Assembly: GCA_048938105.1 (NCBI GenBank) | Contig: JBHLMN010000004.1 | Coordinates: forward strand, 96,001-160,000 | Direction: 5' to 3' | DNA length: 64,000 bases | Source of the DNA: Promethearchaeota archaeon | Lineage (GTDB): Archaea > Asgardarchaeota > Heimdallarchaeia > Hodarchaeales > Hodarchaeaceae | Program-made: the position numbers and the translations under genes | Notes under the pieces: model-generated | Databases searched by the model: none | Seen by the model: only the letters and a program-made list of their open reading frames with translations | Told to the model about the DNA's origin: nothing | Shown: positions 1-64,000 of the stretch, in pieces | Position numbering within the stretch: position 1 is the stretch's first letter | How the letters are laid out: each line of letters opens with the position of its first letter

Positions 1-79
1 TCGAATCTCCTCGATACGAGTGGTAGTAGTTTATGTGGGGTGACATTACGAAGTATATCTTCTTATTCTGCAATTCCAA
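1..79 (-). CDS. 5' fragment of a gene running off the window edge; possible GH57/polysaccharide-deacetylase-like protein
   Basis: Manual translation from TTG at 79 after an SD-like GAGGT gives MELQNKKIYFVMSPHINYYHSYRGDS. It is co-oriented downstream of the flippase gene. Confidence 0.4.
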   Translation of the reverse strand, partial: MELQNKKIYFVMSPHINYYHSYRGDS

Positions 80-130
80 AACTAGTTACCTCTTGGGATG
101 AACTCAATGATACAACGATTTAGGAAGCTA

Positions 131-2905
131 TTATAATACAATCTTCCTTTTAATAGCAGTAAGTTCTGCTGCCTCAGTTTGAGCAGCTTCATAAACCGAA
201 ATAGGGAATTTATTATGTAGAGGGGAAATCTTTGCGCCGATAGCTGCACATTTATAATAAAATCTGGCAAAAAAGCCCACACCGGTTACCATGTTTGAGC
301 TTCGGGCTAACTCATCAAGAGTGTTAGCATCATAACCACCAAATAAGGCATAGAAGAAGGAATGAAGGAATTCACCAGCAAATAGGACTAAAATGAGTAA
401 AAACATGGCACTGATTAATCCTTGACCTAGTCCAATTATGTCAACAATTATTACTTCAAATACTTTGAAAACGAGGTAAACCATTCCTGCTGAGAGTAAT
501 GGTGCAATGTAAGACGGCCAAGGGTTCCAATCCCACCTGTGAATTTTGATACGTAAGGTGGCTATAACAAAGATATCTTTTACTGCTAACGAGATAATAT
601 ATGCCCATAAAACTGCTTCCATTATATGGAAATTCATAAGGAAGATAATCATTAATACAGCTCTTAAGCCTTGTTCTATAACCCATGATATCGTTGCGTA
701 AATTGGTTTATTCGCTGCTGGAAATGCTTGATCACACATCCATGAGGGAGGGCCTAAGATTCTTTGGAATAAAAATAATGGTAACAATTGTGCTGCCCTA
801 ATCCAAAGAGGGCCTGATGCTCCAATGATAAATGTTTCTGAGATAGCTAAAAATGCTGCTGATAAATAAAGAGTCCACAATATACCCCATCTAAATCCAG
901 AGATAGTGTTATAATTCAACAAGTTTTCCTTATTATATTCATGAGCTTCTGTAAGTGCACCGAGGAGAGCTGAAGTCATCAGAACAATTGCCATAGGAAC
1001 TTGGCTGATGGTCCACGCAAGTTCAAAATAACCTTGTTCTTGAGAACTATTTGGAATATAAATCACTACAAGATAGACTTGAAGTAACCAAACTAATGGT
1101 ACAAGCATTTCTCCTATTGCCATCTTCATTCCGAACTTAAAAGTTGCAAAGAACTCTGTTTTCGAGAAACTAGCTCCAAAAATTGGTTTACTTGGCAGTT
1201 TTAATGATTTATACATTCGCCAGGTTATGAAAAATAAAGCCCAATCACCAAGGAGTTGTCCAACGAGAAGTCCGATACTCGTTCCAAAAGCAACTCCATA
1301 TTGGACATTGCTTTGGTAAATTGCTTTAAAAAATGGGACAGTGATAACCTGCAATACTAATCTAAGCACGAGAGATTGAAGAGCAAAAGCAATCATTTGG
1401 TAATCTGCACGTTGAGTTCCTTGGAAAAAGTATTGAAACACCAAAAATATCCCTGGGAATTGAATCATTGAATGGATCACAAACATCCATGACAAGTAGT
1501 TGAAATTTGTTAGGGGGAAAACAATAGACCCTACAAACGCTACTAAACCAATCTGTACAACTCCACTTAGGATTTCCCACCAAATAAATAATTGGACATA
1601 ATGATATGCTTTTTCAGGACGTTCTATTCGATGTTGTGCAAAAAATCTTATGATTGCATAATTAAAACCAAGGTCAAAAATTAACCAAATAGCTTCAAAG
1701 AAGTGTAAGGTGTAAGAATACCATCCATTTGATTGTGGATAGGGATTAATAAACTGTGGCATTAAAATCGAACTAACTAGGAGTTGTGGAATGATTAACA
1801 ACATCATGAGGAAATATAATTTTAAGAATCCACTTAACTGACGATGAAAGCCTACAACTTCCCAATCGTTGTCTATATCGACATATATCTCCTCTTTTGG
1901 AGTGGCTTTTAGAACCTCAATATCAGAAGTAGTAAAGTAATCTGGGAGCTTATCTTTCTCTTTTCTTACACGATAAAAAGCCCAAACTGATCCAACAGCA
2001 GTAATGAGAACAATTATTCCTAGAATTAATTGTTCTTCATAATGAGGAACGGCACTGTATCGCCACTCACCATAAATGGGAACTGGTCTCCCAACTGAAG
2101 ATTGAACAGTTGCAAATAAAAGATAGTTGTAAAAAGGCCAAATCATGAAATGTTCATTGGCATTAACATTCTCAAATTCTTCTTGTAACCATCCTGAAAG
2201 GAGAAAAATATTCTCTCCTTCATTTTCTCCAGCGCGAATTCCTGCAATCATTGGGTAATCTTGTTCTTCCTCTGCGTTTAAATCAGCATCATTCCACTGC
2301 ATTTTGACATACATTATTACATCGTCTTTAAGATCAGGTACTAATGTCCAATAAAAAGTTTCAGGTGCAGTATTCCAGACAATAGTTGCTAGAATGGGAT
2401 GTGATTTGATTTGTTTTTCTGCACTCGAAATAGATATACCTTTTAGTTTATTAAATAAATCTGGATTTTCTTCTTCAGTAACATCTCCCATATTATCTTC
2501 AAATTGAGTGGTAGAGGTAAAATTAAATGTAGAAAGAATGTGGGTTCCTCTTGTAAGAGTAGGTCCCATAATAATGATTAAACCGTGACCATTTATTTTT
2601 GTCCAAGCGGATAATGTGATTAATTGGGTCTGATTTAAATTTGCGTCATTAATAACTACTGTATCAAAATTTCCTAGATTGGAAAATGATATTTTTGATA
2701 TTTTCTGAGTAGTTACAACTATATTATCTGAATCAAGCTCAAGGGCAGCTAAAGTTTTTCCCTGGGAATTACCAATATAAAGAACATGTGTTTTAACTCC
2801 TTGAGCTTTGCTAGGGGTTATTCCTGATGAGATAAAGCTTAGAGTGCTTAGGTTAATTATTAAAAGGGTCAAAACAAGTGATATAGCTTTCTTTTCTGTT
2901 TTCAT
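131..2905 (-). CDS. MOP/Wzx-type oligosaccharide flippase fused to an N-terminal extracytoplasmic domain
   Basis: Signal peptide, ~270-aa soluble domain, a TM helix, then a multi-TM region with flippase-like segments (IFDLGFNYAIIRFFAQHR, QYFFQGTQRADY, FKFGMKMAIG). Confidence 0.7.
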   Translation of the reverse strand: MKTEKKAISLVLTLLIINLSTLSFISSGITPSKAQGVKTHVLYIGNSQGKTLAALELDSDNIVVTTQKISKISFSNLGNFDTVVINDANLNQTQLITLSAWTKINGHGLIIIMGPTLTRGTHILSTFNFTSTTQFEDNMGDVTEEENPDLFNKLKGISISSAEKQIKSHPILATIVWNTAPETFYWTLVPDLKDDVIMYVKMQWNDADLNAEEEQDYPMIAGIRAGENEGENIFLLSGWLQEEFENVNANEHFMIWPFYNYLLFATVQSSVGRPVPIYGEWRYSAVPHYEEQLILGIIVLITAVGSVWAFYRVRKEKDKLPDYFTTSDIEVLKATPKEEIYVDIDNDWEVVGFHRQLSGFLKLYFLMMLLIIPQLLVSSILMPQFINPYPQSNGWYSYTLHFFEAIWLIFDLGFNYAIIRFFAQHRIERPEKAYHYVQLFIWWEILSGVVQIGLVAFVGSIVFPLTNFNYLSWMFVIHSMIQFPGIFLVFQYFFQGTQRADYQMIAFALQSLVLRLVLQVITVPFFKAIYQSNVQYGVAFGTSIGLLVGQLLGDWALFFITWRMYKSLKLPSKPIFGASFSKTEFFATFKFGMKMAIGEMLVPLVWLLQVYLVVIYIPNSSQEQGYFELAWTISQVPMAIVLMTSALLGALTEAHEYNKENLLNYNTISGFRWGILWTLYLSAAFLAISETFIIGASGPLWIRAAQLLPLFLFQRILGPPSWMCDQAFPAANKPIYATISWVIEQGLRAVLMIIFLMNFHIMEAVLWAYIISLAVKDIFVIATLRIKIHRWDWNPWPSYIAPLLSAGMVYLVFKVFEVIIVDIIGLGQGLISAMFLLILVLFAGEFLHSFFYALFGGYDANTLDELARSSNMVTGVGFFARFYYKCAAIGAKISPLHNKFPISVYEAAQTEAAELTAIKRKIVL

Positions 2906-3144
2906 ATTACATCCCTTTGCGAATTATCCTTTTAAAACTGGTTATACCACATTGGAATAGATCTCAAACTTAAACTTAATAAGAAGCCTTCTCAATTTAG
3001 CTGAAGGATGTCAAGACCTTTTTTTGATTTATTTGTTTTTCGTAAAACAAAATGATTGAACTAGCCAAAAAAGATTCTGTATATAATAATCTGCTCAAAA
3101 ACTTTCGTGAATTATTGTTATCTTGAAGAAGAAAGCTACTATCC

Positions 3145-5466
3145 TTAAAGTCTCTTTTTTCTTTTTCTCCATAATATTAATGTTCCTAATCCTAAAATGA
3201 GGCCAATAATTGCGTATTTTACCTTAGTTGATGTTGTTGAAGACGTTGAACTTGGCGTTGAAGAAGAGCTGATGGTAGTAGTAGTAGTAGATATAGAGGT
3301 AGAAGTAGATATAGGGGTAGTAGTAGTAATAGTAGTAGTAGTAGATATAGGGGTAGTAGTAGTGGTGGAAGTGGATGTAGAGGAAGTGGTAGCAAGAATA
3401 TTAATGATGACTCTATCTTCTGCATCATTACCAAGGATATCAAAAACGATCAAAGTCACAAGAAATTTACCAATAGTAGATGAATTGAAGATAAATGTAA
3501 TATCAGAGCCATCCCAGGGGCCTGATTTAACTATAAAATTATTAACTAGAATGGTAAAATTCCAGGGGCTAAGATCATAGATTTTCCATTTTAATGATAT
3601 GTTTGTTTGATTCAGCCAGAGTTTCATATCGTTTGGTTTAGATATGACAATTGGAGGTGTTGAAGAATAGACAGTAACCCAGAATGTATCACAATACTGT
3701 TTTTCAACCTCATTATATAATAAAAAAGTAATATTATGTTTGCCAAGTGCTAAAGAATTTAGATCTAATTCTTTCTTAGAACCATTCCAAGTAAATATTT
3801 CTAACAATGAATTATTATTGTATATCTTACCTATTAGAGGTGGAGTCGATGTTCCCGTCCATTGAATACTTCCATTTTTCTGTCCTAATTCGATTTGATG
3901 AGGACCATCACGGTAAACAAGAAAATCTTTAGTAGTAACAATAATAGTATCTTTAGTTATTTTTCCTCCCTCATCAGAAACTAATAAGGTAAAGTTATGT
4001 TCACCAAGATCGAGAGGACTCAAATCAAAAGTTAGATTAGTTGGTAGCCATAACTGATTAAAAAGAACCTCTCCATCATTAATAACTTGACCATTCTGGT
4101 ACAATATATAAGAACCATTCATTTTCAGTCTTGCACGAAAATTATACCAAGTTTGCCAAGTTAGCTTGAATGCTTCTTCTTCTCTAATAATTTTATCTTC
4201 AGGGGAATCTAGAATTGGAGTCAATCGGAATCGTTCTGCTTTAAATATTCCCATCGATGCACCTTTATAATACATTTCCCATACAACATCCCCAGAAGCA
4301 TTTACCTCTACCAATCTTGGACCAATGTCTGTTCCATCATGATTTTCAGTTCCAAAGGTGCCCAAACGATTTCCATTGGGTAACCTATCTGCATCGCCCC
4401 AATAAGCGGAATAATATTCACGTGTTCCAGTCCAAGACCATGAAACATTAGCTGTCATCGTAGTTTCATTGATACTGATTTCCAAGATTCGGGATCGATG
4501 ATTATTCAAATTCGTTTGGTTGAGATAGTCATTATCAAAAAGAATAAAGGTGTTATCATCCACTTTTTCTAAAGCATGGGCATGATAAAAGAGATTTTCG
4601 CGTTGATTACCTTTTTGGTCAAATAAAGTGAAATTTCCGTGTTCTCCTAATCCCCAAACAATTCTACCTGTTGAATGCTCTATCTTAAAGAAGGTATTTA
4701 GATTTCTACAGAGTAAATATATCATATCTTCCTCAATATCCCAAAATACGCTATTAGAATGTGTAATATCTCGATTTCCTCCCATCAATTCTCCAGACCA
4801 CCAGCTAAACGGTATGAAAGTTTGAGTGTGTAATTCCCATAATATAACCCCTGTTATGTTCCTTTCACGAATTATATCGTATTTGTAAGTATAATCACCA
4901 TCAACAATATAATCCATATTTAAAGTAATAAAAGTCTTGGTCCTGGGATTATAGGAAATATCATGGTGACTACCAAAGGGAATTGATACATTTTTACCAG
5001 TCTCTATATTCCAAAAGTATGATGGGGCTGAACTAACCAGCAGGAATGTAGTAGAGTTAATCGGTTGAGCATAACCATAATTATTTTTGCTTGGGAATGT
5101 GTTTATGATATTTCCCTCCATGTCAGTTATTCGAAAAGAATAGGGGGGATCATTGAAATTTCGAAATTGAAAGATATTGTACCCATCAAAATATTCCCCA
5201 GAATGAATTACGTGTGTACTTACCTCCACCCCTTTTACTTCAGATTCCTTCTTAGAAACTAAATTAGGCAAATCTTCGTTAAAAAATTCCTGTGATGTTT
5301 GATGTAATTTAGTAATACCGTTATCGTAACTTGAGAAACTTCCTGTCTTGTCATTAGCAGGTATAAAAAATCCAAAATAACTAGGAACGAATAAGAACAG
5401 CGCGATTATGAAGATAAGAGTGAAAAATTGTTGAAAATGTCGGTTCAGCGTTAAAATCATTATCAT
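3145..5466 (-). CDS. Arylsulfotransferase (ASST)-like beta-propeller surface protein with Ig-like domains, S/T linker and C-terminal membrane anchor
   Basis: Motifs SHHDI, DITHSNSV, HAHA, LFDN, GDADRLPNGN; C-terminal TM followed by RKRKKR. Confidence 0.75.
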   Translation of the reverse strand: MIMILTLNRHFQQFFTLIFIIALFLFVPSYFGFFIPANDKTGSFSSYDNGITKLHQTSQEFFNEDLPNLVSKKESEVKGVEVSTHVIHSGEYFDGYNIFQFRNFNDPPYSFRITDMEGNIINTFPSKNNYGYAQPINSTTFLLVSSAPSYFWNIETGKNVSIPFGSHHDISYNPRTKTFITLNMDYIVDGDYTYKYDIIRERNITGVILWELHTQTFIPFSWWSGELMGGNRDITHSNSVFWDIEEDMIYLLCRNLNTFFKIEHSTGRIVWGLGEHGNFTLFDQKGNQRENLFYHAHALEKVDDNTFILFDNDYLNQTNLNNHRSRILEISINETTMTANVSWSWTGTREYYSAYWGDADRLPNGNRLGTFGTENHDGTDIGPRLVEVNASGDVVWEMYYKGASMGIFKAERFRLTPILDSPEDKIIREEEAFKLTWQTWYNFRARLKMNGSYILYQNGQVINDGEVLFNQLWLPTNLTFDLSPLDLGEHNFTLLVSDEGGKITKDTIIVTTKDFLVYRDGPHQIELGQKNGSIQWTGTSTPPLIGKIYNNNSLLEIFTWNGSKKELDLNSLALGKHNITFLLYNEVEKQYCDTFWVTVYSSTPPIVISKPNDMKLWLNQTNISLKWKIYDLSPWNFTILVNNFIVKSGPWDGSDITFIFNSSTIGKFLVTLIVFDILGNDAEDRVIINILATTSSTSTSTTTTTPISTTTTITTTTPISTSTSISTTTTTISSSSTPSSTSSTTSTKVKYAIIGLILGLGTLILWRKRKKRL
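3274..3392. repeat. (GTA)n-rich low-complexity tract encoding the Ser/Thr linker
   Basis: Repeated gtagtagta and gtagatataggggtagtagtagt units. Confidence 0.8.
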
Positions 5467-5689
5467 CTTGATGATTCCAGCATTTCAATAGAGGTTTTTC
5501 TTTACTCTTAATGTGAATAAATATCATATTTTTTTAATTTTGCTAAACAAACTAGTGAACCAATTATATTCAATTGGTACTAGTATTTATTGATGAATTT
5601 TGTCAATAGCGCAAAATTAAACTTTGAACCAAAAAGTATTCTGTGATACTTTACCCATTAGTCACTAATTACTTAGTGAGAGATTAATA

Positions 5690-6511
5690 ATGAAAGATGT
5701 ATCAAGAGGAAAGTTAATATCAACGATAGGAGCTGTTCTCGAAGCAAATTTAATTGAACAGGTTAGATTCTACGCAAAATCTCCGCTAGTTGAAATTTAT
5801 GACGAAAAGAAGATGATCAGATTTGTTTCAGGTCTTCCAATCTCAACTCTAAACTTGATAGCAGGAGCTCAGCTCTCTGATAATGATCTTGATCTTCAAA
5901 TCGAAAACGCTCTTATTCCCTTTAAGAAGTACAAAGTTCCAATGATTTGGTGGGTCGGTCCTACAACAGATCCCAAAAATTTAGGAGTATATTTAGAAAA
6001 ACATGGCCTTAAGAAAGGATTTGACATGCCAGGGATGTATTATGATTTGGAGGATTTAGAAAAAGAATTAATTTTTCCTGCAGAATTTTCATTTAGACAA
6101 GTTGATAATGATAGTCTTTTGCAAATTTGGGCTGAAACTCAATCAAAAGGATTTGAAGCTGACCCCTTATTTACTAGATATATCTATAAGTTTGAAAAGT
6201 CACTAGGAACCAATCCAGATTCTCCATGGATAAGATACATTGGATTTCTAGATGAAGAAGCAGTAGGAGTCTCAATCTTATTTTGTGGTGCTGGAATCGC
6301 TGCCATATTTAATGTAGCGACTGACCCTGATTTTAGAAGGCAGGGTATTGGCACAATAATGACAAAAATACCTCTTATGAAAGCTCGTGATTTGGGTTAC
6401 AAATTTGGTGTATTAAAAGCGTCACCAGTGGGAGTACACCTCTATCGAAAGATGCACTTTAAGAGATGTTGCAAAATAGGACTATATTATCTCTCTCTGA
6501 ACAAAATTTGA
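5690..6511 (+). CDS. GNAT-family acetyltransferase
   Basis: Acetyl-CoA binding motif VATDPDFRRQGIG and the segment ASPVGVHLYRKMHF. Confidence 0.85.
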   Translation: MKDVSRGKLISTIGAVLEANLIEQVRFYAKSPLVEIYDEKKMIRFVSGLPISTLNLIAGAQLSDNDLDLQIENALIPFKKYKVPMIWWVGPTTDPKNLGVYLEKHGLKKGFDMPGMYYDLEDLEKELIFPAEFSFRQVDNDSLLQIWAETQSKGFEADPLFTRYIYKFEKSLGTNPDSPWIRYIGFLDEEAVGVSILFCGAGIAAIFNVATDPDFRRQGIGTIMTKIPLMKARDLGYKFGVLKASPVGVHLYRKMHFKRCCKIGLYYLSLNKI

Positions 6512-6773
6512 GGTTTCTGACCATTCTTTGCCTTTACTCCATAATTATATTCTGTGTTGAACTCATTATTCTTCCACATTTATTAATTTCTCTTCGGATC
6601 TTCTTTCAATTAATCATCTGGAATATTCAAACGGATTTTTTCCAGCATTTTTATGTTCTTATATGAAAAAATATTCCTCATAAATAATAAAGTCATTTAA
6701 AAGATAAAAATTCAAAGAAAATAGTACTAGTTTCAATGTTTTCTATCTTCTGATATCATCCCCAAAGGTGTGA

Positions 6774-8483
6774 TTGACGGTGATCACAAATTTATACTTA
6801 CAAAACTTCAAGGGATTCGGAGATCCAGGTCAAGACATACCAATGAATAGGATAACGCTGCTATTTGGTGCTAATAGTGCTGGAAAAACATCAATTATTC
6901 AAGCTCTTCTCATGCTTCACCAGACAATTACTGAAGTGGCCGATCCTTCAACAGTCTTGCTACCAAATGGGGCCCTCGTCTCGTTGGGAAGTTTTAGGGA
7001 ATTTATCCACAAACATGATTTAGATCGAGTAATAAAAATTGGAATCGAATCAGAAAATGAGAATAAAATTGATTTCTCATTTCGATTAAGAAAAGATCTC
7101 ATGGAAATGTCTAGCTTTGAGGGGAGCCCAAAAGAGTGGTTAAAGAAGAATTCAAATATACAAAACTGGGATTCTATTCGTTTTCATGGGGAAATAACTA
7201 GTAGAAATCAATATAAAGTTAATCTGATAAATTTTCAAGAATCTTTCGATGAAATACTCAATGATACAGAGAGAATAAACGATTTAATCAAAGAACTTGA
7301 AAGAAGAAAAGAATTTACTCAAAAAACAATTAAATTGCTTGAAGGAGAAGGGATACCGATTGAAAGGAAAGGATCCTCTGAAGAAGATAAGAGTATTTAT
7401 TATAATAAAATGATGAAATTTCTTTTTACTAATATTTTCAAATCAATTCAAGAAGGTGGGGAAACAAAACCGCAGGATGAACTCAAGAGTCTAATTTCTT
7501 ATTTATCACCCCAAGATTTTGAATTCACAACCAATTTGATGAAATATCTAAGTGGTAAAGAGCTACTACAGGTCTTTAATGAGGCAATTGAGACAATAAA
7601 AAAGGGAAAAATAAGTCATTTACTGGATTTCGAAGAAACAATGACTCTACATAGCCCGTTCAGGACTGGTTTTACCATTGAACCAAAGATAGAGAAATTT
7701 CTTAGTGCTGATTGTAATAAAGACCAAATAAGAAAAATAATCGTAACAGATACTTTTCGTGAATATTTTAAGATTCCATCTATGAGAGAGAGTATTGAAT
7801 ACACCATTAATAGGATTAATAATTACTTATCTAGAATTCTTTTCTTAGGGCCATTAAGACATGAACCTGAACGGTACTACTTCTTCTCTGGTAATGTTCC
7901 ATCGAATGTGGGTAAAAAAGGCACTAAAACGGCTGAAACATTATTTTATTCTCAAGAGATTCAAAATGCCGTTAATCAAAAATTAAATGAATTGGGTATT
8001 GATTATCACATTAATGTCACCCCAATATCAGGAGAAGCTAAGGATATCTTTAGTGTCCGGTTATTGGATCAAACACTGAAAACAGATTTGAGTATTTCAG
8101 ATGTAGGCTTTGGAATTAGTCAAATCCTACCAATAATCGTTCAATCATATTTATCAACAAGTAATATCATATGTATTGAACAGCCAGAAATACATGTTCA
8201 TCCTCGATTGCAAACAGAGCTCGCCCAGTTATTTTTTGAAAGAGTTTATGAAAATAAGGAACTTCAATATATCATTGAAACACATAGTGAACACATTATT
8301 CTTCGTTTTCAAAAATTAATCAGAGAAAGGCAATTAAAACCTCAAGATATCTCAGTTATCTATGTCATGAAAAAAGAGGAAGGGATAATATGTAAAAAAC
8401 TTGAAATCGACTCAAAAGGTGATTTCATTGATCCTTGGCCAGAAGGATTTTTTGAGGAGGCATTTAGAGAGAGATTTGGGTAA
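6774..8483 (+). CDS. ABC/AAA_21-type ATPase with DUF3696-like C-terminus
   Basis: Walker A GANSAGKT, signature DVGFGISQ, Walker B IEQPEIHVHP, ETHSEH, and C-terminal WPEGFFEE. Confidence 0.8.
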   Translation: MTVITNLYLQNFKGFGDPGQDIPMNRITLLFGANSAGKTSIIQALLMLHQTITEVADPSTVLLPNGALVSLGSFREFIHKHDLDRVIKIGIESENENKIDFSFRLRKDLMEMSSFEGSPKEWLKKNSNIQNWDSIRFHGEITSRNQYKVNLINFQESFDEILNDTERINDLIKELERRKEFTQKTIKLLEGEGIPIERKGSSEEDKSIYYNKMMKFLFTNIFKSIQEGGETKPQDELKSLISYLSPQDFEFTTNLMKYLSGKELLQVFNEAIETIKKGKISHLLDFEETMTLHSPFRTGFTIEPKIEKFLSADCNKDQIRKIIVTDTFREYFKIPSMRESIEYTINRINNYLSRILFLGPLRHEPERYYFFSGNVPSNVGKKGTKTAETLFYSQEIQNAVNQKLNELGIDYHINVTPISGEAKDIFSVRLLDQTLKTDLSISDVGFGISQILPIIVQSYLSTSNIICIEQPEIHVHPRLQTELAQLFFERVYENKELQYIIETHSEHIILRFQKLIRERQLKPQDISVIYVMKKEEGIICKKLEIDSKGDFIDPWPEGFFEEAFRERFG

Positions 8484-8489
8484 AAAGAA

Positions 8490-9524
8490 ATGAAATTTCA
8501 CTTAATTTCACTTTCCCCAAGCTGCTTTGGAAATAACAAGAACTTAGAACTTACAATTAGGATACTTAATTATTTATTTCGTCAAACAATATTAATCAAC
8601 TATCAAAACTTATATGGTAAAATTGTGAATGAATCCCGTACATACTTGGATCATAATCGATTGAAAGATTTTGAATTGATACTACTTATGTACGATAAAG
8701 AGAAACGAATAGTAGAAGTATCGGAGATTGGTGATCATAATTTTACTTCTTTATGCAAACTAAATCGCTTCCTATTTGAACGAGGTATTACCATTCTTTA
8801 TTCAAAGGAAGACTTGCACTCTTCATTAACAACCTCATGTAAGGATTTTTGTTTTATGGTTAATGAGTCAGATCAAGACGATATTAAGACTTATACGGAG
8901 AAATATCCAGTCCCACCATCACAAGAAATTCGTCTAGAAAAAAGTCACGATAGTGATTGGATGGCTACTAATATTTACATTCCACTTTTAACATGTTCCT
9001 CTAAAGTAGAAATCATAGATCCATTCATTGGAAGGGAATTACACGACATTTCTGATGTTCACATTGATAAATGGTTGACAGAGAGCCAATGGATATTCTC
9101 ATTAACAGAGATATTTAAAATCTTTAAAGTTCAATCCATTTATCGAGAAAAACATTATTCAATCCATACTGCTGTGCGAATTGATGAAGAGGATAAGGCG
9201 GTAGAGGCAGCAAAGAGATTTCGTAAATTTTTTCTAAACGCTCCAGATGTTGAAGTCAAATTCATTTTATATGTTTACGAGAAATTGTTTAATCCACCAG
9301 AAGAATTCCCCCATGATAGGTATATATTCTCAAATAATGTAGGAGTGAATATTGGAATCGGTATTGACACAATAAACCCAGAAGATGAACAAGTGAGACG
9401 AGAAACCCAATTAACTGCGATTGGGATAAGTACAGTGACTTCTGTAATGTCTCAGCTCAAAAGCCTTCCAGATAGCACGACACACACGAAAAAAAGACGA
9501 ATATTAAGAAAAAGAACCATTTAG
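8490..9524 (+). CDS. Partner of the ATPase with a PLD-like C-terminal domain (putative nuclease effector)
   Basis: Starts 6 nt after the ATPase stop. Carries IIDPFIG and PHDRYIF motifs typical of HDR-type PLD-like domains. Confidence 0.5.
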   Translation: MKFHLISLSPSCFGNNKNLELTIRILNYLFRQTILINYQNLYGKIVNESRTYLDHNRLKDFELILLMYDKEKRIVEVSEIGDHNFTSLCKLNRFLFERGITILYSKEDLHSSLTTSCKDFCFMVNESDQDDIKTYTEKYPVPPSQEIRLEKSHDSDWMATNIYIPLLTCSSKVEIIDPFIGRELHDISDVHIDKWLTESQWIFSLTEIFKIFKVQSIYREKHYSIHTAVRIDEEDKAVEAAKRFRKFFLNAPDVEVKFILYVYEKLFNPPEEFPHDRYIFSNNVGVNIGIGIDTINPEDEQVRRETQLTAIGISTVTSVMSQLKSLPDSTTHTKKRRILRKRTI

Positions 9525-9572
9525 TCGCCTATTAATCTAGAGTGAACAAAAATTAGGATGTAAACAATTATT

Positions 9573-9683
9573 TTAGATAGAGCGTTGCTTTTCGAATTCT
9601 TCAATAGCATCTAAAAGCTTATCTTTGATATGTTTAGGAATCTCTGGAGTTATTATACTATAAAGAAGACGTTCATCGTCCAT
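9573..9683 (-). CDS. Putative 36-aa small protein
   Basis: Manual translation MDDERLLYSIITPEIPKHIKDKLLDAIEEFEKQRSI in an otherwise intergenic region. Confidence 0.3.
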   Translation of the reverse strand: MDDERLLYSIITPEIPKHIKDKLLDAIEEFEKQRSI

Positions 9684-10176
9684 GGTTTCCACTAAAAGCA
9701 TTTCAAATCACAGAGATTTAATTGCCAGTACAAGATGGAAAATCGCATTCCCCTATTAAAATGTGGGTGATAATGAGGGAGTACGCAAGATTGTTTTGAT
9801 GATCAATAATAATGTCGGACATATTTCTTATAATAACCTATTTTCATTATTAGGGAAATAGAAGATTTATATTTGGGAATTATTATTAAAACAGCATTTG
9901 AAAGATTTTTTAGTTTCCTTTTCTGATGTAGATTTTTCAAAGTCCTTTATCTTATTTATGAGAGACTTTATTAAGAATATGTGTCTTTTTCACAAGTATC
10001 CTGAATTGAATGTACAAAAATTCTTGGTATTAATTGCTAAAGATATGAAAATGATACATAATAATTTTATTAGGCAAAAGAAAACACTAATTTGCTTCAT
10101 GGTTAAGAGAAATTTTTTTAATACTTTTTTGATTGGATTTACAGTCCTTTCGACATTATTGAAAGGAGGAGAAAAA

Positions 10177-11880
10177 ATGAAAGAAGCAAAATTGTTTCAA
10201 TTTATTGCCCTAATATCAATTGTTACTTTAGCACCGATGCTTACAGGAACTAAAATTCTTCCTGCTATACCCGCAAATGTTAAAGTAGACGAAATCCCTG
10301 GGGAAATAGGTCCAGGAACGTTGCCTGACTGGCACGAAGACGCACAGGTACAACTAGGTTGGATTTTTGATGACCCCACCAATCCCCAAGAAAGCACCCC
10401 CCTTCCAGGGTGGGATAAAGCCATTGGTGATATTCCTGTTTGGTCTTATATTCCAAATCGTACCGCATTTGGCTATCCCGCTCAATGGTACATCCGTATA
10501 CCTAATCTAATCAATGATAATCCATCCAAGAAATTCTGGATCAGCTGGGTCTACGAATTCGATACTTACCTACCTGAAGGTCTTCGTTCAGCTACTAACC
10601 TTGAATGGTATCCTGATTCTGGCCATGGAGAACCCCAGTATCTCGAAGAATGGTTTGATAGTGATGGTGAGCTGACCACAGATTTTTTACAGGCGACCCA
10701 TGCTCGCGTGACACAAAATCTCGATTTGTACCCCAATCCTCAATATGAAGACGTCTGGCTTGGAGTATACGGAGGTTCTAAGAACGCGGTAGAGGTATAT
10801 ATCAAAACACTCTGCGTTGAAGAAGTCGAACCTGTAACAATAGGTCCAGGAACATTACCTGACTGGCACGAAGACGCCCAAGTTCAGCTAGGTTGGATCT
10901 TCGATGACCCCACCAATCCTCAAAACACCAGCCCCCTACCAGGATGGGATAAAGCCATTGGTGATACTCCCGTTTGGTCTTATAATCCAAACCAAACAAT
11001 ACTTGATCAACCAGGACAATGGTACATTCGAATCCCTAATTTGGATAATGACAATCCAGCTAAAAAAGTCTGGATCAGTTGGGTCTATGAATTTGATCCT
11101 TATTTTGAAGGAGTCCAAGCAGCAACAAACCTGGATTGGTATCCTAACTCTGGCAGTGACAATCCTCAGATTCTCGAGGAGTGGTTTGATGGTGAAGGTG
11201 TTTTAACCACAAATCAATCAGAGGTGGCATATGGCAGAATAACGGGTGGTCTTGATCTATATCCCAATCCATTATATGAAGACATTTGGCTTGGGTTGTA
11301 CAACTCTCTGAATGCGCGTGAGGTTTATATCAAAACACTTTGTGTTACTGAGCCTAAGCCTGAAATCGATGTTGATGTAGAAGTCACCTTAATCCTTAAA
11401 TTGAGTCCCGATACTTTCGAATTCACGACGGATATTGAGCTGGGTTCCAACAGTGAGATCGAAGTCTCCACAAATATCAAATTGACCTCCAACGGTATTG
11501 AAGTCACCGCAGATATTAGTCTAGGAACAAATAATCTTGAAATCGCCATGAATTTTGGATTGAATAGCAGTTTCGGTGAAGAACTCGGAGTTATCATTAA
11601 TATTAAACTAAAAACCTCAGAAGATGGCATGGAGATCATTACAGATTTTGAAATGAATACTCCGTCTAGTGTCATTCAAACCGTCATAGATATGAACATA
11701 GGCCCTGATAGCTTTGAATTCAGTTCCGATGTTGATTTGAGTAGTAGCTTTGATAATATTGAGGTCTCTACGAATTTCAGTTTGAACCCTGGCGGTATCT
11801 CAGCCAGTACAGATATAGATTTAGACTCTATCGAAGCTGTCCTTGATATTCTGCTGATTAGTGGTACCAATCCATCGTAA
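10177..11880 (+). CDS. Secreted protein with two tandem ~175-aa domains and an acidic beta-repeat C-terminus
   Basis: Strong SD AGGAGGAG before ATG at 10177, then signal peptide MKEAKLFQFIALISIVTLAP. The ORF-track start at 9898 is probably over-extended. Confidence 0.75.
   Translation: MKEAKLFQFIALISIVTLAPMLTGTKILPAIPANVKVDEIPGEIGPGTLPDWHEDAQVQLGWIFDDPTNPQESTPLPGWDKAIGDIPVWSYIPNRTAFGYPAQWYIRIPNLINDNPSKKFWISWVYEFDTYLPEGLRSATNLEWYPDSGHGEPQYLEEWFDSDGELTTDFLQATHARVTQNLDLYPNPQYEDVWLGVYGGSKNAVEVYIKTLCVEEVEPVTIGPGTLPDWHEDAQVQLGWIFDDPTNPQNTSPLPGWDKAIGDTPVWSYNPNQTILDQPGQWYIRIPNLDNDNPAKKVWISWVYEFDPYFEGVQAATNLDWYPNSGSDNPQILEEWFDGEGVLTTNQSEVAYGRITGGLDLYPNPLYEDIWLGLYNSLNAREVYIKTLCVTEPKPEIDVDVEVTLILKLSPDTFEFTTDIELGSNSEIEVSTNIKLTSNGIEVTADISLGTNNLEIAMNFGLNSSFGEELGVIINIKLKTSEDGMEIITDFEMNTPSSVIQTVIDMNIGPDSFEFSSDVDLSSSFDNIEVSTNFSLNPGGISASTDIDLDSIEAVLDILLISGTNPS
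10306..11346 (+). repeat. Internal tandem duplication (copies at 10306-10818 and 10840-11346)
   Basis: Both copies begin IGPGTLPDWHEDAQVQLGWIFDDPTNPQ and end EVYIKTLCV. Confidence 0.9.
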
Positions 11881-11896
11881 TAAAATTAAAGGCAAA

Positions 11897-11929
11897 GGTC
11901 ACAAGAAGTGACCCCTCCTCTTTTTTTTT
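11897..11929 (+). terminator. Hairpin plus T-tract terminator
   Basis: ggtcac-aagaa-gtgacc followed by a T9 run, directly after the 11880 stop. Confidence 0.6.
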
Positions 11930-11961
11930 GTCTATCAGTGATATTCCAATGCATAACTCAA

Positions 11962-13200
11962 TTAAATTTTTTCTTTCTGCTTTTTTTTCCAAATTATTAG
12001 TAGTGGAACTGTAAGAAGTATAGATAAAAGGCCTATTGGAGAGGAAGTCTGAATTGTGCTGCTACTTGAACTAGGAAGATTTGTTAGATTAGTAATCATG
12101 TTGTCACTTGATTCAGTAATCACACTTGAACTGTTCGTATGCATTGGTTGAGTGCTTATTGTTGTTGGCGTGATTGCAGGTATTACTGTAGATGTTGCTG
12201 TAGATGTAGGTGTTGTTGTGGATGTAGATGTTGCTGTGGATGTAGGTGTTGTTGTGGATGTAGATGTTGCTGTGGATGTAGGTGTTGTTGTGGATGTAGG
12301 TGTTGTTGTAGTACTGACCACGGTATTCGTGATAGGTTCATCAGTCAATTCTTCGAAACCATATCTAGTTATTGCTAACCTTGTCGCGTTACCAAAAGTT
12401 GTGTTTACAAATAGGGAATAGTGAAATCTAGTCATTAAGTTATATGTTAAATCCGCTACAATATTAAAATCAGTGATCGAAACATATTTCCAATATCCAT
12501 ATGATGTGTTTGTTTCTTTCGTCCCATTATGCCGAAAAGACATAGAAAAATTGTCTTCAATTATTGCAGCATCAGAATCCACATACCAAGTACTAGTTAT
12601 ATTATCTGATATTGAAGTGTTCGTTCTAGGATAATCTCCTGTTGTCTCATTTACCAATTCCATATAGAATGTGTGGTTGGTGCCTATAAATACTGGAGGC
12701 CCAAGAGACTCTTCACTACCACTTGAAGAGCCTGGAGAGGAGAAATCAATAGATTCAGGGGATGCTATATCGAAGCCAAAACTTGAAAGTAATGCTAACA
12801 CGAAATAATGGAGTACCCAAGCATCTGTCATTGTGCTTAGTTCACTGGTGTCATTACGGATTCTTTGGGAAATATTAATTGTGTATATTGGCCCCAAAAG
12901 TGAGCTAAATAAATCGCTCCCGTTACCTTTCTGAATAGTTTTTACATCGATCTTGAATATATCACCCTCCATTGTTTCATTGGTGAGGCCAAACATATTA
13001 AGAAGGTTAAGCTCAGTAGTTTCATCCATAAAGTCTGATCCATTGATCTCTAACAAAATTTCGAGATCTGTGATTCTGAATTCAAAAATATCTCCGATTT
13101 TTATTGCTAATTCGGGGTATTCAGATGAAACAGCTTGAAAATTCAAGAGTAAGATAAAAATTAGTGAAAAAGAGATACCTTTAAGATATCTAGACTCTAT
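11962..13200 (-). CDS. Membrane-anchored S/T-rich surface glycoprotein (probable ATA start)
   Basis: The signal peptide (ESRYLKGISFSLIFILLLNFQAVSS) is complete only if translation starts at ATA 13200 after SD GAGGGG. Thr-rich linker, C-terminal TM and KKKQK tail. Confidence 0.7.
   Translation of the reverse strand: MESRYLKGISFSLIFILLLNFQAVSSEYPELAIKIGDIFEFRITDLEILLEINGSDFMDETTELNLLNMFGLTNETMEGDIFKIDVKTIQKGNGSDLFSSLLGPIYTINISQRIRNDTSELSTMTDAWVLHYFVLALLSSFGFDIASPESIDFSSPGSSSGSEESLGPPVFIGTNHTFYMELVNETTGDYPRTNTSISDNITSTWYVDSDAAIIEDNFSMSFRHNGTKETNTSYGYWKYVSITDFNIVADLTYNLMTRFHYSLFVNTTFGNATRLAITRYGFEELTDEPITNTVVSTTTTPTSTTTPTSTATSTSTTTPTSTATSTSTTTPTSTATSTVIPAITPTTISTQPMHTNSSSVITESSDNMITNLTNLPSSSSSTIQTSSPIGLLSILLTVPLLIIWKKKQKEKI
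12188..12309. repeat. 18-bp tandem repeat encoding TSTTTP/TSTATS units
   Basis: Repeated units tgtaggtgttgttgtgga and tgtagatgttgctgtgga. Confidence 0.85.
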
Positions 13201-13280
13201 TTTAATCCCCTCAACACTTTGAGATTACTTTTAAATAATCTATTAGTAAATGAAATAAGAACTTAACTAAATTAAATCTC

Positions 13281-13296
13281 CGGATAATTTTATCCG
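13281..13296. promoter_or_regulatory. Inverted repeat CGGATAA-N2-TTATCCG (operator or terminator)
   Basis: Perfect 7-bp arms in the intergenic region, with a second palindrome ATCCGGAT at 13306-13313. Confidence 0.4.
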
Positions 13297-13373
13297 AGAT
13301 GAAAAATCCGGATAGAGGGATTAGAGCGTATTTTTTGGGATTAATAAATTCGTAAGAGATTTGAGTCTTGGAC

Positions 13374-14705
13374 TCAGAAAGATTCTTTCAATTCCTGTAC
13401 CTTTGTTTTTATTAGTTCAGGGGCTTGTTTGAGAATACCAGGAGCTTCAGAACGAGGTTTTCCTTTGAATCTCCAAAGAATAATAATATACACTAATCCT
13501 ATTAATCCTGCAAGTAGTTCTAACTGTTGTATCTTCAACTGATCTGGATAACCAGTTATAACAGCGATAGCTGCATTTTCTAGAGAATAATAAAAACCCC
13601 AAATGCTCATGACGAACAGAACTAATGTTTTCGAATATGGATGAAGACAGTTGATTCGTTCGATTGGATTAACACGTTCAATACCATTCAGCGGCTCCAT
13701 CCGTTGTTCAATACCAAGAACTCTCCATACACCTAAAATTATTGCCAAAAAAAGGCCTAATAAGTCGAGTATACTAGTCAGTTCAGCTAAAGAACCACTT
13801 GAACTAGCAATGATAGGAATCATTGAGGTGGAAATGATTAATAGACTAAAACCTAGATAAAAAGGTAATATTCCTTTTTTACGTTCTCTTGTCGGTTCTG
13901 TACCCTTGATATGATCTTTAATAAACCATAAGAGCATAAACATAAAGGAGATGACAACTATCCCAGATAAAGTACTCCTATAGGATGCAATTGCTGGTTT
14001 AAACAGAGAAAAATCAAAAGAATTGAAAATAGAAAGCTCTATAAACTCACCTGATGTTCTATTAAAACCTAAAAGGATAGCAGCTATTAGTGGACCAAAA
14101 AGGCCAATTACTGATAAAATAATAAGAGCAAATAAACTATATCTGGAATAGCTTTCTAGAGGATAATCTGTATCAATAATATCAATAAAAATCAAGATTC
14201 CATTTAATAAGAAGAATGGCTCTAAGAACATCCAAATATAAAACATTAAAGGCCCCAAAGCCACTATCACAAAAAATGTAGATATTATCGAAATGTATAC
14301 AATGGCAACAGTCAGACCTGTAAAGAATATGGTAGATAGAATCAAAAGAATTTTGTATCTTGTACGGAAAGATGGAAGTTTTGGTTTTTGAAGAAAATTA
14401 GGTAGTTTTCCATTTTTAAATAGACTAAACAATGCCATTGCAGAAATGTATAGGTATAAAACCGCAGCTAAGGATAAAAAACTGGATGGAGTAATTGCTG
14501 GCTCCTCTCCCCTTAGAAAAGCGGAATGAACTCCTTCTATTGCTTCGGGGGACAAACTGGCAAAGTGCAAGAACGTTAAAATGAATGACAGAATATAGAA
14601 TGTTAATATCAATACCTTATGCCGTGAAATAACTAGATTTTCCTCTGAATCCACTTCGAAAACGAGGAGCTGGAAATCAGACAATTTCTCTGTGACATTA
14701 ACCAT
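13374..14705 (-). CDS. Polytopic membrane protein of unknown function
   Basis: About 10 hydrophobic segments; no recognised motif. Confidence 0.7.
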   Translation of the reverse strand: MVNVTEKLSDFQLLVFEVDSEENLVISRHKVLILTFYILSFILTFLHFASLSPEAIEGVHSAFLRGEEPAITPSSFLSLAAVLYLYISAMALFSLFKNGKLPNFLQKPKLPSFRTRYKILLILSTIFFTGLTVAIVYISIISTFFVIVALGPLMFYIWMFLEPFFLLNGILIFIDIIDTDYPLESYSRYSLFALIILSVIGLFGPLIAAILLGFNRTSGEFIELSIFNSFDFSLFKPAIASYRSTLSGIVVISFMFMLLWFIKDHIKGTEPTRERKKGILPFYLGFSLLIISTSMIPIIASSSGSLAELTSILDLLGLFLAIILGVWRVLGIEQRMEPLNGIERVNPIERINCLHPYSKTLVLFVMSIWGFYYSLENAAIAVITGYPDQLKIQQLELLAGLIGLVYIIILWRFKGKPRSEAPGILKQAPELIKTKVQELKESF

Positions 14706-14905
14706 AAGGGAATGTCTCCAGTATAATTGGAAATTATTGAATAAGGATTCATTGACTTGTTAAAAAGAATTCTAGTCTGCAAGTTAGAATTGATGAGGTC
14801 AAAATATCTACAGAGATTTCGTTCAAAAGAAGTTTCAAGCGTACTTAATATTATAAAGCACTTTCTATTTTTTTTTCATAACGACTTTGAATAACAAGCT
14901 TTATA

Positions 14906-15469
14906 CTACAAGCTTCTTTCTCTTCGTAATTGATCATCTAATAGCTTGATTTTATTCTCAACTTTTTCAATTACTTCTTCCATCGAGCCAAGATAGAAGT
15001 CATAGTAGTTGTAGAAAGTTTCCCCAACCTCTAAAATGTGTCTTGCTTCAGGAGTATCTTGAACTTCCTTGGGTAACTCCATCCATGCTTTCTCATGTTT
15101 TTCTAACTTGTTCATTTGCTGACGAAGCAGTTCAGAGGCCATCTTCATCCTATCAGCAAATGTCTTAAGAAAAGATCCAGAGCCAACATGGTATACCTTC
15201 TCCCTGGATCCCTTCGGCCGTCTTTTCGTTACAAAGAGAGCATTTTCAAGGTCTTTTAGGGTTTTAGATACTTGTCCACGAGAATAACCAGATGCTTCTA
15301 CGAGTTCTTTTTGGGTAAATGGTTTGGTTGATAATAAAATTATAGCGTACAATCGTCCTGCAACAGGATTATTTCCCCTAAGAGCCCAAATTTCTTCAAA
15401 TAGCTGAATAATACCGTTTCTAAATTCTTGTAACGTTTTTTCTGGAGAGTTAGATTCCGATTCCGTCAT
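14906..15469 (-). CDS. GbsR/MarR-family wHTH transcriptional regulator
   Basis: AGRLYAIILLSTKPFTQKELVEASGYSRGQVSKTLKDL...PKGSREKVY followed by a coiled-coil. Confidence 0.8.
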   Translation of the reverse strand: MTESESNSPEKTLQEFRNGIIQLFEEIWALRGNNPVAGRLYAIILLSTKPFTQKELVEASGYSRGQVSKTLKDLENALFVTKRRPKGSREKVYHVGSGSFLKTFADRMKMASELLRQQMNKLEKHEKAWMELPKEVQDTPEARHILEVGETFYNYYDFYLGSMEEVIEKVENKIKLLDDQLRRERSL

Positions 15470-15506
15470 CTATCATCAAATAATGATGATTTGGGTTTAA
15501 TTTTTA

Positions 15507-15526
15507 TATTTACCAAATTTTCCAAA
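15507..15526 (+). repeat. Left copy of 20-bp direct repeat TATTTACCAAATTTTCCAAA
   Basis: 19/20 identical to 37996-38015. Lies in the regulator promoter, at the left edge of the central cluster. Confidence 0.7.
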
Positions 15527-15552
15527 AACAGAAAAAGTTTTGATTCCTCCTT

Positions 15553-16830
15553 TTATTTCATTAATTGTTCAGCTATATCATCCTTAGCTTCAGCTATCTC
15601 TTTTTGGATCTCTAGATTAGTATTTCTTTCATTTGTCATTTGTTTGGTTTTTTCATCAATCCTTTTAATGATATTTAAATCAAATTGATTGAGCCTAGTC
15701 TTCTCTTTAGTTGAATGATTCAGATTAGAGAAGTCACCTTTAACACTATCCCCACGCTCTGCTGTTTTGATTTCATTTATTCGCTCCTGGTCCACACTAG
15801 CAAGTCTATCAGCTGTGACTAAATTAGATGTTTCTAAGGGATTTTCACCTAAAAATACTTCAAGTTGGCGTTCATTATACTTTCTTAATTGATGGATTTC
15901 CTCTGGGGAAAGATCAGGTATCTGTGGATCATATGAGGAGTCTGGTAGTAAATCTTCCATGATTTTCGACTCGTCCATTACATTGTGTCTTTTTTTAGAT
16001 TCAGTTTCCGTCCTTGGAGAAGATGGAATTGTATTTTGGGAATTATTGTTTTGATTAATTTTTAGATGAGGAATGACATCCCTATTCTCAACCTTCTTAG
16101 AGGTGTAAGTTGGGGGTTGTGGAAATGTGTTATTTGAGGGAGAAGGAGGAGGGGATTGAGAAGATCTATCGAGAAAAGCACCATGATAATCATGGGTTCC
16201 GTTCTCTTCTCGTTGGAGATCAGAGGATAATAATGGAGTAAAAACCAATCCAGGAATGATTTTCTCAATCGCATTTTGAAAGTCCAAGCTACGTTCACGA
16301 ATATTAAAATGAAAGTCTTTTAGTTGATTCAGTGAGGATAATAACTGAGTATAATTACACTCAGGGTAATCTAATGTAAGATTTAAGATAGTATTACCAG
16401 AATCTTCAATGATTCGGAATTGATGTCCTTGAAGATTTTTCAAGACGGAAAGACGGAAGTCTTGAGGTTTCCTATCAACCTGAAAATTTATCAACACGGT
16501 TGTTAGGTTCTCTTTTTGGGAGTATAAGATAATAGCTTCTGGAATATCATCCAATTGAAAACGATCTTGGGTTGTTGGGAGATTGGTAAAATGAAAGGTC
16601 TCCAACTGGTGCTTAATATCTACATTATCCAAAATAAGGCCGAGAAAATATCCAACAGACCCCAGTACTAATACCATGAGAACACTTGCATCCGTAACAT
16701 AATAAAACAGGCATCCACAGAGAAAACCGATAATTGCGGTTAGCACACTGCGCTCTAACATTAATATTTCATCCATTATATGATATTTTGTTCCAGAGTA
16801 TTTATACTCAAAATCAGAGCTACTGGTCAT
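15553..16830 (-). CDS. Two-TM membrane protein with a cytoplasmic domain and disordered C-terminus
   Basis: N-terminal TM hairpin, Pro/Ser-rich linker and terminal coiled-coil; starts 8 nt downstream of the helicase stop. Confidence 0.7.
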   Translation of the reverse strand: MTSSSDFEYKYSGTKYHIMDEILMLERSVLTAIIGFLCGCLFYYVTDASVLMVLVLGSVGYFLGLILDNVDIKHQLETFHFTNLPTTQDRFQLDDIPEAIILYSQKENLTTVLINFQVDRKPQDFRLSVLKNLQGHQFRIIEDSGNTILNLTLDYPECNYTQLLSSLNQLKDFHFNIRERSLDFQNAIEKIIPGLVFTPLLSSDLQREENGTHDYHGAFLDRSSQSPPPSPSNNTFPQPPTYTSKKVENRDVIPHLKINQNNNSQNTIPSSPRTETESKKRHNVMDESKIMEDLLPDSSYDPQIPDLSPEEIHQLRKYNERQLEVFLGENPLETSNLVTADRLASVDQERINEIKTAERGDSVKGDFSNLNHSTKEKTRLNQFDLNIIKRIDEKTKQMTNERNTNLEIQKEIAEAKDDIAEQLMK

Positions 16831-16838
16831 AGTGGCTA

Positions 16839-19628
16839 CTAGTGGAGAGTTTGAGCGAACTGATTGTAATCATCGCCTAAAGGGATCTCCATTCCTTCAA
16901 GAATGTACATGAGAAGAGACCGTGCTCCAAATTTATCCAATTTGGTGTTATTATGACTACAGCGAGGTAGAAATGTGCATTTCGGACATCCTTGAGGATC
17001 TTTACATTCACAAGCCAAAATATCATAAGCTCTGGTGAATAGCTCGGAGAGATGATCCAAAAGCATAGCACAGACTCCTGAACCATTAGCTTGGTCAAAC
17101 AGTAAAACATAGCCTTGGGGAATTAAGGCTAATCCTCCAATTTCACTGAGCTGCCCCCCAATAAAGGGCAGACTAGCGTGGAGAAGGACATGAACCAAGG
17201 TATGCAACGCAGCTCTAAAAGTACTATGATCAGAACCTATAATATCTGTAAAAAGAGTTGGAACCTGAAAAAGGAGGCCTTTGGAATGGGAGGAATAATA
17301 GAGAGGATCACGAAGTCTATTCATGGAAGTACCATTCGGAGACTCTAAAACATAGCCAAAAACCGTCTGAAGGACCTTTGTTTCAACTGATACGACTTCT
17401 AGTCCAAAGACATGATGATGAGTATGGAGGGTCAAGATCTCTGGTTTTAGCGAGGAGAGAGGATAAGTATTTCCCCACACACTCTTTGGCTTGATAAGCT
17501 CTGCTACCCCTCGTATTCCGTTAAAATAAAAACTAATCACTTGATATCGTGTGCCCCCAGAATAATAAAACGCCCCAGGATATAGTTCTAACATAGCAAT
17601 AGGCATCACACGTTTTCCGATTTTTCTTCCCCCACGTATTTTTATCACCACCTCGTGGTTCCTCCCTCGAATCGAATATCTCCGTGCTTGTTCTTGTCCT
17701 TCTTGCGTTGGCAGGAGAATGGATTCATCTACCTGATTCAGAAGATTTTCTGCTACTAATCTACTAAGGATGGGAGCATATTCAGGAAACTCACTCACAT
17801 CAATGGGATGATCGAGGGAGGCACATAGTAACTGGTTTTCTGTGACGTTAGGATTGTCGGGGTCAAAAAATACTTCTTCTATGTCTTGATAATACCGCTT
17901 GGGGTATCGATAATAGTAGTTAGAAATTGGATCTTCGCTATTTAGATGAATGATTGCTACTGCTTCTTGGCCCTTCCGACCTGCCCTTCCGATTCTTTGC
18001 ATAGCACGATTTACTGCAATAGGAGGCGTAATAACAATGTCTAAATCTCCAATATCGATTCCCAATTCAAATGTGGGTGTAGCTACCAATAAATCGATTA
18101 TACTGTCTTTGAAATCAGTTTCAACCTGTTCTCGGATTTTCTTGTCTAGTCCTGCCCGATGGATACCAACTCTTTTTGCAGTCCCTCCCAGCTTCTGATA
18201 TAAGATTTCGGCATTGCGATGCGAGTCTTGAAATACCAACGTCTTACCATGATATTTGATGCTGTTGACAAGACTTGTTACACTATCCAAAGTCGACATT
18301 CCTTCAAAGGGAGCTACCATTAAGAAGTGTAAACGGCCCCGTCGTCCATTCTGACATTCGATTACTGTGATAGGCCGATCGAGCAATTTTGAGGCAAACG
18401 ATTGCGCATTGGCAACTGTAGCTGAGGCTCCAATAAATTGTAGTTTTGTTTGTATTATTCGTTCTAAACGGCGCAATATGAAGTACATGTTTGAGCCAAA
18501 AGTTCCAGTATACGAATGGATTTCATCTAAAATGACGATTTTAAGGCCTGCGAGTAAATCCTGGAAATAACTGCTATTTTTCCCGATTCCTAAGTGATAA
18601 TGCAAAATATCAGGGTTAGTAATCAAAATTTCAGGGGGATCAGCATAGATTTTTTTCCGCCAATAGTGGCTAGTGTCTCCATCAAAGACTCACACTGACA
18701 AGCCTAGAAGGGATGCGAAATCCTCAATTTTCCGAAGTTGATCTTTAGCCAAGGCTTTCATCGGATAGATCAAAAGTAATTGTACTCCACAGTCCTTATA
18801 CTCACGAATCTTGAGTAGTGTTGGAAGAAGGAACGCCTCGGTCTTACCATTCCCTGTGGGGGCAACAATGCACACATCTTGATCCTTTTGAATCATGGTT
18901 ATCGCTTCTTCTTGAAATTGGAAAAAGTGAGTGATTTCCCGTTTCTTTAACGCTTTAACAAGATTAGGGTCGTTTAAAATGTCAATTCTCTTTCCTATCT
19001 CCCCAGGTTGGTTTTCAAACAGACGATAATCAACTATTTGATGCTGTGCAAATTGGATTATTTTTTGGATAGGTGTTGGGAGATCCTTAATGGGAATGTC
19101 AAACCGATTATGGAATTCAGTCAGTGTGATGACACTTTTCGGAGCCTTACTTTGGATAGTCAGTCCATCCTGAAGACCTAGCTCCTGATGAGATGGCAAT
19201 TTTTTCAATTTTCCTGAACTCGCAAGGCGAAGTTCTGTTGCCTTTTGTAGGCAAGCATTTCCCCCCGTCAGGGAATAATATTTTTGTAAACAGAACTCTC
19301 CTTTCCGAACGTCTCTCTGCTTAAAATAGAGTGAAGATAACTGCTTCCATGTTTCCCTATGCGTGTTATTTAATTGTAATATTCGGCCAAACGCCTTCTT
19401 GGCATCACTAATTTGTTTGAATTTCTGAAAGTGATTAGCGATTTCCGTGAGTAACTCAACAGACGGGGTGGGATTCTCTGAAGCTACAATGGCTCTAAAC
19501 TCTGCTAAGATGTCTTCAAGATCACGAAATTCCTGATAATCCTCTATAGCGGAACGATAGCGTGTCCACAAGTTTTTTTTGTTGTCCCCATGAATAGTCA
19601 TGATTTCATCAATGATGATTATTAACAT
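16839..19628 (-). pseudogene. Hrq1/MrfA-like DEAH helicase with DUF1998 Zn domain and N-terminal TPRs, interrupted by one in-frame TGA at 18692-18690 (nonsense mutation, readthrough or sequencing error)
   Basis: Motifs APTGNGKT, YPMKALAKDQ, DEIH, SAT, ATPTFELGIDIG, QRIGRAGR and CECKDPQGCPKC. The frame continues across the stop: LLGLSV*VFDGDTSHYWRKKIYADPPEILITNPD. Confidence 0.85.
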
Positions 19629-19715
19629 TCACTTATGAATGCGAAAATACTTTGAACCATAATACTGTGTAACAACCTTTATTTTAACCAAGTTATACCT
19701 TAGAGCGATTCAATG

Positions 19716-22319
19716 TTATTCTTCTTTCTTTTTCACTTTTAACTCCTCAAGGAGGGAGCGTTGTTGGGTATGTAGGGTATAATATAGATCGAAAATCCCT
19801 GTTTTAGGATAAAGTGTTAATCCCAGTTCACGGGAAAACTTTTGCAAGCGTATTAAGTTATCATCAGGGAGAAAATCGTCTAGGTTTTTTTCAGGCCTTG
19901 AAGAAATGGCTGAAGCTTCTAATGCTTGATGGAGTTCTTCGGAGTTTGATTGTTGTTGGAGATGGCTGATCTCAAGTAGTAAGTTATTGACCATTGAGTG
20001 AGCTAGATCAAATAAATGGCGAAAATCCTGCCATTCTAATGAGTCAATCATATGTAAATCGTGGTATTCCGCAATTCGTAACCATGGAATGGAGGTGGCT
20101 CGAAGATAACGAACATAATTGACTAGACTACCTACCAAGTTTTTGACTTTTGTATTTGTCCTCTCCCTGTCGGCTTGGGAAGACGAAATATCAAAGTATG
20201 ATTCTAATCGCTGCAACTCTTGGCTGACTGCGTGAACCATGTCATGGGTAAGCGGAGCAGGGAGCTCATTGACGAAATCCAGCTGCGTTTGATAGTATTC
20301 TCGTCCTCGTTCTGTGATCGTCCAATAGGTGCTACCACTCTCTAAACCTGTGGTAAATAAGCCAAGTGACTGAAATTGGTCTAGCGCGAGCACCCCTTGC
20401 TTATCTTCCTCAATTAATCCCATGACTTCATCCACCTGACGTGGTTGGTAAATAAGCAGTTTCAAGAGCTTCATAAGTAGTTCATATTTTATGGGAGTTA
20501 ATCCCAACGTTTCTGACCCACGTTGCTTCGCCTCTGGAATAAATATGGGTTTAAAATCAATTGGACAGAAGTATTTCAGTTTGAAATGGTAAGCATTATT
20601 CTGGGGACTATCTTCACGGAAGAGGAGCCCCTCTCCTTCAGCAATCCCTACAAACTGTTGTTGGGTGTATATAGGGGATTTATGGGTGAAAGAAATTTCG
20701 TGTGATGTGAGGAGTAATTCCCGATCTTGTGCACTCGCGAGCTTCAGATAAATACTGTTCTTGATCTCTTCAAAGTTATCCATATTCGAAGCTAATGCCT
20801 GTAAGCTTTGGCTTCCAAGCATCATGATGTTATCGCGAGCGATGGTTTTACATGCATCCACCACAATGGATGAAATGATTTCCCGCTGACGGCTATAAGC
20901 TGTTCGTCTACTAAGGAATTCAGCTGCGTGTGTTAACACTACGCATCCATTTTTCATATTCTGTGAGAGGTAATGAAGGAGAAATCCAATAGTTGCGCGA
21001 CGAATAAGTGGTGGTTGAGCACCAAATTGAAAAAATGTTGCTGTTCTGTCCCTAACTAATGTGTTACTATAATGGCCCATGAATGCAGCATAATTAACTT
21101 CGGGAAACGACCGAAATTGCTCAAGAATACCTGCCAAGGCTTCAATAGCCATCATGTCTGCAAACATCATGTCTATCCCTTCTGTGTTGACTTGTACATC
21201 ACTCTCATTTCCCCCTCCAATACTCAACTTCACTTCTTGTAATGTAAATAATGAATTCGATTCCGCAGTCTTTTTGATTTGTGCTTCTAATGGTACTGAG
21301 TACCGTGCTGTAAGATATTCTGAAGTATGTAAAGAGCTGAGGAGAATTTGACTGATGAGATGCGATTTCCATGCTGCTCGCGCTTTGGCTGTCGTTTTTT
21401 TCCCACTTGCTGAAATAGGGATGATAACATCACATAGGTTGAGATGGATATTTGTTCCTAAGCGAAACAATTGTAGGTGGAAATCAGGAGGAGGACTGGC
21501 CTGAAAGTGCTTAATGAGACCATTGAGTTCGCTATAGGTATCGATAACGAAAATTTGGCGGGTAGAGTCAGTTCCCGCTAATGAGGCAATCAGTCGTTGG
21601 AGAATGGTAAGTACTTCGGTATTGGTTGAGCCACAGACGAGAACGGATCCTGTACGTAACGCTGGGAATCCTACTGGCAGCGCGGGGTTTGTAATCTGTG
21701 TACCTACCTTATGTACAACAGGTAGATCAGGGGCAACATAATGTTGGATGTGTCTCGATGGCACTCGATCCAATCGGAGAAATGGCTCAACCCACTTAGA
21801 TTGAAACCCTCTATAACCTTTAAAAACCGTGATACCTTCAGGTACACGTTCCCCATGGAAATGCACCCGAATGAGTCTTTCCCCACTCACTAGGGTAACT
21901 TGACATCCACTTGCTTCGAGAATGGTATGAACCATTGAACGCCGCTTTACGAATGCTTTTCGGGCATCTTGGACAATAGTTGGCAGTATTCGCTCTGATT
22001 TCACCCAGAATTTATACGAGACACGCACAAGGAGAAGTAAGGCGGTATGAGAGTCATCTCTATCATTCTGTTTTGATTTGGTGAATTGTGCGGGAAAAAT
22101 TTCTCGAATAACTTCGACTCCAGGATGATTGGTAGCATAAAACAGCGTTTGTGAGGCATTCTTAATGTCCTTGCGTGGTTGTAGAGCAAATATTGAGATC
22201 AACCCTGCCAGTGGGGCCCATGGGATGAATACTTTATCATAATCAATTTTTTCCAAGATAAAGAGGGTGGATTTATCCTCCAACACTTTAGACGCAAGCT
22301 TCGTGTGCCTGATAGCCAT
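19716..22319 (-). CDS. Catalytically degenerate VirB4/HerA (DUF87)-like P-loop protein with a C-terminal wHTH
   Basis: Motif order matches HerA/VirB4, but Walker A reads GSTNTEV and Walker B reads VVLTHAAEF. Also IFVIDTYSEL, MLGSQ, IYLKLASAQD, GEGLL and wHTH wing WTITERG. SD AGGAG. Confidence 0.6.
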   Translation of the reverse strand: MAIRHTKLASKVLEDKSTLFILEKIDYDKVFIPWAPLAGLISIFALQPRKDIKNASQTLFYATNHPGVEVIREIFPAQFTKSKQNDRDDSHTALLLLVRVSYKFWVKSERILPTIVQDARKAFVKRRSMVHTILEASGCQVTLVSGERLIRVHFHGERVPEGITVFKGYRGFQSKWVEPFLRLDRVPSRHIQHYVAPDLPVVHKVGTQITNPALPVGFPALRTGSVLVCGSTNTEVLTILQRLIASLAGTDSTRQIFVIDTYSELNGLIKHFQASPPPDFHLQLFRLGTNIHLNLCDVIIPISASGKKTTAKARAAWKSHLISQILLSSLHTSEYLTARYSVPLEAQIKKTAESNSLFTLQEVKLSIGGGNESDVQVNTEGIDMMFADMMAIEALAGILEQFRSFPEVNYAAFMGHYSNTLVRDRTATFFQFGAQPPLIRRATIGFLLHYLSQNMKNGCVVLTHAAEFLSRRTAYSRQREIISSIVVDACKTIARDNIMMLGSQSLQALASNMDNFEEIKNSIYLKLASAQDRELLLTSHEISFTHKSPIYTQQQFVGIAEGEGLLFREDSPQNNAYHFKLKYFCPIDFKPIFIPEAKQRGSETLGLTPIKYELLMKLLKLLIYQPRQVDEVMGLIEEDKQGVLALDQFQSLGLFTTGLESGSTYWTITERGREYYQTQLDFVNELPAPLTHDMVHAVSQELQRLESYFDISSSQADRERTNTKVKNLVGSLVNYVRYLRATSIPWLRIAEYHDLHMIDSLEWQDFRHLFDLAHSMVNNLLLEISHLQQQSNSEELHQALEASAISSRPEKNLDDFLPDDNLIRLQKFSRELGLTLYPKTGIFDLYYTLHTQQRSLLEELKVKKKEE

Positions 22320-22361
22320 TTCTTCTAGACTCCTAGTTCATCGTATATGATTCCCTCTCTT

Positions 22362-22380
22362 CCTTTTTATATTCAAGATT
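22362..22380 (-). promoter_or_regulatory. Cluster promoter motif copy AATCTTGAATATAAAAAGG
   Basis: TATA about 45 nt upstream of ATG 22319; matches the other copies. Confidence 0.65.
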
Positions 22381-22720
22381 CAATTATGTTGAAGATATTT
22401 GCTGAAGTCGTCTTTCAAGGTATATTTTGTAGCTGAGTGACTAATTAATTTCAGTAAAATGAGTATTCACTTGTCTTAATTTGTGGATTTTATGTTTAGC
22501 TTCAATTCATTTAATCCTCTTATTTCGTGTTGTTTTCTCATCCTTTACCTTACACTGCTATAGAACGCTTCACATGGGTTCAAATCGCTCTCTGTTCTTC
22601 AAACTCCTCAATAGCATTGAAAAGTATGTCTTTGATAGTTTTGGGAGTATCGGATGCAATGATAGAATATATCAGGCGTTCTTCTTCTAAGCTCTCAATT
22701 TTAATCAATGCTATTCACTC

Positions 22721-23518
22721 TCATTCAAAAATCAGTAATTCTAAATCGCTATGATCACAAGTGCTCCACTTCAAGGCTCGTTTCCTTCCATATTGTGTTA
22801 TAGTAGTTTTAAAGTGAAAATATGTCAGTAAGGTATCTAAGAGTGTTTCAAAGAAGCAATCCGAGGAACTTGAGCATAATAGACACTGATCACAATCAAT
22901 GGAATACTGAGTAGCTCGTCTCTCGATATGATTTCCATTTAGCGAATCAAGAATTCTATCAATAATTGTAAGCACATCACGCCTCTGTTGAATTGCATCT
23001 GCTAATTGGAATCTTTGAAGAAGCCTTTGAGCCACCAATATACCTAAATCTTCTAAATCTTTTGCTAAAAAGTCGTTTTCACTGATTAACCGTTCATTCT
23101 GCAACACCATCCCCAACTCAAGTCGTGTGTTGAGTCTGACTAAGTGTTCTCTCACTTTATCCTTGAAGGTATCAAAGATCCGTAGATTGAGGACAATTTC
23201 ATCTTGCCATTGTATTTCAGGAAAATTTCGGAAGAACTCGTGGATCAAGTACTCGAAGTCAGCCTCACACCAAACAGGATTAATGGTGGAGTCCAGCGCA
23301 AGCATAAAAATTAAATCATTTTGTTTCCTGAACATAAATGTGACCTTGGCCATTTGGAGAGCATTAATGGTATCCTCCTCGACTTGACTCACAAAGCTGT
23401 AGAGTGCACTGATTAAACTTGAACGGAGGAAACTATCAGAATCACTTTCATGGTGAGGTAGTTGAACTTGGAAAAGCATCAAACCATGGTCAAGAACACA
23501 AAGAAATTCACGGATCAA
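22721..23518 (-). CDS. Longin-domain protein with a C-terminal Cys-rich V4R-like domain
   Basis: Longin pattern GLMLF...LRSSLISALYSFVSQV...IFMLALD; C-terminal CDQCLLC-x5-CFF; SD GGAGGT. Confidence 0.6.
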   Translation of the reverse strand: MIREFLCVLDHGLMLFQVQLPHHESDSDSFLRSSLISALYSFVSQVEEDTINALQMAKVTFMFRKQNDLIFMLALDSTINPVWCEADFEYLIHEFFRNFPEIQWQDEIVLNLRIFDTFKDKVREHLVRLNTRLELGMVLQNERLISENDFLAKDLEDLGILVAQRLLQRFQLADAIQQRRDVLTIIDRILDSLNGNHIERRATQYSIDCDQCLLCSSSSDCFFETLLDTLLTYFHFKTTITQYGRKRALKWSTCDHSDLELLIFE

Positions 23519-23589
23519 TTTTGAGAACCTCCAAAAGTAAAATTAACCATATTTTCGACCAGAAATCTATTTAACTCGAGTTTCACTAC

Positions 23590-24477
23590 TCAGTCCTCCC
23601 ACTCATAATCCTCGTCTAAGTCATGAAACTCAGCCTCTGTTGAGCTCACAAGTACACCCTTCTTTGATTTGAAAGGGACGAAGAACACTTGTGGCCTATT
23701 TAATTTCCCATGGAGCGCCAATAGCGCCACCAGTAATAATCCCCACAAATAAATGATAAACGCCACAGTGCCTATCAATACAGCGATCAAGAAGTCTTCT
23801 GTCCGCCAGAATGTGTCTAGGGTGAAAATTATTAGGACAAGGACACTGTTAAAAAGAAAAACAGGCCGAATATTCAGATTCAAAATGATCGTATTGATAA
23901 CGGACAACCAGTCATTCATTGTGGGCATCATGACGCCAAAAATCCCCACAAAAAAGTAGAAGTGGAGTGCGGCGCCAGCAACTGTAAGAAACACCTGAGA
24001 AAGTGGAGTGATCAGTGCCAAAGGAGTGATTAATATGTACCCTACCAACAATACCCAGCCAAACCGACTGGGAGCCATCGCGACTCGTCGTGCATAGTCA
24101 ATACGATTGACCGAGATAATAAGCATAGCGTTCTCATCGAATCGTCCAAGGCCAGTCGAAAGACTTGAACGGATGTGATGTTGGTCGTAAAGATCATCAA
24201 TGTCTTCGCTTTCCTCTTCTTTTTGTTCTAGGTCACGATAAATCTCCTTTGCCATGAACACATGTAGGTACACATGAAGGAAACGAAAAGGAAACCAAAG
24301 GATATTAGCAATCCGTTTCAGAAATGGGAGGATATGCAGGATCAATTGTAATAGCATATACATAAATAGTTGTTTGATAAAGAAGAGTATTAGATCCCGT
24401 GGGTCGAGGATTTCATGTACATACCAGTCAAAAAAACCCAGTAATCCTAAAGCAATCAGATCAAAGACAGTACTCAT
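23590..24477 (-). CDS. Membrane protein, M50-like zinc peptidase fold with degenerate HExxH
   Basis: PFRFLHVYLH (V in place of E), RVAMAP and MPTMND motifs; multiple TMs. Confidence 0.5.
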   Translation of the reverse strand: MSTVFDLIALGLLGFFDWYVHEILDPRDLILFFIKQLFMYMLLQLILHILPFLKRIANILWFPFRFLHVYLHVFMAKEIYRDLEQKEEESEDIDDLYDQHHIRSSLSTGLGRFDENAMLIISVNRIDYARRVAMAPSRFGWVLLVGYILITPLALITPLSQVFLTVAGAALHFYFFVGIFGVMMPTMNDWLSVINTIILNLNIRPVFLFNSVLVLIIFTLDTFWRTEDFLIAVLIGTVAFIIYLWGLLLVALLALHGKLNRPQVFFVPFKSKKGVLVSSTEAEFHDLDEDYEWED

Positions 24478-24739
24478 TATGCATCCCTAACCTATCCTTT
24501 GACTTCATGAATGTATAGTAATGAATCAAACGTTCTCTCTCTAAAGCGGCAAGTGCATACGATAACTGAGTTTCTACATCCGTTAGAATATGAAGTAAAG
24601 TATCGACCACTGACAGATAGTCTGGGAAGGCTGGTATGGTCTGTATCTGATAGAGGTCGGTTAAGAATTGGAGGAACTCCTGAAGAGTACCCTGAAGTTC
24701 TTGTACCCAGTATCCTAGACTAGTCTTTTCTATCAACAT
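24461..24739 (-). CDS. Small helical hypothetical protein
   Basis: Has a promoter motif copy upstream and overlaps the start of the next gene. Confidence 0.6.
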   Translation of the reverse strand: MLIEKTSLGYWVQELQGTLQEFLQFLTDLYQIQTIPAFPDYLSVVDTLLHILTDVETQLSYALAALERERLIHYYTFMKSKDRLGMHNEYCL

Positions 24740-24768
24740 AATATCTCAAAAGACTATTCTGGAGTACT

Positions 24769-24786
24769 CCTTTTATACTAAAAATC
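24769..24786 (-). promoter_or_regulatory. Cluster promoter motif copy GATTTTTAGTATAAAAGG
   Basis: TATA about 32 nt upstream of ATG 24739. Confidence 0.7.
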
Positions 24787-24976
24787 AACATGCAAAAAGG
24801 GAAATGGTTCCAATGTTCATAATTAGAAACTCAATATGTAGAAGGATATAATTAAGTGAGGGATAAGTCCTAAATTCACAAAAGGCGATTAAACGAGGAA
24901 ATTAGTTATTTCAAAATAGGTTCCAGGCTTTAAATGATCTATCACTATAATGCAATTGATAATCATTCTTAGTTAT

Positions 24977-25495
24977 TTAAGCCTCTCCCTTCGAGTGACT
25001 GTTACGGGAGCGTTCCCATAAAGGAAGAGTTGAAAAATGTATATGATATCGTTTATTCATTGCACGAATTACTTCTTTCCGTACTTCAGGTAGTATTAAT
25101 TGCTTTTTCGCATGGAGTCGTACTCTGAGCGCTCCTTCTTTTGAGATTGTTATTATTCCTACTCCTGTTTCTTCAGCCCACGACAGTTGTTGCTTTTTGG
25201 TGATAGAGTCAAGGATTTCAAATTGCTCCTCTGGACAAACCAGATAACAGTAGTCACAAAATTTCCGGTATAATACAGGATGTTGGAGATGTAGCTGTGT
25301 TTCTGCTTCAAAGAAGTGGATAGAACTGTCAATTTGGCTTATTGCTGCTAGATCAATTCGGAACTGCTCTTGGTCAATCATTCTTTGTAGATCCAAGTGT
25401 TTTGAAGTGATTTGCAACTCCAGATACGTCTGAAAGTGTACTTGTTTGACTAAAATGGTTTCAAGTCGTATGATCAGTTCTTTCTCTGACAACAT
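24977..25495 (-). CDS. PD-(D/E)xK-like (MmcB-like) nuclease-fold protein
   Basis: RIDLAA...HFFEAET...YRKFCDYCYLVCP...GVGII; ExE in place of ExK. Confidence 0.5.
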   Translation of the reverse strand: MLSEKELIIRLETILVKQVHFQTYLELQITSKHLDLQRMIDQEQFRIDLAAISQIDSSIHFFEAETQLHLQHPVLYRKFCDYCYLVCPEEQFEILDSITKKQQLSWAEETGVGIITISKEGALRVRLHAKKQLILPEVRKEVIRAMNKRYHIHFSTLPLWERSRNSHSKGEA

Positions 25496-25522
25496 AATTA
25501 GTCATATTCGATTCTTAGTTTC

Positions 25523-25541
25523 GATTTATATAATCAAAATG
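25523..25541 (-). promoter_or_regulatory. Cluster promoter motif copy CATTTTGATTATATAAATC
   Basis: TATA about 30 nt upstream of ATG 25495; a more divergent copy. Confidence 0.5.
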
Positions 25542-25636
25542 AGTCTTTTGAGTTCTTTTTTACTTCAAAGTGAGACTTTCGAGTTCTTAAGCATCATTAA
25601 GAATTCTAGGTAGAGGATAACTACTTTTCAGGTGTA

Positions 25637-25903
25637 TTGATTTTGACTAGTTCTCATAGTATTTCTGGACCTAATCTCCCCTTTCTTGATGAGATTTTTT
25701 GTAACAGCCCTTTGTGTCAGATTTGTGAATATGCTAGTGTATCAGGGGGTGTTTGTTTATTATTACTGAATAGAAGGTTCCCTGTTAATCTAATCGTGAA
25801 AGACTCACAAGTTGTGAGTTGCTCAGCCCATCGGAACTGGATCCAGTCGTTAGACAATGAGAAATTATCTAGTCAAATAGATAGCCACAAATTTTCTGGT
25901 TAG
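25637..25903 (+). CDS. Small Cys-rich putative metal-binding protein
   Basis: C-x4-C-x2-C-x9-C...CxxH pattern; SD AGGTG; ends 8 nt before the Hef-like gene. Confidence 0.55.
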   Translation: MILTSSHSISGPNLPFLDEIFCNSPLCQICEYASVSGGVCLLLLNRRFPVNLIVKDSQVVSCSAHRNWIQSLDNEKLSSQIDSHKFSG

Positions 25904-25911
25904 GGATCATT

Positions 25912-27837
25912 ATGACCACACATGACGAATCTCCGCATTTAGAGAAACTTAGGTTTAATCCTTCATTACAAGAACAGCTTCTTCTTCCTAAAGTCCATGA
26001 ACAAAATTTACTAGTAATTTACTCTACAGAAGATACATTAATACGTATTCAGGCATTGATCATTCTTTTTTATTTGAACCAATCCACAAACCATACCTCA
26101 AGAGTTCTTATTCTAACTAAAAGGAATAACCAGGAAAAGTTCCAAACCTTACTCAAAACACATTTAAACCAAAGAACGACAGTTCTTAACGGAACCATAC
26201 TCCCACATGCAAGGAAACTTGACTACAATCGTTATTCAGTGATTTTGTCTACCCCACAAACTACCAAGAACGATCTAGCTGATAATTTCTTCCTATCTGA
26301 TCACTTTTCTTTAATTATAGTCAATCAAGCCGAAATGGCAACATCTTCTAGCTCACTGAGATATTTAGTTAATAAATTAACTAATTTTAGGGTAATTGGA
26401 TTTACTCAGGTGACTAATTCAGACCATTTAGAATCTGTGTGCAAAAACTTGCAGCTAAAGAGAGTGGTTCAGTTAAAGGAACCGCTTTCAACCCTCGAAC
26501 GATCCAATATCCAGCATTACTCGATTCCCTTACCACAGGAATATTTTTTCATTCTGGAAATCCTGGATCAAATAAAGAAACATACATTCGAAGAATTAGC
26601 AAGACTAGGATTTGATGTTTCCTCGAAGAGTACCTATCGAGACATTACTGCGATCCATGAGAGTATTAAAAAAGATAACAATAGGAAAGCTCTTATCTGT
26701 ACAGCAAATCTCCAACGAATTATTATCCTTCAACGTATTATTATTTCCCAAGGCTTTCCTGCTGCTCTTGATTATTTCACAACACTTGAATCACACCTTA
26801 TGAGGGATCAAAATTACCAAGGGAAAAAGGCCATCAGGATTTTTCTTGGGGATATGAAAATAGCGAAGCTTCGAGAGTTTCTTGCTATACACAAACAACT
26901 CCAACATCCTAAATCCCAAATGATCCTTAAAATAATCAATCAATATAGAATAGGGATTTCCATTGTGACCAACAATTACTACAATGCGTCTTTTTTAAAG
27001 AATTATTTAAAGGTAAAGGGCTTTTCTGTACTTCAAATACGTGAACCCATTAGTTCTTTGACGGATATTAATCTCCAACGAGCTCTTTTACCATTCACCG
27101 AACAGAAAGTTCAGATTTGTATCACAAATACTGTCAATGAGCTTATTGCTCGAAATGCTGGAGTAATCATCGCGTATGATGTAAATGCAGGTATCGTTGG
27201 CACTTTGAATAGTTTGGATGTAGACATTCCTAAGGTGTTCTTATTGGCTAAACAAACTAATGAAGAGGCTAGGTTTTTCTATCTCAAAAGATTAGGGCTT
27301 CACTCTCATAAACAGAGTCAGAACTTCAATAACCTCAATGAGACCTTAAAAAGATATCATAGGGAAAATTCTACAATTGCTAATGTTACGGATCCCCAAT
27401 CAACCATTTCTACTAGCGAAGATTCTCATGTCTCCTTAACCTTTAATAGTATTTTGTATGAACTTGGAATACCATATCTTTTCTCACAAAAAGAATACGC
27501 TATTCAATCTGATGATGATGTTAGCTTTCCTGGTTTTATACTCAATAACAAAATTTCTTTTCTTCTCCTCATTCCTGACACGATTGACTTTTTTATGTCT
27601 TCAACACCACAAAAAATCTTTAGTCAACTAAAAAAAGAATTTTCTCATGTACACTTGATTCTTTTACCTGATAGTTTGATGACCCTTAGTTTTAACTTTC
27701 GCTGCGACATTTTACATACAGCAAATCACTTTAGGATATGGATTTCTTTTCTTTTACAAGCTCAAGATATTCCTCAGTTAGTTACACGAATAATTAATAA
27801 GCCATTATATCGTTCTAGTCAACCAGTTTCTCTATAA
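25912..27837 (+). CDS. Degenerate Hef/FANCM-like SF2 helicase with a remnant ERCC4-like C-terminal domain
   Basis: Matches Hef segments (ILSTPQTTKNDL, SLIIV, VIGFT, HPK, LLAKQTNEEARF), but Walker A reads YSTEDTLI and DEAH reads NQAE. Confidence 0.65.
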   Translation: MTTHDESPHLEKLRFNPSLQEQLLLPKVHEQNLLVIYSTEDTLIRIQALIILFYLNQSTNHTSRVLILTKRNNQEKFQTLLKTHLNQRTTVLNGTILPHARKLDYNRYSVILSTPQTTKNDLADNFFLSDHFSLIIVNQAEMATSSSSLRYLVNKLTNFRVIGFTQVTNSDHLESVCKNLQLKRVVQLKEPLSTLERSNIQHYSIPLPQEYFFILEILDQIKKHTFEELARLGFDVSSKSTYRDITAIHESIKKDNNRKALICTANLQRIIILQRIIISQGFPAALDYFTTLESHLMRDQNYQGKKAIRIFLGDMKIAKLREFLAIHKQLQHPKSQMILKIINQYRIGISIVTNNYYNASFLKNYLKVKGFSVLQIREPISSLTDINLQRALLPFTEQKVQICITNTVNELIARNAGVIIAYDVNAGIVGTLNSLDVDIPKVFLLAKQTNEEARFFYLKRLGLHSHKQSQNFNNLNETLKRYHRENSTIANVTDPQSTISTSEDSHVSLTFNSILYELGIPYLFSQKEYAIQSDDDVSFPGFILNNKISFLLLIPDTIDFFMSSTPQKIFSQLKKEFSHVHLILLPDSLMTLSFNFRCDILHTANHFRIWISFLLQAQDIPQLVTRIINKPLYRSSQPVSL

Positions 27838-28009
27838 GAATCGTTCCACTAAACTCTATCATATCCTAGGTTATTTTGATAATCAAACGAAATATCAATA
27901 ATGAAAAAAAAGACTCAGGGAGACTGGATCTGTTCGATTGAATGTGACAATGATCACACCTAAAAGGATTCATTAAGGGAAATGAATTCATATGTTTTCT
28001 TCTTTCTCT

Positions 28010-29752
28010 TCAGCGTAAACCGAATAACCTTTTCATTTTCGCAAAGTAGAGGTCATAGGTATTATATAATGTTTGAAGACTTTGATAAACACGTACTGGT
28101 GGTAACATCGCCCGCATTTTCACTACTCGATAATCTAGAATAAGACTTGCAGCAAAATCCGACTCTGATCTAATTCCTCTCCCAATGGCTTGGGAGATAC
28201 TTCGTGTGACTGGAAGCATAGATATGAGTTTCGCTGTTCGCCACCCCCATTTTTGCTGATACAAAGAGTTGAGTAACCGGTTCGTTGCGTCTGGTCGAGG
28301 AAAGGGGAGTCCTGCTATGATAATCAATGACAATAAGCTTCGATTTGTCTTCGAATCCAGTATTTCAATCCCTTCAGAGAGCTTCCCTCCAATCACCCCA
28401 AATATGAGTTCATGGTTTTTCTCTCTCAATTCATCAATGAAAAAAGGGATTATACCAAGATTTTCGACATACACCTGTGGTATTGAAATATGAGCGAGGA
28501 TTTTTTGTTTCATTTCATGAGATGTGGCAAAGACAATGGTATGAAACGGATTACTGGAGTGCATCCGTTGTATGACGGTAGCCATTGCTTCATATGTTTT
28601 GGCACTTCGTTCAGTGAATTTAGACGTAAATTGACGATGATAAAGTATACCATTCAAACTGAACTGAAAGTCTGAGGGTATTCGAAGCGTAGGATAAGAC
28701 AATCCATATAGTGCCAGATATAGGGATAATGGTGTAAAAGTTCCCGACATCAGGATGACCCGAGTGAAATGCTTGTTCACAAAATCGAATGCTTGATGTG
28801 GGAAAGGATTCAGTTGGAGTAACTTGTTGTCTTCTGATATCCAAATATCTCCTCTTGAAGAAATGAAATCTTTGACTTTTAACAGCTGATTTTTTTCCAT
28901 GAGGGATAATTTGTATTCATGATCCAAGAATGCGTCTAATGCTGCCTCTGACAATGTTCGTGGTCTTTCCACTCTTCCATGATGTGAGCAGATCAACTCC
29001 TGTAACTCATCGATCACTTTTAAGGGGATAATTGTTTGAGCTTTATTTAAATCGTTCGTTGTGATCTCTGTTTCGATATCAGCTGTAAAATTATGCCCCT
29101 CGTCTATAATTGCCATGGTTTGTGGAAAAGAACTGCGTGAAAGAAGCTGGGAGAACATATTTTGAAGATTTTTACTTCGTAAATAGGTGTGTGTGGTAAT
29201 GACTATATTTGAATATGGTATACACCGTTTGATTACATGATAGGGACACCCAAACTCTTTAAACGCCTCTTGAAAAGCCTCAGTCGAAATTGCCTCATCA
29301 TGTGCTGTAATTGGGATTTGTTCGACAATAGCAGGGAAATCTTCCTCTGGAATAGATTTAGTCTGTTCAAGAAAGGGGCATCGTATTTGCCCACAGATCT
29401 TGTGATAGAAGTGGGGGATTTCGTCTCTTTTAATACATAAATCTGCTTTAAGAATGAGAGGAACAGCTGTTAAATAGCCATATTTTCGACTATTTGCGAT
29501 CTTATAAATCTCATTGAGGAATACCTGGAACACTTGTGTCTTCGTTCGAACAAAAATATATAATTGGTAGTTTTTTGATTTTACTAGCGGAAGTGCATGA
29601 ATCAACGCCATAATTGTTTTCCCAAATCCGACTGGGGCATGAATCATTGCTTTTGGATTCTTCTCAACAAATCGGAGAAACTTTGTTTGATAGGCCCGCA
29701 GTTCTGGATGAGGAAAGAGCTGTAGTGCTGGGGGAAGATTAGTATCAATCAT
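28010..29752 (-). CDS. xpd: XPD/Rad3/DinG-family Fe-S helicase
   Basis: Q motif RAYQ, APVGFGKT, four Fe-S Cys (LC..KIC..RCP..GCPY), DEGHN, SGT, SEGIE, GLPFP, QAIGRGIR. An alternative GTG start exists at 29821. Confidence 0.8.
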   Translation of the reverse strand: MIDTNLPPALQLFPHPELRAYQTKFLRFVEKNPKAMIHAPVGFGKTIMALIHALPLVKSKNYQLYIFVRTKTQVFQVFLNEIYKIANSRKYGYLTAVPLILKADLCIKRDEIPHFYHKICGQIRCPFLEQTKSIPEEDFPAIVEQIPITAHDEAISTEAFQEAFKEFGCPYHVIKRCIPYSNIVITTHTYLRSKNLQNMFSQLLSRSSFPQTMAIIDEGHNFTADIETEITTNDLNKAQTIIPLKVIDELQELICSHHGRVERPRTLSEAALDAFLDHEYKLSLMEKNQLLKVKDFISSRGDIWISEDNKLLQLNPFPHQAFDFVNKHFTRVILMSGTFTPLSLYLALYGLSYPTLRIPSDFQFSLNGILYHRQFTSKFTERSAKTYEAMATVIQRMHSSNPFHTIVFATSHEMKQKILAHISIPQVYVENLGIIPFFIDELREKNHELIFGVIGGKLSEGIEILDSKTNRSLLSLIIIAGLPFPRPDATNRLLNSLYQQKWGWRTAKLISMLPVTRSISQAIGRGIRSESDFAASLILDYRVVKMRAMLPPVRVYQSLQTLYNTYDLYFAKMKRLFGLR

Positions 29753-29795
29753 GGTGTTTCCACAGAGAATTTGTGGTAGACATTTCTGGAGGTAG

Positions 29796-30818
29796 TTATT
29801 TGGAATTAAAGTCTCGGACACCCTCGCTGGTAATTGCGAACTCTACTTTCCCATCAGGAAATTCAGGGCTTTTTGTTAATGAGGCAGTTCGTTTGGTTGC
29901 TTTCCCCTTTCGGATGAATATCCGAGTAGTAACCGTATGACCTACAATATTGCCTCCAACAGGCTTATTTGGATCCCCAAAAAATATCGCGTCAGGTTTG
30001 GCGGATACTTGGTTCGTCACGAGACCAATACAATTCATTATTTCAGCCTGTTTAGCAATAAACGCTAAATGTCTCCCAATCAGTTGTTGTCGTTCTGCCA
30101 GTGTTCCACGTCCCACGAACTCACTTCTGAAATGTGACATGAGGGAGTCTACAATTATCAGACCAACGTTTGGAACCATAGTAAGTGCCTCTTCGGTGAG
30201 TGCCATTTGGTGTTCACTATTGTAAGCTCTACCAACCGTAATTCGTGAAAGTACGGTGTCTGGATCTATATCTAATGCCTAAGCTATTTGTACTATTCGA
30301 TTAAAGCGGAATATTCCTTCTGAGTCGATCCAAATCACATCTCGGTCGAGGTATTTAACGCAATTAACTGCCAATTGGTGGGCAATCTGGGTCTTTCCAC
30401 AGCCATTCTCACCAGCGATTTCCGTGACACTTCCCGTTTCAAATCCTCCCCCTATGAGTTCATTGAACGTTTTTGATCCTGTCGTTAATTTTATCCGTGT
30501 TTTTGCTGCTTCCTCGTAATCTGTCCCTTTTTTTAATCCAAGGTCAAACTGTGCTCTTGCTTCACGGATTAGATGAGCTGCAGTTTTCTCCGCAATTCCC
30601 GAAATTTCAGTTAATTGAGCCCGTGTTGCTAGAGCTATCGCTTCTTTGCTTCCATAACCCGCAGTTTCTAGTCGTTGTCTTGTCGTGGGGCCAACGCCTG
30701 TTATTGTTTCTAAGAATGGTTTCTCTGAGGTTGTGTCCTTTTTCTTAACTTTCTTTGTCCTTTTCTCTTCAATTGGCTCAGAACTAATTCCTTCGTCTTT
30801 TGTTTCGACTTTTGCCAT
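29796..30818 (-). pseudogene. radA: RadA recombinase paralog interrupted by one in-frame TAG at 30281-30279 (340 aa if read through)
   Basis: HhH GVGPTT, Walker A GENGCGKT, IVDS, FRSEFVGRGTLAERQQ, TNQV. The frame continues across the stop: RIVQIA*ALDIDPDTVLSRITVGRAYNSEHQM. Confidence 0.9.
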
Positions 30819-30890
30819 CGTTTTTCACTTTATTCTTTTTTCTAGCTATATTGTTGTAAACCTTTGATCTGATTATGATTTAGCTCCCTG

Positions 30891-31004
30891 CCTTTTTATA
30901 CTCAAAATCACCAATTTTTCGAATTTCTAGTACAAAAATATAATTCTCATTCTTACCTTATATATTCAAAATCGATGGGAGAATAGATTTCTAGTATAAA
31001 AGAG
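30891..31004. promoter_or_regulatory. Tandemly duplicated back-to-back promoter module (four motif copies) between radA and the large surface-protein gene
   Basis: Minus-strand copies at 30891-30909 and 30956-30973; plus-strand copies at 30922-30940 and 30986-31004. Both pairs have a 12-nt spacer. Confidence 0.7.
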
Positions 31005-31056
31005 CTCACCAGTAATTAAGAGTGTAAGTATCGTAGAATGGTAGAGGTTATCAACA

Positions 31057-34000
31057 ATGAGTCAAATCTCAAGAATAAATCAAGAAAAAATAATTGGCTT
31101 TTGGCTTTTAACAAGTATTTATCTTGTTATCATTCTGATTGCTATTACTCCTGGCATAGCCACACCATTAAAGACATCAACAACCCTTCTCTCTGATATT
31201 GGGGCTGCAGGACTTGATGACACGATTCAATTCACAATTTTTGTTTATACAGGTTTTGACCCTGTCCCAACTGGTGTTGTTCGTATAATTGATACCAATA
31301 CAAGTGAATACATTGATACCACTATTCTAGGTGGGGAAGCAAAAGTTAATTGGACAGTTTTTGAGCCTTTCATAGAAGGGGTTCATGTCTTTAAGGCCAA
31401 CTATCAAGGATTTTTAGATTACTCCCCTTCATCTGGCATATGCAGTATTTATTTTGATGAATTTACTCCTGGGAGTTCTCGTACAACGACTATCACGCTC
31501 AATAGTAATTCTACTGTAGTTTTTAAGAACTCATCTGTCCGATTCACCGTTGAACTCGAAATTATTAATTCTGTTCAACCCTACTTCAAGGGGGGATATA
31601 TTTATGTTAAGAACAATAATCTTAGCGGATCGCCTATGATCCATACTTATGGACCACTCCCTCTAGACCCTTCTGCTCTCTTAACCTACTCCTTCGATTA
31701 TCAGATCCCTATCTTTTCCCCAGTAGGGATCAATGCGTTTTTTGTGGAATATACTGGAAGTTCGCAATCCCAAACAAAACCTTGCACTTCCTCTCATCAC
31801 AATATAACAGTTCTAAGTACAGGTTTCTGGTTAGATCAATCAATAGATCAAGTTGACCTTCAACGCGAAGAGAGTACATTAGAACTAAACACAACAATAC
31901 TGGGAGATAATCCCATAGGATTAGAATTAAAGATGTACTCTTCCCTCAATGACCAAAAATTCATCATAGATGATCGTATTCTCGAATCACGGAATGTAAT
32001 AACGTATTTCTTACCTAATAGTTCAGTACCCGTAGGTATTCTTTCAATAATTACCGAGTTAATCGACCCAAGTACCAAAACTCAATATACAAACACAACT
32101 ACGGCTGTATCAATCATAGATTATGCTCGAATTGACCATTCAGAGAATGCGACTCAATATCGGCACAATGAAAGTATTCGCATCGAAGCTTACATCACTG
32201 AACAGGATGTCTGGACTCACCCAGTTGTCACTACTGTGGAATTACAGGATGTCACCGATGGTAATCGTTCATTAATCAATAAAACGACTAATCAGGATGG
32301 ATTCGTGGTGATCGATTACCCCATTCCTGATAATGCAACGGTTGGAAATCATAAATTTAGTCTAACAACTCATAATACCAACAAGTTCATTTTAGATATT
32401 ACAGAGACCTTCCTCATTCCCATTAAGGGTATAACTGAAATCGACGTAACTTATGAGAGTGGTGGAGTGGACAGGAATGAAATTACTCTTATAGAAGCGA
32501 CTGTTCTTTCAGGAGGAGTGGCAATCAGCGAGGGTTTGATAGTGTTAGAGTTTGCCATCAATGACTCTGTTATTGAAACACGGGATTGTGAACCTGGTCT
32601 GGAATTTGAGTATTTCATTGAACCTTCGCATCCGAGGGGTATTATGGAATATCAGATTCATTTTCTCGGATCTTACAATTACGATGAGCATGTCGAACCT
32701 ATTGACCTGCCAGTCTTCTCAAACCCTACATTTAGTACATCAGGCCAAAACGCGTCGGAAGTCATTAAAGGACACACTGTGCGTATTTGGGGCCGATTAG
32801 TGGATGAAATTGGCCAACCTGTGTGTTATGAAGAAATCGAGTTGACTGATACTACTATTGGCACGTTTCTTGGTACTAGTGTAACTGACGATCAAGGCCT
32901 GTTCTTTTACGACTATTTCATCTCCCAGTCCACTCAGATCGGAGTTCATTTCGTTGAGATAACCTATTCAGGCAACATTTTAGAATTCTATCGTGCGTCA
33001 ACAAACAACCCTCTCAAAAGTATCACTGTGAGACCTCCGTTGTCTGTCATGATTGAAGCTGAGGTGGTTGCAAATCACTGGACGATTATTTCTCTAGAAG
33101 GAGGATTAAATGATGATATCCTCTTAGAATGGCAAAAATATGGTGAAATAGACTGGAGTTATTTGGGTGTCGTTGTACTCAATTCTTCAGGTCGGGGGCT
33201 GTATAACTGGTCTACTCCCTATTATAAAGGTGAATTTGCCATTCGGGCAACAGGCCCCAATAGTACAAAATATGACTTCTCTACCATGTATGCTATCCCT
33301 TACATTACAGTGGCGGGGGATGAAATTGGTAATGTTAACGATCCTTACCTTTTTACAGTCAATTCAGCGGAAAAATATCAAATATGGATAAGCGAGCAAC
33401 TTTGGCAGGACTGGCGTGAAGCAGGAATTCATCAGTACGACTATATTTTTACAGGTCGAGGATTACGAGGCATCACTATCGTTAGTAACGATACCTATAC
33501 CTACTATCAAGAATATCATCATAACATTGCTATATATGAAGATGTATTTGTTACTCTTTCAGCACCTTTAGAAGCATTCGTGAATCTCTCGATAAATTTA
33601 GATGGTACTGTGATCGGGGAGGTATCGGGTCCAATAGAGGGTATGGATGCTACTTTAGTGGTCAATGGTACTGACCTACAAGTTGACTCCACCAGTGGTG
33701 CTGGACATTATTATTTCTCAGTAGTATTCGAAGATCCAGGTAACTACAAACTTATGGTAAAGACTCCTTCTAGTGATACTACATTTTATTGCGCTTCTTT
33801 TAGTGAGGAATCAAATATCTTCATCAATTCTATTCCTGCTGACTTCGACATTTTAAGTCCCTTAAATCAGACATATGGAGCTATTGTGGAGGTATCCATT
33901 GTTGGAGATGCTGAAAATTATTGGTATTGCATTGAACCAATTGATATAACTAATATCTCTTGGTTTACTCCGATTTATCGAACTCTGCCTGAAGGTAATT

Positions 34001-35871
34001 ATACTTGCCATGTCTATGGGCAAAACAATTATGGGATTGTTTCGCATATTTACTCCCCATTTATTGTTGACACAACCGCTCCATCATTAATATTGACTAG
34101 TCCAAGAAACACAACTTATACCATTAATGATATTTCAATTTCATATCTAACAGATGAAAATGAAGTATTAGTTGTGCTAGATGATGTGGAATTAGAGGGT
34201 GTTAGCTCGGGTACACTACTTTCTGGTTTGGCTGAGGGTGTCCATAACTTAACAATCTTAGCTTACGATCAAGTTGGTAACATGGTCGATCGAATAGCCT
34301 TGTTTAGAGTGGATACAGTTCCCCCCAGTCTAGAAATTAGTTCACCTTACAATCAAAGCTATACTACCGAAATTGAAATCATATTGAGATCAAATGGGAG
34401 TACTGTTCTCTATTATATTCCTACAGTCCATAAATATAATCAAACCTATACAGACCCAATATCTCTTAATCTTTCGATTGGTAAGTATATACTCCAAGTT
34501 TATGCATTTGATGATGCAGGGAACACTTGTACAGGGTCTGTTGCTTTTTCTATTGTCCAAACCATCGAATTACTAATTAATCCTAAATGCAAAGATGTCG
34601 ATGGGGCTGGAAATTACGAAATCTCCACCCAAATAATGAGTCATCCAAATTTTGATTTAGTAGGGATCTACCTCAATGGCACTTATTTAGGAAGTTTAAA
34701 CTGGAGTTACTTATACCAAGATTATCGTTTATCTTTTCAACTTGAGCGTCCTGGTCTTTGGCAGCTTACTCTCTTTGCCAAAACTACCCTAGAAGAGTAT
34801 GATTTTCATTATTTCGAGATTGAGTGGAATCCCCCTGTTCCTCTGTTTAAATCAGTATCAGTAGCATTTGATTCATCACAGTATGAGGTTCGTGCGCAAA
34901 TTGATACAGGAGTCCTCTCTCTAGACAGAGTTTTACTTTTTGTGAATGATACATCCTATCCCTTGACATATTCACCTTTTGGGGATCGCTGGGTAGTTAA
35001 TATCCCTGTTCATCCAAAGAACGACACTTTGATCTTTTATACTTGGTACAAATGGGATGAGTTACCTTCAGCTCACTACGAGCATTATATCTCTTGGTTT
35101 GCTCCTAGTATCATCCTTGAAGAGTCCATTATTCGAAGAGAGAATTTCTCGCTTAGTATTAGAATTGAGAAACAAAATGCCTCAATTGTTACTCAATCTG
35201 TAAAATTACTAATCATTAATGGTTCTTCTGAAATTGATGTGGTAGGAAACCTTGTGTACGAGTCTGTAACGGGAAGTTACCAACAGTGGGAATTTAACTC
35301 TCCTAATCTCCCTCCTAGGATTTGGAATTATAGAATCAAGGTCAGAGATATTTATGGTTCTCAACGGGTTCTTAATCTGATATTTAATGCCACGGATCTT
35401 CCACCCCAATTCGGAAATAGCGCTGCTTTTCTCGTTTCTCGTTACACAGCAGGAGAGTTATGGCAGATTGAGGTCGCTGCAAGTGATGATTACCAAATTG
35501 AGAGAGTTATTTTATATGTTGATGGAATTGATAAAACCTCAACCACTAACAATGATACACACTTTGTCTTCCAAGTTTGGTTGACTGAAGGAGTACACAG
35601 TCTTCAAGTGGCTGCTTATGATGATATTGGTCAAAAAAATACTTTAGATCTCCCTTCGATTGAAGTGATTCTTATTCCTTCCACAACATCATCAACCACT
35701 CCTATTGAGACTCGTACTTCTGACTCTTCTTTCCCTAGAAATACCAATTCGTCGACAACTAGTAATAGTGACGAAGAAGCTGATGGTCTTATTACTCTTG
35801 GTTTTGCAGGGAGTATTGTTGGAGGAATAGTTATGGTTGGAAATATCGTGGCACGAAAGAGGCGGGATTGA
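31057..35871 (+). CDS. 1604-aa surface protein with multiple Ig-like domains and a C-terminal membrane anchor
   Basis: Signal peptide; Ig-like signatures (ANYQGFLDYSPS, DTTAPSLILTSP, GVHNLTILAYDQVGN); S/T linker, TM and RKRR tail. Confidence 0.8.
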   Translation: MSQISRINQEKIIGFWLLTSIYLVIILIAITPGIATPLKTSTTLLSDIGAAGLDDTIQFTIFVYTGFDPVPTGVVRIIDTNTSEYIDTTILGGEAKVNWTVFEPFIEGVHVFKANYQGFLDYSPSSGICSIYFDEFTPGSSRTTTITLNSNSTVVFKNSSVRFTVELEIINSVQPYFKGGYIYVKNNNLSGSPMIHTYGPLPLDPSALLTYSFDYQIPIFSPVGINAFFVEYTGSSQSQTKPCTSSHHNITVLSTGFWLDQSIDQVDLQREESTLELNTTILGDNPIGLELKMYSSLNDQKFIIDDRILESRNVITYFLPNSSVPVGILSIITELIDPSTKTQYTNTTTAVSIIDYARIDHSENATQYRHNESIRIEAYITEQDVWTHPVVTTVELQDVTDGNRSLINKTTNQDGFVVIDYPIPDNATVGNHKFSLTTHNTNKFILDITETFLIPIKGITEIDVTYESGGVDRNEITLIEATVLSGGVAISEGLIVLEFAINDSVIETRDCEPGLEFEYFIEPSHPRGIMEYQIHFLGSYNYDEHVEPIDLPVFSNPTFSTSGQNASEVIKGHTVRIWGRLVDEIGQPVCYEEIELTDTTIGTFLGTSVTDDQGLFFYDYFISQSTQIGVHFVEITYSGNILEFYRASTNNPLKSITVRPPLSVMIEAEVVANHWTIISLEGGLNDDILLEWQKYGEIDWSYLGVVVLNSSGRGLYNWSTPYYKGEFAIRATGPNSTKYDFSTMYAIPYITVAGDEIGNVNDPYLFTVNSAEKYQIWISEQLWQDWREAGIHQYDYIFTGRGLRGITIVSNDTYTYYQEYHHNIAIYEDVFVTLSAPLEAFVNLSINLDGTVIGEVSGPIEGMDATLVVNGTDLQVDSTSGAGHYYFSVVFEDPGNYKLMVKTPSSDTTFYCASFSEESNIFINSIPADFDILSPLNQTYGAIVEVSIVGDAENYWYCIEPIDITNISWFTPIYRTLPEGNYTCHVYGQNNYGIVSHIYSPFIVDTTAPSLILTSPRNTTYTINDISISYLTDENEVLVVLDDVELEGVSSGTLLSGLAEGVHNLTILAYDQVGNMVDRIALFRVDTVPPSLEISSPYNQSYTTEIEIILRSNGSTVLYYIPTVHKYNQTYTDPISLNLSIGKYILQVYAFDDAGNTCTGSVAFSIVQTIELLINPKCKDVDGAGNYEISTQIMSHPNFDLVGIYLNGTYLGSLNWSYLYQDYRLSFQLERPGLWQLTLFAKTTLEEYDFHYFEIEWNPPVPLFKSVSVAFDSSQYEVRAQIDTGVLSLDRVLLFVNDTSYPLTYSPFGDRWVVNIPVHPKNDTLIFYTWYKWDELPSAHYEHYISWFAPSIILEESIIRRENFSLSIRIEKQNASIVTQSVKLLIINGSSEIDVVGNLVYESVTGSYQQWEFNSPNLPPRIWNYRIKVRDIYGSQRVLNLIFNATDLPPQFGNSAAFLVSRYTAGELWQIEVAASDDYQIERVILYVDGIDKTSTTNNDTHFVFQVWLTEGVHSLQVAAYDDIGQKNTLDLPSIEVILIPSTTSSTTPIETRTSDSSFPRNTNSSTTSNSDEEADGLITLGFAGSIVGGIVMVGNIVARKRRD

Positions 35872-35874
35872 AAA

Positions 35875-36468
35875 ATGAAAAACAGTACCCATTATTTGTT
35901 TTCTGTGGGACTACTTAATCTTTATGCATTGTACTTGATCTCAGACCCACTTCTTGCTTGGTTTTGTTTGGGATTATCCTTTCCCTTAAGTGGGATCAGT
36001 TTTATCCCTAATTTCTTAGATAGCTATACCGCTGCGAGTTTCCAGTACGAAGGAGTACAGTTCAAGCATCGGGCTGCTATTCAATATCGGCATCCTCTGA
36101 CCCACTCTCCTTGGACTTTAGGTTATTTTGTACCAGGCTTTTATATTGCAGAGAAAACCTCTGAACCAGTTTTTATAATCATTGTTTCCGCTTTATTCTT
36201 AGGTTGGTGTTCACACCTTTTCTTAGACGCATTAAATCCTGAAGGGATCCCCTTAGGGAAGACTCCTGTTTATACTCCTCATCCTGTAAAACATTATTCA
36301 TGGCGTCAACCTACCAAAGCTCGTACCTTCAGATTAGCAAGAATCCCTTTTAATCATTTTAAAGCCAATCTGGTGTTATCACGTATTGGATTACTTTTTT
36401 TAGCCTTAAATGTTGCTGATTTAGTTCTCAATCATCTTAACATTATCTCTGAGGTGATGTCATTTTGA
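35875..36468 (+). CDS. YdjM/DUF457-like membrane metal-dependent hydrolase
   Basis: STH, HPLTHS and SHLFLDALNPEGIP motifs. Confidence 0.7.
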   Translation: MKNSTHYLFSVGLLNLYALYLISDPLLAWFCLGLSFPLSGISFIPNFLDSYTAASFQYEGVQFKHRAAIQYRHPLTHSPWTLGYFVPGFYIAEKTSEPVFIIIVSALFLGWCSHLFLDALNPEGIPLGKTPVYTPHPVKHYSWRQPTKARTFRLARIPFNHFKANLVLSRIGLLFLALNVADLVLNHLNIISEVMSF

Positions 36469-37550
36469 GTGATTTCAAGGACATAAGCATATTCCTGATC
36501 CTAGTTATTACATCTCTTTTAAGCCTTCAAACCAATTCTTTGGCATCATTTTCAGACGCAGCCCCACACAGTCCTGCTATACACACAGTTACTTCGGAGT
36601 CTTACGACCTGAGTATTTCAGAAGTCGTCACAGAAGTTGAAAGGACATTTCAACGGAACATTGTGTTATCACGTGTTTGGGATCGATTATTACTTAACAT
36701 GAGTGTCCAAAATTTTGGTGATCCCCTTGATAACGTCTTCCTTCACGTTATCACAAATGGTGCTCCTATTCACGCTACATTCCACGCTGTGGAAACTGTA
36801 GGATTAGTTCAGGCTTTTTCCTATCAGTTTGAGATTCCTCAGACACTAGTAATGACTCTGAATCATACACAAGAGACTGAATTACAATTGAAGATTCTCA
36901 TTCTGTTAGATCATAGTGTAACTTGGCGGACTCCCTCCGTAAACTTTGCGATTCAAAAAGCCCATTTGATAGCTCTTGACTTGATCCAACCTCTAGAAAG
37001 AAGTATCCTCCCCTTATCATATGCCAATCCTCAGTATCAAATCCAACCAGTGAAATATTCTTTCCAAAGGAGAAATCTCTTAGCATCTCCCATTCTTTAC
37101 GTGCATATTCCTGCAAATATGCAACTTCTTTGCACTCTATTGGTCACACTTCAAGGAACAGGAGTAGATTATCTAGTGGTAGATGAGCAGACGGTTTATG
37201 CTAATGAGGGAGGCCATTCAATTAGTATGAATTTCACAATCACTAAAACATCTGAAGATCAAGACATATCTTTATCGATGTCGATAGCGCCTGATTATGA
37301 AGGATTGGGTGGAGAGACACGAGTCTTCCTATCCATCACTGTGGTTGGAATGCTTGAACCTTATTCCTCCCCTCTTGTAGCTGCTCCAGTTACAGCTGTG
37401 TTAGGGGCCCACCCTATTCCTTGGCTATTGATGATACCTATTCTTGCTATTACTTTGTTTGGTATTCCTTATTATTTGGTCTACCAAGACCATGTAACAG
37501 ATAAGGATAACACCCTCCTTGATCCGAAGAACCAGACCAAAATAAAGTAG
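36465..37550 (+). CDS. Secreted beta-rich protein with a C-terminal TM anchor
   Basis: TTGA overlap with the upstream stop, SD GAGGTGA, signal peptide and C-terminal TM. Confidence 0.7.
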   Translation: MSDFKDISIFLILVITSLLSLQTNSLASFSDAAPHSPAIHTVTSESYDLSISEVVTEVERTFQRNIVLSRVWDRLLLNMSVQNFGDPLDNVFLHVITNGAPIHATFHAVETVGLVQAFSYQFEIPQTLVMTLNHTQETELQLKILILLDHSVTWRTPSVNFAIQKAHLIALDLIQPLERSILPLSYANPQYQIQPVKYSFQRRNLLASPILYVHIPANMQLLCTLLVTLQGTGVDYLVVDEQTVYANEGGHSISMNFTITKTSEDQDISLSMSIAPDYEGLGGETRVFLSITVVGMLEPYSSPLVAAPVTAVLGAHPIPWLLMIPILAITLFGIPYYLVYQDHVTDKDNTLLDPKNQTKIK

Positions 37551-37995
37551 GGCTCCTGAAATTTTCGACATTTTCCAGTATAGTTCCATTCAATACTTCT
37601 ATCTCAATTATACAAGTTTGGGGAGAAATACAGTGGACTCTCTGCGTAAAAAAGCTAAGAGAAGATTCCCCATAGGATTACTACATGAATAATCATAAGG
37701 AGGATGAAAGACGCGTGACCTCAACTCACAAGACCATTTTATACTATTGACGGTTTTCGATTGAATACTTGTGGCGAATATTTGTGATAATCCAACCACG
37801 AGCCTCATTATCAATGACAGAATATTCTTTATCTTTCGTGATACACAAACGGGAGAATCTTTTCCGCTGGTAAGATGTTCGGAGTTAAATAACTCATGTG
37901 GAACAACCCCCAAGATTCTTAAACTGCAGGAATGGGAATAATGGGTGAATAATTATCAAAAATTCTTGATGGGAGAGTTTTGTTCAGATTTTCGG

Positions 37996-38015
37996 TATTT
38001 TCCAAATTTTCCAAA
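37996..38015 (+). repeat. Right copy of 20-bp direct repeat TATTTTCCAAATTTTCCAAA
   Basis: 19/20 identical to 15507-15526; lies just upstream of the BRE/TATA GGAAAC-TTTATATA of the ABC operon. Confidence 0.7.
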
Positions 38016-38052
38016 TTAGGAAACTTTATATAAGGTGCACAAGTTACGCAAT

Positions 38053-38072
38053 TCTCGAAAACTATTTCGAGA
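38053..38072. promoter_or_regulatory. Palindromic operator TCTCGAAA-N4-TTTCGAGA
   Basis: Perfect 8-bp arms between the TATA box (38025-38032) and ATG 38095. Confidence 0.55.
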
Positions 38073-38094
38073 TTAAACAGCTGGGGTTACAGAA

Positions 38095-38997
38095 ATGGTA
38101 AAAACTAAAATTAAAATAGAAAACCTGACTAAATATTATGGAAAACAACGAGGTATTGAAAATTTAAGCCTCGAAATTTACAGTGGAGAAATTTTTGGCT
38201 TTCTTGGTCCAAATGGAGCTGGTAAGACCACTACTATACGATGTATGATGAATATCCTCTTACCAACAACAGGCGAAATCTGGATCAATGGGGGTAAGGT
38301 GGCACGTTCCAATCCAAAACTTCGTGAAAACATCGGTTATATTGCGGAAGCAGGAGTTCTTCCTTCAGGTTACACAACAAACGACTTCTTAACATATATT
38401 GAGAGTATGCGAGGTACACCAAGCATCCGTCGAGATGAGCTTATCAAACGCTTTAATTTGCCTGTAAAAAAGAAAATTGGGGAATTATCTAAAGGGAACA
38501 AGCAAAAAGTCAGTATTATAGCTGCCTTCATGCATGACCCTGATGTGTTGATTCTCGATGAACCCACTTCTGGACTTGATCCTCTCCTTCAACAGGAGAC
38601 CTACGATCTCATTCTGGACGCTAAGAGTCGTGGAAAAACAATCTTTTTTAGCAGTCATAATTTAGCAGAAGTTCAACGTATTTGCGACCGTGTTGGTATT
38701 GTGAGAGATGGTCATCTGATCAGTGTGGTAGATGTTGATAGTCTTAACAAGGAAGTTTCCAGGGTTTTAGAAGTGACTCTTCGTGATCCGAATAAGGAAC
38801 AGCTTCAGACTTTTGGAGACAACTTACTCGAAATGGAGGAGAATCGAGCACGAATTCTCGTCCCCCAATCAGATTCTATCGAAAGATATCTTGAGGTTCT
38901 CATCCCTATGAAACCAGAGGAGATCGTTTTTCCTCCCGCGAGTCTTGAAGATTACTTCTTGCAATTTTATCGAGGACAAGAAGAGGGTGCGAAATGA
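38095..38997 (+). CDS. ABC-2 exporter ATP-binding protein
   Basis: GPNGAGKT, LSKGNKQK, LDEPTSGLD, SSH. Confidence 0.9.
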   Translation: MVKTKIKIENLTKYYGKQRGIENLSLEIYSGEIFGFLGPNGAGKTTTIRCMMNILLPTTGEIWINGGKVARSNPKLRENIGYIAEAGVLPSGYTTNDFLTYIESMRGTPSIRRDELIKRFNLPVKKKIGELSKGNKQKVSIIAAFMHDPDVLILDEPTSGLDPLLQQETYDLILDAKSRGKTIFFSSHNLAEVQRICDRVGIVRDGHLISVVDVDSLNKEVSRVLEVTLRDPNKEQLQTFGDNLLEMEENRARILVPQSDSIERYLEVLIPMKPEEIVFPPASLEDYFLQFYRGQEEGAK

Positions 38998-40769
38998 GTA
39001 TTTCCAAAACAATTCAGAGGTTTTATCTCCATAGTTACCGTCATAGAACTGTTGTTGGCCTAGCCATCTTCCTTTATGTATCATTAATAATTGCAATGGC
39101 TATGTTTTATCCTGGGGAAGATGCATTAATAGAGTTCATCAGACTTATGGAATTCCTTGGTGATTTTCCTACTGACAATCCTGGCTTCTCTCTTTGGTTG
39201 ATCTTTTTTTGCGGATTCAGTCTTTCTTTGTATTTACCAGTTGGAGGTGTATTTCTTGGAAGTAATCTGCTACCTATTAACGAGAAGGATGGTAAAGAAA
39301 TCCTCTTCTCTACTCCGAAATCGCTAACAATATCATTCTTGGAGAATTCAATCGTTGTTATCATTTTGATTGTTTTGCTTTCTCTTCCCAGTTACCTAGT
39401 TTCTCTGGGTCTTCTTTACATCAATAATGCTTGGGATGCTGCTTTGAATATGACCATTTGTTTTTTTCTTGCAGTTATGCTGGTAATAGCCATAACATTT
39501 CTTGCTGCATTCGGATGTACGATTAACTTCTCCAAAGTCACTGGGTATACAATTGGGGGATTATACATTCTTTTCTCAATTGTTGCAGAGTTAACAGCCA
39601 ACCAAATAAGTGAGCTTGATTCTCTTCGCCAATTAAGTCTATTTTCTCAAGCAGAAGTGGTCAATAATAGCTTGTCTGGAACTTGGAATGAAGAGTTCAT
39701 TTTATTAGTCATTGGTCTTGTCTCAATCCTAATTATTGCATCAATTATACTCTTATATCGAAAGGATTTTTTAAAAAAAGAAGTCAAGCTGCAAACAATT
39801 ACGGGAGAATCAGAAGAAGTAACACAACATAAGGTAAGGATCTTACGGGCTTTCAGAATGGGTTTTGTGTTATACGCTCTTAGATGGCTAAGATTAAAAC
39901 GAAAAAGTATTGGCAATCCTTTAGATAAATTACTCGGGAGACTAGGATGGAAATACCCAGCTATTAGAGATCAGCTTCATGCGAATGCGTTTCTATTCAT
40001 AATCTATCTCGCATTTATGATATTTTATGCCTTTTATGTCATTGTAATGTACTTGGAGGAAGAAGTTGCAGAGCTTCTACAGAGTTTTAATATGCCCTTC
40101 ATGGAAGCATTGTTATTCGGGAATAAAATATCAGACACTATTATTGAACGTCCATTGGAGACATTTCTTGCCTTTGAGATCTATAGTTTTACTTGGATGA
40201 TTATAGCTCCCCTCTTTCTCATTATCATTTATGATATATTAACACGAGATTATAGAAATGGGTATGCTGAAATTACATGGGTTCTACCAAAGACTGGAAC
40301 ACGTATTTTTATCAGTAGAACTATAGCAGCTCTTATCTATTTCATAATTATAAGTCTTACTCAAATCTCTACCCTTTTCCTTATGGAAGGCCTTCTTGGT
40401 CGTGTTTCTAAGCATGGGATTATGCCCACAGCAATAAGCTATTTCATCTCTGTTTGGGGTTATTGTGTAATCTTTGTGTTCTTTCTCTCACTTGCGCTTC
40501 TAGTACCTTCCAAACACGCTCTCAAAACTCTAATCATTGGATGGGTTTTTTTCGTTCTAGTAATCTTCATTGCTTTTCTACCAGGAACTGATCTCTCATG
40601 GATGAGGTTTTTAACCCCCTTTGGTTATTTCGACTCAATTAGTATCATCTTGGATAAACGAACGGTGATTGATGTTCTCCCAGAGGCGGTAGTGGGTACT
40701 CTCTTGACCATTCTTTTCTACATTATCGTTCTGAAGAAAAGAGTTCCAGCTGTTGATTACTTGGTTTAG
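38994..40769 (+). CDS. ABC-2 permease (two fused permease halves)
   Basis: About 12 TMs with paired EKDGKEILFSTP and DYRNGYAEITWVLP loops; ATGA overlap with the ATPase gene. Confidence 0.8.
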   Translation: MSISKTIQRFYLHSYRHRTVVGLAIFLYVSLIIAMAMFYPGEDALIEFIRLMEFLGDFPTDNPGFSLWLIFFCGFSLSLYLPVGGVFLGSNLLPINEKDGKEILFSTPKSLTISFLENSIVVIILIVLLSLPSYLVSLGLLYINNAWDAALNMTICFFLAVMLVIAITFLAAFGCTINFSKVTGYTIGGLYILFSIVAELTANQISELDSLRQLSLFSQAEVVNNSLSGTWNEEFILLVIGLVSILIIASIILLYRKDFLKKEVKLQTITGESEEVTQHKVRILRAFRMGFVLYALRWLRLKRKSIGNPLDKLLGRLGWKYPAIRDQLHANAFLFIIYLAFMIFYAFYVIVMYLEEEVAELLQSFNMPFMEALLFGNKISDTIIERPLETFLAFEIYSFTWMIIAPLFLIIIYDILTRDYRNGYAEITWVLPKTGTRIFISRTIAALIYFIIISLTQISTLFLMEGLLGRVSKHGIMPTAISYFISVWGYCVIFVFFLSLALLVPSKHALKTLIIGWVFFVLVIFIAFLPGTDLSWMRFLTPFGYFDSISIILDKRTVIDVLPEAVVGTLLTILFYIIVLKKRVPAVDYLV

Positions 40770-40803
40770 CTCCTTTTCAATAGGAGCTAATTCCTCTTTT
40801 TTT
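40766..40803 (+). terminator. Hairpin plus T-tract terminator
   Basis: ttagctcct-tttcaat-aggagctaa followed by a T-rich tract. Confidence 0.6.
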
Positions 40804-41048
40804 AGTAAGATTTTGAGCTGGGTATGAATTTTTCATTCTTTACTATAATGGGTTTTTTTGGGCCCACTTTAATTTTTACGTGAAGTAGGAGATGTATACT
40901 CATCTAAAAATCGTTCTTTGCCTAGAAAATTTATACTACGGTTAGTTTGAATAAATAAGGTATAAAGCTGTTTACCTATATATTGTTCAAAATTCCAAAA
41001 AACTATATCCCAGTATTATTTTATTGATTAATTGAAAATAGATGTTTA

Positions 41049-41074
41049 CCTATAAAAAAGAGATTTTTTATAGG
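41049..41074. promoter_or_regulatory. Palindromic operator CCTATAAAAAA-N4-TTTTTTATAGG
   Basis: Perfect 11-bp arms upstream of the ABC gene; TGTTTACCTATA is also repeated at 40969 and 41043. Confidence 0.55.
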
Positions 41075-41142
41075 GTAGAAAACTCTTATTTTCCTATTTA
41101 CTATAAATATCTTTTTGAGAATTCCCTAAACGGTGTTAATCC

Positions 41143-41883
41143 ATGTCACTTAAAATAGAAAATTTATCAAAAAATTATTTTATGGGCGAATTAACTGTCC
41201 CTGCTCTTCAAGAAGTCACCATTTCTATTGAAGAGGGAAAATTCATCGCAGTTTTAGGCCCTTCAGGTTCTGGAAAAACAACATTATTGAACCTTATAGG
41301 AGGCATCGATCGTCCGACCGATGGCGAAATACACTTCAATGATGTAGAATTGTCATCTCTCCCCGAAAAGAAATTAACTCAATATCGTCGAAAGAATGTA
41401 GGATTTATTTTTCAGTTTTATAATCTTGTTGCTTCTCTTACTGCCTTTGAGAATGTAGAACTTGCAGCTAAGCTCACTAATACATCAGATGAAGCGAAAA
41501 AAATTGCAAAAGAGCTACTAGAAGAAGTTGGCTTAAAAGATAAAATAAATAAATTCCCTGCACAGCTTAGTGGCGGTGAGCAACAGCGAGTAGCCATTGC
41601 AAGGGCATTGGCTAAAAATCCTAGGATATTATTAGCTGATGAACCAACAGGAAACATAGATAGCGAAACCACGGGAAAAATCTTGAAATTACTCAAAAGG
41701 ATTAACGAAAAGCATCATGTTACAATGGTGCTGATAACCCACAACGTCGGTATTTCATATCTAGCAGACACAGTCATTTATTTACGTGATGGTAAAATTT
41801 TCGGCACTTCTGCATATGATCCAGCCAAAGAAGAAGAATTTTGGGAAACCCTCACTGCAGCTCCAGCTATTGAAAAAGTATAA
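41143..41883 (+). CDS. LolD/MacB-type ABC ATP-binding protein
   Basis: [41 protein letters not shown]. Confidence 0.9.
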
Positions 41884-41892
41884 CTTATTGAG

Positions 41893-44283
41893 GTGTTTAA
41901 AATGAAGTTATTTTTTCTAAAGGCTTGGAGAGATTTGAAACGTAAGAAAATTCGATCTATTCCGATATTCATTGTCATCATTATTGGTGGTATAGCCTCA
42001 ATCATGTATAGTAATATTTATGTCACATGGTTTGAAGCTACAAACGCTTCTTGGGGAAACCAAAGATACCATCATCTTCTTGTAACTGTCACTCCTATGG
42101 ATGCGAAAAATCTAACTCGAATAGTAAATCAAGTCAAAATAAATACAAATTTGGATCCTGATTTTGAAATTCGATCCTTTCTTGAAGTAAAAGTTAGTAA
42201 AGATACAGGAGGATCAGGAATTACAACACAGCTTTACGGAATAAACGGTACACGACCCTTACATGTAGATATGTTATATTATTATTCAGATGAAACATTG
42301 GATAAATCTAGTTCTCCTAATGTGTCGGTAGTAGACAAATATACAGCTGAACTCAATGATTGGCAAATCGGTAGTAATCTCATAATATCTGGTATTGAAG
42401 GTGTTGAACCTTTTACAGTGAGTACAATAGCACATGTGGATTCACCAGAATATCTAGTGGCACCAGGAGCGGCGGCAGCAGAATTTTTTGATTTCTGGTC
42501 TGGTCCTGTTATTTGGATGCGGTACACTGATTTATTAAGTATTACAAATAATGAGATACAAGCTAATCAAATGGTATTTCATTTTAAAGATCCATCAAAG
42601 AGAAACCTGTTTTTAGGGGAGCTAATTACAGTATTAGGGGAAGAGAATGTAATAAATACTGAAGGAAGAAATTGGTACATCGAAGTAGTAGGTTTAGAGC
42701 TTTTAGGTATGGGGGTTATTATGGCTATAGCATTTACTGGGATAGCTGCGATCTTACTATTCATAGTTTTGAAACGAATTATAGAAGAAGAACTTCCAAC
42801 TTTGGGTCTTTTCAAATCCTTAGGGTTCACAAATCGTGAACTAATAATAAGTACTATTATTTACTCACTGATCATCAGCTTAATTGGTGGGATTATTGGA
42901 TCTATATGTGGTGCTATTGTTGGAATTAGCTTAAGTGATTACATGATTTTTGAGTTAGCAGGCATTAAGAAATTACCAACTGTTGGAGGAATATCTCCGA
43001 TTTCATTACTACCTGCAGTTTGTTATTTTCTTCTTACTTGTATCCTAACTACTATGGGTTCCCTTTTCGCTGTTAGAAAGATCTTCAAAATGCGGCCTTT
43101 AGACGCCATGAAACCGAAAGCTAAATTTGATCCTGGTAAATTGACTTATGTTGAACGTATAGTAACGAAGTTTCGTTCACTTTCTCCCTTAACGAAATTT
43201 TCAATTCGTTCACTTTTTCAAGATAAACGAAAATCCATCTTTATTCTGGCTGGTATCTTTTTGGCAACATTTATTTCGTTCTTTGGAACAAATGTTACCT
43301 TTAATTATTATTCAGGGTTCGATAAGCAGATTAACTATTATCAAAATTGGGATATTCAAGTTATTTTTCGAAATTATCAAAATGAGAGTCAAATCTCAAC
43401 CATACTTCAAGAGAATGCTGGATTGATTAATGAAAATGAACCAGCTGTGCTAGTACCTTTTCGCTTTTCAGAAGATTTGTCACGTATTTATAGTTTAACA
43501 GGCCTAGTTACTAATTCTAATATGAGGCGGTTTGATAATAATATATTTCCAGCAGAAGGAGAACTTGCTATAACTAAAGATCTTGCTCTTAAGTTTAAAG
43601 TTGGAACAGGAGACGATATTAATATTAAAGTTTTCAATGCAACTCATACCCTAACAATTGGAAATGTTTTAAATGATCTATCAGGATCAGGGATTTACTG
43701 TACGATAGACACAGCACGTATGTTAGCTGGATTAGATAACAGTGATTCGAACATCCTTTTTATCAAAGCTACCGATCCAGATCAGCTTTCATCAAAATTG
43801 GAATTAGAATCTGATGTTCACAAAGTTATTAATAAGAATGATCTCAAGGAAACTATTGAGTTAATCAACAATTTGACTATGTTGTTAATTTCGCTCGCAT
43901 TGTTTGCTGGATTATTAGTTGGTGTTTCTATTGCTGTAACGATAGTATCTATTTCTATTTCTGAACGTAAACACGATTTCATCAGTTTTAGAGCACTAGG
44001 AGTGTCAAATAAGGAATTATTTAATACAATTCTGCTAGAACTTATAATAGCTGGGATAGGCGGTTTAGTTTTTGGTTTTATTGGCAGCCTTTTTCTGACA
44101 AACGCCCTATATGATTTTGCAGCAACAGTTGGTGTGATTCTTATTTTTGAGTTATCACCTGTTAGTATTGGCATAACAATTGCGAATGTGGGTCTTGGAA
44201 TTGTCTTAGCAACTTATTTTTCGCTCCGATCACTCTTCCGAACTTCGATTTCTGAAGAAACGGTGAGTAGAATTATAGGTTGA
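41893..44283 (+). CDS. FtsX/MacB-like ABC permease
   Basis: Duplicated FtsX domains (LGLFKSLGF; ISERKHDFISFRALGV). Confidence 0.85.
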   Translation: MFKMKLFFLKAWRDLKRKKIRSIPIFIVIIIGGIASIMYSNIYVTWFEATNASWGNQRYHHLLVTVTPMDAKNLTRIVNQVKINTNLDPDFEIRSFLEVKVSKDTGGSGITTQLYGINGTRPLHVDMLYYYSDETLDKSSSPNVSVVDKYTAELNDWQIGSNLIISGIEGVEPFTVSTIAHVDSPEYLVAPGAAAAEFFDFWSGPVIWMRYTDLLSITNNEIQANQMVFHFKDPSKRNLFLGELITVLGEENVINTEGRNWYIEVVGLELLGMGVIMAIAFTGIAAILLFIVLKRIIEEELPTLGLFKSLGFTNRELIISTIIYSLIISLIGGIIGSICGAIVGISLSDYMIFELAGIKKLPTVGGISPISLLPAVCYFLLTCILTTMGSLFAVRKIFKMRPLDAMKPKAKFDPGKLTYVERIVTKFRSLSPLTKFSIRSLFQDKRKSIFILAGIFLATFISFFGTNVTFNYYSGFDKQINYYQNWDIQVIFRNYQNESQISTILQENAGLINENEPAVLVPFRFSEDLSRIYSLTGLVTNSNMRRFDNNIFPAEGELAITKDLALKFKVGTGDDINIKVFNATHTLTIGNVLNDLSGSGIYCTIDTARMLAGLDNSDSNILFIKATDPDQLSSKLELESDVHKVINKNDLKETIELINNLTMLLISLALFAGLLVGVSIAVTIVSISISERKHDFISFRALGVSNKELFNTILLELIIAGIGGLVFGFIGSLFLTNALYDFAATVGVILIFELSPVSIGITIANVGLGIVLATYFSLRSLFRTSISEETVSRIIG

Positions 44284-44445
44284 AGAAGCTGCGCCAATTT
44301 TTCCCCCCTTTTTTTCTTAAAACTCTTTTCCTTTTATTTTTTTGAATGTACAGATATACAGATATTAATTAATCATATATGTAAAGAATATAAAAAAAAA
44401 TACTAAAATAGTTGTATTCAGATAACATACACGAAGGATGACCAA

Positions 44446-45897
44446 ATGAAAGAAATCATCGTCGGAGTATATCTAACTGCCGTCATCTTGCTCAATATTT
44501 GGGCTTTAAACTTTCTTCAAATTTTTCTTCGTTTTATTTTCATCCGATTACGTAAAGGACGATTCCAGTTTGATTTTCCCCAAGATTATTTTCCCATGGT
44601 TACGTTTCAAATACCTATTTATAATGAACGTCCAGAAATGATTCAAATAATCCTTGAAAGCATCTATCTACAAAAGTACCCAAAAGATCGAATTGAAATT
44701 TTAATTCTGGATCAAAGTGATGATCATGTAATCATTGATGCTCTAAAATCAGTTGTAAAGGAATTTAAAAGGAAGACCTTAATGAACGTATCAATTGTAT
44801 TTGTTGATCGTTTTGGTGATCCTACTGATACTTCAACCCAATTTAAGGCTGGTTCATTAAATTTTGTTACAAAAAAAAGTTTAGGTGATATTTTTATTGT
44901 TGTTGATGGGGATACCTATCTTGACCCAGATTATCTAAGTTATATCATTCCACATTTTTCACGAAAAGAGATTGGATTGGTTTTACCCCGTCCAACCGTG
45001 CACACTCGTCATAAAGATATTTTTGCGTGTTGGGTACGACTTACAAATCACTTTTACTTCATAAAGAATTACATCGAATCGGTTGTAGGTATCCCAGTGA
45101 GCTTCTTAGGAAATGGGGTTGCTCTTCGACGAGAGGTAGTAGAGCGATTCCGTTGGGATACAACACAGGAGGATGCTTGCATGGGGTATTATGCCACGAC
45201 TATTGGAAAATGGAGAGCATGGTTCGAAAGTAAGGCGGTTGTATATGATGAGGGAGTCATATATAGTCTTAAAGATGGTAAAAAGAAGTGGGCACGCTTA
45301 GCTCATGGACAAAGTCAATTCATCAAGAAAATTACACATGATTCCGAGAATCGACGAACATTCCTCCTCAATTACCAAATATTAATCAAGGCAATATTAG
45401 GACCCGCTTTACCCTTGTTGCTTATTCTTCTTCCATTCATTCTGTTTTGGGTGTATTATTATGATATCTCATTCGAGTCATGGATTGGTATTACTCTCGG
45501 GATCTTTTCATTATTAGGGAGTATAAGTACGTTCTTTTTATTATATATGGTTTATAGATATGGACCTATTAGCGACCTTTTCTATTATCTAATTTTGCCT
45601 TTAAACGGGATTGTGTGTCTTGTTCCAGGCGTATTAGCTTTTGTAAGTGGTCTTTTTGGAGGAGAAAGAGACTTCTACCGTGTCCAGAGACACTCAAAGG
45701 CTATTCCAAAAACTGAAACGGGAGTTAAATTAATAGAAGGAGGATTAGCAATTTTCTTCTTAATTACTCTCTTTATATTTCTTCATAAATCATCCGCATT
45801 CGTTTTTTATTTCACTTATTTTGGAGTAATGATCGCTAGTTTTACTAATTTCCGGATTCCTCAACGAGACATCTTAACGGAGTTACCTACAAAGTAA
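44446..45897 (+). CDS. Membrane GT2 glycosyltransferase (cellulose-synthase-like)
   Basis: IPIYNE, DQSDD, KAGSLN, VDGD and QED motifs; C-terminal TMs. Confidence 0.8.
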   Translation: MKEIIVGVYLTAVILLNIWALNFLQIFLRFIFIRLRKGRFQFDFPQDYFPMVTFQIPIYNERPEMIQIILESIYLQKYPKDRIEILILDQSDDHVIIDALKSVVKEFKRKTLMNVSIVFVDRFGDPTDTSTQFKAGSLNFVTKKSLGDIFIVVDGDTYLDPDYLSYIIPHFSRKEIGLVLPRPTVHTRHKDIFACWVRLTNHFYFIKNYIESVVGIPVSFLGNGVALRREVVERFRWDTTQEDACMGYYATTIGKWRAWFESKAVVYDEGVIYSLKDGKKKWARLAHGQSQFIKKITHDSENRRTFLLNYQILIKAILGPALPLLLILLPFILFWVYYYDISFESWIGITLGIFSLLGSISTFFLLYMVYRYGPISDLFYYLILPLNGIVCLVPGVLAFVSGLFGGERDFYRVQRHSKAIPKTETGVKLIEGGLAIFFLITLFIFLHKSSAFVFYFTYFGVMIASFTNFRIPQRDILTELPTK

Positions 45898-46191
45898 GAA
45901 GCTGTCTCCCTCCCCTCAGAGGTAGATAAGTCTTCTGAAACATCCTCTAAGATTCTCACATCCTAAGTATCAACATTAAAGAAATTTACATAAATTTCTG
46001 ATAGGAGAGTTTTAATCAATAGCATAATTGAAGGATGATTTAAGCCTCTTTTTCTAGTCGTATTAGCAAAAATTCCTAACTACAGAGAGATTATTTTAGA
46101 ATACCATTATTCGAGTTTTTAATTCTTGAATAGAAGGGGGAATGAGGAAGAGGAGGGAGTTAGTGATGCACTAATCGAAATGTTTTTATAG

Positions 46192-47169
46192 GTGCAAATT
46201 GCACAATCTATACAAGTAATGAAAAGAGGTTTCAAAACGAGCCTTCGTTCAATGGTCAGAATCATTTCACAAAATAAAAAAATTTTATTCATATTTTTGC
46301 CTTTTTTTGTAATTAATGTTTGGTTTTTTGTTTTACTTTATACTTTATCTAAAGTTCCCTTTTATTCTCTCACTCTTGGTTTAAATACTGATTTAATTGC
46401 ATCTCATGTCTATTTTGTTCATGGTTTCAATGGTGATGATTCCCAATTTCATGATTTGATACGCTACCTGAACAGTACAAGCCTTTTTAGATGTAACTCA
46501 GTTCGAAATGTCACCCCTCTTTATTTTAATTATTATACGAAATATTACAATCTATGCATGACAAAAGAGGAGATCCACAACATTAAAGGCGGTATTTCCA
46601 CGTATGCTAAAGATTTTTATGAGCAACTTCGTGTTACTCATAAGACACCCACCCAAATTGATATTGTAGCCCATAGTCTTGGTGGTTTAATTACCCGAGA
46701 GATGCTTAGGATTTATCGGACTGAGTTGGAAAAACAAGGGATTCAAGTTTTGCGTGTTATTACGTTAGGAACCCCGCATCTTGGCACAGAAATATCAAAT
46801 CATCCTCTAGCGGAGCAAATCTTGTATTTTTTTGGATATCATGGAACAACAATAGAACGTTCAGTCACACCAGGTAGTGCTTTTCTTTCTCGTCTCAATC
46901 AAAATTCTAGCAGCTATATGGAAGATATTGCATGGTACTTCGTAGCAGGAGTTTCGTTACATCCTTTAGTAGTTCTTGTTCAAGAGACTATCTTTGATGG
47001 AGTTCCCTGTGATGGTCTTGTTGATTGTGAGAGTGCTTTAGCCCTAGGATTACCTTTCGAGCCTATCAATCGGATAATAATTCAGAAGGATCATGACCAA
47101 CTACTCTGGGACCCCCAAAATCAAGAATCTTATAAATATATTAACAAGTGGTTATCAGCAACTCCTTAG
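46192..47169 (+). CDS. Alpha/beta-hydrolase (lipase/PGAP1-like) with an N-terminal TM
   Basis: FVHGF, AHSLGG, LGTPHLG, DGLV and a catalytic His near the C-terminus. Confidence 0.8.
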   Translation: MQIAQSIQVMKRGFKTSLRSMVRIISQNKKILFIFLPFFVINVWFFVLLYTLSKVPFYSLTLGLNTDLIASHVYFVHGFNGDDSQFHDLIRYLNSTSLFRCNSVRNVTPLYFNYYTKYYNLCMTKEEIHNIKGGISTYAKDFYEQLRVTHKTPTQIDIVAHSLGGLITREMLRIYRTELEKQGIQVLRVITLGTPHLGTEISNHPLAEQILYFFGYHGTTIERSVTPGSAFLSRLNQNSSSYMEDIAWYFVAGVSLHPLVVLVQETIFDGVPCDGLVDCESALALGLPFEPINRIIIQKDHDQLLWDPQNQESYKYINKWLSATP

Positions 47170-47242
47170 GGTAGTTTATAAGAACATATAAAATTTCGAG
47201 ATCTATCACTACTCAATAATCTCGATTCTCAATTACCTTTTA

Positions 47243-50200
47243 TTGTCGATTTTTAGAGCTAATCTTATTGGGAAGATGAGCCCATTGGTTAGAATAATGT
47301 TTAGTAAGATTAGTAACACAATTTTTCTAACCTATGAACTTATAATTGAAAATAGGAGGTTAGCTCTTCCTACTATGATTGGTTTAATCATCGCTTTGAC
47401 AGTGATTTCTCATACTGGAGCCTTAATCGACTCCTATCGCCAGGAAATATTTGAGGAGACTGTTTTTAATCCTTTTTATGGTTACTCTGCATATCAGGGA
47501 GATGTTGAGATTGAATTATACTTAAGGGATATCTTAGGGACCTATTTAACTGCTGTCCAAGGGTCTACTCATAATCCTGAGTTGTTGATAAACTATGATG
47601 TTTATGATAAATACATTGAGAAATCTATTGATCTATCTCACTATTCGGACTATATTTCCCAATTCTTTTGGTATAGTACAATAAATTTCAATGTGTGGAT
47701 AAATAAATCGGGTCATCCTGAAATCCCTGAACAACCTAAAAGTTTTCTTGGTTCTTGGAGCACAGAAATATTTACTTCTTCTTCTTTGGAATTTTTCGAT
47801 CAGTTGGAGAAAAATCTTAAGAATACGGGGTCAGGGCGTCTTCCACAAACTTCTTCAGAGATTATATTTATTCGACCAAGTTCCTCTTCTTTGGAAGAAT
47901 TAGATAAATCAATTGATTCAATGTTTGAAAATTTCACGCTTAATGCTAAGATTAATTTAACGACCCACTCGTACCATACTACTCTTAGCCTTGAAAGGCC
48001 AAACAAAACCGTTACAATCGTCGGGATTGTAGAATATGAACGAAACTTTGATTCTAAACAAGTTATTGAGGGTAGTAATTCTGATTTACTTCGAACCTAC
48101 TTGAATGAACATATATATCAATACTATTTCTTAACAAAGCCAGCATTTCTCAACCAAACACTATTTGATTTCTCAGAGATGGGAATTGAAGAACTCTGGA
48201 GAATTGGAGAAATTAAGGGTAAGATCTTTCTTGACCACTCCCACTTTAATGCTTATAATGTTAATTCTGAGATTTCACAGTTAGAAAAATTCCTAATATC
48301 CTTAGAAAATAAAGTATATCCTGTTACAAATAACCCTTTCGTATATTCTAAAATTTTAGAGGATATGCGGAATTTTGCTAATTATATCTTTGGTTTACTA
48401 GTAATATTACTTCTGATTAGTACACCAGTTCTCTGTATCGCTCTTTTTCTAGTTGTTTATTCCTTTGGACTTATTCGAAGACAAAAACAAGAGCAAATTG
48501 GAGTTATCAAAATGAGAGGAGGATCCTGGGTTCAAATATTTTCAGTTCTTCTTGGAGAATTGGTAATATTTACACTCTTAGCTGTCATCATTGGATTTTT
48601 CGCTTCTATTTTTCTAGCAGATATTGTTATGCGTTCCACAAACTACCTCGAATTCTTAGGAGTTCAAATGCCCGTTCGTATTACAATCAATTTTATTCAA
48701 TCGCTGCTTTTTTGGGGAATTGTCTTAACATTTCTTCTTAATTTTAAACGTATCTTACAAATGAGCCGTCAACCCATTAAAGAGACCATAATTCCAGTTG
48801 AAACTCAAGATCCTCTCTGGAAAAGATATTATCTAGATTTATTATCATTTTTGATCGGAACTTGTGTTTGGATGATGTATACCTCCCTGATTAAATCCAA
48901 ATACTTGGGAGAGTATGAATCCTTTGTATCCTCCTTACTTCTTCTTATATCATTATTTGCTCTTCTTGCTCCTTTTCTCATTTTTTTTAGTACTATAATG
49001 TTAATCACTAGGATTTCTCCCTTTTTGATTCAACAGCTTTCTAAAATTCTCTGGAGAGTTATAGGAGGAGTTCCAGCGATTTCTATTCGAAATATTATAC
49101 GTCATAAGCAAGCTACAAATCGGGCAATTATCCTGATCACCCTAGCACTTTCGTTTACTATTCTTTCCTCCTCATTGATCTTTTCGCTTGATGAGACTGA
49201 GCGGGTCAAAATATATTACCAAGGAGGAGCGGATATATCACTTAATCTAAAGTCCAAGAATACTAGAATACGTATTCTCTTAGAAGAGAATATTTCTAAC
49301 ATTCAAAGTATTTCTAGTGTTATCTTAGCAGAGAACATTCTGAGGAGTTCCGAGGGACAAAAGTATCAATTTCTTTTTCTTGAACCCGATTCGTACACTC
49401 GTACTGCCTTTAATGACCCTAATCGATTTGAATTAAGTAGTTCCTTATCGAAACTTATGGAGGAAATTTCCGATAACCAAACTGTGATTCTATATGAAGA
49501 AAATTTGAAAGCTACTCCTCAGGAACTTAAGATTTATGAAAATCTCTCTCTCTTAGTCTCTAACACTACAAGTACAGAGGGATTGTCTCTTCGCATTGGA
49601 GGTACATTCAAATATTGGCCTTTATTATACCCTCATCCATGGTATGATTTTTCTTCAACGTATTGGCTTGTAGGAAGCATCGGTCTGTTTGAAAGATTGA
49701 ACAAAGATAACTATATAGATATACAAGATGTTTATTACTTTGCGAGTGTAGATTCATCAGGTAATATTGATGAAACAATACATGAAATCTATAATGAGAC
49801 AGGTATCACCCCAAAATCACCAGGGTTAGAATATCAAAGATATCAAGCTTCATTCACCCGTCGATTCACCCTGTCGGTATTAAATTCTAATTTAATAATC
49901 TGTATTTGCATTTCTGTCATTGGAATAATTATGTTTGCTTTTTTCATTTATGTTGAACGAGGGAAAGAGATAGGGGTTGAAAGAGCCCTTGGAATGACAC
50001 GATTACAAACAGCTCAATCCTATTTAATTGAAGCCATAACTATTCTAGTTTTTGGTTCTGTTATAGGAATTATAACAGGGATGTTCTATGTTACAATGTT
50101 TTTACAAATCACTCAATTCGGCCAAACTGTTCCTCCTCCTGTTGTCACTTTACCAATAACCTTGTTTGCTCAAATAATTATTGTAATAATTATTGCTGCA

Positions 50201-50272
50201 GCCATTGGTACCATCATACCAGCATATTTGGCAACCCGTAAAGATATTAGCCACGTACTTAAGGTTGAATAA
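47243..50272 (+). CDS. Large FtsX-like permease
   Basis: QIGVIKMRGG and ERGKEIGVERALGM motifs; two extracytoplasmic domains. Confidence 0.8.
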   Translation: MSIFRANLIGKMSPLVRIMFSKISNTIFLTYELIIENRRLALPTMIGLIIALTVISHTGALIDSYRQEIFEETVFNPFYGYSAYQGDVEIELYLRDILGTYLTAVQGSTHNPELLINYDVYDKYIEKSIDLSHYSDYISQFFWYSTINFNVWINKSGHPEIPEQPKSFLGSWSTEIFTSSSLEFFDQLEKNLKNTGSGRLPQTSSEIIFIRPSSSSLEELDKSIDSMFENFTLNAKINLTTHSYHTTLSLERPNKTVTIVGIVEYERNFDSKQVIEGSNSDLLRTYLNEHIYQYYFLTKPAFLNQTLFDFSEMGIEELWRIGEIKGKIFLDHSHFNAYNVNSEISQLEKFLISLENKVYPVTNNPFVYSKILEDMRNFANYIFGLLVILLLISTPVLCIALFLVVYSFGLIRRQKQEQIGVIKMRGGSWVQIFSVLLGELVIFTLLAVIIGFFASIFLADIVMRSTNYLEFLGVQMPVRITINFIQSLLFWGIVLTFLLNFKRILQMSRQPIKETIIPVETQDPLWKRYYLDLLSFLIGTCVWMMYTSLIKSKYLGEYESFVSSLLLLISLFALLAPFLIFFSTIMLITRISPFLIQQLSKILWRVIGGVPAISIRNIIRHKQATNRAIILITLALSFTILSSSLIFSLDETERVKIYYQGGADISLNLKSKNTRIRILLEENISNIQSISSVILAENILRSSEGQKYQFLFLEPDSYTRTAFNDPNRFELSSSLSKLMEEISDNQTVILYEENLKATPQELKIYENLSLLVSNTTSTEGLSLRIGGTFKYWPLLYPHPWYDFSSTYWLVGSIGLFERLNKDNYIDIQDVYYFASVDSSGNIDETIHEIYNETGITPKSPGLEYQRYQASFTRRFTLSVLNSNLIICICISVIGIIMFAFFIYVERGKEIGVERALGMTRLQTAQSYLIEAITILVFGSVIGIITGMFYVTMFLQITQFGQTVPPPVVTLPITLFAQIIIVIIIAAAIGTIIPAYLATRKDISHVLKVE

Positions 50273-50293
50273 TCGAATTCTTCTTTCTTAGGC

Positions 50294-51154
50294 TTAGAGT
50301 ACTCTTTTAGGCGTTAATACTCGAAAACGTGGAAAAGAATAATAGTTATTAGTTTCATCTTCTATTAATGAGACTGAATTTGATTTAATTTTCTCGAATC
50401 CTTTTATCACTTCTTCTAAAAATGATCTATCTAGGGGTGTCTGATTATGAGCAGGGAATAGAATTTCAACGGAGTCTAGAAGACTTTTTAGTCTTTTAAT
50501 CGAAATGATATAATCTTGGAGGTTACTTCCCTGTAAGTGAGCATATAAAGGCCCTTGATAGATGACATCACCTGTAAATAAATGCCCAAAATCATGATTC
50601 CAAAGACAAATAGATCCAGGTGAATGACCAGGCAAATGAAAAACAGTCAATTCATACTCCCCTATATCAATAATGTCACCATCTTGTAATAATCGAGTTG
50701 GATTTGATGGAAAAATCCGATATTCCTTAAGATGAAAATCAGGGGGTAAAGCTCTCCAAATTTTTTCCTTTGTCATTTGCGTTTTTAAAAAATCATGTCC
50801 TACGCCAAGTTCTATTTCCTTTGCTTCTATCTTATGGATAGCGATTTCCTCAAAGAGATGATTTCCTCCAATATGATCCCAATGTGAGTGTGTATTTATT
50901 ACTTGAATAGGTAGTTTTGTATATTGCCGTGTGACTGATTTAATATTTGCAATTCCCATTCCAGTATCAATCATTGCAGCCTTTTCTGATCCAATTATTA
51001 AGTAACTGATAACTTCTTCTGAGTGGCCTGGTTCTTGGATTGCATAGATATCTGGACAGTTTTTTCGTTGATCCTGTGGTTCAGAGACCTCAAACCAATT
51101 TTGAGACATTTTCATCATATTTATCCAAAAAACTTTTCTACACAATTTGGGCAT
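50294..51154 (-). CDS. Metallo-beta-lactamase-fold hydrolase
   Basis: IDTG, THSHWDHIGG, PGHSPG, FTGD, PAH. The true start is probably one of the ATGs near 51118. Confidence 0.85.
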   Translation of the reverse strand: MPKLCRKVFWINMMKMSQNWFEVSEPQDQRKNCPDIYAIQEPGHSEEVISYLIIGSEKAAMIDTGMGIANIKSVTRQYTKLPIQVINTHSHWDHIGGNHLFEEIAIHKIEAKEIELGVGHDFLKTQMTKEKIWRALPPDFHLKEYRIFPSNPTRLLQDGDIIDIGEYELTVFHLPGHSPGSICLWNHDFGHLFTGDVIYQGPLYAHLQGSNLQDYIISIKRLKSLLDSVEILFPAHNQTPLDRSFLEEVIKGFEKIKSNSVSLIEDETNNYYSFPRFRVLTPKRVL

Positions 51155-51720
51155 AATATAGTCGTTTCTTCACCTTCACGTTTGATTTCATGTTCATGGG
51201 TCTTACAAATTAGATTTTTACATATTTGACAGGAATTCTGCGCTTCTTCTGTCCTACAGATATAACAATATTCAATAGTAGAAGGTGTTTTTCTTACTAA
51301 AGATGGGAATAACCGTGTTTTAATAACATCGACTATTACTAGAGGAATGTTTTGTTTATCGAGATTATCCTTGAGAATTCGCCAAGTATCGATAGTTAAA
51401 TTTCTTTTACTCCATTCATCCAGTTGATAAGCTAAATTCTGATAGTCTTTCTTCTGTTCAACAAGTCGTTCGGGATGTAGGATTACAGCAGGTATAATAA
51501 AGAATTGTTTTCTTCCATCCAGAATAAGTCCCCGTTCGTGTACCAAACCTGCTTTTATCATTATGTTTAGGTGATGATTCAAGCTTGCACGACTGAGATC
51601 ATATTTTTTTGCTAATTCACTTTTAGAAATGAATAGTCTCTGTAGAATATATTCAAATAACTCTAATCGTCTTTCATTGTCTAAAGCTTCAAAAATCTGC
51701 TTATATTTCCCAAGAGTCAA
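51121..51720 (-). CDS. ArsR-type wHTH regulator with a C-terminal Cys/His zinc finger
   Basis: FEALDNERRL...SRASLNHHL; C-terminal CYIC, CQIC, CKTH and CPNC. Confidence 0.75.
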   Translation of the reverse strand: MTLGKYKQIFEALDNERRLELFEYILQRLFISKSELAKKYDLSRASLNHHLNIMIKAGLVHERGLILDGRKQFFIIPAVILHPERLVEQKKDYQNLAYQLDEWSKRNLTIDTWRILKDNLDKQNIPLVIVDVIKTRLFPSLVRKTPSTIEYCYICRTEEAQNSCQICKNLICKTHEHEIKREGEETTILCPNCVEKFFG

Positions 51721-52030
51721 CTTGAATTATTCCCAAAAGAGTGTACTTGAGTTAATACGGAATTTCACAAAAATAATTAAAAAGTGTTCTAACTTCTATT
51801 TTTTTTTGATTGAGTTTTAATGCACCTTTTCAGGTGAAATTCTTTAGCTTTGGTTGAAGAAATCATACTAGCAATAATGTGAAGATTAATATTACAAACT
51901 CACCTGCTTTCTGAGTAATTTCATTCCTTTTTTACTCATGAAAAAGATCTACGGAAATCTTTAGAGAACTTCATTAAATTAAGTCATTTTTTAGGCTAAT
52001 TGAATAATAATCACAAGACTAACCCTTTAT

Positions 52031-52153
52031 GTGATTCCATCAGCCATATTATTCGATTTAGATGATACACTTTCTGATAGCGAAGTGATCATCATCCAAT
52101 CAGGGAAAAAACCATATAACCTAATGTTGAATGGAATGAAAACAACCTCTTGA
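52031..52153 (+). pseudogene. HAD-family hydrolase N-terminal remnant
   Basis: Manual translation MIPSAILFDLDDTLSDSE contains HAD motif I, but the ORF stops after 40 aa. Confidence 0.5.
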
Positions 52154-52239
52154 GAAGATAGATTAAGTAATTCCTAGACTAATACGCCTCTTAAATTTAA
52201 TTGAATAATTCAAAGATACCCGCTTAGGAAGGAAAAATA

Positions 52240-52818
52240 ATACCTCATCGAATTTTTGACTTTTTAAGTCCAATTTATGATTTATTAATTCGTGGTGAAC
52301 CTCCTGAGGATTTAATTCCATTATTAAATCTCACAGGTGATGAGGTGATACTAGAGATAGGCGCAGGAACTGGAAGGATGATCCAATCATTATCTCATTT
52401 ATGTTCAGATCTCTTTTTACTTGATCCTTCCCCAGCGATGCTTGCAAAAGCACGTATCAAAATTCCCTGTGCTAATCATTGTTTGGGTTATGCTGAGTCA
52501 TTACCTTGGCAAAAAGCGTTTTTTGATCGAGTTTTTGCGATTGATTCTCTTCATCATTGGAATAATCAAACAAAGGGATTAGCTGAAGTTTACCGTGTTC
52601 TGAAGAATCAAGGTAGTTTTATATTAATTGAATTTGATCCTAATACACGTTTTGGTCATTATATTAGGTCAATGGAGCGTTTATTACAAATGGGATCCAA
52701 TTTTTATTCTCCGCGAGAGATTAAGAAAATTTTATCAGCTACTGGCTTTACTGTTTCCAAACAATACTATATTGACGGTGTTACGTATGTAACTGTTGCT
52801 GGAAAGGCTTTAGGGTAG
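52240..52818 (+). CDS. Class I SAM-dependent methyltransferase (UbiE-like), probable ATA start
   Basis: LEIGAGTG, DPSPAML, FDRV, RVLK. The typical N-terminus FDFLSPIYD lies upstream of the GTG at 52345, after SD AGGAAGGA. Confidence 0.75.
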   Translation: MPHRIFDFLSPIYDLLIRGEPPEDLIPLLNLTGDEVILEIGAGTGRMIQSLSHLCSDLFLLDPSPAMLAKARIKIPCANHCLGYAESLPWQKAFFDRVFAIDSLHHWNNQTKGLAEVYRVLKNQGSFILIEFDPNTRFGHYIRSMERLLQMGSNFYSPREIKKILSATGFTVSKQYYIDGVTYVTVAGKALG

Positions 52819-52854
52819 TTTTAGGATCTTCTAGATTTTCAATAGGAAAAAATA

Positions 52855-53313
52855 TCATATGATTTGAGGTTCAGCACTAGATAATCTTGATAATTCAATT
52901 GTAATTCTATCTTTCCATATTTTTAATTTCATTCCTAGGTTTCTGACCTCATCTAACTTAAGATCTCTGTTTTTTCTACTCATTTTCCGTTTTAATCTCG
53001 TTACAATCATTTCTTTTTCAGAATCTTGATCCTGACTTTCCTCAATCTTCCTTTTTATCTCACTATAGTTTTTTGCCAATTGGTTTATATATAAAGAAAT
53101 ATCTTTTTGGATCTCTTCGGAAACCTCCAATAAGGTCAATTCATCAAGAATATACCTTAAAGAATCATAAACACGTATAACCTTTATTTGATGTCTTTCT
53201 CTTTTTTCTGTACGTTGTGCTGTCTCTGTCACTAACTCAATCTCTCGGGCTAGCTCACCTAGTTTGTGTCCTAAAATAAATAAGAGCTCGTTGTTAATTA
53301 TCCTCATTTTCAA
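52855..53313 (-). CDS. Helical/coiled-coil hypothetical protein
   Basis: Charged heptad-rich ORF downstream of the longin gene. Confidence 0.6.
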   Translation of the reverse strand: MKMRIINNELLFILGHKLGELAREIELVTETAQRTEKRERHQIKVIRVYDSLRYILDELTLLEVSEEIQKDISLYINQLAKNYSEIKRKIEESQDQDSEKEMIVTRLKRKMSRKNRDLKLDEVRNLGMKLKIWKDRITIELSRLSSAEPQII

Positions 53314-53354
53314 TTGACCCTATTTATTTAGAGGTTATCATTTAGTCCGAATTT

Positions 53355-54122
53355 TCAGCCCTCAACAAATGATGTTATTATTTCCTTGATTCTCCACTGT
53401 GTGATGTCCAGATTATCTTCATCAACGAAGATAACAATGGTATAAGGAAAAATATTGAACATCAAACAATGAAAATTCTTTGATAAGGCTATTTGAAAAT
53501 TCTCAATAGGAAACGTTGTACGATTTGACAAGTCCAAGAGAGTTTTAATTGCAGTTGAAACTTCGCTACTAAAGACACTGAATTTTTCACTCGCAAGATG
53601 AGTATAAATCTGACTCATCTCAGGTCGTAAAAAAATAATCATGTTCTCAAATATTCTATCGTGATAACTATGAATTATATCCAATAATTTACTTAGTTTA
53701 GTTTCGTCAATGTGAATTAGTGAATTATAAGCTTCATTGCATTCTTTAGAAAAATCAGCATACTCTGATACGTCGATAATTGTTTTTGGGCTCATAAGTT
53801 TCTCCAATTTTGAATAATACTGATTTTCAAAATTCTCAACCAATCCTCTACAAAATTTTTCGAAAATTGGCCCTGTTTGATAGGTAAAAAGGACCCCATA
53901 AACATAATCCCCTTCAGTTAAAATTGCACTATAATGGCCGTAATTGACGATTTTCGTCTCCTGTTGGCCAAATGTCTCACCCATTACTTGCATGATGGCA
54001 CCAATTAATCCCCCTCTAATATCATGATCCGTGAATAACACATCAGGCCTAAATTCGTGCGTGAAGAGAGGAATTCCGCTCTCTTTAGTTGTTATTTCGA
54101 AGCCTATCATGGGAATACACAC
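53355..54122 (-). CDS. Longin-like domain fused to a roadblock-like domain
   Basis: ESGIPLF...GGLIGAIMQVMGETF longin pattern; the C-terminal alpha/beta unit resembles a roadblock domain. Confidence 0.55.
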   Translation of the reverse strand: MCIPMIGFEITTKESGIPLFTHEFRPDVLFTDHDIRGGLIGAIMQVMGETFGQQETKIVNYGHYSAILTEGDYVYGVLFTYQTGPIFEKFCRGLVENFENQYYSKLEKLMSPKTIIDVSEYADFSKECNEAYNSLIHIDETKLSKLLDIIHSYHDRIFENMIIFLRPEMSQIYTHLASEKFSVFSSEVSTAIKTLLDLSNRTTFPIENFQIALSKNFHCLMFNIFPYTIVIFVDEDNLDITQWRIKEIITSFVEG

Positions 54123-54557
54123 AGTGGAGGAAAAATAAGACTGGAATCGATCATGATTGAGTTAGTGGAACAGGTACACTTTCAGACTTATTTAGATTTC
54201 CATAAAGAAAATCATATTACCCTCTCTAGCTCTTGATGAAATGGATTACACCGAAAAATAACACTGGGTGAGGAAGGAAAAATGAAATTAGTAAATTAAC
54301 GAGTAAAAGAGTACACAACACTTCCCCGGGTATCTGGTGATCTGTTGAACCAAAAACGTTACTTAACCAATTTGAAAGTAATAGATACCGATCAAAAATT
54401 ATTTATAATTGAAAATAGTAATTAGTAGTAGTCTAAAAGAAGTTCAGGTACTCAAGTGCACAAATGACCCAACTGCTTACAACTTTAGGTTTTTATGCTT
54501 CTGAGTCAGGAAGGAAGACTTTGATCATCAACATTAGGCTATTTTGGTCTGAGAACC

Positions 54558-55673
54558 ATGCAGGAAAGCACTGAGCCAAGAGATAAGACACCAGTGGAAG
54601 GAAGAACGGAAATTACTCCAATTATTGCTCATCCACTCGCTCTAGCGATTTTTTTGTCGCTCATCTTTTCGCTGGCGGGATTGTTTCTGATGGTGATAGT
54701 CCCTCAAGAATTAAATAGCTTTTTAGAAAAAAATTACATCTCTGATCCGTTATCTGTTGATGAAGAATACATCGAAGTACAGGCGCAATATGAGTCAGTG
54801 TTAGCTTTTCTTAGCCCCCTAGCGTACCTTTCGTTCTGGTTACTGATTGTAATAATAATCCTTGGTGTAATCATTAAAAGGTATAAGCTGAGCTTTTTAG
54901 GATCCTTGACCTTCTACCTTCCGATTTTTGGTCAATTTGCTGGGATTATGGGCTCATTTTTTGCAGGCATTGGAGTGATTCGAACACTTTGGCTACCTTT
55001 TCTGGATTACACCCCTGAACTCTTGAATCTAGGCGTGATATTTTACATCCCAGTATTGGTAATGTTTTTTCTGATTGTTGTTCCTCTATTTTACATAATG
55101 CTTATTCTAAATGAATCACTCTTGATACCACTATTAGGAGAAGTAATATCAGTATCAATAATGAATATATTGATATATATGATCATTTTCTTTATTGCTG
55201 GAGTAGGTTTTTTTATTCTCACATTTGCAACGGCGACGTGGTTATATGGACGATTTCAAGGCAAAAAAATCATAGATTTTTGGATTTATCGTTATTCAAG
55301 ACATCCACAATATTTAGGCCTTATTATCTGGAACTATGGCCTTTTAATGCTATCAATACCTCCATTTGCCCTCTTCCCCCCCACGTTCCCTTTCCTCATA
55401 TTAACTTTGGTAATAGTTGGGATGGCTCTGAATGAGGAGAATACGATGATTCGACAACATACTGAAGAATATATTACTTGGCGAGAGCGAACACCTTTCT
55501 TAGTTCCTTTACTCCAAAGAATCAGCTCATTAATTACGTATCCTATGAGAAAGGTGATAAAAAAGGAGTGGCCTGAGAATAATAAGGATATTATCGTGGT
55601 TCTGCTGATTTATGGTGGTATTGTGGTCTTGTTGTCGCTTCCTCTTTTGAATATTCCTCTATTCGGCCGCTAG
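54558..55673 (+). CDS. ICMT/PEMT (DUF1295)-like membrane methyltransferase
   Basis: IYRYSRHPQYLG, EE and YITWRERTPF motifs. Confidence 0.75.
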   Translation: MQESTEPRDKTPVEGRTEITPIIAHPLALAIFLSLIFSLAGLFLMVIVPQELNSFLEKNYISDPLSVDEEYIEVQAQYESVLAFLSPLAYLSFWLLIVIIILGVIIKRYKLSFLGSLTFYLPIFGQFAGIMGSFFAGIGVIRTLWLPFLDYTPELLNLGVIFYIPVLVMFFLIVVPLFYIMLILNESLLIPLLGEVISVSIMNILIYMIIFFIAGVGFFILTFATATWLYGRFQGKKIIDFWIYRYSRHPQYLGLIIWNYGLLMLSIPPFALFPPTFPFLILTLVIVGMALNEENTMIRQHTEEYITWRERTPFLVPLLQRISSLITYPMRKVIKKEWPENNKDIIVVLLIYGGIVVLLSLPLLNIPLFGR

Positions 55674-55803
55674 ATCTCGTTTCAATAGGAAAAAGTTTAA
55701 TATAATTTGAAACCAGAAAATTAATGTTAAGGAAACTACTCATCTATTCATTTGTTTGTAAACTTAAAAACAAAAAGTATTGATTCTGTTGAATCGAAAG
55801 CTT

Positions 55804-57525
55804 TTATGTAAACATTCGTTTTGTGATCCATTCTAATATAGAAATGAATATCAAACCAATAATGATGCTGAAACCTGTTTCCCAATTGTGAAGAATAGAT
55901 CCCGAAATAATCTCTGTTAGTTTGAAATAAGCAAAAATTATGCTGTATAAACCCACAAAGATTACTATCCATTTACGAATCTGATTTTCAATGTTTTCTG
56001 TTGTGAAGGTATAACGATTATTTATCTTACCAAAGAAGAAGGCATACAAAATAAGGAATACATATACGGCTATAATATTTACAAAGAAGATTTTAATGAA
56101 TGTATAAAGCATACCAATTGTTATAAACTCTTGAAAGAGGAGGAAAATGAATAGATTAGGGAGGAAGACAGCTATTGTTATGATGAATTGTTTAGATCGA
56201 AAAAGATCCCTCTCTTTAAAAGGTAAAGTAGCAAGTAATCCTCCAAGATTCCTTTCAGATAATCTTAAACTATGATAAAGAATGAATATTAGGATTCCTA
56301 CCAGAAAAACGAGTATTGTTATTATAAACCACAATGGGCCCCCATCACTACCAATATATCTCTCTGGCATTGTAAATGACAGCATAATTATGATTAAAGG
56401 CATTGATAATCCACCAAAAAATAGTGTAAGAGCGCCATAATCACGAAAAACCATTGTTAAGGTCTTTTTCATGAATGTTACAACTGGAGTGGATGTTTTA
56501 ACTTGTATGACAATATCTTTTTCTGAAATAGCTTTATGTCTTTCTATAGCTGGTTCAAAAGCTAGTTTTTGTATGAGTGAACTTCCTTTCCTGAAAGCAA
56601 CTACTATAAAACTTAAAAGAATGCAAACTCCAAAAATCGATGATAATGTGAGAGGAAAAGATATCGAACTAGAAGGGTGCAATAAGATTAAAGTAGTTAA
56701 ATAATTGCTAGAAAAGGGGAATGGGATTAATGAGAGAAGAAAATTAATTTCCAGATTTATTTCTCCCGTGATAAGGTTTGAATTGAATAACTGATTAATA
56801 ATATGATAGAATGATGACATAAGAAAGAATATAGGGATTACTGTTAGTAAATACACTACCATTGTGAGGACCGTTATAAGTGGTCCTATTGGAGATTTAT
56901 CTGTTTTATTAAAAACTTTTTGAGCTAATATCCAGGCGATTATTACAAGTACTGGAACAATGAATCCCAGATTAATGAAATTATTAATTAAAAGAATAAA
57001 AAAGATCAGTGGTGAAAGTGTGATAATTAATCCTGCTACTGGAAGAATAAAAAGAATAAAAATTAATTGGATTGCATTCATTCGAAAGAAAACATAAAAG
57101 GTTAACTGGGTCATATCATGCGAGCTTAGCGGAAGAGGACGTAATAATTTGAAATAATCTCCTCTCATAAAAGTGACATAATTCATTAAACCAGCCATAA
57201 ATAGAATAAATAAAATATACATATTATAAATCGATAATATTATACTATTTGTAAATACAATTGCATTAAAGTTACCAGAAACAATGTTTACCGAGAATAA
57301 ATGTAAAATACCTATTACTGGTAAAATTGTCATTACTCCTAAAATATAACAAATAAATAATCCACTAAGGAGGGCCAATCTCCTTTGAGATTTCATATTT
57401 TTTTCATATTTTTCAATAGTTTCGACTTTAGTGGATATTCCTGTGGCTAATTGTGTTTGAAAATAGATTTCTTCGTGGATTTTTTTAGAGAATTGCCAGA
57501 GTTCACTACGAGATAAGTTTGACAA
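55804..57525 (-). CDS. ABC exporter permease
   Basis: Multi-TM with LLRPLPL and LATLPF loops; directly downstream of an ABC ATPase. Confidence 0.7.
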   Translation of the reverse strand: MSNLSRSELWQFSKKIHEEIYFQTQLATGISTKVETIEKYEKNMKSQRRLALLSGLFICYILGVMTILPVIGILHLFSVNIVSGNFNAIVFTNSIILSIYNMYILFILFMAGLMNYVTFMRGDYFKLLRPLPLSSHDMTQLTFYVFFRMNAIQLIFILFILPVAGLIITLSPLIFFILLINNFINLGFIVPVLVIIAWILAQKVFNKTDKSPIGPLITVLTMVVYLLTVIPIFFLMSSFYHIINQLFNSNLITGEINLEINFLLSLIPFPFSSNYLTTLILLHPSSSISFPLTLSSIFGVCILLSFIVVAFRKGSSLIQKLAFEPAIERHKAISEKDIVIQVKTSTPVVTFMKKTLTMVFRDYGALTLFFGGLSMPLIIIMLSFTMPERYIGSDGGPLWFIITILVFLVGILIFILYHSLRLSERNLGGLLATLPFKERDLFRSKQFIITIAVFLPNLFIFLLFQEFITIGMLYTFIKIFFVNIIAVYVFLILYAFFFGKINNRYTFTTENIENQIRKWIVIFVGLYSIIFAYFKLTEIISGSILHNWETGFSIIIGLIFISILEWITKRMFT

Positions 57526-57538
57526 GTGCTATTCCTTC

Positions 57539-58324
57539 CTATGTTTTCCCCGCAAGTCGTTTCAAATTCGCAATGATCCCATTGGTTACCTCTTCCTGAT
57601 CAGTTAACTTTAAGAAGACTTCTTCTAGCGTAGCTCCTGCAGATTGGGCAAGTTCTTGGAGTTCTTCAAACTTCCCTTCAGCAACCATTTTCCCTTGGTT
57701 TATTATCCCAATTCTTGTACATAGAATCTGTGCTTGTTCCATAATATGCGTTGAAAATAGGATAGACCCACCATTCTTAATATGAATTTGAAATAACTCT
57801 TTTAATATGGCTGAAGATCGTGCGTCCAATCCAGAGAATGGTTCATCAAGAATTAATAATTTCGGTTTGTGGAGTAAGGCACAGATGATTTGGATCTTTT
57901 GTTTATTGCCATGGCTAAGGCTAGCTATTAGTGAATCATAATACCTTTTTACATTAAGAGATTTAAGGAGTTCATCAGCATCTAAAGAAGTTATCTGAGG
58001 GTCTAGTGCTCGTAATGAGGCAACAAAATTAAGTAGTTCAGCGACAGTCATGGATTCATATAATGAAAACTCCTCTGGAACATAACCAATGTTTTTCTTA
58101 ACTTTCGATGGAGTACTGATAGGGTCATCTCCAAAAACAGATATATTTCCTGAATTGATTTCAAGTAAGCCGAGGATTGATTTAATTGTCGTGGATTTGC
58201 CAGCTCCATTTGGTCCCAATAATCCATAAACCTCCCCAGGTCTGACGGAAAAAGATAGCCCTTCAACCGCTTTAACAGAGCCAAAACTCTTTTTTAGATT
58301 GTTTACAACTAGAACTAGTTCCAT
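57539..58324 (-). CDS. ABC exporter ATP-binding protein
   Basis: GPNGAGKS, LSHGNKQK, LDEPFSGLD, STH. Confidence 0.9.
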   Translation of the reverse strand: MELVLVVNNLKKSFGSVKAVEGLSFSVRPGEVYGLLGPNGAGKSTTIKSILGLLEINSGNISVFGDDPISTPSKVKKNIGYVPEEFSLYESMTVAELLNFVASLRALDPQITSLDADELLKSLNVKRYYDSLIASLSHGNKQKIQIICALLHKPKLLILDEPFSGLDARSSAILKELFQIHIKNGGSILFSTHIMEQAQILCTRIGIINQGKMVAEGKFEELQELAQSAGATLEEVFLKLTDQEEVTNGIIANLKRLAGKT

Positions 58325-58331
58325 GATAGGT

Positions 58332-58661
58332 TTACACCTGAAAGACGTTCATCATGATGTCTTTATACTTATCAAAGGCTTTACGCCCTTGTTCGGTAAT
58401 CTTTAAGACAGTAACAGGTTTTTTTCCTCGAAAAACCTTCTCAATTTCGATATAACCCGCATTCTCTAGTTTGGAAGCATGTGAGGAAAGATTACCCCAG
58501 GAAAGATTAGTTTTTCTTTTAAAAAAGATAAGATCAGCATTCTCCATAATATAAAGATGAGAAATAATAATGAGGCGGGAGGGTTCATGAATAAGCTTAT
58601 CAATGATAGAAGGTTCAGGGACATCAATATTATTATTAATGTTGGTTTTTTGATTAGTCAG
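58332..58661 (-). CDS. Small wHTH transcriptional regulator (probable CTG start, 109 aa)
   Basis: The family motif IDKLIHEPSRL lies upstream of ATG 58547. CTG at 58661 overlaps the upstream TGA (CTGA) and follows GGAGG. Confidence 0.8.
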   Translation of the reverse strand: MTNQKTNINNNIDVPEPSIIDKLIHEPSRLIIISHLYIMENADLIFFKRKTNLSWGNLSSHASKLENAGYIEIEKVFRGKKPVTVLKITEQGRKAFDKYKDIMMNVFQV

Positions 58662-59305
58662 GACTTCTCTTCCTCCATATGAATCACTGGATAGTTTCGG
58701 ACAAACCTAATGTACCTTATAACTCCCAGAATAATAGCTGAAACGCCTAAAGTGAAGAAATAGAGATATAACCCAATCATTTCATCAGGAAAGTCAAGCA
58801 TAGCGAAGAAGAAACCAAGTATTGTTGAGAAAGCTCCGAGAAAGTAATAACGCTGCTGATTAGTTTTCCCTACAAGGAAAATGCTGGGACCGAACATTAT
58901 TAGCCCAAAAAGAAATGGTATCCACTTATATATCAGAGATAAGTCGAACTCTCCCTCAACGATGATCATCATTGAAAGAGTAATAACAAAACTTGCTAGA
59001 AAGAGAAGCAAGAGTATAAGAAGAGATTTTTTCATGGAATATCCTTCTTTATCCTCTTCTCGTTTGAATTCCACTCTCCCTAGACGGGGATAAGTCGTAC
59101 GTTCACGTATGAACTCGACAATAGGTTGAGCGAATAGGATGAAGCAGACATAAAATGTGATGAAACTTACGTGGATAAATAGTATAGGTAAAAATATTAG
59201 TACAATTCCTAAAAGTATCTCAGTAATTCCATCAATCATGAATTCATGGAAAGTCTGCTGTTCAATTTTCTTCAGATCAATTTTATCATTCTGTCTTTCT
59301 ACCAT
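58658..59305 (-). CDS. Membrane protein, first gene of the regulator/ABC operon
   Basis: DGITEI, TYPRLG motifs; about 6 TMs. Confidence 0.7.
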   Translation of the reverse strand: MVERQNDKIDLKKIEQQTFHEFMIDGITEILLGIVLIFLPILFIHVSFITFYVCFILFAQPIVEFIRERTTYPRLGRVEFKREEDKEGYSMKKSLLILLLLFLASFVITLSMMIIVEGEFDLSLIYKWIPFLFGLIMFGPSIFLVGKTNQQRYYFLGAFSTILGFFFAMLDFPDEMIGLYLYFFTLGVSAIILGVIRYIRFVRNYPVIHMEEEKS

Positions 59306-59432
59306 TTGAAGTCAATTAATATCTTGACTTCACATCTATAAATAGCTTTGTATGAAGGAAGTACTTTTTGCAAAGTATTTATTAAAATAAATTCAGATTG
59401 ACTTTCTTCTTGTAAAAAAATATTGAGTGATT

Positions 59433-59470
59433 GTAAAGTTCTCTTTACTAACTGTAAAAAGGTTTTTACA
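59433..59470. promoter_or_regulatory. Tandem palindromic operators GTAAA-N6-TTTAC
   Basis: gtaaagttctctttac (59433-59448) and tgtaaaaaggtttttaca (59453-59470) in a divergent promoter. Confidence 0.55.
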
Positions 59471-59558
59471 AACAATAGAGAACAGAAATCGGGTGTCAAT
59501 ATGCATAAACTTATAAAATCCGGCCCTGTAAAAATTATATAGATTAATTCCTGATAAA

Positions 59559-59837
59559 ATGGAAAAAATGGTGTACAGCATGGTGAATATACTTCAAGAT
59601 CTTGGTGAACTAGTTTGGATTCTATTACCTCTTATGGCTACTCAGATAGGATTGATCATTGTTGGCCTTTGGGAGTGGAACAGAAAAAAAGAGATTTTGG
59701 GCCAAAATAAGATAATCTGGTTATTAATAATAATCTTCATTAATTTCTTCGGGCCAATTATCTTTCTTATTTATAGTCAAAAAATCAGCGCTTCTGTAAC
59801 TACAGTAGGATCTGAAATTGATGATTGGGAGGTATAA
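59559..59837 (+). CDS. PLDc_N-domain small membrane protein
   Basis: KIIWLLIIIFINFFGPIIFL motif; leads the ABC operon. Confidence 0.75.
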   Translation: MEKMVYSMVNILQDLGELVWILLPLMATQIGLIIVGLWEWNRKKEILGQNKIIWLLIIIFINFFGPIIFLIYSQKISASVTTVGSEIDDWEV

Positions 59838-59840
59838 TAT

Positions 59841-60776
59841 GTGGAAAATATAATTGAGATAAGGAATTTGAGTAAAAACTATGGTACTGTGAAAGCTTTA
59901 GATAATGTGACTTTATCTATTCCCAAAGGATCAATTTTCGGATATTTAGGGCCTAATGGCGCTGGGAAAACAACCACATTAAAGATTCTTGTCGGTTTAC
60001 TTCGATACTCTCAAGGATCTGTAAAAATCTTCGGGAATGAGGTGAAAAAAAATTCAGTAGAAGTCAATAGAAACATAGGATTTCTTCCTGATGCGGAAAT
60101 GCCACGCCATGATTCCATCTACCGATTTTTAAATTTAACAGGTAAGTTACATAAGATTACGAACAGAAAAGAACGAATCTCAGAAGTCCTAGTGCAAGTT
60201 GGTATGAAAAAGTTATGTAAACGAAAAATAGGATCTCTTTCAAAAGGACAAAAGCAGCGGGTGGGTATTGCTAATGCTTTGATGGTCAACCCTCAACTTC
60301 TGATTTTAGACGAACCAAATAATGGCCTTGATCCAATTGCCCGAGTAAGAGTTCTCACTTTGTTAAAAGATTTAGTCAAGAATGGAAAGACTGTTTTTCT
60401 ATCTTCTCACATTATTGGGGAGGTGGATAAAATCGCGACAAATATAGCAATTATCCATCAAGGAAGAATAATTGAGAAGGGGGAAAGGAAGAATTTAGTT
60501 AAACGTTATCTAAACCATAGTAAATATATCGTTGCTGGAAAAATAGACAAAGAAATCGCCATGAGATCGTTAGAGTATATCACTTCATGTCAACAAGATC
60601 ACCTAGAGCGATATATGATAACAACTTCTGGAAATGTTACTGAAGAACAACTTCTTGTTGATTTGATCCAAAAGGCAAATTCAAAAATTAAATACTTCTC
60701 TTCAGAGGAGCTTTCCCTAGAAGATCTATTTCTTGAAACTATCAATGGGCAATTAAAGAAAGGTGACTATGCGTGA
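59841..60776 (+). CDS. ABC-2 exporter ATP-binding protein
   Basis: GPNGAGKT, LSKGQKQR, LDEPNNGLD, SSH. Confidence 0.9.
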   Translation: MENIIEIRNLSKNYGTVKALDNVTLSIPKGSIFGYLGPNGAGKTTTLKILVGLLRYSQGSVKIFGNEVKKNSVEVNRNIGFLPDAEMPRHDSIYRFLNLTGKLHKITNRKERISEVLVQVGMKKLCKRKIGSLSKGQKQRVGIANALMVNPQLLILDEPNNGLDPIARVRVLTLLKDLVKNGKTVFLSSHIIGEVDKIATNIAIIHQGRIIEKGERKNLVKRYLNHSKYIVAGKIDKEIAMRSLEYITSCQQDHLERYMITTSGNVTEEQLLVDLIQKANSKIKYFSSEELSLEDLFLETINGQLKKGDYA

Positions 60777-61531
60777 ACTTTCAAATCTTTTTATCCCAAT
60801 TTAAAAATGATTTATGGAATGAAAGGTTAAAATTTTTGATATTATCTTTATTGTTTACCTTCCAGGTTCTGTCAAGTATTATTTCAATATTTTACCTTGA
60901 AGAACTACTTACGTTATTTGGGATGGATTTTGTTAATCCTACTCCCCCATCAGGAGCAGCAGCTTTTCTCGATTACTTTGCTGATCAATTCTTTTTTGGT
61001 ATTCTGATAGTTTCTCTTGGAACAATGAATGTATTCGCAAGTGAAATTGAAGCTGGATCGATTAGTTTTTCACTCACTCGTCCAATCAGTCGAGCTGAAT
61101 ATACTTGTTCCAGACTTACTGCTCGATTGATAGGACTTATATTACCATTTCTTATTGCAACACTCATAGGTTGGATTTATATGGGTCTATTTTTCGAATC
61201 ATTTCCGTTATACACTTTATTATTCACTTTAATTCCTTTTATTTTGTTATTCATATATATTGGTGTTTTAACAAGTGTTCTGAGTTCTCGGACATCATCA
61301 TTAACAGCAGGATTAGGTACAATTGCAATAATTATTGTACAATTTACAATATCAGCATTTAAGCCGATTGAATTACTCTCTCCATTCACTCTTGCCTCTT
61401 TTTGGACTGAAATACTATCATCATCAGTATCTTTTGACTTGGATCATTTTTTGAAACTAGTTTGCTTGATTATCTGGTCTTCTATTCTCCTTATTCTCAC
61501 GATATATTCAATGAAAACTAGAGATCTTTAA
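60773..61531 (+). CDS. ABC-2 permease
   Basis: EIEAGSISFSLTRPISR motif; 6 TMs; GTGA overlap with the ATPase gene. Confidence 0.85.
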   Translation: MNFQIFLSQFKNDLWNERLKFLILSLLFTFQVLSSIISIFYLEELLTLFGMDFVNPTPPSGAAAFLDYFADQFFFGILIVSLGTMNVFASEIEAGSISFSLTRPISRAEYTCSRLTARLIGLILPFLIATLIGWIYMGLFFESFPLYTLLFTLIPFILLFIYIGVLTSVLSSRTSSLTAGLGTIAIIIVQFTISAFKPIELLSPFTLASFWTEILSSSVSFDLDHFLKLVCLIIWSSILLILTIYSMKTRDL

Positions 61532-61578
61532 AAAATCACTTAATGATGTAGATTCCATAAAAAACTTAACTAGAATCT

Positions 61579-62334
61579 CTAACGAAAGTTGGAACTTCCC
61601 CCTTTTTTCCTACCCAGTGTGATTGGAATCTCTCTTCCTGTTGACATATAGAGGTATATGATAGACAACATAAGACTGATCAAAAGAAGTATCCATCCTA
61701 ATAAAAGGTTTAAGGGAGAAATATCAATGAAGAGTGCACCAGGAGTCAATAAAATCAAACTAAAAATATTGCTTGCGATAATTGAAGCAAGTATTTCACG
61801 GTTTTTCGGCACAAAAAAGATCCAGATGAAATTATTAATTAGAAGAATGGTCCAAGGAGTCCTTGTTCGAAAAATTATCAAAATTATAGAACAAATGGCT
61901 ATTAAGATGCATATTATTCCTAAAGGGAATAGAAGTGATTGCAGAAAAAAAAAGCCTAAAACAAAAAAAAAGGTCCACCAAGCACCAAGGAGGATTTCAG
62001 TAGGATTCAATCTCGAAAAGCCTAGGTAGATTTCTGAAAAGATTGAGGATTTTGATTCTGTTGCTAGATCAAGTAAGAGAGCTGATCTCCTTCCTAGTGG
62101 TGTAAGCAGATATTTCCCTTCAAGATCTTTCTTAATTAAATGTGCTTTAGATAATAATGAGAGATGATAAGCGACATTAGATGAGGCTGGGAGGTTTAAT
62201 CTTTCAAGAAAGTCAGAATAAGGAGTAGTTTGTTTTTTATGCAATATTCGGATAATTTCTCGACGAATTTCATGGTTCAATGCTTTGAGAACTTCAGTAA
62301 TGTCGCTCTCAGATTCAGAATCCATTGTTGTCAT
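61579..62334 (-). CDS. Membrane-anchored ArsR-like wHTH regulator
   Basis: LKALNHEIRREII...SSNVAYHLSLL...YLLTPLG followed by about 5 TMs. Confidence 0.75.
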   Translation of the reverse strand: MTTMDSESESDITEVLKALNHEIRREIIRILHKKQTTPYSDFLERLNLPASSNVAYHLSLLSKAHLIKKDLEGKYLLTPLGRRSALLLDLATESKSSIFSEIYLGFSRLNPTEILLGAWWTFFFVLGFFFLQSLLFPLGIICILIAICSIILIIFRTRTPWTILLINNFIWIFFVPKNREILASIIASNIFSLILLTPGALFIDISPLNLLLGWILLLISLMLSIIYLYMSTGREIPITLGRKKGGSSNFR

Positions 62335-62422
62335 CCCAATATAATTCTGGCTTTTAATCGTTTATGTTTGTTAGTATTCCTCTACCAAGCTCATAAGATT
62401 GTCCAATTAATGATTTGACTTC

Positions 62423-62887
62423 TTAATTTAATCCTAGACCTTCTTCTGGTAACCACTCTGGCCAACCAACTATCCATTCAGGTATAAAGGCTTCTTTTAC
62501 GCGATCACAAACAGGGAAATAGGCCTTTAAGTCTAAAACTGGAGTTTCATCTAATGCATCGATGTTTTGAATTTTAACATTGCCTTCCTCATGGTTTACC
62601 TCTAAAATTTTCGCTGTTGTTAATGCGATCGGATTAGGTCGATATTCCGCACGGGTAGCAAAGACACCAGTTTTTGGGGGATTTTCTCCATAAGGGGGTA
62701 CACAATCTAACCTATTGCGGTGTTCTTCGTTATCGACTTTATTTGCCCACCAAAGTACCTGGACATGGCTGAAATGTTGCAGTTGTTTAAGAGCAGGTAT
62801 AAATTTCTTTATAATTTCGATATGAATATCTTCGTTTATCCTTTTAATATAACCAATGGGAAAAATAGTGAATGTTGGATTGTCCAT
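62423..62887 (-). CDS. trmO: TrmO/TsaA-family SAM-binding protein (tRNA m6t6A methyltransferase-like)
   Basis: PIGYI, GVFATRAEYRPNPIALT, IDALDETPVLDLKAY. Confidence 0.7.
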   Translation of the reverse strand: MDNPTFTIFPIGYIKRINEDIHIEIIKKFIPALKQLQHFSHVQVLWWANKVDNEEHRNRLDCVPPYGENPPKTGVFATRAEYRPNPIALTTAKILEVNHEEGNVKIQNIDALDETPVLDLKAYFPVCDRVKEAFIPEWIVGWPEWLPEEGLGLN

Positions 62888-63152
62888 AATGTTATTCTCC
62901 TTATTTTATTATTGAAGTTAGTATTTTCCTATTAAAAATTGCTGGAAAGTGACAAATAAATACACATAAATAGGTAATTACAGGTGTAATTCATCTATAA
63001 TTAAAAGTAATGAATCTGGCATGAATGGTGAAATTTGACGATTAAGATACAATGATTTTCAATAACTGTATAAGAAGTTGAAACGTGTAATCAGGAGTTC
63101 TATTTCTTGCCAAAAAGTTTACTCGTCCACTAGAAATTTGGAGATATTATAA

Positions 63153-64000
63153 ATGGAAAGTAAAAAACTAATATATTCAGGCATCATGGTAATAGGTTTA
63201 TTTCTTACATCCTTTTCTCTTCTAAACACAGTTCATCATGAAACTCTGATAAATGAAAATTCACATCTAAAGGTATCCCAGTCCAGTGTTAATTTCATAC
63301 AAAATGGTGATTTTGAATCAGGAACTAACGATAGCTGGACTGCAAATCTAACTCGCCCTACCATAGCTTATTCTTACGGAGTTAAAGATACTTATCCACA
63401 TGCTGGAACTTATTCTTATCATATCTATGGATTTAGTGATTCAAGGACTGGGGAATTACGAGGATTTATACTGGAAGTCAGCCAAAATATAACTTTAACT
63501 AATCCTCCTGACTTTAATATTAGTGGATATATGTATGTAAATCAATGCTATAGTGCCGAATACGGTGCATGGGCATGCATCTTTATTAAATATTATAATA
63601 ACGAGAACAATATACTTGGAAGGATAAATTACCGATTTGCTAGTGTATATGAGGATAGAATCCTTCCATGGGTCTCAGGTTCTGTTATTCCTTTGTATAA
63701 TAAGTTGAAAACCTGGTTGGAGTTTAACCGGAATATTTCATACGATTTTATTAATATTATTGGTGGTGACCCACAAGAAGTCACACAAATAGAACTGGGT
63801 TTTTTTGTCTACGCAGCTGATGGTTCACAATCAGGAGCAGGCGATATTGGTTATTGTGAGGTCTATTTCGATGATTGGGTTATTGAATATGTTCCCGCTC
63901 CTAGTGAGGAATGGATAAATCCATTTTCAATCTCTAGTTCAGCTGATGGTAATACAAGGTTTGTAATTACACCAGATATAGATGGAGATGGTATGGAAGA
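63153..64000 (+). CDS. Secreted protein (partial) with a CBM-like jelly-roll domain and the start of an FG-GAP-like repeat
   Basis: Manual translation: signal MESKKLIYSGIMVIGLFL, then IQNGDFESG...VYFDD, then DIDGDG. Open to the window end. Confidence 0.65.
   Translation, partial: MESKKLIYSGIMVIGLFLTSFSLLNTVHHETLINENSHLKVSQSSVNFIQNGDFESGTNDSWTANLTRPTIAYSYGVKDTYPHAGTYSYHIYGFSDSRTGELRGFILEVSQNITLTNPPDFNISGYMYVNQCYSAEYGAWACIFIKYYNNENNILGRINYRFASVYEDRILPWVSGSVIPLYNKLKTWLEFNRNISYDFINIIGGDPQEVTQIELGFFVYAADGSQSGAGDIGYCEVYFDDWVIEYVPAPSEEWINPFSISSSADGNTRFVITPDIDGDGME

Follow-up and report, generated by a model that had tools for sequence, protein, structure and literature searches.

A conserved Hodarchaeales gene cluster with recombination and repair paralogs, inactive HerA-like and Hef-like proteins and envelope genes preceded by a shared promoter motif

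Background

Ced and Ted are DNA-import systems of Sulfolobales and Thermoproteales that are found with Ups pili (PMC9905601, PMC11823120). For some Asgard lineages a second RadA paralog clade has been described (PMC12722695), in a text in which the terms 'operon' and 'neighbor' do not occur. Proteins of the HerA fold are also part of the HerA-NurA module (with Mre11-Rad50) for end resection, and of the defence complexes SIR2-HerA (Nezha), DUF4297-HerA and DndFGH, which are patchy in occurrence and contain active ATPases and toxic effectors.

Here we describe a 22-kb gene block (positions 15553-37550) in a Hodarchaeales genome; the window, i.e. the whole stretch of DNA that was analysed, is 64,000 nucleotides long. 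The block resembles Ced and Ted in that a HerA/VirB4-fold protein is accompanied by membrane proteins, small ones with two TM segments as well as polytopic ones, and by a component for cell contact, with a tie to recombination, and in that both are chromosomal and lineage-conserved. No sequence relation between them was detected. The VirB4/CedB-like ATPase of Ced/Ted is able to hydrolyse ATP, whereas the HerA-like protein of the block (g867) has neither a Walker A motif nor a TM segment; contact is made by type IV pili in Ced/Ted and would be made by a giant Ig-repeat protein here; and the cluster, unlike Ced/Ted, encodes its recombinase and helicases internally. With HerA-NurA the block shares a HerA-fold gene that adjoins DNA-repair partner genes, but g867 is catalytically dead, carries a winged-helix/helical tail and has RadA and XPD as partners, not NurA, Mre11 or Rad50. 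None of the latter three families was among the Pfam matches of the block proteins, and the cluster thus has neither an adjacent NurA nor an active HerA. As in the account of the Asgard paralog clade, an extra full-length RadA paralog of Heimdallarchaeia-type Asgards is involved; unlike in that account, it is tied to a dead HerA-like protein, an XPD-type helicase and an envelope operon. Finally, g867 shares with the defence complexes the HerA/DndH fold that serves as effector platform (Z 20-25), but it is inactive, vertically conserved and accompanied by a recombinase. No description of the cluster was found in the literature searched, which agrees with a previous reading of the sequence alone (below, the sequence-only reading) that had not recognised the architecture from described systems.

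Results and discussion

Gene content of the block

All genes proposed for the block were present at the positions given, and DNA-processing and envelope genes are indeed combined in it. The features are as follows.

15553-16776, minus strand: g425, membrane protein of 425 aa, two-TM hairpin, alpha/beta domain and tail (probable start)
16801-16815, minus strand: promoter motif GATTTTGAGTATAAA for g425, within the 3' end region of the helicase gene
16839-19628, minus strand: TPR-Hrq1/MrfA-type SF2 helicase paralog (DEAD, Helicase_C, MZB)
19716-22319, minus strand: g867, 867 aa, HerA/VirB4/DndH fold by predicted-structure match
22366-22380, minus strand: degenerate promoter motif AATCTTGAATATAAA, 5' of g867
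22721-23518, minus strand: g265, soluble protein of 265 aa, possible longin-like N-terminal domain (sub-threshold only)
23590-24477, minus strand: g295, polytopic membrane protein of 295 aa, about 6 TM segments
24461-24739, minus strand: g92, small ORF between promoter motif and g295 (G003, a related genome, has one too)
24772-24786, minus strand: promoter motif GATTTTTAGTATAAA for g92-g295
24977-25495, minus strand: g172, small conserved protein, possibly PD-(D/E)xK-like (weak)
25525-25541, minus strand: promoter motif CATTTTGATTATATAAA for g172
25912-27837, plus strand: Hef-like SF2 pseudo-helicase (NF010337, E=1.6e-23, helicase part only)
28010-29821, minus strand: XPD/Rad3-family Fe-S helicase paralog (DEAD_2 and Helicase_C_2)
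29796-30818, minus strand: RadA/Rad51-family recombinase paralog (HhH domain and ATPase core)
30895-31000, no strand: divergent control region with three motif copies, between radA and the surface operon
31057-35871, plus strand: g1604, giant Ig-like-repeat surface protein of 1604 aa
35875-36468, plus strand: YdjM-like membrane protein of 197 aa (PF04307, 26.2 bits against a cut-off of 29)
36465-37550, plus strand: g361, anchored protein of 361 aa

With regard to the domain labels given in the sequence-only reading, those of RadA, XPD, Hrq1/MrfA, the helicase part of the Hef-like protein and the HerA/VirB4 fold stood; a V4R domain was not detected in g265, and the labels longin, M50-like and PD-(D/E)xK are weak.

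DNA-processing paralogs

The RadA paralog matches the Rad51 family (PF08423, 122 + 71 bits) together with HHH_5; it has the HhH N-terminal domain and the Rad51 ATPase core with Walker A and B at full length, with one TAG in this genome, and its ortholog in G018 aligns with P. furiosus RadA over the full length (2.8e-78). The XPD paralog combines DEAD_2 and Helicase_C_2 with motifs I and II (APVGFGKT and DEGH/DEAH, DEGH in this genome) and the four conserved Cys of XPD/Rad3 Fe-S helicases (11/11 orthologs). Since it scores 114.7 against the rad3 model TIGR00604, below the cut-off of 246.95, it is a divergent paralog; its true start probably lies about 20 codons 3' of the listed one. The Hrq1 helicase, which probably starts at 19601, has DEAD, Helicase_C and the MZB zinc domain, with APTGNGKT as motif I and a DEIH box; its frame contains one TGA here and is intact in G007 and G018. 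The Hef-like protein does not have the features of an active Hef helicase-nuclease: the match covers only positions 22-359 of the 781 of NF010337 (82.8 bits against a cut-off of 610), motifs I and II are absent in 10/10 orthologs and there is no ERCC4 nuclease domain. Its C-terminal 170 or so residues vary among species, and the true Hef is encoded elsewhere (C52, 658 bits).

The genome encodes further copies elsewhere, namely a Hef complete with its nuclease, one more DEAD_2 helicase, one more MrfA and four additional RadA genes; all four DNA enzymes of the block are thus extra paralogs. This bears on the view that the block is a purely intracellular damage-response regulon, in which paralogs for crosslink or break repair are merely co-induced with envelope stress proteins and no DNA is transferred. 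We consider this somewhat unlikely. On this view the repair would be done by the Hrq1/MrfA, XPD/FANCJ-like, Hef/FANCM-like, RadA and RadB-like paralogs, and in its favour, crosslink, nucleotide excision and recombination repair use the enzyme families found here in other organisms; against it, housekeeping copies of all four enzymes already exist.

The order radA, HerA-like gene, xpd is that of an ancient operon, which was met again even in relatives at great distance. Members of the g867 family found at E=9e-36 and even at E=5e-10 are still located between radA and xpd, and the RadA proteins of such triads form a clade of their own (support 100/100 for the genus and 88/82 with the distant ones included).

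The HerA-like protein g867

Neither Pfam, NCBIfam, PADLOC and PHROGs, where g867 matched no family, nor PDB sequences gave any sign of sequence kinship between g867 and HerA, and hhalign against the genome's own HerA spoke against it as well (probability 0.7%); nine ordinary DUF87/HerA genes are located elsewhere in the genome. The predicted structure (mean pLDDT 67.6) comprises an N-terminal beta-rich domain, an ATPase-like core (residues ~190-593) and the winged-helix and helical tail. The top 50 Foldseek matches were all HerA, VirB4 or DndH proteins (E down to 9e-11), the HerA structures 9x1l and 4d2i being the best, and residues ~190-593 gave Z values of 25.1 for DndH-C (7es4), 25.1 for VirB4 (4ag5), 22.6 for HerA (4d2i) and 21.5 for 1e9s, with 310-342 residues aligned at an rmsd of 3.7-4.8. 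The model therefore indicates an ASCE P-loop ATPase core fold of the HerA/VirB4/TrwB type, as had been suspected. Walker A was absent in 53/53 representatives of the family, so that g867 cannot be a CedB-like motor or power transport; its P-loop site reads CGS[TSDN][NK]xE in 13/13 orthologs, and Walker B is HAAE in this genome. The idea that the system is built partly from pseudo-enzyme scaffolds thus agrees with the loss of catalytic motifs in both the HerA-like and the Hef-like protein.

The fold matches include the effector-partnered HerA systems (SIR2-HerA, DUF4297-HerA, DndH), as would be expected if helicases, nuclease-like proteins and a HerA-like platform served in anti-virus or anti-plasmid defence against invading DNA at the envelope. 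In the same direction, PADLOC models were matched by the XPD-like protein (typeIV_DinG, E=1.6e-55) and by the helicase (BrxH, DruE and DrmA). These two matches represent generic helicase families, though, and 9/11 of the scanned block proteins had no PADLOC match; moreover, one gene of the cluster encodes a full-length recombinase on which purifying selection is strong, and in contrast to patchy defence islands the cluster occurs almost throughout the genus (19/20) with vertical conservation. A role in defence is therefore improbable.

Envelope and small proteins

The giant protein g1604 starts with a signal/TM segment and ends with a TM anchor; g361 carries a signal peptide, its extracellular part is rich in beta structure, and its C-terminal TM anchor is conserved. 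In g295 the residues H68/H72 (HxxxH without E), H172 and D189 are invariant; it is a membrane protein as proposed, while the label 'M50-like' comes down to Atlas leads at the 0.80 level, to membrane zincin/M50B families. Compared with a polytopic channel of the VirB6/CedA type, its approximately 6 TM segments show no detectable relation to anything solved. The small protein g172 has invariant D48, E63 and E65 and three invariant Cys (C80, C83, C87), and its possible PD-(D/E)xK nature is based on a match to sce7726 (E=3.9e-4); the longin-like domain of g265 is suggested by sub-threshold matches in three orthologs (E 0.016-0.11). When profiles of g295, g361 and g172 were run against PDB sequences, no match had an E below 0.2, and profile, fold and Atlas searches revealed no recognisable relatives of known function for the envelope proteins.

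The g425 protein, which is always encoded downstream of the Hrq1 helicase, consists of a TM hairpin, an alpha/beta domain (~70-181) and a disordered/coiled tail with a conserved IPDLSPEE motif. Its hairpin is a generic trait when set against a VirB2/CedA1-like pilin, and the fold searches gave no pilin-like match. Kinship to its best fold matches, YbjN/T3SS-chaperone-like folds, was rejected as their Z of 7.0 lies within background, and an Atlas look-up yielded nothing usable. A complex predicted between the TPR part of the Hrq1 helicase and the g425 tail gave an ipSAE of 0.59, compared with 0.00 for the best control; this mark is reached by 58/80 solved complexes and 2/110 mismatches, and among those reaching it only 7/80 solved complexes but both mismatches lie at 0.60 or below. 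At least 51% of the contacts agreed between runs and the partner pLDDT was at least 50. The modelling thus lends weak support to binding of the g425 tail by the TPR part.

The surface operon of relatives includes a further gene, for a RadB-like RecA-fold ATPase. This co-transcription of the giant surface protein with a RecA-fold ATPase argues against repair that is confined to the cell interior, and so does the independent link of the HerA-like protein to membrane proteins, since g867 paralogs (23-25% identity) adjoin paralogs of YdjM, g361 and g295 in five genomes. For such repair counts that ydjM of E. coli is LexA-regulated.

A shared promoter motif

The sequence-only reading had noted that most transcription units of the block share one motif. 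This is the case for 6/9 units, although the motif also occurs outside the block, 5' of two LuxE/LuxC-like operons and at other loci, and the regulon is thus not DNA-specific; that the motif serves non-DNA operons too would fit an intracellular stress response. It is not spread genome-wide: 4/7 exact matches and 7/15 of the best PWM matches in the genome are located inside the block, and with only 15 genome matches at a PWM score of at least 18 a general promoter consensus was rejected. The control region holds copies at 30895-30909 (minus) and 30959-30973 (minus) facing radA and at 30986-31000 (plus) facing the surface operon. The motif recurs 5' of orthologs in other species, and the position of the copy 5' of g425 is kept in G007, G017, G010 and G009. 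Since this copy sits inside a longer ORF that reaches 16830, g425 probably starts at 16776.

Conservation, synteny and base composition

The genes are co-conserved rather than scattered across a Hodarchaeales genus. Orthologs of g867 were found in 19/20 genomes of the genus (43-88% identity), and at least 7 of the 12 cluster genes lie together in 11/13 of the relatives' loci examined, in shuffled order; this linkage is tighter than mere co-induction of repair and stress genes would need. The protein g265 is loosely tied to the cluster (nearby in G007, G005 and G001), and the genes flanking the cluster in the window are not kept beside it in relatives. With dN/dS values of 0.07-0.15, g867, XPD, RadA, Hrq1 and the Hef-like protein are under purifying selection. 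Judged from gene content and motif, the cluster is a genuine, conserved and apparently co-regulated unit with a common promoter, and seems to be restricted to the order Hodarchaeales.

The impression that the block is GC-rich was confirmed by computation: at 0.388, compared with a genome mean of 0.351 (sd 0.013), no other 22-kb stretch of the genome is richer in GC (99.9th percentile among windows of this size). Such an excess could point to foreign origin, i.e. to a conjugative or viral element that has been domesticated or is decaying; conjugation typically involves folds of the VirB4/TrwB type, the flanks vary between species, and g867 shows signs of replacement in G003, where a remnant adjoins Hrq1 and a 63%-identical copy is located elsewhere. 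The excess is limited to this genome, G007 and, weakly, G003, and is missing in deeper species, so that it was rejected as a general property of the cluster. Furthermore, a scan of 20 proteins from the block and its flanks gave no integrase-type Pfam family, the window contains no tRNA gene, and the cluster occurs in nearly all species with a divergence that tracks relatedness. Neither an integrase nor a tRNA border was thus seen, the patchy occurrence of integrated elements is lacking, and a mobile origin is very improbable.

Nonsense codons in this genome

The reading frame of radA is interrupted by a TAG codon at 30279-30281, a site that codes for E in G018, and that of the Hrq1 helicase gene by a TGA codon at 18690-18692, for which relatives carry AGA (R) or AAA (K). 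Neither stop is mentioned in the sequence-only reading of the block. Stop recoding (Sec/Pyl or an alternative code) was rejected, as both sites are normal sense codons in relatives and the stops are of two kinds, and long-standing pseudogenes were rejected because dN/dS (0.066-0.083) is like that of intact neighbours. The nonsense codons affect 2/3 of the apparently active enzymes of the block. The RadB-like, 145-aa, 147-aa and 267-aa genes of the canonical cluster were not found in this genome. Because of the two nonsense codons and the four absent accessory genes, the system may be impaired here.

A possible role in envelope-DNA handling

Our best explanation, which we hold tentatively and at somewhat less than even confidence, is that the block is this genome's version, rearranged and in part disabled, of a conserved Hodarchaeales regulon for recombination/repair, scaffolding and the envelope, with envelope-DNA handling as its favoured purpose. 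It would provide a second dedicated recombination/repair set (RadA paralog, XPD-type Fe-S helicase, TPR-Hrq1/MrfA helicase), two catalytically dead scaffolds of the HerA/VirB4 and Hef folds, and an envelope set consisting of the giant Ig-repeat protein and the YdjM-like, anchored 361-aa, polytopic 295-aa and two-TM 425-aa proteins. We suggest that RadA and XPD would be organised by the dead HerA-like protein, acting as a ring or platform, and would be placed by it at the membrane via the link to YdjM, g361 and g295 seen among the paralogs, while g425 may hold the Hrq1 helicase there. The machinery could act on DNA that reaches the envelope, or crosses it in an exchange, once surfaces have made contact, and recombination would come next.

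In this form the cluster would parallel Ups/Ced in function without being homologous to it, and Ced-like DNA transfer is plausible by analogy. Of the inducible DNA-transfer and recombination regulon proposed in the sequence-only reading, the conserved unit of DNA and envelope genes with a shared promoter stands; a VirB2-like pilin, a VirB6-like channel or an active translocase was not recognised among the block proteins, and this lack of transport machinery favours repair inside the cell.

Implications

Hodarchaeales are the archaea usually placed closest to eukaryotes and are central to models of eukaryogenesis; we know of no account of how they exchange and recombine DNA. It seems unlikely, but would be of consequence, that they exchange DNA upon contact by means of a dedicated and co-regulated apparatus with its own recombinase paralog and non-catalytic HerA- and Hef-like scaffolds, unrelated to Ced/Ted or type IV secretion; if true, such an apparatus would be a functional parallel to a mating-specific recombination programme. 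The cluster also offers a clean case of pseudo-enzymes, with a dead HerA and a dead Hef under strong purifying selection as putative structural parts of a DNA-processing machine. Moreover, one Asgard RadA paralog gains defined partners (a dead HerA-like platform, an XPD-type helicase, an Hrq1 helicase proposed to be membrane-tethered, and a surface operon) as well as a conserved promoter element, which together make its role testable in enrichment cultures and in vitro.

Gene content of the block

The block at 15553-37550 is a conserved unit with a common promoter motif. Its three DNA enzymes are apparently active, two further proteins are dead scaffolds, and at least five belong to the envelope. 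The block contains 14 ORFs, several of them named below by protein length in aa; the window lies at C27:96001-160000 in a genome of 5.85 Mb (65 contigs, GC 0.351).

15553-16830, minus: g425, two TM helices, a small alpha/beta domain and a disordered tail
16839-19628, minus: Hrq1/MrfA-type helicase with N-terminal TPR region
19716-22319, minus: g867, no family match at the sequence level
22721-23518, minus: g265, soluble, function unassigned
23590-24477, minus: g295, about six TM segments
24461-24739, minus: g92, small ORF
24977-25495, minus: g172, small protein, function unassigned
25912-27837, plus: Hef-like, only the Hef helicase-like part
28010-29821, minus: XPD-type Fe-S helicase
29796-30818, minus: RadA recombinase
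31057-35871, plus: g1604, Ig-repeat protein with anchors at both ends
35875-36468, plus: YdjM-like membrane protein
36465-37550, plus: g361, signal peptide and C-terminal anchor

Together g1604, the YdjM-like gene and g361 make up one operon (the surface operon), divergent from radA. A minus-strand ORF of 101 aa after g361 (37608-37913), of odd composition and without matches, is probably not a gene. A MarR/TrmB-type regulator gene (14906-15469) directly adjoins the cluster here, not in relatives.

Both radA and the Hrq1 gene are shown as two ORFs, owing to a single in-frame TAG at 30279 and TGA at 18690, respectively. These stops are private to this genome, the relatives having a Glu codon (RadA) and AGA or AAA (Hrq1). 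Both genes have a dN/dS as low as that of their neighbours, so the stops either arose very recently, are polymorphic or are errors of assembly.

The higher GC content noted by eye was borne out by computation (0.388 vs 0.351), and no other 22-kb stretch of the genome is richer in GC. In the relative G007 the cluster has a GC of 0.415 vs 0.353 in its surroundings, and the excess is absent in deeper-branching species. That the block is a domesticated mobile element is highly improbable.

Conservation among relatives

Full-length g867 orthologs (43-88% identity) occur in 19/20 genus genomes, and all block proteins were mapped onto fetched neighbourhoods from 13 relatives. In the commonest arrangement, g295 is followed at a distance by g361, YdjM-like and g1604 reading leftward, radA-g867-xpd rightward, Hef-like leftward, g172 rightward, and g425 and Hrq1 leftward. 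It is whole in G004, G006, G013, G018 and G019, runs as far as the contig end in G017, is rearranged in G001, is represented by its g867-to-Hrq1 part on a short contig of G005, and has g867 relocated elsewhere in G009, G010 and G011. The present genome, G007 and G003 have a rearranged order, g172-g92-g295-(g265)-g867-Hrq1-g425. The genes are thus co-conserved, with scattering in G015, where g867, XPD, Hef-like and g425, the four that were searched for, are widely separated. The borders originally drawn for the block are right, because the flanking genes do not travel with it. In a set of 82 species genomes from the class, all those in which a g867 family member was detected belong to a single order, in its two families (19/20 and 2/2; 0/59 elsewhere). 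Beside Hrq1, G003 keeps just 48 residues of the g867 type seen here (locus L092, 4548-4694); its complete g867, on another contig (L093, 2303-4912), is of a different type (63% identity), which may point to replacement of the gene within the genus.

Active and dead enzymes

XPD retains motifs I and II and four conserved Cys, and RadA and Hrq1 retain their Walker motifs; as judged from these residues, all three are apparently active. The enzymes are a second set: elsewhere the genome has a complete Hef including its nuclease domain, a further DEAD_2 helicase, a further MrfA/Hrq1, four additional RadA-family genes and nine DUF87/HerA genes. The five full-length RadA/Rad51-family genes (236-318 bits on PF08423; C52:28072, C41:166313, C11:34013, C11:140539 and window 29796-30818) are unusually many for an archaeon, and one of the C11 copies has a very long branch in the tree.

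The proposal that the block contains pseudo-enzyme scaffolds held. In Hef-like, motifs I and II are absent in 10/10 orthologs and no nuclease domain was found; in g867, the P-loop site reads CGS[TSDN][NK]xE in all orthologs, and Walker A is absent from every family member examined. Both are under purifying selection (dN/dS 0.071 for g867 and 0.152 for Hef-like) and are therefore functional non-catalytic components.

The radA-g867-xpd triad

An AlphaFold model of g867 built on 13 orthologs (mean pLDDT 67.6) agrees with the HerA/VirB4 fold predicted earlier: the top 50 Foldseek hits were all HerA, VirB4 or DndH (E down to 9e-11), and VIA-align over residues ~190-593 gave Z 25.1 for DndH-C and VirB4, 22.6 for HerA and 21.5 for TrwB. 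The family is very small, with 53 members among 1.84 billion cluster representatives at E <= 0.001, and even for members as remote as E=9e-36 and E=5e-10 the gene is flanked by radA and xpd. The triad is old. Triad-linked RadAs cluster in the tree (100/100 for the genus, 88/82 with two distant ones), apart from three other RadA genes of this genome. A small TrmB/MarR gene lies near a distant triad (L088).

Links to the membrane

Five genomes carry distant paralogs of g867 (23-25% identity) whose neighbours are a classical AAA ATPase and paralogs of YdjM, g361 and g295; the link between g867 and the membrane thereby gains independent support. The paralogous module, seen at L081, L082, L084 and L087 (G003:C165, G017:C7, G012:C191 and G019:C230) and absent from the present genome, has a HerA-like pseudo-ATPase gene divergent from YdjM', g361', a ~236-aa gene, the AAA ATPase (PF00004) and g295' (primes denoting paralogs).

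In nine relatives the surface operon extends into two further genes, one of ~145 aa and one for a RadB-like RecA-fold ATPase (AAA_25, E=7.5e-6; Rad51, E=1.7e-3); that a surface protein and a RecA-family ATPase are co-transcribed can hardly be put down to the genes lying together by chance. Seven of the nine have a 267-aa gene upstream of g295 (22.2 bits to PDDEXK_1 in G006, at the family cut-off), and eight the adjacent 147-aa gene. None of these four genes was found in the present genome (tblastn, 1e-4); the G003 loci examined lack the RadB-like, 145-aa and 267-aa genes and keep a frameshifted 147-aa homolog, so this clade has a reduced, rearranged version of the cluster.

In the mechanism we propose, g867 would be a platform that holds RadA and XPD and connects them to the YdjM/g361/g295 membrane set, and g425 would tether the Hrq1 helicase to the membrane. 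Complex prediction with the Hrq1 TPR region and the conserved tail motif of g425 (0.59 vs 0.00 for the best control) faintly suggests that these parts may mediate the tethering.

The promoter motif

The motif GATTTYKARTATAAA, shared by most of the block's transcription units, has 7 exact matches genome-wide, 4 of them inside the block. With a matrix from 7 block sites, 15 matches score >= 18, 7 of them in the block; the motif is thus not genome-wide. The same matrix finds sites directly upstream of orthologous g425, g1604, radA, g867 and g172 in other species, which marks the motif as a conserved cis-element. It also occurs outside the cluster, at two paralogous LuxE/LuxC-like operons and, in single copies, at a few other loci. 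The inclusion of these operons in the regulon counts against DNA exchange. An intracellular damage-repair regulon is rather unlikely.

The LuxE-like/LuxC-like (acyl-protein synthetase/acyl-CoA reductase) operons (L009, C28:110303-113440; L012, C27:315094-318204) carry the motif two or three times in tandem at intervals of ~60 bp, which is also the spacing upstream of radA. Strong copies also lie at C56:132114 (L010) and C18:141088 (L007). One of these two precedes small ORFs of 100 and 131 aa, function unassigned; the 1.5 kb downstream of the other holds no ORF >= 50 aa, suggesting a possible non-coding transcript.

Comparison with known systems and interpretation

The cluster at most works like Ups/Ced and is not a member (PMC9905601): that system requires an ATPase, whereas g867 has the fold without Walker A. 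Nor is it HerA-NurA, and its being a defence system is improbable. A second RadA clade has been reported in some Asgards (PMC12722695), in a paper where the words 'operon' and 'neighbor' are absent, and no paper on the cluster was among the top matches of our literature searches.

The sequence-only reading, a cell-contact DNA-transfer and recombination regulon, stands in part: the conserved, promoter-sharing unit with pseudo-enzymes was recovered, but no DNA channel, pilin or motor was found in the cluster. Of the outcomes named beforehand as refuting it (scattered genes, a genome-wide motif, a g867 without the VirB4/HerA fold), none was observed. The co-transcription of surface proteins and recombinases is best explained if DNA is captured or exchanged at the envelope and then recombined. 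Combined with the platform and tether mechanism, this reading is put forward tentatively, at somewhat below an even chance: the organism may take up or exchange DNA at its envelope and then recombine it.

Follow-up and report, generated by a model that had tools for sequence, protein, structure and literature searches.

The in-frame TGA that interrupts an MrfA/YprA/Hrq1-family SF2 DNA helicase gene in this archaeal genome is most probably a very recent CGA-to-TGA nonsense substitution, which would make the gene either a newly formed pseudogene or a loss-of-function allele that still segregates, with no dedicated decoding of the stop. We read the codon as the mark of a freshly broken gene rather than of special decoding because a near-identical strain and relatives carry a sense codon in its place. 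The gene lies in a 64,000-nucleotide stretch (the window) of a 5.85-Mb archaeal genome (35% GC, 65 contigs, tRNAs with introns), together with a RadA/Rad51-type recombinase paralog that is interrupted by an in-frame TAG.

An in-frame TGA divides an MrfA/Hrq1-type helicase gene

The preliminary description of the window reported an in-frame TGA in a 929-aa, 'Hrq1-like' helicase, and the codon is indeed there: the minus strand reads ...TCA GTG TGA GTC TTT GAT GGA GAC..., translated as LSV*VFDGDT, and PPEILITNPD follows in the same frame. This TGA is the only internal stop, with the rest of the 929 codons uninterrupted. The frame length therefore stands as first given, but the protein is probably closer to ~920 aa; we take Met10 as the probable start because six relatives have a stop codon at alignment codons 2-9 and database orthologs are ~920 aa long. 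Coordinates of this and the other features are collected in Table 1.

The encoded protein has an N-terminal extension of ~200 aa, followed by RecA1 (APTGNGKT, DEIH), RecA2 (QRIGRAGR) and a four-Cys MZB/DUF1998 region. The Walker A motif and DExH box of an SF2 core are both present in the translation, with Pfam matches to DEAD and Helicase_C, and the four-Cys zinc domain (CECKDPQGCPKC...C) matches Pfam PF09369 MZB at 35.8 bits, against a cut-off of 24.2. NCBIfam equivalog scores fall far under their cut-offs. The best solved-structure match is Bacillus subtilis MrfA/YprA (6ZNP_A, E 5.9e-53, query residues 220-707), so the 'Hrq1-like' label is apt.

Traits of the MrfA/YprA/Hrq1 class include 3′-5′ DNA helicase activity and a role in crosslink repair. 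MrfA (YprA) of B. subtilis is the mitomycin repair factor A helicase (PDB 6ZNP/6ZNQ/6ZNS), and its eukaryotic relative is Hrq1/RecQ4 (PMC7797055); the family is described there and in bioRxiv 10.1101/2025.09.15.676423. Like MrfA, the Asgard protein combines an SF2 RecA1/RecA2 core containing a DExH box with a C-terminal four-Cys zinc-binding MZB/DUF1998 domain, and, as in mrfA-mrfB, a conserved partner gene follows the helicase gene. Unlike MrfA, it has the additional N-terminal region, and the copy here is broken by a stop codon; unlike in mrfA-mrfB, the partner, orf425, could be assigned neither to an exonuclease nor to any other family by searches of ESM Atlas, Pfam, NCBIfam and PADLOC.

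The TGA falls within the Pfam DEAD domain, of which profile positions 2-74 are encoded upstream of the stop and 99-164 downstream, and both Helicase_C and the MrfA zinc-binding domain lie beyond it. The N-terminal fragment would be insufficient for helicase activity, judging from SF2 helicase architecture. The first possible restart codon past the TGA is a TTG 22 codons downstream, and low-level near-cognate UGA readthrough could leave some full-length helicase. The companion TAG splits the Pfam Rad51 domain (positions 4-81 and 85-243) of one of the five RadA-like genes in the genome, a paralog ~42% identical to the others. That both enzymes are otherwise intact, with one clean stop each, as first described, proved correct.

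Table 1. Features of the helicase-RadA paralog cluster (positions are those of the window)
Feature	Position	Strand	Remarks
MrfA/YprA/Hrq1-family SF2 DNA helicase gene	16839..19628	-	929-codon frame, read 19628..16839
Probable true helicase start, Met10	19601	-	
In-frame TGA, helicase codon 313	18692..18690	-	Between motif Ia (YPMKALAKDQ) and the TNPD/motif Ib region
N-terminal helicase fragment	18693..19601	-	~303 aa from Met10; N-terminal extension, Walker A and motif Ia only
Helicase remainder	16842..18689	-	616 codons, fully open; DExH box, RecA2, MZB zinc domain
Helicase codon 520	18069..18071	-	TTT (Phe) here, CTT (Leu) in X2; L520F, motif V region
Helicase terminator, TAG	16841..16839	-	
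425-aa protein (orf425)	15553..16830	-	Directly downstream of helicase; no family found
XPD/Rad3-like helicase	28010..29821	-	Directly downstream of RadA paralog; intact; private Ala566Val
RadA/Rad51-type recombinase paralog	29799..30818	-	340 codons
In-frame TAG, RadA paralog codon 180	30281..30279	-	From GAG (Glu), G-to-T on coding strand
RadA paralog codon 169	30312..30314	-	ATA (Ile) here, ACA (Thr) in X2 and X6; T169I
Promoter-like cluster motif GATTTYKARTATAAA	30895..30909	-	One of five copies
Other copies of GATTTYKARTATAAA	16801-16815	-	
	24772-24786	-	
	30959-30973	-	
	30986-31000	+	

Orthologs and sister strains carry sense codons

The helicase orthologs are labelled Hodarchaeales/Heimdallarchaeota, which places the genome among the Asgard archaea, and they have a sense codon at the site of the TGA. 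All 19 orthologs found in the genus have a coding region without a stop, their only stops lying upstream of Met10, and ~45 database orthologs are likewise uninterrupted. The closest relative (88% identical) has AGA at this site, the next ones (L004, L006 and L007) have CGA, and others AAA; 33 of ~44 close orthologs have Arg or Lys here, and the residue among 120 homologs is K, R, E, G, A or S. The RadA paralog is similarly intact in 15/15 orthologs from the genus; the closest of them (90% identical) has GAG at the stop position, and the remainder have GAA, CAA or AAA/AAG.

We compared strains by means of Logan contigs, which are assembled rather than raw reads and would not reveal a minority sense allele in the source sample, over the stretch 16800-30900 of the window. 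In run X1, a sediment sample and the probable source of the assembly, this whole 14.1-kb stretch lies within one 22-kb contig at a word depth of ~15, shows 0 differences from the window and contains both stops; this agreement supports the assembled bases, although it is not independent of the reads behind the assembly and would also be seen if the library itself contained an artefact. Run X2, a second sample from the same study, contains a strain that differs from the window at 7 of 7,566 aligned bases. This strain has plus-strand G at 18692, giving CGA (Arg), and C at 30281, giving GAG (Glu), and the same two sense alleles are found in run X6, a mangrove metagenome from a different study with a more divergent strain. 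Because of these sense alleles in X2 and X6, both stops are derived and private to the assembled strain. An exact-pattern scan of metagenome contigs for either allele at both sites gave no match.

The helicase TGA thus arose from CGA by a C-to-T change on the coding strand, as the preliminary description had proposed and as CGA in X2, X6 and the three orthologs named above bears out. The parallel proposal for the RadA paralog, CAG-to-TAG, does not hold, since other strains have GAG and the change is a G-to-T transversion. Sense codons in sequencing data had been named in advance as evidence against decay or recoding of a shared system, and contigs from another sample do carry them. A sense codon in the closest strains and in the orthologs is also what a young pseudogene should display.

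Changes private to the assembled strain appear unselected

The two stops are accompanied by other private changes. Seven listed differences to X2 comprise two nonsense, four missense and one synonymous, and an eighth private difference is at leader site 19624. The missense changes include L520F in the helicase, at a position that is Leu in 117/120 homologs (ATPT-L-ELGIDIG), and T169I in the RadA paralog, where 15/15 orthologs have Thr (EG-T-FR motif); the others are XPD A566V and orf867 L79F. By contrast, six of the seven listed differences of X2's second, lower-depth contig set and X6 are synonymous. Being mostly damaging, the private changes look unfiltered by selection. About 4-5% of random coding changes are expected to be nonsense, and two among ~8 private SNPs in 14 kb, each in a recombination or repair gene of the same conserved cluster, is somewhat more than this. 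Six of the eight are C-to-T on the minus (coding) strand. Relaxed selection on the cluster, a genome-wide mutator or bottleneck, and a library artefact are candidate causes of the unselected pattern.

We consider it unlikely that the stop bases are technical, whether as cytosine deamination fixed by low-input amplification or as consensus error, in either case genome-wide. The excess of C-to-T on one strand would suit deamination, but the stop in the RadA paralog, a G-to-T transversion, has no deamination signature. The stop alleles are found only in the probable source run, yet an independent k-mer assembly of that run gives the same bases, in a contig without bubble or break. Private changes that look unselected (6 non-synonymous to 1 synonymous) and strike invariant residues would be expected of errors, as would many single in-frame stops in the genome; however, the broken genes that can be identified are accessory (hydrolases, TnpB), as expected under continuing selection. 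Nor are there any indels relative to X2 in 7.6 kb, and a search around the private SNP sites for a common motif, either of methylation-linked error or of deaminase context, found none, contrary to what methylation-motif basecalling error predicts.

A biological source of the same pattern can be imagined, though we hold it to be unlikely: an episode of C-to-T hypermutation, coordinated by strand, may have affected the lineage and left unselected changes across its genome, dozens of nonsense codons among them. Its cause could be cytosine deamination in single-stranded DNA or a lost uracil or mismatch repair function, and the two cluster stops would belong to the episode, or even contribute to it.

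Linkage in the cluster and the genome-wide rate of in-frame stops

The premise that the helicase and RadA paralog belong to one cluster, and probably one regulon, is a reasonable one, given their kept linkage and a repeated promoter-like motif. In at least 10 genomes of the genus a single contig carries both genes, separated by 8-14 kb; orf425 adjoins the helicase in 18/19 genus loci; and the RadA paralog is divergent from an adjoining giant surface-protein gene in 14 loci and is followed by XPD or orf867. The promoter-like motif GATTTYKARTATAAA has five matches in the window, against 0.37 expected by chance. Probable membership of a regulon does not make the stops a regulatory device.

To estimate how common such stops are, we screened the genome for places where a single stop divides two open stretches of at least 60 codons each. 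Of the 848 junctions found, 42 are spanned by an alignment to one paralogous ORF, with TAA, TGA and TAG all represented, and ~45% of ORFs of at least 150 aa have a paralog that permits such detection; this puts the total at roughly 50-100 genes, or 1-2%. Mobile-element families are over-represented among them. A hexamer coding-potential screen gave 85-115 junctions, an inflated figure that is ~45% precise and serves as a rough bound only; among its 20 best candidates, Pfam identified 4 true splits, 5 adjacent-gene pairs and 11 uninformative cases. Single genes split by one stop, as confirmed by Pfam, encode an Ntn-hydrolase, a metallophosphoesterase and TnpB, and probably an amidohydrolase. 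The high genome-wide rate that the preliminary description had set against its own interpretation is largely what this count revealed.

At 1-2% per gene, the chance of two hits in a 10-gene cluster is roughly 1%, and as a genome contains ~490 segments of this size, a few coincidences should occur; two stops in one cluster are only mildly unusual. The same arithmetic bears on whether inactivation of the helicase and RadA paralog was advantageous, the nonsense alleles having been raised by positive selection rather than drift. Two independent knock-outs and two damaging missense changes at 0.09% divergence, in a co-regulated gene set with conserved linkage and a common promoter-like motif, would be in keeping with this, but the 50-100 stop-broken genes genome-wide predict a few such coincidences by chance, and private SNP density is even across the 14 kb, at ~1 per kb. 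We regard selected loss as quite improbable.

The stops show no sign of recoding

Programmed recoding or readthrough as a shared control of the regulon, whether by Sec, Pyl, a suppressor tRNA, codon context or RNA editing, is extremely improbable: although the two genes are otherwise intact and both stops occupy variable sites on the surface that might accept any residue, the stops are absent from a ~99.9% identical strain (7.6 kb aligned) and from every ortholog. The stops are private SNPs, and therefore no selection has maintained them.

The machinery for Sec or Pyl was also looked for in the genome. The best match to the tRNA-Sec model RF01852 (32.9 bits, cut-off 47) is tRNA-Ser(GCU), and neither SepSecS (TIGR03531, best 21.5 against a cut-off of 224.85) nor PylS (TIGR02367, 23.2 against 178.15) was found. 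This agrees with a published study that detected no tRNA-Sec among Heimdallarchaeia, and Pyl in Sifarchaeia alone (PMC9723677). The present genes resemble the Asgard Sec/Pyl cases of that study in having an in-frame UGA or UAG within otherwise intact Asgard archaeal genes, and differ from them in that tRNA-Sec, SepSecS and PylS were not found here. The orthologous residues also differ from those of Sec/Pyl genes, with Arg/Lys at one site and Glu/Gln/Lys at the other instead of Cys or a conserved Pyl position; no Cys occurs at the helicase site among the 120 homologs, as would mark a selenoprotein, nor in any close ortholog.

Aragorn, with introns allowed, called a 'tRNA-Pyl(CUA)' on contig C11, which would be a candidate suppressor. 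The tRNA is genuine (Rfam, 48.8 bits), but we reject it in that role: it has the same acceptor stem as tRNA-Gln(CUG) of this genome, and an intron at the canonical 37/38 position leaves the anticodon CUG, not CUA, so it is a Gln-type tRNA. Where other genes are broken by TAG, their paralogs have no constant residue opposite the stop (Y, E, Q, S, T and W). Reassignment of a stop codon is likewise rejected, because TGA and TAG both end normal genes, some of them in this cluster: TGA terminates XPD and two other cluster genes, and TAG the helicase itself. Open frames of at least 300 codons end in TAA (54%), TGA (27%) or TAG (18%).

The preliminary description also pointed to a loosely similar 3′ context (stop-GNN-TTN-GAT). 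This does not survive as a signal; the codons GTC TTT GAT after the helicase stop encode conserved VFD and GCA TTA GAT in the RadA paralog encode conserved ALD, and relatives with sense codons share the same or similar downstream codons at both sites, so the context belongs to the intact alleles as well. Of the two explanations offered at the outset, early decay fits the private stops, whereas shared recoding or editing control finds no Sec/Pyl machinery to support it.

Discussion

We conclude that a CGA-to-TGA change in the assembled strain probably truncates an MrfA/Hrq1-type helicase after motif Ia, and that the GAG-to-TAG change in the RadA paralog would be an independent substitution of the same age. 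Loss of helicase function would follow, and the cluster may be dispensable in this lineage or under relaxed or ineffective selection. The helicase stop resembles ordinary prokaryotic nonsense polymorphisms and young pseudogenes in being one step from a sense codon (CGA to TGA), confined to one strain, free of any other lesion and accompanied by intact sister strains. It departs from such alleles in nothing essential, although the excess of non-synonymous changes private to the strain, and the bias to C-to-T on one strand, are unusual. Only the way in which this lineage has mutated sets the case apart; the stop itself is an ordinary nonsense allele, specific to one strain, in a helicase of known family.

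In annotations of this assembly, the helicase and RadA paralog should be marked as pseudogenes or disrupted alleles, and intact sequences should be taken from sister strains. Single in-frame stops elsewhere in this genome should likewise be interpreted as nonsense alleles at the level of the strain rather than as signs of Sec, Pyl or readthrough recoding in Hodarchaeales. A lesser point of biology is that a natural or enriched lineage can lose a conserved set of recombination/repair-like genes that appear to be co-regulated.

Private changes of the assembled strain

Between window positions 16800 and 30900, the assembled strain differs by mostly damaging private SNPs from the near-identical strain in run X2, a second sample of the same study; two are nonsense, four missense, and one synonymous, and six of the eight private SNPs are C-to-T on the minus strand. 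This pattern could stem from relaxed selection, from a lineage with a mutator phenotype, or from an artefact of the library. Contigs of run X3, from a different study (2023), duplicate those of X2 in span, depth, and variant (e.g., 21635-22383, with a depth of 6.53 in both); the two runs may be a single data set deposited twice, and they should not be treated as independent samples.

Interrupted genes and an intron-containing tRNA elsewhere in the genome

A single in-frame stop interrupts three other genes in the same genome (G000), and probably a fourth, an amidohydrolase gene; in each case a Pfam domain or a paralog bridges the break (see table). In two further gene pairs, the downstream gene is in frame with the preceding gene past its stop, and the first ATG, GTG, or TTG lies 66 (Fe-ADH_2) or 82 (ADH_N) codons beyond that stop, with the Pfam domain starting earlier in both; the start codons may have been lost or be non-canonical, or the pairs may be fusions that have been broken.

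Aragorn finds only ~20-25 tRNAs in this 99%-complete genome, and labels one on contig C11 tRNA-Pyl(CUA). With an intron at the canonical 37/38 position its anticodon would be CUG, and its acceptor stem is that of the tRNA-Gln(CUG) on contig C42; a simple fold gave no clean bulge-helix-bulge motif.

Features in the window and in G000 (C, contig; L, locus)
Feature	Location	Description
Ntn-hydrolase	C42:241718	One in-frame TGA
Metallophosphoesterase	C39:92692	One in-frame TGA
TnpB	C20:54811	One in-frame TAG; Glu there in 92%-identical copies
Amidohydrolase	C35:4126	One in-frame TAA; probable split
Fe-ADH_2 gene (glycerol-1-phosphate-dehydrogenase-like)	C52:399877-401319 (L056)	Downstream gene of pair
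ADH_N gene	C32:567-2009 (L057)	Downstream gene of pair
Intron-containing tRNA	C11:135862-135968 (L064:263-369)	Rfam, 48.8 bits
orf425	Window 15553-16830 (-)	425 aa; directly downstream partner of helicase
641-aa ORF	Window 25912-27837 (+)	Between helicase and RadA/XPD pair

Neighbours of the helicase

The 641-aa ORF weakly matches Hef nuclease in its helicase portion: the NCBIfam model PRK13766 scores 82.8 bits, where the cut-off is 610. Searches of Pfam, NCBIfam, PADLOC, and the Atlas gave no match for the orf425 protein; its pairing with the helicase is kept in 18 of the 19 genus loci, and orf425 may be a functional analogue of MrfB, the partner of MrfA.

Follow-up and report, generated by a model that had tools for sequence, protein, structure and literature searches.

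Asgard archaea are the closest known archaeal relatives of eukaryotes, and to our knowledge almost nothing is known of their gene regulation; we found no defined regulon or cis-element in Asgard archaea in the literature. The archaeal TATA box is AT-rich, with its centre about 26–27 bp upstream of the transcription start. In haloarchaea, promoter selection by multiple TFB and TBP paralogs was reportedly described in PNAS in 2007 by Facciotti et al., and we know of no paralog-specific BREs as sharp as the 18-mer analyzed here. Dimers of the PadR/MarR type usually read dyads. In the Sulfolobales the DNA-damage-responsive element (DDRE), 5′-A(N)TTTC-3′, works with Orc1-2 and TFB3 (PMC5817253, PMC6061795). 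This hexamer occupies −44 to −39 and is followed downstream by a distinct BRE, for which the Sulfolobus rules are A at −3 and A or G at −6 (PMC5817253).

The window analyzed here (the whole stretch of 64,000 nucleotides) contains a gene cluster in which an 18-bp motif, the box, lies in front of transcription units. The genes are as follows:

15553–16776, minus strand: p425, a membrane protein, family unknown (ORF; ortholog-supported ATG)
16839–19628, minus strand: MrfA/Hrq1-like DEAD/DEAH helicase with an MZB zinc domain (Pfam DEAD, Helicase_C, MZB; TIGR03817)
19716–22319, minus strand: p867, with a HerA/VirB4-like domain, then a PadR/MarR-like winged helix, then a helical domain (Foldseek and models)
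22721–24739, minus strand: p92 (24461–24739), the membrane protein p295 (23590–24477) and p265 (22721–23518), probably one unit (ORFs)
24977–25495, minus strand: p172, family unknown (weak match to the sce7726 family)
25637–27837, plus strand: p88 (25637–25903) and a Hef-like SF2 helicase-type protein (25912–27837; NCBIfam Hef nuclease model)
28010–29821, minus strand: XPD/Rad3/DinG-like helicase, in second or third place within the radA unit (Pfam DEAD_2, Helicase_C_2)
29796–30818, minus strand: RadA paralog (about 42% identity to four further RadA genes that the genome carries)
31057–37550, plus strand: divergent operon of a 1604-aa Ig-domain surface protein, a YdjM-like membrane hydrolase and p361 (Pfam Big_13, Y_Y_Y, YdjM)

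Nothing in Pfam, PADLOC or NCBIfam corresponds to p867, p265, p295, p92, p425 or p88, and the Hef-like protein matches the NCBIfam Hef nuclease model over its N-terminal half only (E = 1.6e-23). Much of the arrangement recurs in related genomes. The p425 gene adjoins the helicase, p88 and the Hef-like gene keep their synteny, and the p1604 surface-protein operon is kept beside radA; of 20 congeneric genomes, 17 have an ortholog of the XPD-like helicase. A homolog of p295 is found near the cluster in genome G010, and a paralog of p265 adjoins the ERCC4 gene on contig C56. Three genes of the present genome carry in-frame stops. These are the radA paralog (TAG at 30279–30281, where relatives have E, K or Q), the MrfA-like helicase (TGA at 18690–18692, where relatives have K or E) and one LuxE copy, which may point to decay of part of the regulon in this genome. 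We rejected a pyrrolysine reading of the radA TAG because PylS is absent from the genome; a ‘tRNA-Pyl’ called by aragorn when introns were allowed is probably spurious.

The motif has the consensus RATTTYKAR-TATWWAA-RS, 18 bp in a fixed orientation. A logo built from 61 unique sites has 18 informative positions between uninformative flanks, positions 16–17 being informative although they had been left out of site picking, and the likeness among the copies is limited to these 18 bp. The TATWWAA part would serve as the TATA box, and directly 5′ to it the T-rich RATTTYKAR occupies the usual place of the purine-rich BRE. Bases 2–8, at the BRE position, read TTTYKAR instead of a purine-rich sequence, while in this genome's tRNA promoters and its flank promoters that place is mostly taken by GAAA-type elements. 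The initial annotation had drawn this contrast with a purine-rich BRE, and the canonical flank promoter that it quoted, GGAAAC-TTTATATA, is present as quoted. A k-mer strand-asymmetry test gave no strong general promoter motif genome-wide, and neither flank profiles around TATA-like cores nor ZOOPS EM on 2169 upstream regions yielded one, so that the ‘general BRE’ in this contrast rests on tRNA promoters and single examples. The consensus, GATTTYKARTATWWAARS, contains neither inverted nor direct half-sites, and hence has no dyad symmetry. Inverted pairs of boxes do occur in divergent gaps, with spacers of 1–30 nt, and are thus to be read as two promoters and not as one dyad. Start codons lie 21–73 nt downstream of the motif in this genome, and 17–91 nt when relatives are included; at several sites the gap from TATA box to ATG is about 20–25 nt, as expected for leaderless mRNAs. 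Every copy is polar toward its downstream gene, and it is the unit-first genes that bear the motif while operon-internal ones are without it, with one exception. The sites are:

16798–16815, minus strand: GATTTTGAGTATAAATAC, promoter of p425 (18.9 bits); the helicase stop is 24 nt upstream and the ortholog-supported ATG (16776) 21 nt downstream
22363–22380, minus strand: AATCTTGAATATAAAAAG, promoter of p867 and probably also of the downstream helicase (14.9 bits); the p867 ATG (22319) is 43 nt downstream, an arrangement shared with seven other species in which p867 forms a unit by itself
24769–24786, minus strand: GATTTTTAGTATAAAAGG, promoter of the p92-p295-p265 unit (20.6 bits); the ATG (24739) is 29 nt downstream
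25524–25541, minus strand: CATTTTGATTATATAAAT, promoter of p172 (15.5 bits); the ortholog-supported ATG (25495) is 28 nt downstream
25575–25592, plus strand: ACTTTCGAGTTCTTAAGC, degenerate, candidate promoter of the p88/Hef-like unit (10.0 bits)
30892–30909, minus strand: GATTTTGAGTATAAAAAG, proximal radA promoter (22.4 bits); the ATG (30818) is 73 nt downstream
30922–30939, plus strand: AATTTCTAGTACAAAAAT, distal promoter of the p1604 operon (14.0 bits)
30956–30973, minus strand: GATTTTGAATATATAAGG, distal radA promoter, in the second 64-nt unit (22.8 bits)
30986–31003, plus strand: GATTTCTAGTATAAAAGA, proximal promoter of the p1604 operon (18.6 bits); the ATG (31057) is 53 nt downstream

All seven copies listed by the initial annotation were recovered by a matrix scan, in place and on the right strand, and the scan adds the strong copy at 16798–16815 (minus) and the degenerate one at 25575–25592 (plus). 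The gene-proximal copies had been placed 30–75 nt upstream of start codons; we measure 28–73 nt. The weaker candidates proposed upstream of 23518 and 19628 did not hold up, there being no match of at least 6 bits at either place, and the genes that start there probably ride on upstream units. A match at 50311–50328, within a coding region of the window, is at chance level and was not counted.

These sites are conserved where the surrounding sequence is not. In about 15 congeneric genomes the motif precedes the first gene of each unit, the unit-first genes being those for the RadA paralog, the surface-protein operon, p172, p88 with the Hef-like protein, p425, the MrfA-like helicase and the LuxE/LuxC-like enzymes, and it is retained at orthologous promoters amid diverged flanking sequence. 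The site before p425 is conserved in 9 of 10 species and that before p172 is kept at equal distance in 8 of 10, a fixed placement although the proteins are only 33–68% identical (33–49% for p425 orthologs and 56–68% for those of p172). Back-to-back boxes are kept in the radA/p1604 and helicase/LuxE gaps, again with spacers of 1–30 nt. The proximal radA copy, one arm of such a pair, is conserved in six species and the proximal p1604 copy in five relatives; the 64-nt unit at radA is single in relatives but doubled here. The p88 promoters of relatives have clearer copies than the present one, at 9–13 bits.

The motif follows the starts of units when gene order changes. Unit-first genes score 9–22 bits, with a few degenerate copies lower, and the regions upstream of luxC, hef641, operon-internal copies of p867 and xpd score about 6 bits or less. 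In the seven species that have p867 as an internal gene of the radA operon and whose locus includes the upstream region, the sole box is about 1.1 kb upstream; in the eight species where p867 is its own unit a box is found 17–91 nt upstream, and five p867 paralogs likewise bear one. The exception is xpd (n = 1), before which the motif is present where the gene stands apart from radA. Beyond the genus, two sister-family genomes have the cluster and no box on their short contigs, which stop short of the radA promoter. A degenerate IUPAC pattern was no commoner than its reversed control in G021, G022, G027 and even in G009, and is thus too loose for use. The co-occurrence of p867 and the box can accordingly be claimed within one genus only.

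How specific is the motif in the genome? A matrix built from the sites of relatives only finds six matches of at least 14 bits in the 15.1 kb of the cluster, against 0.11 expected (Poisson P of about 2e-9). A forward match of at least 12 bits precedes 18 of 3080 first-in-unit genes (0.6%), a frequency equalled by the reverse orientation, and none of 634 operon-internal genes. The motif is absent from the upstream regions of 34 tRNA genes, where the best score is 3.3 bits. The equal frequency before housekeeping genes that the initial annotation named as a refutation is not observed. ZOOPS EM on the 2169 upstream regions did not recover it. Column-permuted matrices give about equal numbers of matches genome-wide except at the top scores, and the real top scores are the sites of the regulon. 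The initial description of the motif as cluster-specific needs some widening. It is clustered and rare elsewhere, but it is also found before two LuxE/LuxC-like operons, with two to three copies each, and 22 nt upstream of an ERCC4-HhH nuclease gene, all elsewhere in the genome. The LuxE/LuxC operon of relatives belongs to the cluster or adjoins it, and 6 of 12 ERCC4-HhH homologs in relatives have a box of at least 12 bits. Two other matches, on C22 inside a GH3 gene and on C6 before an SDR gene, are at chance level and were not counted.

The initial suggestion of a dedicated regulon with a special promoter is therefore supported, by the conservation of orthologous sites, the absence of the motif before internal genes, its appearance at newly independent units and its rarity in the genome. 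Judged from these sequence comparisons, the genes very probably form one dedicated regulon. We infer that there is a dedicated factor, and propose its identity below. In the proposed mechanism the 18-bp non-palindromic box would act as a composite core promoter that heads every unit of a lineage-specific, recombination/repair-like gene set, found in one genus of Asgard archaea of the Heimdall/Hodarchaeales type. This set comprises the RadA paralog, HerA-like p867, the XPD-like helicase, p88 with the Hef-like protein, p172, p425, the MrfA-like helicase, the LuxE/LuxC-like enzymes, the ERCC4 nuclease, the membrane/longin-like trio and the giant surface-protein operon. The housekeeping TFB alone would use such promoters poorly, and one sequence-specific factor, acting beside TBP, would switch the box-bearing promoters together. 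The preferred reader would be p867, itself encoded in the regulon and with its own promoter regulated too. For this explanation as a whole, p867 included as the preferred factor, we put the chances at about even.

The case for p867 is as follows. Its HerA fold is found by Foldseek with E = 1e-8, yet the Walker A (P-loop) lysine is absent in all nine orthologs. The model of the C-terminal part (pLDDT 80.5) matches only wHTH regulators of the PadR/MarR/ArsR type, with E from 1.6e-3 to 5e-2, and a sequence profile of p867 run against PDB chains gives only weak winged-helix matches (E = 0.15–0.8). At these moderate E-values p867 is a putative DNA-binding protein encoded by the regulon. Members of the family occur in no order other than the one with the cluster, and the box at the promoter of p867 itself suggests autoregulation.

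Recognition by TFB and TBP fits a non-palindromic 18-mer of exactly the size of BRE plus TATA box at least as well. An alternative TFB paralog might then read the T-rich element as its own BRE, and its level or activity would switch the regulon. The initial annotation had proposed a search for paralogs of both factors, and the two parts of that proposal fared differently. The genome has four TFB genes (39–54% identity) with recognition helices of two kinds, TEVTVRNRY in one and TPVTIRNRF in three, but a single TBP gene, which removes a TBP paralog from consideration. The polarity of the element, its lack of a palindrome and the rigid spacing to the TATA box all suit a TFB, and by the Sulfolobus rules the BRE here would be weak for a canonical one. 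Yet no TFB gene lies in or beside the cluster, and none bears a box. Within the genus the number of TFB genes runs from two to five, and there are only two in G011 and in G009 (one contig, 96% complete), both of which retain the cluster and the box. Other families of the class, which are without p867, have as many (one to four); as a correlate of the regulon the TFB copy number was rejected. We regard a TFB paralog as a rather unlikely reader. Whether the reader is a dedicated DNA-binding regulator rather than such a paralog is an evenly balanced question, and p867 in particular is a tentative assignment, possible but with chances well short of even.

The box might instead be a homolog of the A(N)TTTC damage element of the Sulfolobales, with a reader of the Orc1/Cdc6 type or a comparable ATPase-winged-helix protein, and so belong to an ancient archaeal damage response. 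Positions 0–5 (R-W-T-T-T-Y) overlap A(N)TTTC in register and several sites are AATTTC; the targets, among them genes for a recombinase, for repair-type helicases, for a nuclease and for a surface protein, parallel the ups/ced/tfb3 targets (PMC5817253, PMC6061795). The hexamer is here 3 nt from the TATA box, however, at about −38 to −33 and not −44 to −39. Position 0 prefers G over A, which stands at 16 of the 61 sites, and at position 5 C (28 of 61) is no commoner than T. Exact A(N)TTTC is found in a minority of sites, and a six-base T-rich likeness is weak evidence in an AT-rich genome. We consider this homology highly unlikely. The idea that the box is the general or strongest core-promoter consensus, needing no dedicated factor, could appeal to the good TATA box within it and to one canonical flank promoter that also ends in TATATAAGG. 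It is already contradicted, and very improbable, given that so few first-in-unit genes have a match and no more than in the reverse orientation, that tRNA promoters are without the box and mostly have GAAA-type BREs, and that neither EM nor flank profiles reveal a T-rich BRE genome-wide. The copies could also be non-regulatory repeats, remnants of duplication or mobile elements; indeed tandem units of 60–64 nt occur at three loci of the genome, and the box-like matches C59:28251 and C56:12734 lie within longer repeated sequence. But the likeness ends at 18 bp, the copies are always upstream of unit-first genes and oriented with them, orthologous sites are conserved across species, and a box is gained once a gene forms its own unit. 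This too is already contradicted and scarcely credible.

A broader reading of the preferred mechanism, for now a long shot, is that the box is the cis-element of a DNA-damage or DNA-exchange response in Asgard archaea of the Hodarchaeales type, read by a regulator of a new kind, a HerA/VirB4-like pseudo-ATPase fused to a winged helix. If true, the reader would act at the BRE position much as Orc1-2 does at the T-rich DDRE of the Sulfolobales, and an ATPase-fold sensor with a T-rich pre-TATA element would be an old archaeal wiring of recombinase, repair helicases, nuclease and cell-surface genes. The motif ties together genes previously related by position only, which argues for one programme, and further members of the regulon may be found by promoter instead of by homology. 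It also offers an experimentally tractable handle in the form of 18 bp open to mutation, about ten promoters whose activity can be followed and two classes of candidate reader (p867 and the TFB paralogs).

Set beside the described systems, the box resembles the canonical archaeal core promoter in its TATA-like, AT-rich octamer immediately preceded by a polar element, in its orientation toward the gene and in a distance to the start codon that fits short or absent leaders. It differs in that TTTYKAR is rich in T and not in A/G, the TATA part hardly varies, and the 18-mer stands at less than 1% of the promoters of the genome. As in the haloarchaeal multi-TFB/TBP systems there are several TFB paralogs in the genome, to which promoter subsets might be assigned, but there is one TBP, and by gene count no paralog co-varies with the regulon. 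Like the operators of PadR/MarR-type winged-helix repressors, which overlap the core promoter, the box coincides in part with the BRE/TATA region, the place of action of archaeal repressors, and the regulon encodes a protein, p867, with a PadR/MarR-like winged helix and a helical domain. In contrast to their usual sites, the box is without dyad symmetry, and the winged helix of p867, whose binding we only propose, is fused to a large HerA/VirB4-like domain lacking the P-loop lysine. The DDRE of the Sulfolobales belongs to the Thermoproteota and is separated from the TATA box by a BRE, and both damage induction and the regulator are known there only; the present element, in an Asgard archaeon, abuts the TATA box (3 nt) and is conserved over the whole 18-mer. 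Yet both elements are short, non-palindromic, T-rich and upstream of a TATA box, with a BRE that is weak by canonical rules. Both are common to recombination, DNA-handling and cell-surface genes, and the ATPase-fold winged-helix regulator demonstrated in the Sulfolobales would have its counterpart here in the one that we propose.

The box is an 18-bp promoter motif oriented toward the downstream gene. Stacked into a logo, 61 unique sites show 18 informative positions (RATTTYKAR, TATWWAA and RS in succession) between flat flanks. A search of the window with a position matrix recovers all seven copies recognized in the initial annotation, with the same coordinates and strands, and adds two more:

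16798-16815, minus strand, strong copy just past the stop of the MrfA-like helicase gene, 21 nt before the ortholog-supported ATG of p425
25575-25592, plus strand, degenerate copy before p88

The weaker candidates once placed upstream of 23518 and 19628 find no support in the matrix scan. All matches of at least 14 bits in the 64-kb window fall within 16.8-31.0 kb, aside from one intracoding match at 50311. The 238-bp gap between radA and p1604 (30819-31056) contains two 64-nt units, each of which is a back-to-back pair of boxes facing outward.

The assembly containing the window comprises 5.85 Mb at 35% G+C. The MAGs deposited for its close relatives bear the names Candidatus Heimdallarchaeota, Hodarchaeota or Promethearchaeota, and the organism is thus an Asgard archaeon. 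The RadA paralog of the window is ∼42% identical to the four other RadA genes in the genome, and is followed by the gene for an XPD/Rad3-like helicase (xpd). Divergent from radA are genes for a 1604-aa Ig-domain surface protein (p1604, the cluster proteins being named by length) and a YdjM-like hydrolase. Another box-bearing unit encodes p88 and a protein that matches only the helicase half of Hef (hef641), and a further one encodes p867 and, after it, a DEAD/DEAH helicase that carries the zinc domain of MrfA. Box-bearing units also encode p172, p425 and p92-p295-p265, for all of which searches of family databases returned no known family.

Two of these genes are interrupted. The window radA has a single in-frame TAG at 30279-30281 (minus strand) and is otherwise intact, where its orthologs have E, K or Q. 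The MrfA-like helicase gene has an in-frame TGA at 18690-18692 (minus strand), where orthologs have K or E. No PylS was found in the genome. The residues of the relatives together with the lack of PylS rule out recoding, and therefore the two stops are nonsense changes or assembly errors. A tRNA of anticodon CTA reported by aragorn as tRNA-Pyl with introns allowed (C11:135861) is probably spurious in a genome without PylS. An in-frame TGA is also present in one of two LuxE-like copies (C27:316619-318049), and single stops occur in several orthologs of relatives. The stops in the helicase and LuxE-like genes could be due to decay of the regulon, strain heterogeneity or sequencing error.

Is the box simply a general promoter of this organism? 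Genome-wide, the real matrix outperforms column-permuted matrices at the highest scores only, and the top matches are the sites described here. When the region from -200 to +30 was scanned, a forward match of at least 12 bits was found in 18 of 3080 unit-first genes (0.6%), with the same frequency in the reverse orientation, and in none of 634 operon-internal genes. The upstream regions of 34 tRNA genes give a top score of 3.3 bits, many of them having a GAAA-type element before a TTTA-type box. EM over 2169 upstream regions did not recover the box. When the matrix is made exclusively from the sites of other genomes, six matches in the 15.1-kb cluster reach 14 bits or more, where 0.11 are expected. 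It follows from the unit-first and tRNA frequencies, the EM result and the cluster enrichment that the box is not equally frequent before housekeeping genes, and the dedicated regulon proposed in the initial annotation withstands this comparison. The box is above chance, and is not a general promoter.

Orthologs of the XPD-like gene, with 60-88% identity, are present in 17 of 20 congeneric genomes in a syntenic neighbourhood. In the commonest gene order, seen in seven of the retrieved loci, p1604 is divergent from radA-p867-xpd, hef641-p88 from p172, and p425 with the MrfA-like helicase from LuxE-LuxC.

Four lines of comparative evidence show the box to be under selection as a putative promoter element. 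Unsupervised inspection of the regions upstream of p172 and p425 reveals no conserved block other than the box, which keeps a constant distance to the start in 8-9 of 10 species; these, like the species behind the other counts of conservation, are related genomes and not independent samples. The encoded proteins are only 33-68% identical in those species. Both the radA/p1604 gap and the helicase/LuxE gap retain a pair of boxes that face outward, separated by spacers of 1-30 nt that vary in both length and sequence, and the pairs are most probably two promoters rather than one dyad. Unit-first genes mostly score 9-22 bits, while luxC, hef641, the intra-operon p867 and xpd (with one exception) score ∼6 bits or less. 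Since the matrix that selected the sites of relatives had itself been seeded from the window, the scores of those sites are only partly independent. This seeding has no bearing on the by-eye alignments, the flat flanks, the informative positions 16-17 or the contrast with internal genes. Lastly, the box follows the position of p867. In the seven species with p867 embedded in the radA operon and the upstream region in the locus, 1.4 kb of sequence contains a single box, which belongs to the radA promoter ∼1.1 kb upstream. Where p867 stands alone (eight species including this genome) the box is 17-91 nt upstream, and in five p867 paralogs it is found at 38-61 nt.

Two congeneric genomes also contain a second, more distant XPD-like paralog (31-35% identical) with a back-to-back box pair ∼0.9 kb upstream (L084 10857-10926 and L085 7479-7567), which points to paralogous operons controlled in the same way. 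The gene cluster has been noted in other Hodarchaeales genomes too, as has a TTTC-RR-ATATTTAAG box of similar kind, located in two bidirectional gaps.

Elsewhere in the genome the strongest matches lie upstream of two paralogous LuxE/LuxC-like operons:

C28:110.3 kb, three copies, 60-62 nt apart
C27:318.1 kb, two copies, 60 nt apart

In relatives the LuxE/LuxC operon adjoins the cluster and retains the box. A gene for an ERCC4-HhH nuclease (465 aa, C56:14003-15397) has a box 22 nt upstream, and directly upstream of this gene is a p265 paralog of 39% identity (L065 3001-5380; C56:14003-16316). Across the genus this nuclease family has a patchy distribution and multiple copies, and 6 of 12 homologs in relatives have an upstream box of at least 12 bits, compared with a background of ∼0.6% per window. 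A 20.7-bit box at C18:141070 (minus strand; L003 4470-5090) stands ∼30 nt upstream of small ORFs of about 95-130 aa that match no family, and these are possible further members of the regulon. Most of the remaining matches are at chance level. Box-like matches at C59:28251 and C56:12734 sit in a longer repeat, with ∼40 nt of near-identical flank on each side.

Three box-bearing promoters of this genome are tandemly duplicated, with 2-3 units and a period of 60-64 nt:

window 30891-31004
C28:110304-110443 (L001 about 6300-6450)
C27:318126-318203 (L002 about 8120-8210)

These are single units in the relatives examined, and the period is near-constant at the three unlinked loci.

The TATWWAA part of the box is placed and oriented as a TATA box would be. 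At several sites it is 20-25 nt from the ATG, suggesting leaderless or short-leader mRNAs, and other sites have a Shine-Dalgarno sequence further down. The T-rich RATTTYKAR lies immediately next to the TATA box, which puts it at the BRE position. Judged by the rules for Sulfolobus, with A at -3 and A or G at -6 (PMC5817253), it would be a weak BRE, and for this reason a dedicated factor is likely to read the box. For the box-bearing units we infer promoter use, transcription start positions, co-expression and any damage trigger.

What might this factor be? The initial annotation had pointed to an alternative TFB or TBP, or a specific activator. There is only one TBP gene, but TFB paralogs of 39-54% identity are indeed present:

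C56:186.5 kb, TFB gene
C38:38.7 kb, TFB gene, adjoining the sole TBP gene
C31:46.9 kb, TFB gene
C52:383 kb, TFB gene

The four have two kinds of recognition helix, the usual TEVTVRNRY in one and TPVTIRNRF in three, and a non-palindromic 18-mer the size of BRE plus TATA box would suit recognition by TFB and TBP. Yet TFB copy number varies from 2 to 5 across the genus in a manner unrelated to the regulon, and we consider it rather unlikely that a TFB paralog reads the box. We favour a sequence-specific regulator, to which we would give about an even chance, and p867, itself encoded in the regulon with the box in its own promoter, is a candidate. The model of p867 (19716-22319, minus strand) matches HerA/VirB4 ATPases (Foldseek E 1e-8, and language-model neighbours), and the Walker A lysine is absent in 9/9 orthologs. 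The C-terminal part is predicted (pLDDT 80.5) to form a winged helix and a helical domain; its best PDB matches are all regulators of the PadR/MarR/ArsR type, with moderate E-values and weak support from sequence. The family is present in 19 of 20 genus genomes and both genomes of the sister family, and a search of 57 genomes from other families of the class found no member. Among the genomes searched it is thus limited to this order (21/22 genomes).

Searching the literature, we found no published description of an Asgard promoter motif or regulon. The ups, ced and tfb3 genes of the Sulfolobales damage regulon are driven by A(N)TTTC, a T-rich, non-palindromic element that lies upstream of weak BREs and binds Orc1-2, an AAA+ protein with a winged helix (PMC5817253, PMC6061795). 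Positions 0-5 of the box overlap this hexamer in register, although the match is exact in a minority of sites only. Between the hexamer-like part of the box and the TATA box there are 3 nt, whereas the Sulfolobales element lies at -44 to -39 with the BRE in between. We do not assign the box to the Sulfolobales damage system, but its proposed regulatory logic resembles that of the Sulfolobales regulon.

Follow-up and report, generated by a model that had tools for sequence, protein, structure and literature searches.

The window analysed here is the whole stretch of 64,000 nucleotides taken from a metagenome-assembled genome (MAG) of the Hodarchaeales (5.85 Mb in 65 contigs, 99% complete, 7% contamination). 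A gene of the radA family lies on its minus strand at 29796-30818. Translation gave a single frame of 340 codons plus the terminal stop, and the sole break in this frame is a TAG at codon 180 (30279-30281, minus strand, plus-strand letters 'cta'). The translation around the stop is ...NRIVQIA*ALDIDPDTVLSRITVGRAYNSEHQM..., and the longer readout across it is ...FRFNRIVQIA*ALDIDPDTVLSRITVGRAYNSEHQMALTEE.... A preliminary description of this DNA had reported two RadA open reading frames (ORFs) in one frame with a single TAG, and translation of the minus strand reproduced this. Between the TAG and the next ATG (M205) there are 24 codons. They had been described as a conserved RadA segment, which the RadA alignment confirmed. 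The stop stands in a variable column, occupied by E, K or Q in the 24 aligned RadA proteins, in agreement with the earlier remark that this position is often K or E.

The identity of the gene is clear on both sides of the stop. With the stop written as X, the Pfam family Rad51 (PF08423) matched straight through it (E 7.2e-70, residues 107-336, profile positions 4-243 of 244), and the N-terminal helix-hairpin-helix domain (HhH; PF14520, HHH_5) was matched at residues 36-88 (E 4.5e-13). The closest solved structure is the Rad51/RadA of P. furiosus (1PZN, E 1.8e-83). The best database relatives are full-length proteins of 339-340 aa with 80-92% identity, which their sources label as RadA of Hodarchaeales or Heimdallarchaeota. 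Walker A (GENGCGKT, residues 136-143, minus strand 30390-30413) lies 5' of the stop and keeps the invariant G136, E137 and K142. The Walker B strand (LIIVDS, residues 220-225, minus strand 30144-30161) lies 3' of the stop and keeps the invariant L220, I222 and D224. Both ATPase motifs of the family are thus present in the frame, but the TAG falls between them and the frame over the two halves of the ATPase core is interrupted. Since Walker B is 3' of the stop, it is absent from any product made without readthrough.

The ATG that follows the stop after 24 codons allows two ORFs to be called, and residues 1-179 and M205-340 could be regarded as two separate functional products of a deliberately split gene. 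However, the break lies within the ATPase core, and the 24 conserved RadA codons would belong to neither product. No split ortholog was found, and the gene is whole in a strain that differs from the window at 2 of 778 bases. We consider the chance that the gene is split by design to be practically negligible.

An XPD/Rad3-type helicase gene (28010-29821, minus strand; Pfam DEAD_2 and Helicase_C_2) is located directly downstream of radA. Within flanks of 1.5 kb, a helicase of this type adjoins the radA ortholog in 6 of 11 congener loci. Divergently upstream of radA, at 31057-35871 on the plus strand, is the gene for a large surface protein of 1604 aa. The protein has a membrane anchor at the N terminus, and at the C terminus a Ser/Thr-rich stretch precedes a transmembrane segment. 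This gene is syntenic in 10 congeners, with 42-76% identity over the first 300 residues. Five further ORFs in the 13-28 kb part of the window have no Pfam match.

The window copy is one of four full-length RadA-type genes detected in the genome by tblastn. The other three are intact, canonical RadA paralogs (G000:C41:166313-167317, C52:27868-28815 and C11:33791-34759), and a shorter RadB-like gene is found at G000:C11:140539-141243. The three paralogs are 65-71% identical to one another and 41-45% identical to the window copy, and against a reference archaeal RadA they score slightly above it. Their motifs are canonical: F-x-x-A is present, and Walker A has the form GE(F/Y)RTGKTQ, as in eukaryotic Rad51. 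The same set of four RadA-type genes exists in a closed congener genome (G009), which shows that the paralogs belong to the genome and do not stem from contamination. Two to four such genes are present in most of the congeners searched. A second intact copy of the window gene, from another strain in the bin, was considered and rejected, as tblastn returned only paralogs at 37-45% identity.

The window clade departs from canonical RadA in its motifs. Its Walker A has diverged to GENGCGKT, unlike the GEF(G/R)(S/T)GKT of the RadA references and the paralogs. It also has L-K-K-G/A at the presumed position of the F-x-x-A polymerisation motif, judging from RadA structures. In other respects the window copy is like archaeal RadA and eukaryotic Rad51-Dmc1 (PF08423; 1PZN and Methanococcus voltae 1T4G), with an HhH domain and a RecA-fold ATPase bearing Walker A and B. 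It keeps the conserved GRAYNS, HFR.E..GRG..A.RQQ and TNQV motifs, and it is about 50% identical to reference archaeal RadA. Unlike the reference proteins, it has the TAG at codon 180 and an Ile at residue 169. Matsuo et al. (2025, Genome Biol Evol, PMC12722695) reported two RadA clades side by side in individual MAGs from the Heimdall, Njord, Gerd and Loki groups. The window genome is similar in having two kinds of RadA, the window copy and the three paralogs; the likeness lies in the presence of two kinds and assigns the window copy to neither published clade. That paper contains no description of disrupted copies.

The preliminary description had called radA otherwise intact, with no other lesion visible. 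The first part holds insofar as the TAG is the sole frame break and no frameshift exists. The second part failed, since a window-specific substitution affects an invariant residue. Codon 169 (30312-30314, minus strand) is ATA (Ile) and replaces the invariant Thr (ACN) of the E-G-T-F-R motif. All 24 other RadA proteins of the alignment have Thr169, among them Thermoplasma RadA and one labelled Methanomethylophilaceae, as do both best PDB matches at the corresponding position (the P. furiosus and Methanococcus structures). In the family motif D-(T/S)-E-(G/N)-T-F-R, the window copy therefore lacks the invariant Thr. The change from ACA to ATA is a C-to-T substitution 32 bases upstream of the stop mutation. 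Apart from T169I and the stop, the window copy departs from the clade consensus at 3 positions, all conservative.

The assembled contigs (not raw reads) of four public runs were compared over 29700-30900. In the probable source run, a single Logan contig with a word depth of 15.2 showed 0 differences from the window over 1201 bases, and no alternative contig from this run covered the stretch. A different assembler (Logan) thus reproduced the TAG, although this contig shares reads with the MAG and is not independent at the read level. The other three runs were a second sample of the source study (X2) and samples of two other studies (X3 and X4). At plus-strand position 30281, the probable source run has A and X2, X3 and X4 all have C, that is, TAG versus GAG. 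At 30313, the window has A and the same three runs have G, that is, ATA (Ile) versus ACA (Thr). The X2 contig differs from the window at 2 of 778 bases, exactly these two positions. Across X2-X4 there are 16 other variable sites, of which 15 are synonymous and 1 is an Asp/Glu exchange. This indicates that purifying selection acts on the gene across the wider population. The window has only two private changes, the E180 stop and T169I, and both are damaging. Of the conservative departures from the clade consensus, those at codons 235 and 264 are species-level changes, since the contigs of the other runs cover both codons and show no difference there. The TAG is a single step from GAG (Glu), a G-to-T substitution on the coding strand, and the near-identical contigs of the three other runs bear out the earlier suggestion of a recent nonsense mutation.

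A consensus error had also been proposed, in which the organism truly has GAG and the TAG arises from the reads or from polishing. The genome is a MAG with an estimated 7% contamination, the TAG appears only in the probable source run while every other run has GAG, and the closeness of two window-specific changes, within 33 bases, could point to sequence that is poor locally. The contig-level evidence may be compatible with GAG as a minority allele in the source sample, or with reads that err systematically. On the other hand, the Logan assembly is identical over the 1201 bases at depth 15.2 without an alternative contig, and substitution errors rarely win the consensus at such a word depth. 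A nonsense codon in a helicase gene of the window and the other domain-spanning stops of this genome, described below, fit a real mutational load as well as they fit error. We believe that an error at the stop is very unlikely.

The sister species support a strain-specific change. Forty related genomes were searched, and orthologs with at least 71% identity were found in 15 of the 20 congeners. No internal stop was found in these 15 orthologs; one TAG was flagged in the window genome only. In the 11 sister loci read, the codon at the stop column is GAG, GAA, CAA, AAA or AAG, a sense codon in every case, and codon 169 is always ACN. The preliminary description had held that sense codons in the orthologs would argue against programmed readthrough and for a strain-specific loss, and this is what the 11 loci show. 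In the remaining 5 congeners, the window query gave only paralog-level matches, and one of these genomes is 93% complete. The window RadA clade may thus be dispensable in some species, although genome incompleteness weakens this point.

Pyrrolysine recoding of TAG is known in archaea, including Asgard lineages (Sun et al. 2021, PMC9723677). The window gene is similar to such cases in that an in-frame TAG lies in a gene of an Asgard archaeon. Unlike them, it lies in a genome in which PylS, PylB and tRNA-Pyl were not found, and its orthologs have Glu, Lys or Gln codons instead of TAG. The best match to PylS (TIGR02367) in the whole 99%-complete genome scored 23.2 bits against a cut-off of 178, which the Methanosarcina control passed. 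The best match to PylB (TIGR03910) in the whole genome scored 54.9 bits against a cut-off of 348. These sub-cut-off matches are generic class-II synthetase and radical-SAM proteins. SepSecS was not found either: a whole-genome search gave only short matches to PLP enzymes, at or just under the cut-off. TAG terminates 650 of 3456 open frames of at least 200 codons (19%) and makes up 48 of the 254 stops with long open frames on both sides (19%), with no TAG-specific excess. A genome-wide reassignment of TAG is contradicted by this stop-codon usage and by the split-frame counts.

Without introns allowed, ARAGORN found no CUA, UCA or UUA tRNA in the whole genome. In intron mode it gave one 'tRNA-Pyl(CUA)' at C11:135861-135970. 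Rfam places the same tRNA at C11:135862-135968 (48.8 bits), and it is a real tRNA. Its body is of the Gln type, with A1-U72 and an acceptor stem nearly that of the tRNA-Gln(CUG) and tRNA-Gln(UUG) of the genome. The two halves of the anticodon stem are separated by 41 bases, and a canonical bulge-helix-bulge places the intron at 37/38. The central helix is CUCU/GGCG with one mismatch, and the bulges are GG-A and AA-A, the hyphen marking the cut. The spliced loop is CUCUGGA (joined as CUCUGG-A), which gives the anticodon CUG. The 37/38 arrangement is common to six congeners, and in several of them the inner helix has compensating changes. The supposed suppressor was rejected on its sequence, the Rfam match, the bulge-helix-bulge geometry and a comparison of ten orthologs, and is a tRNA-Gln(CUG). 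The Gln-type body and the canonical 37/38 intron that yields CUG leave the window genome without a credible amber suppressor. This intron-bearing third Gln-type tRNA is one of two tRNA-Gln(CUG) genes in the genome. The search for pyl genes or suppressor tRNAs that the preliminary description had suggested thus came out against recoding, with PylS and PylB far under their cut-offs and the sole CUA call reading CUG.

ARAGORN calls only 15-20 tRNAs in the whole genome, and most tRNA genes of this genome probably carry introns. The tRNA-Gln(UUG) (G000:C42, minus strand, reverse-complement 76774-76880) has about 35 extra bases inserted in its D-arm region and was missed by ARAGORN. This insert is at a non-canonical intron position.

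Functional readthrough would mean that a suppressor tRNA or near-cognate tRNA-Gln(CUG) reads the TAG, and that a reduced amount of full-length RadA serves as a dosage switch. The intron-mode label of the tRNA above, the CUA anticodon read in its positional orthologs of three sister species, and the tolerance of residue 180 for E, K and Q speak for it. It is also favoured by the ability of near-cognate tRNA-Gln, Tyr and Lys in yeast to insert at UAG (PMC4150775). Against these points, the 37/38 intron gives CUG in the window genome and in six congeners, with a covarying inner helix. Neither PylS nor PylB was found in the genome, and TAG is a normal terminator there. Programmed readthrough would lead one to expect a conserved stop, but neither the orthologs nor the near-identical strains have it; 3 of 3 other runs have a sense codon. 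The context UAG-GCA-UUA matches no known leaky context. A full-length product would moreover still carry Ile at the invariant Thr169. Programmed readthrough acting as a switch, one of the options first proposed, is thus not borne out, and we regard functional readthrough in general as highly improbable. A related idea is that the TAG allele is not null. Near-cognate decoding by the two tRNA-Gln(CUG) genes would then yield a little full-length RadA, and across the genus amber alleles would be tolerated low-dosage variants; we give this scarcely any credence.

The third Gln-type tRNA has orthologs at G002:C10:37765-37873 (L021), G004:C135:18617-18724 (L022, minus strand) and G005:C175:5085-5189 (L023, minus strand), with conserved flanking genes. 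These three read UUCUAU, then the intron, then A or G. Their bulge-helix-bulge geometry is canonical and gives the anticodon CUA with an unusual U37, and two of them have a perfect central helix (UUCU/AGAA). The intron has diverged, in contrast to the conserved tRNA body. Genome G002 also has normal tRNA-Gln(CUG) and tRNA-Gln(UUG) genes. TAG terminates 22-27% of the long ORFs in G002 and G004 (92-133 kb sampled). Judging from sequence, the third Gln-type tRNA of G002, G004 and G005 is a candidate natural amber suppressor in Hodarchaeales, one that is absent from the window genome.

The window contains a second broken gene. A MrfA/Hrq1-type helicase gene (16842-19628, minus strand, 929 codons; Pfam DEAD, Helicase_C and MZB) has one in-frame TGA at codon 313 (18690-18692), where nine congeners have CGA, AGA or AAA. 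It adds a second nonsense codon that is specific to this genome, again in a DNA-repair gene, and lies 11.6 kb away from radA. Conserved in-frame stops in this helicase were considered and rejected: the stops flagged in six congeners lie upstream of the start codon, and the internal TGA occurs in the window genome only. PF01941, the archaeal-type S-adenosylmethionine synthase, had no match in the 99%-complete genome, and four archaeal control genomes matched.

Broken genes were also counted genome-wide. A dicodon coding score gave 42-119 candidates, a count that is unreliable on its own because, in the Pfam check, most pairs with informative domains were merely adjacent genes. For this check, 20 same-frame ORF pairs were sampled from the genome and compared with Pfam. 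A single Pfam domain spanned the stop in four pairs. Three of these stops are TGA, in an amine oxidase (L065, C6:395444-396565), a metallophosphoesterase (L072, C39:91997-93184) and an AAT/Ntn-type hydrolase (L074, C42:241154-242161), and the fourth is a TAG in a TnpB gene (L067, C20:54059-55372). Nine pairs were clearly adjacent genes (5 TAA, 2 TGA, 2 TAG) and seven were uninformative. No domain spanned the stop in any of the 8 TAA pairs. With the helicase included, this small sample counts four genes broken by TGA and none broken by TAA, in a genome that is rich in AT. Since several single-stop disruptions exist in this genome, the radA TAG appears as one of a set of ordinary lesions.

In this study, we believe that a recent, strain-specific G-to-T nonsense mutation, together with T169I, has very probably inactivated a lineage-specific RadA paralog. 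On this reading, in the population of one sediment sample, the G-to-T change turned Glu180 (GAG) into an amber stop, and a C-to-T change turned the invariant Thr169 into Ile. Translation would then end after residue 179. The fragment would keep the HhH N-terminal domain and Walker A and, judging from the architecture of the family, would be without Walker B, the DNA-binding loops L1 and L2 and the greater part of the ATPase core. It would presumably be inactive as a recombinase. The absence of a frameshift and of almost any further decay indicates that the event is young. Any order assigned to the E180 stop and T169I in the allele would be conjectural, and a statistical demonstration of relaxed selection would need more than two mutations. 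Purifying selection in the other strains means that the gene is not freely dispensable. We infer that this strain tolerates the loss, probably through its three intact, more canonical RadA paralogs and the RadB-like gene.

The case resembles ordinary prokaryotic nonsense pseudogenes and polymorphic loss-of-function alleles: a single-base stop in one strain, intact genes in its sisters, and no recoding machinery found. Nothing sets the window radA apart from this class, and it is notable only as an Asgard recombinase paralog. We read the TAG as the product of ordinary decay of the gene and see in it neither a recoding signal nor a switch. The two radA ORFs should be annotated as one disrupted radA-family gene, neither as two genes nor as a recoded one. 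The case cautions against taking a single in-frame stop in a MAG for recoding, and the intron mode of ARAGORN can mislabel an intron-bearing tRNA-Gln as tRNA-Pyl. Overall, one of the recombinase paralogs of an uncultured Asgard archaeon has a polymorphic and very probably loss-of-function allele, which is of little significance in itself. It hints that the lineage-specific RadA clade may be conditionally dispensable where canonical paralogs are present, which would bear slightly on the division of work among Asgard recombinase paralogs.
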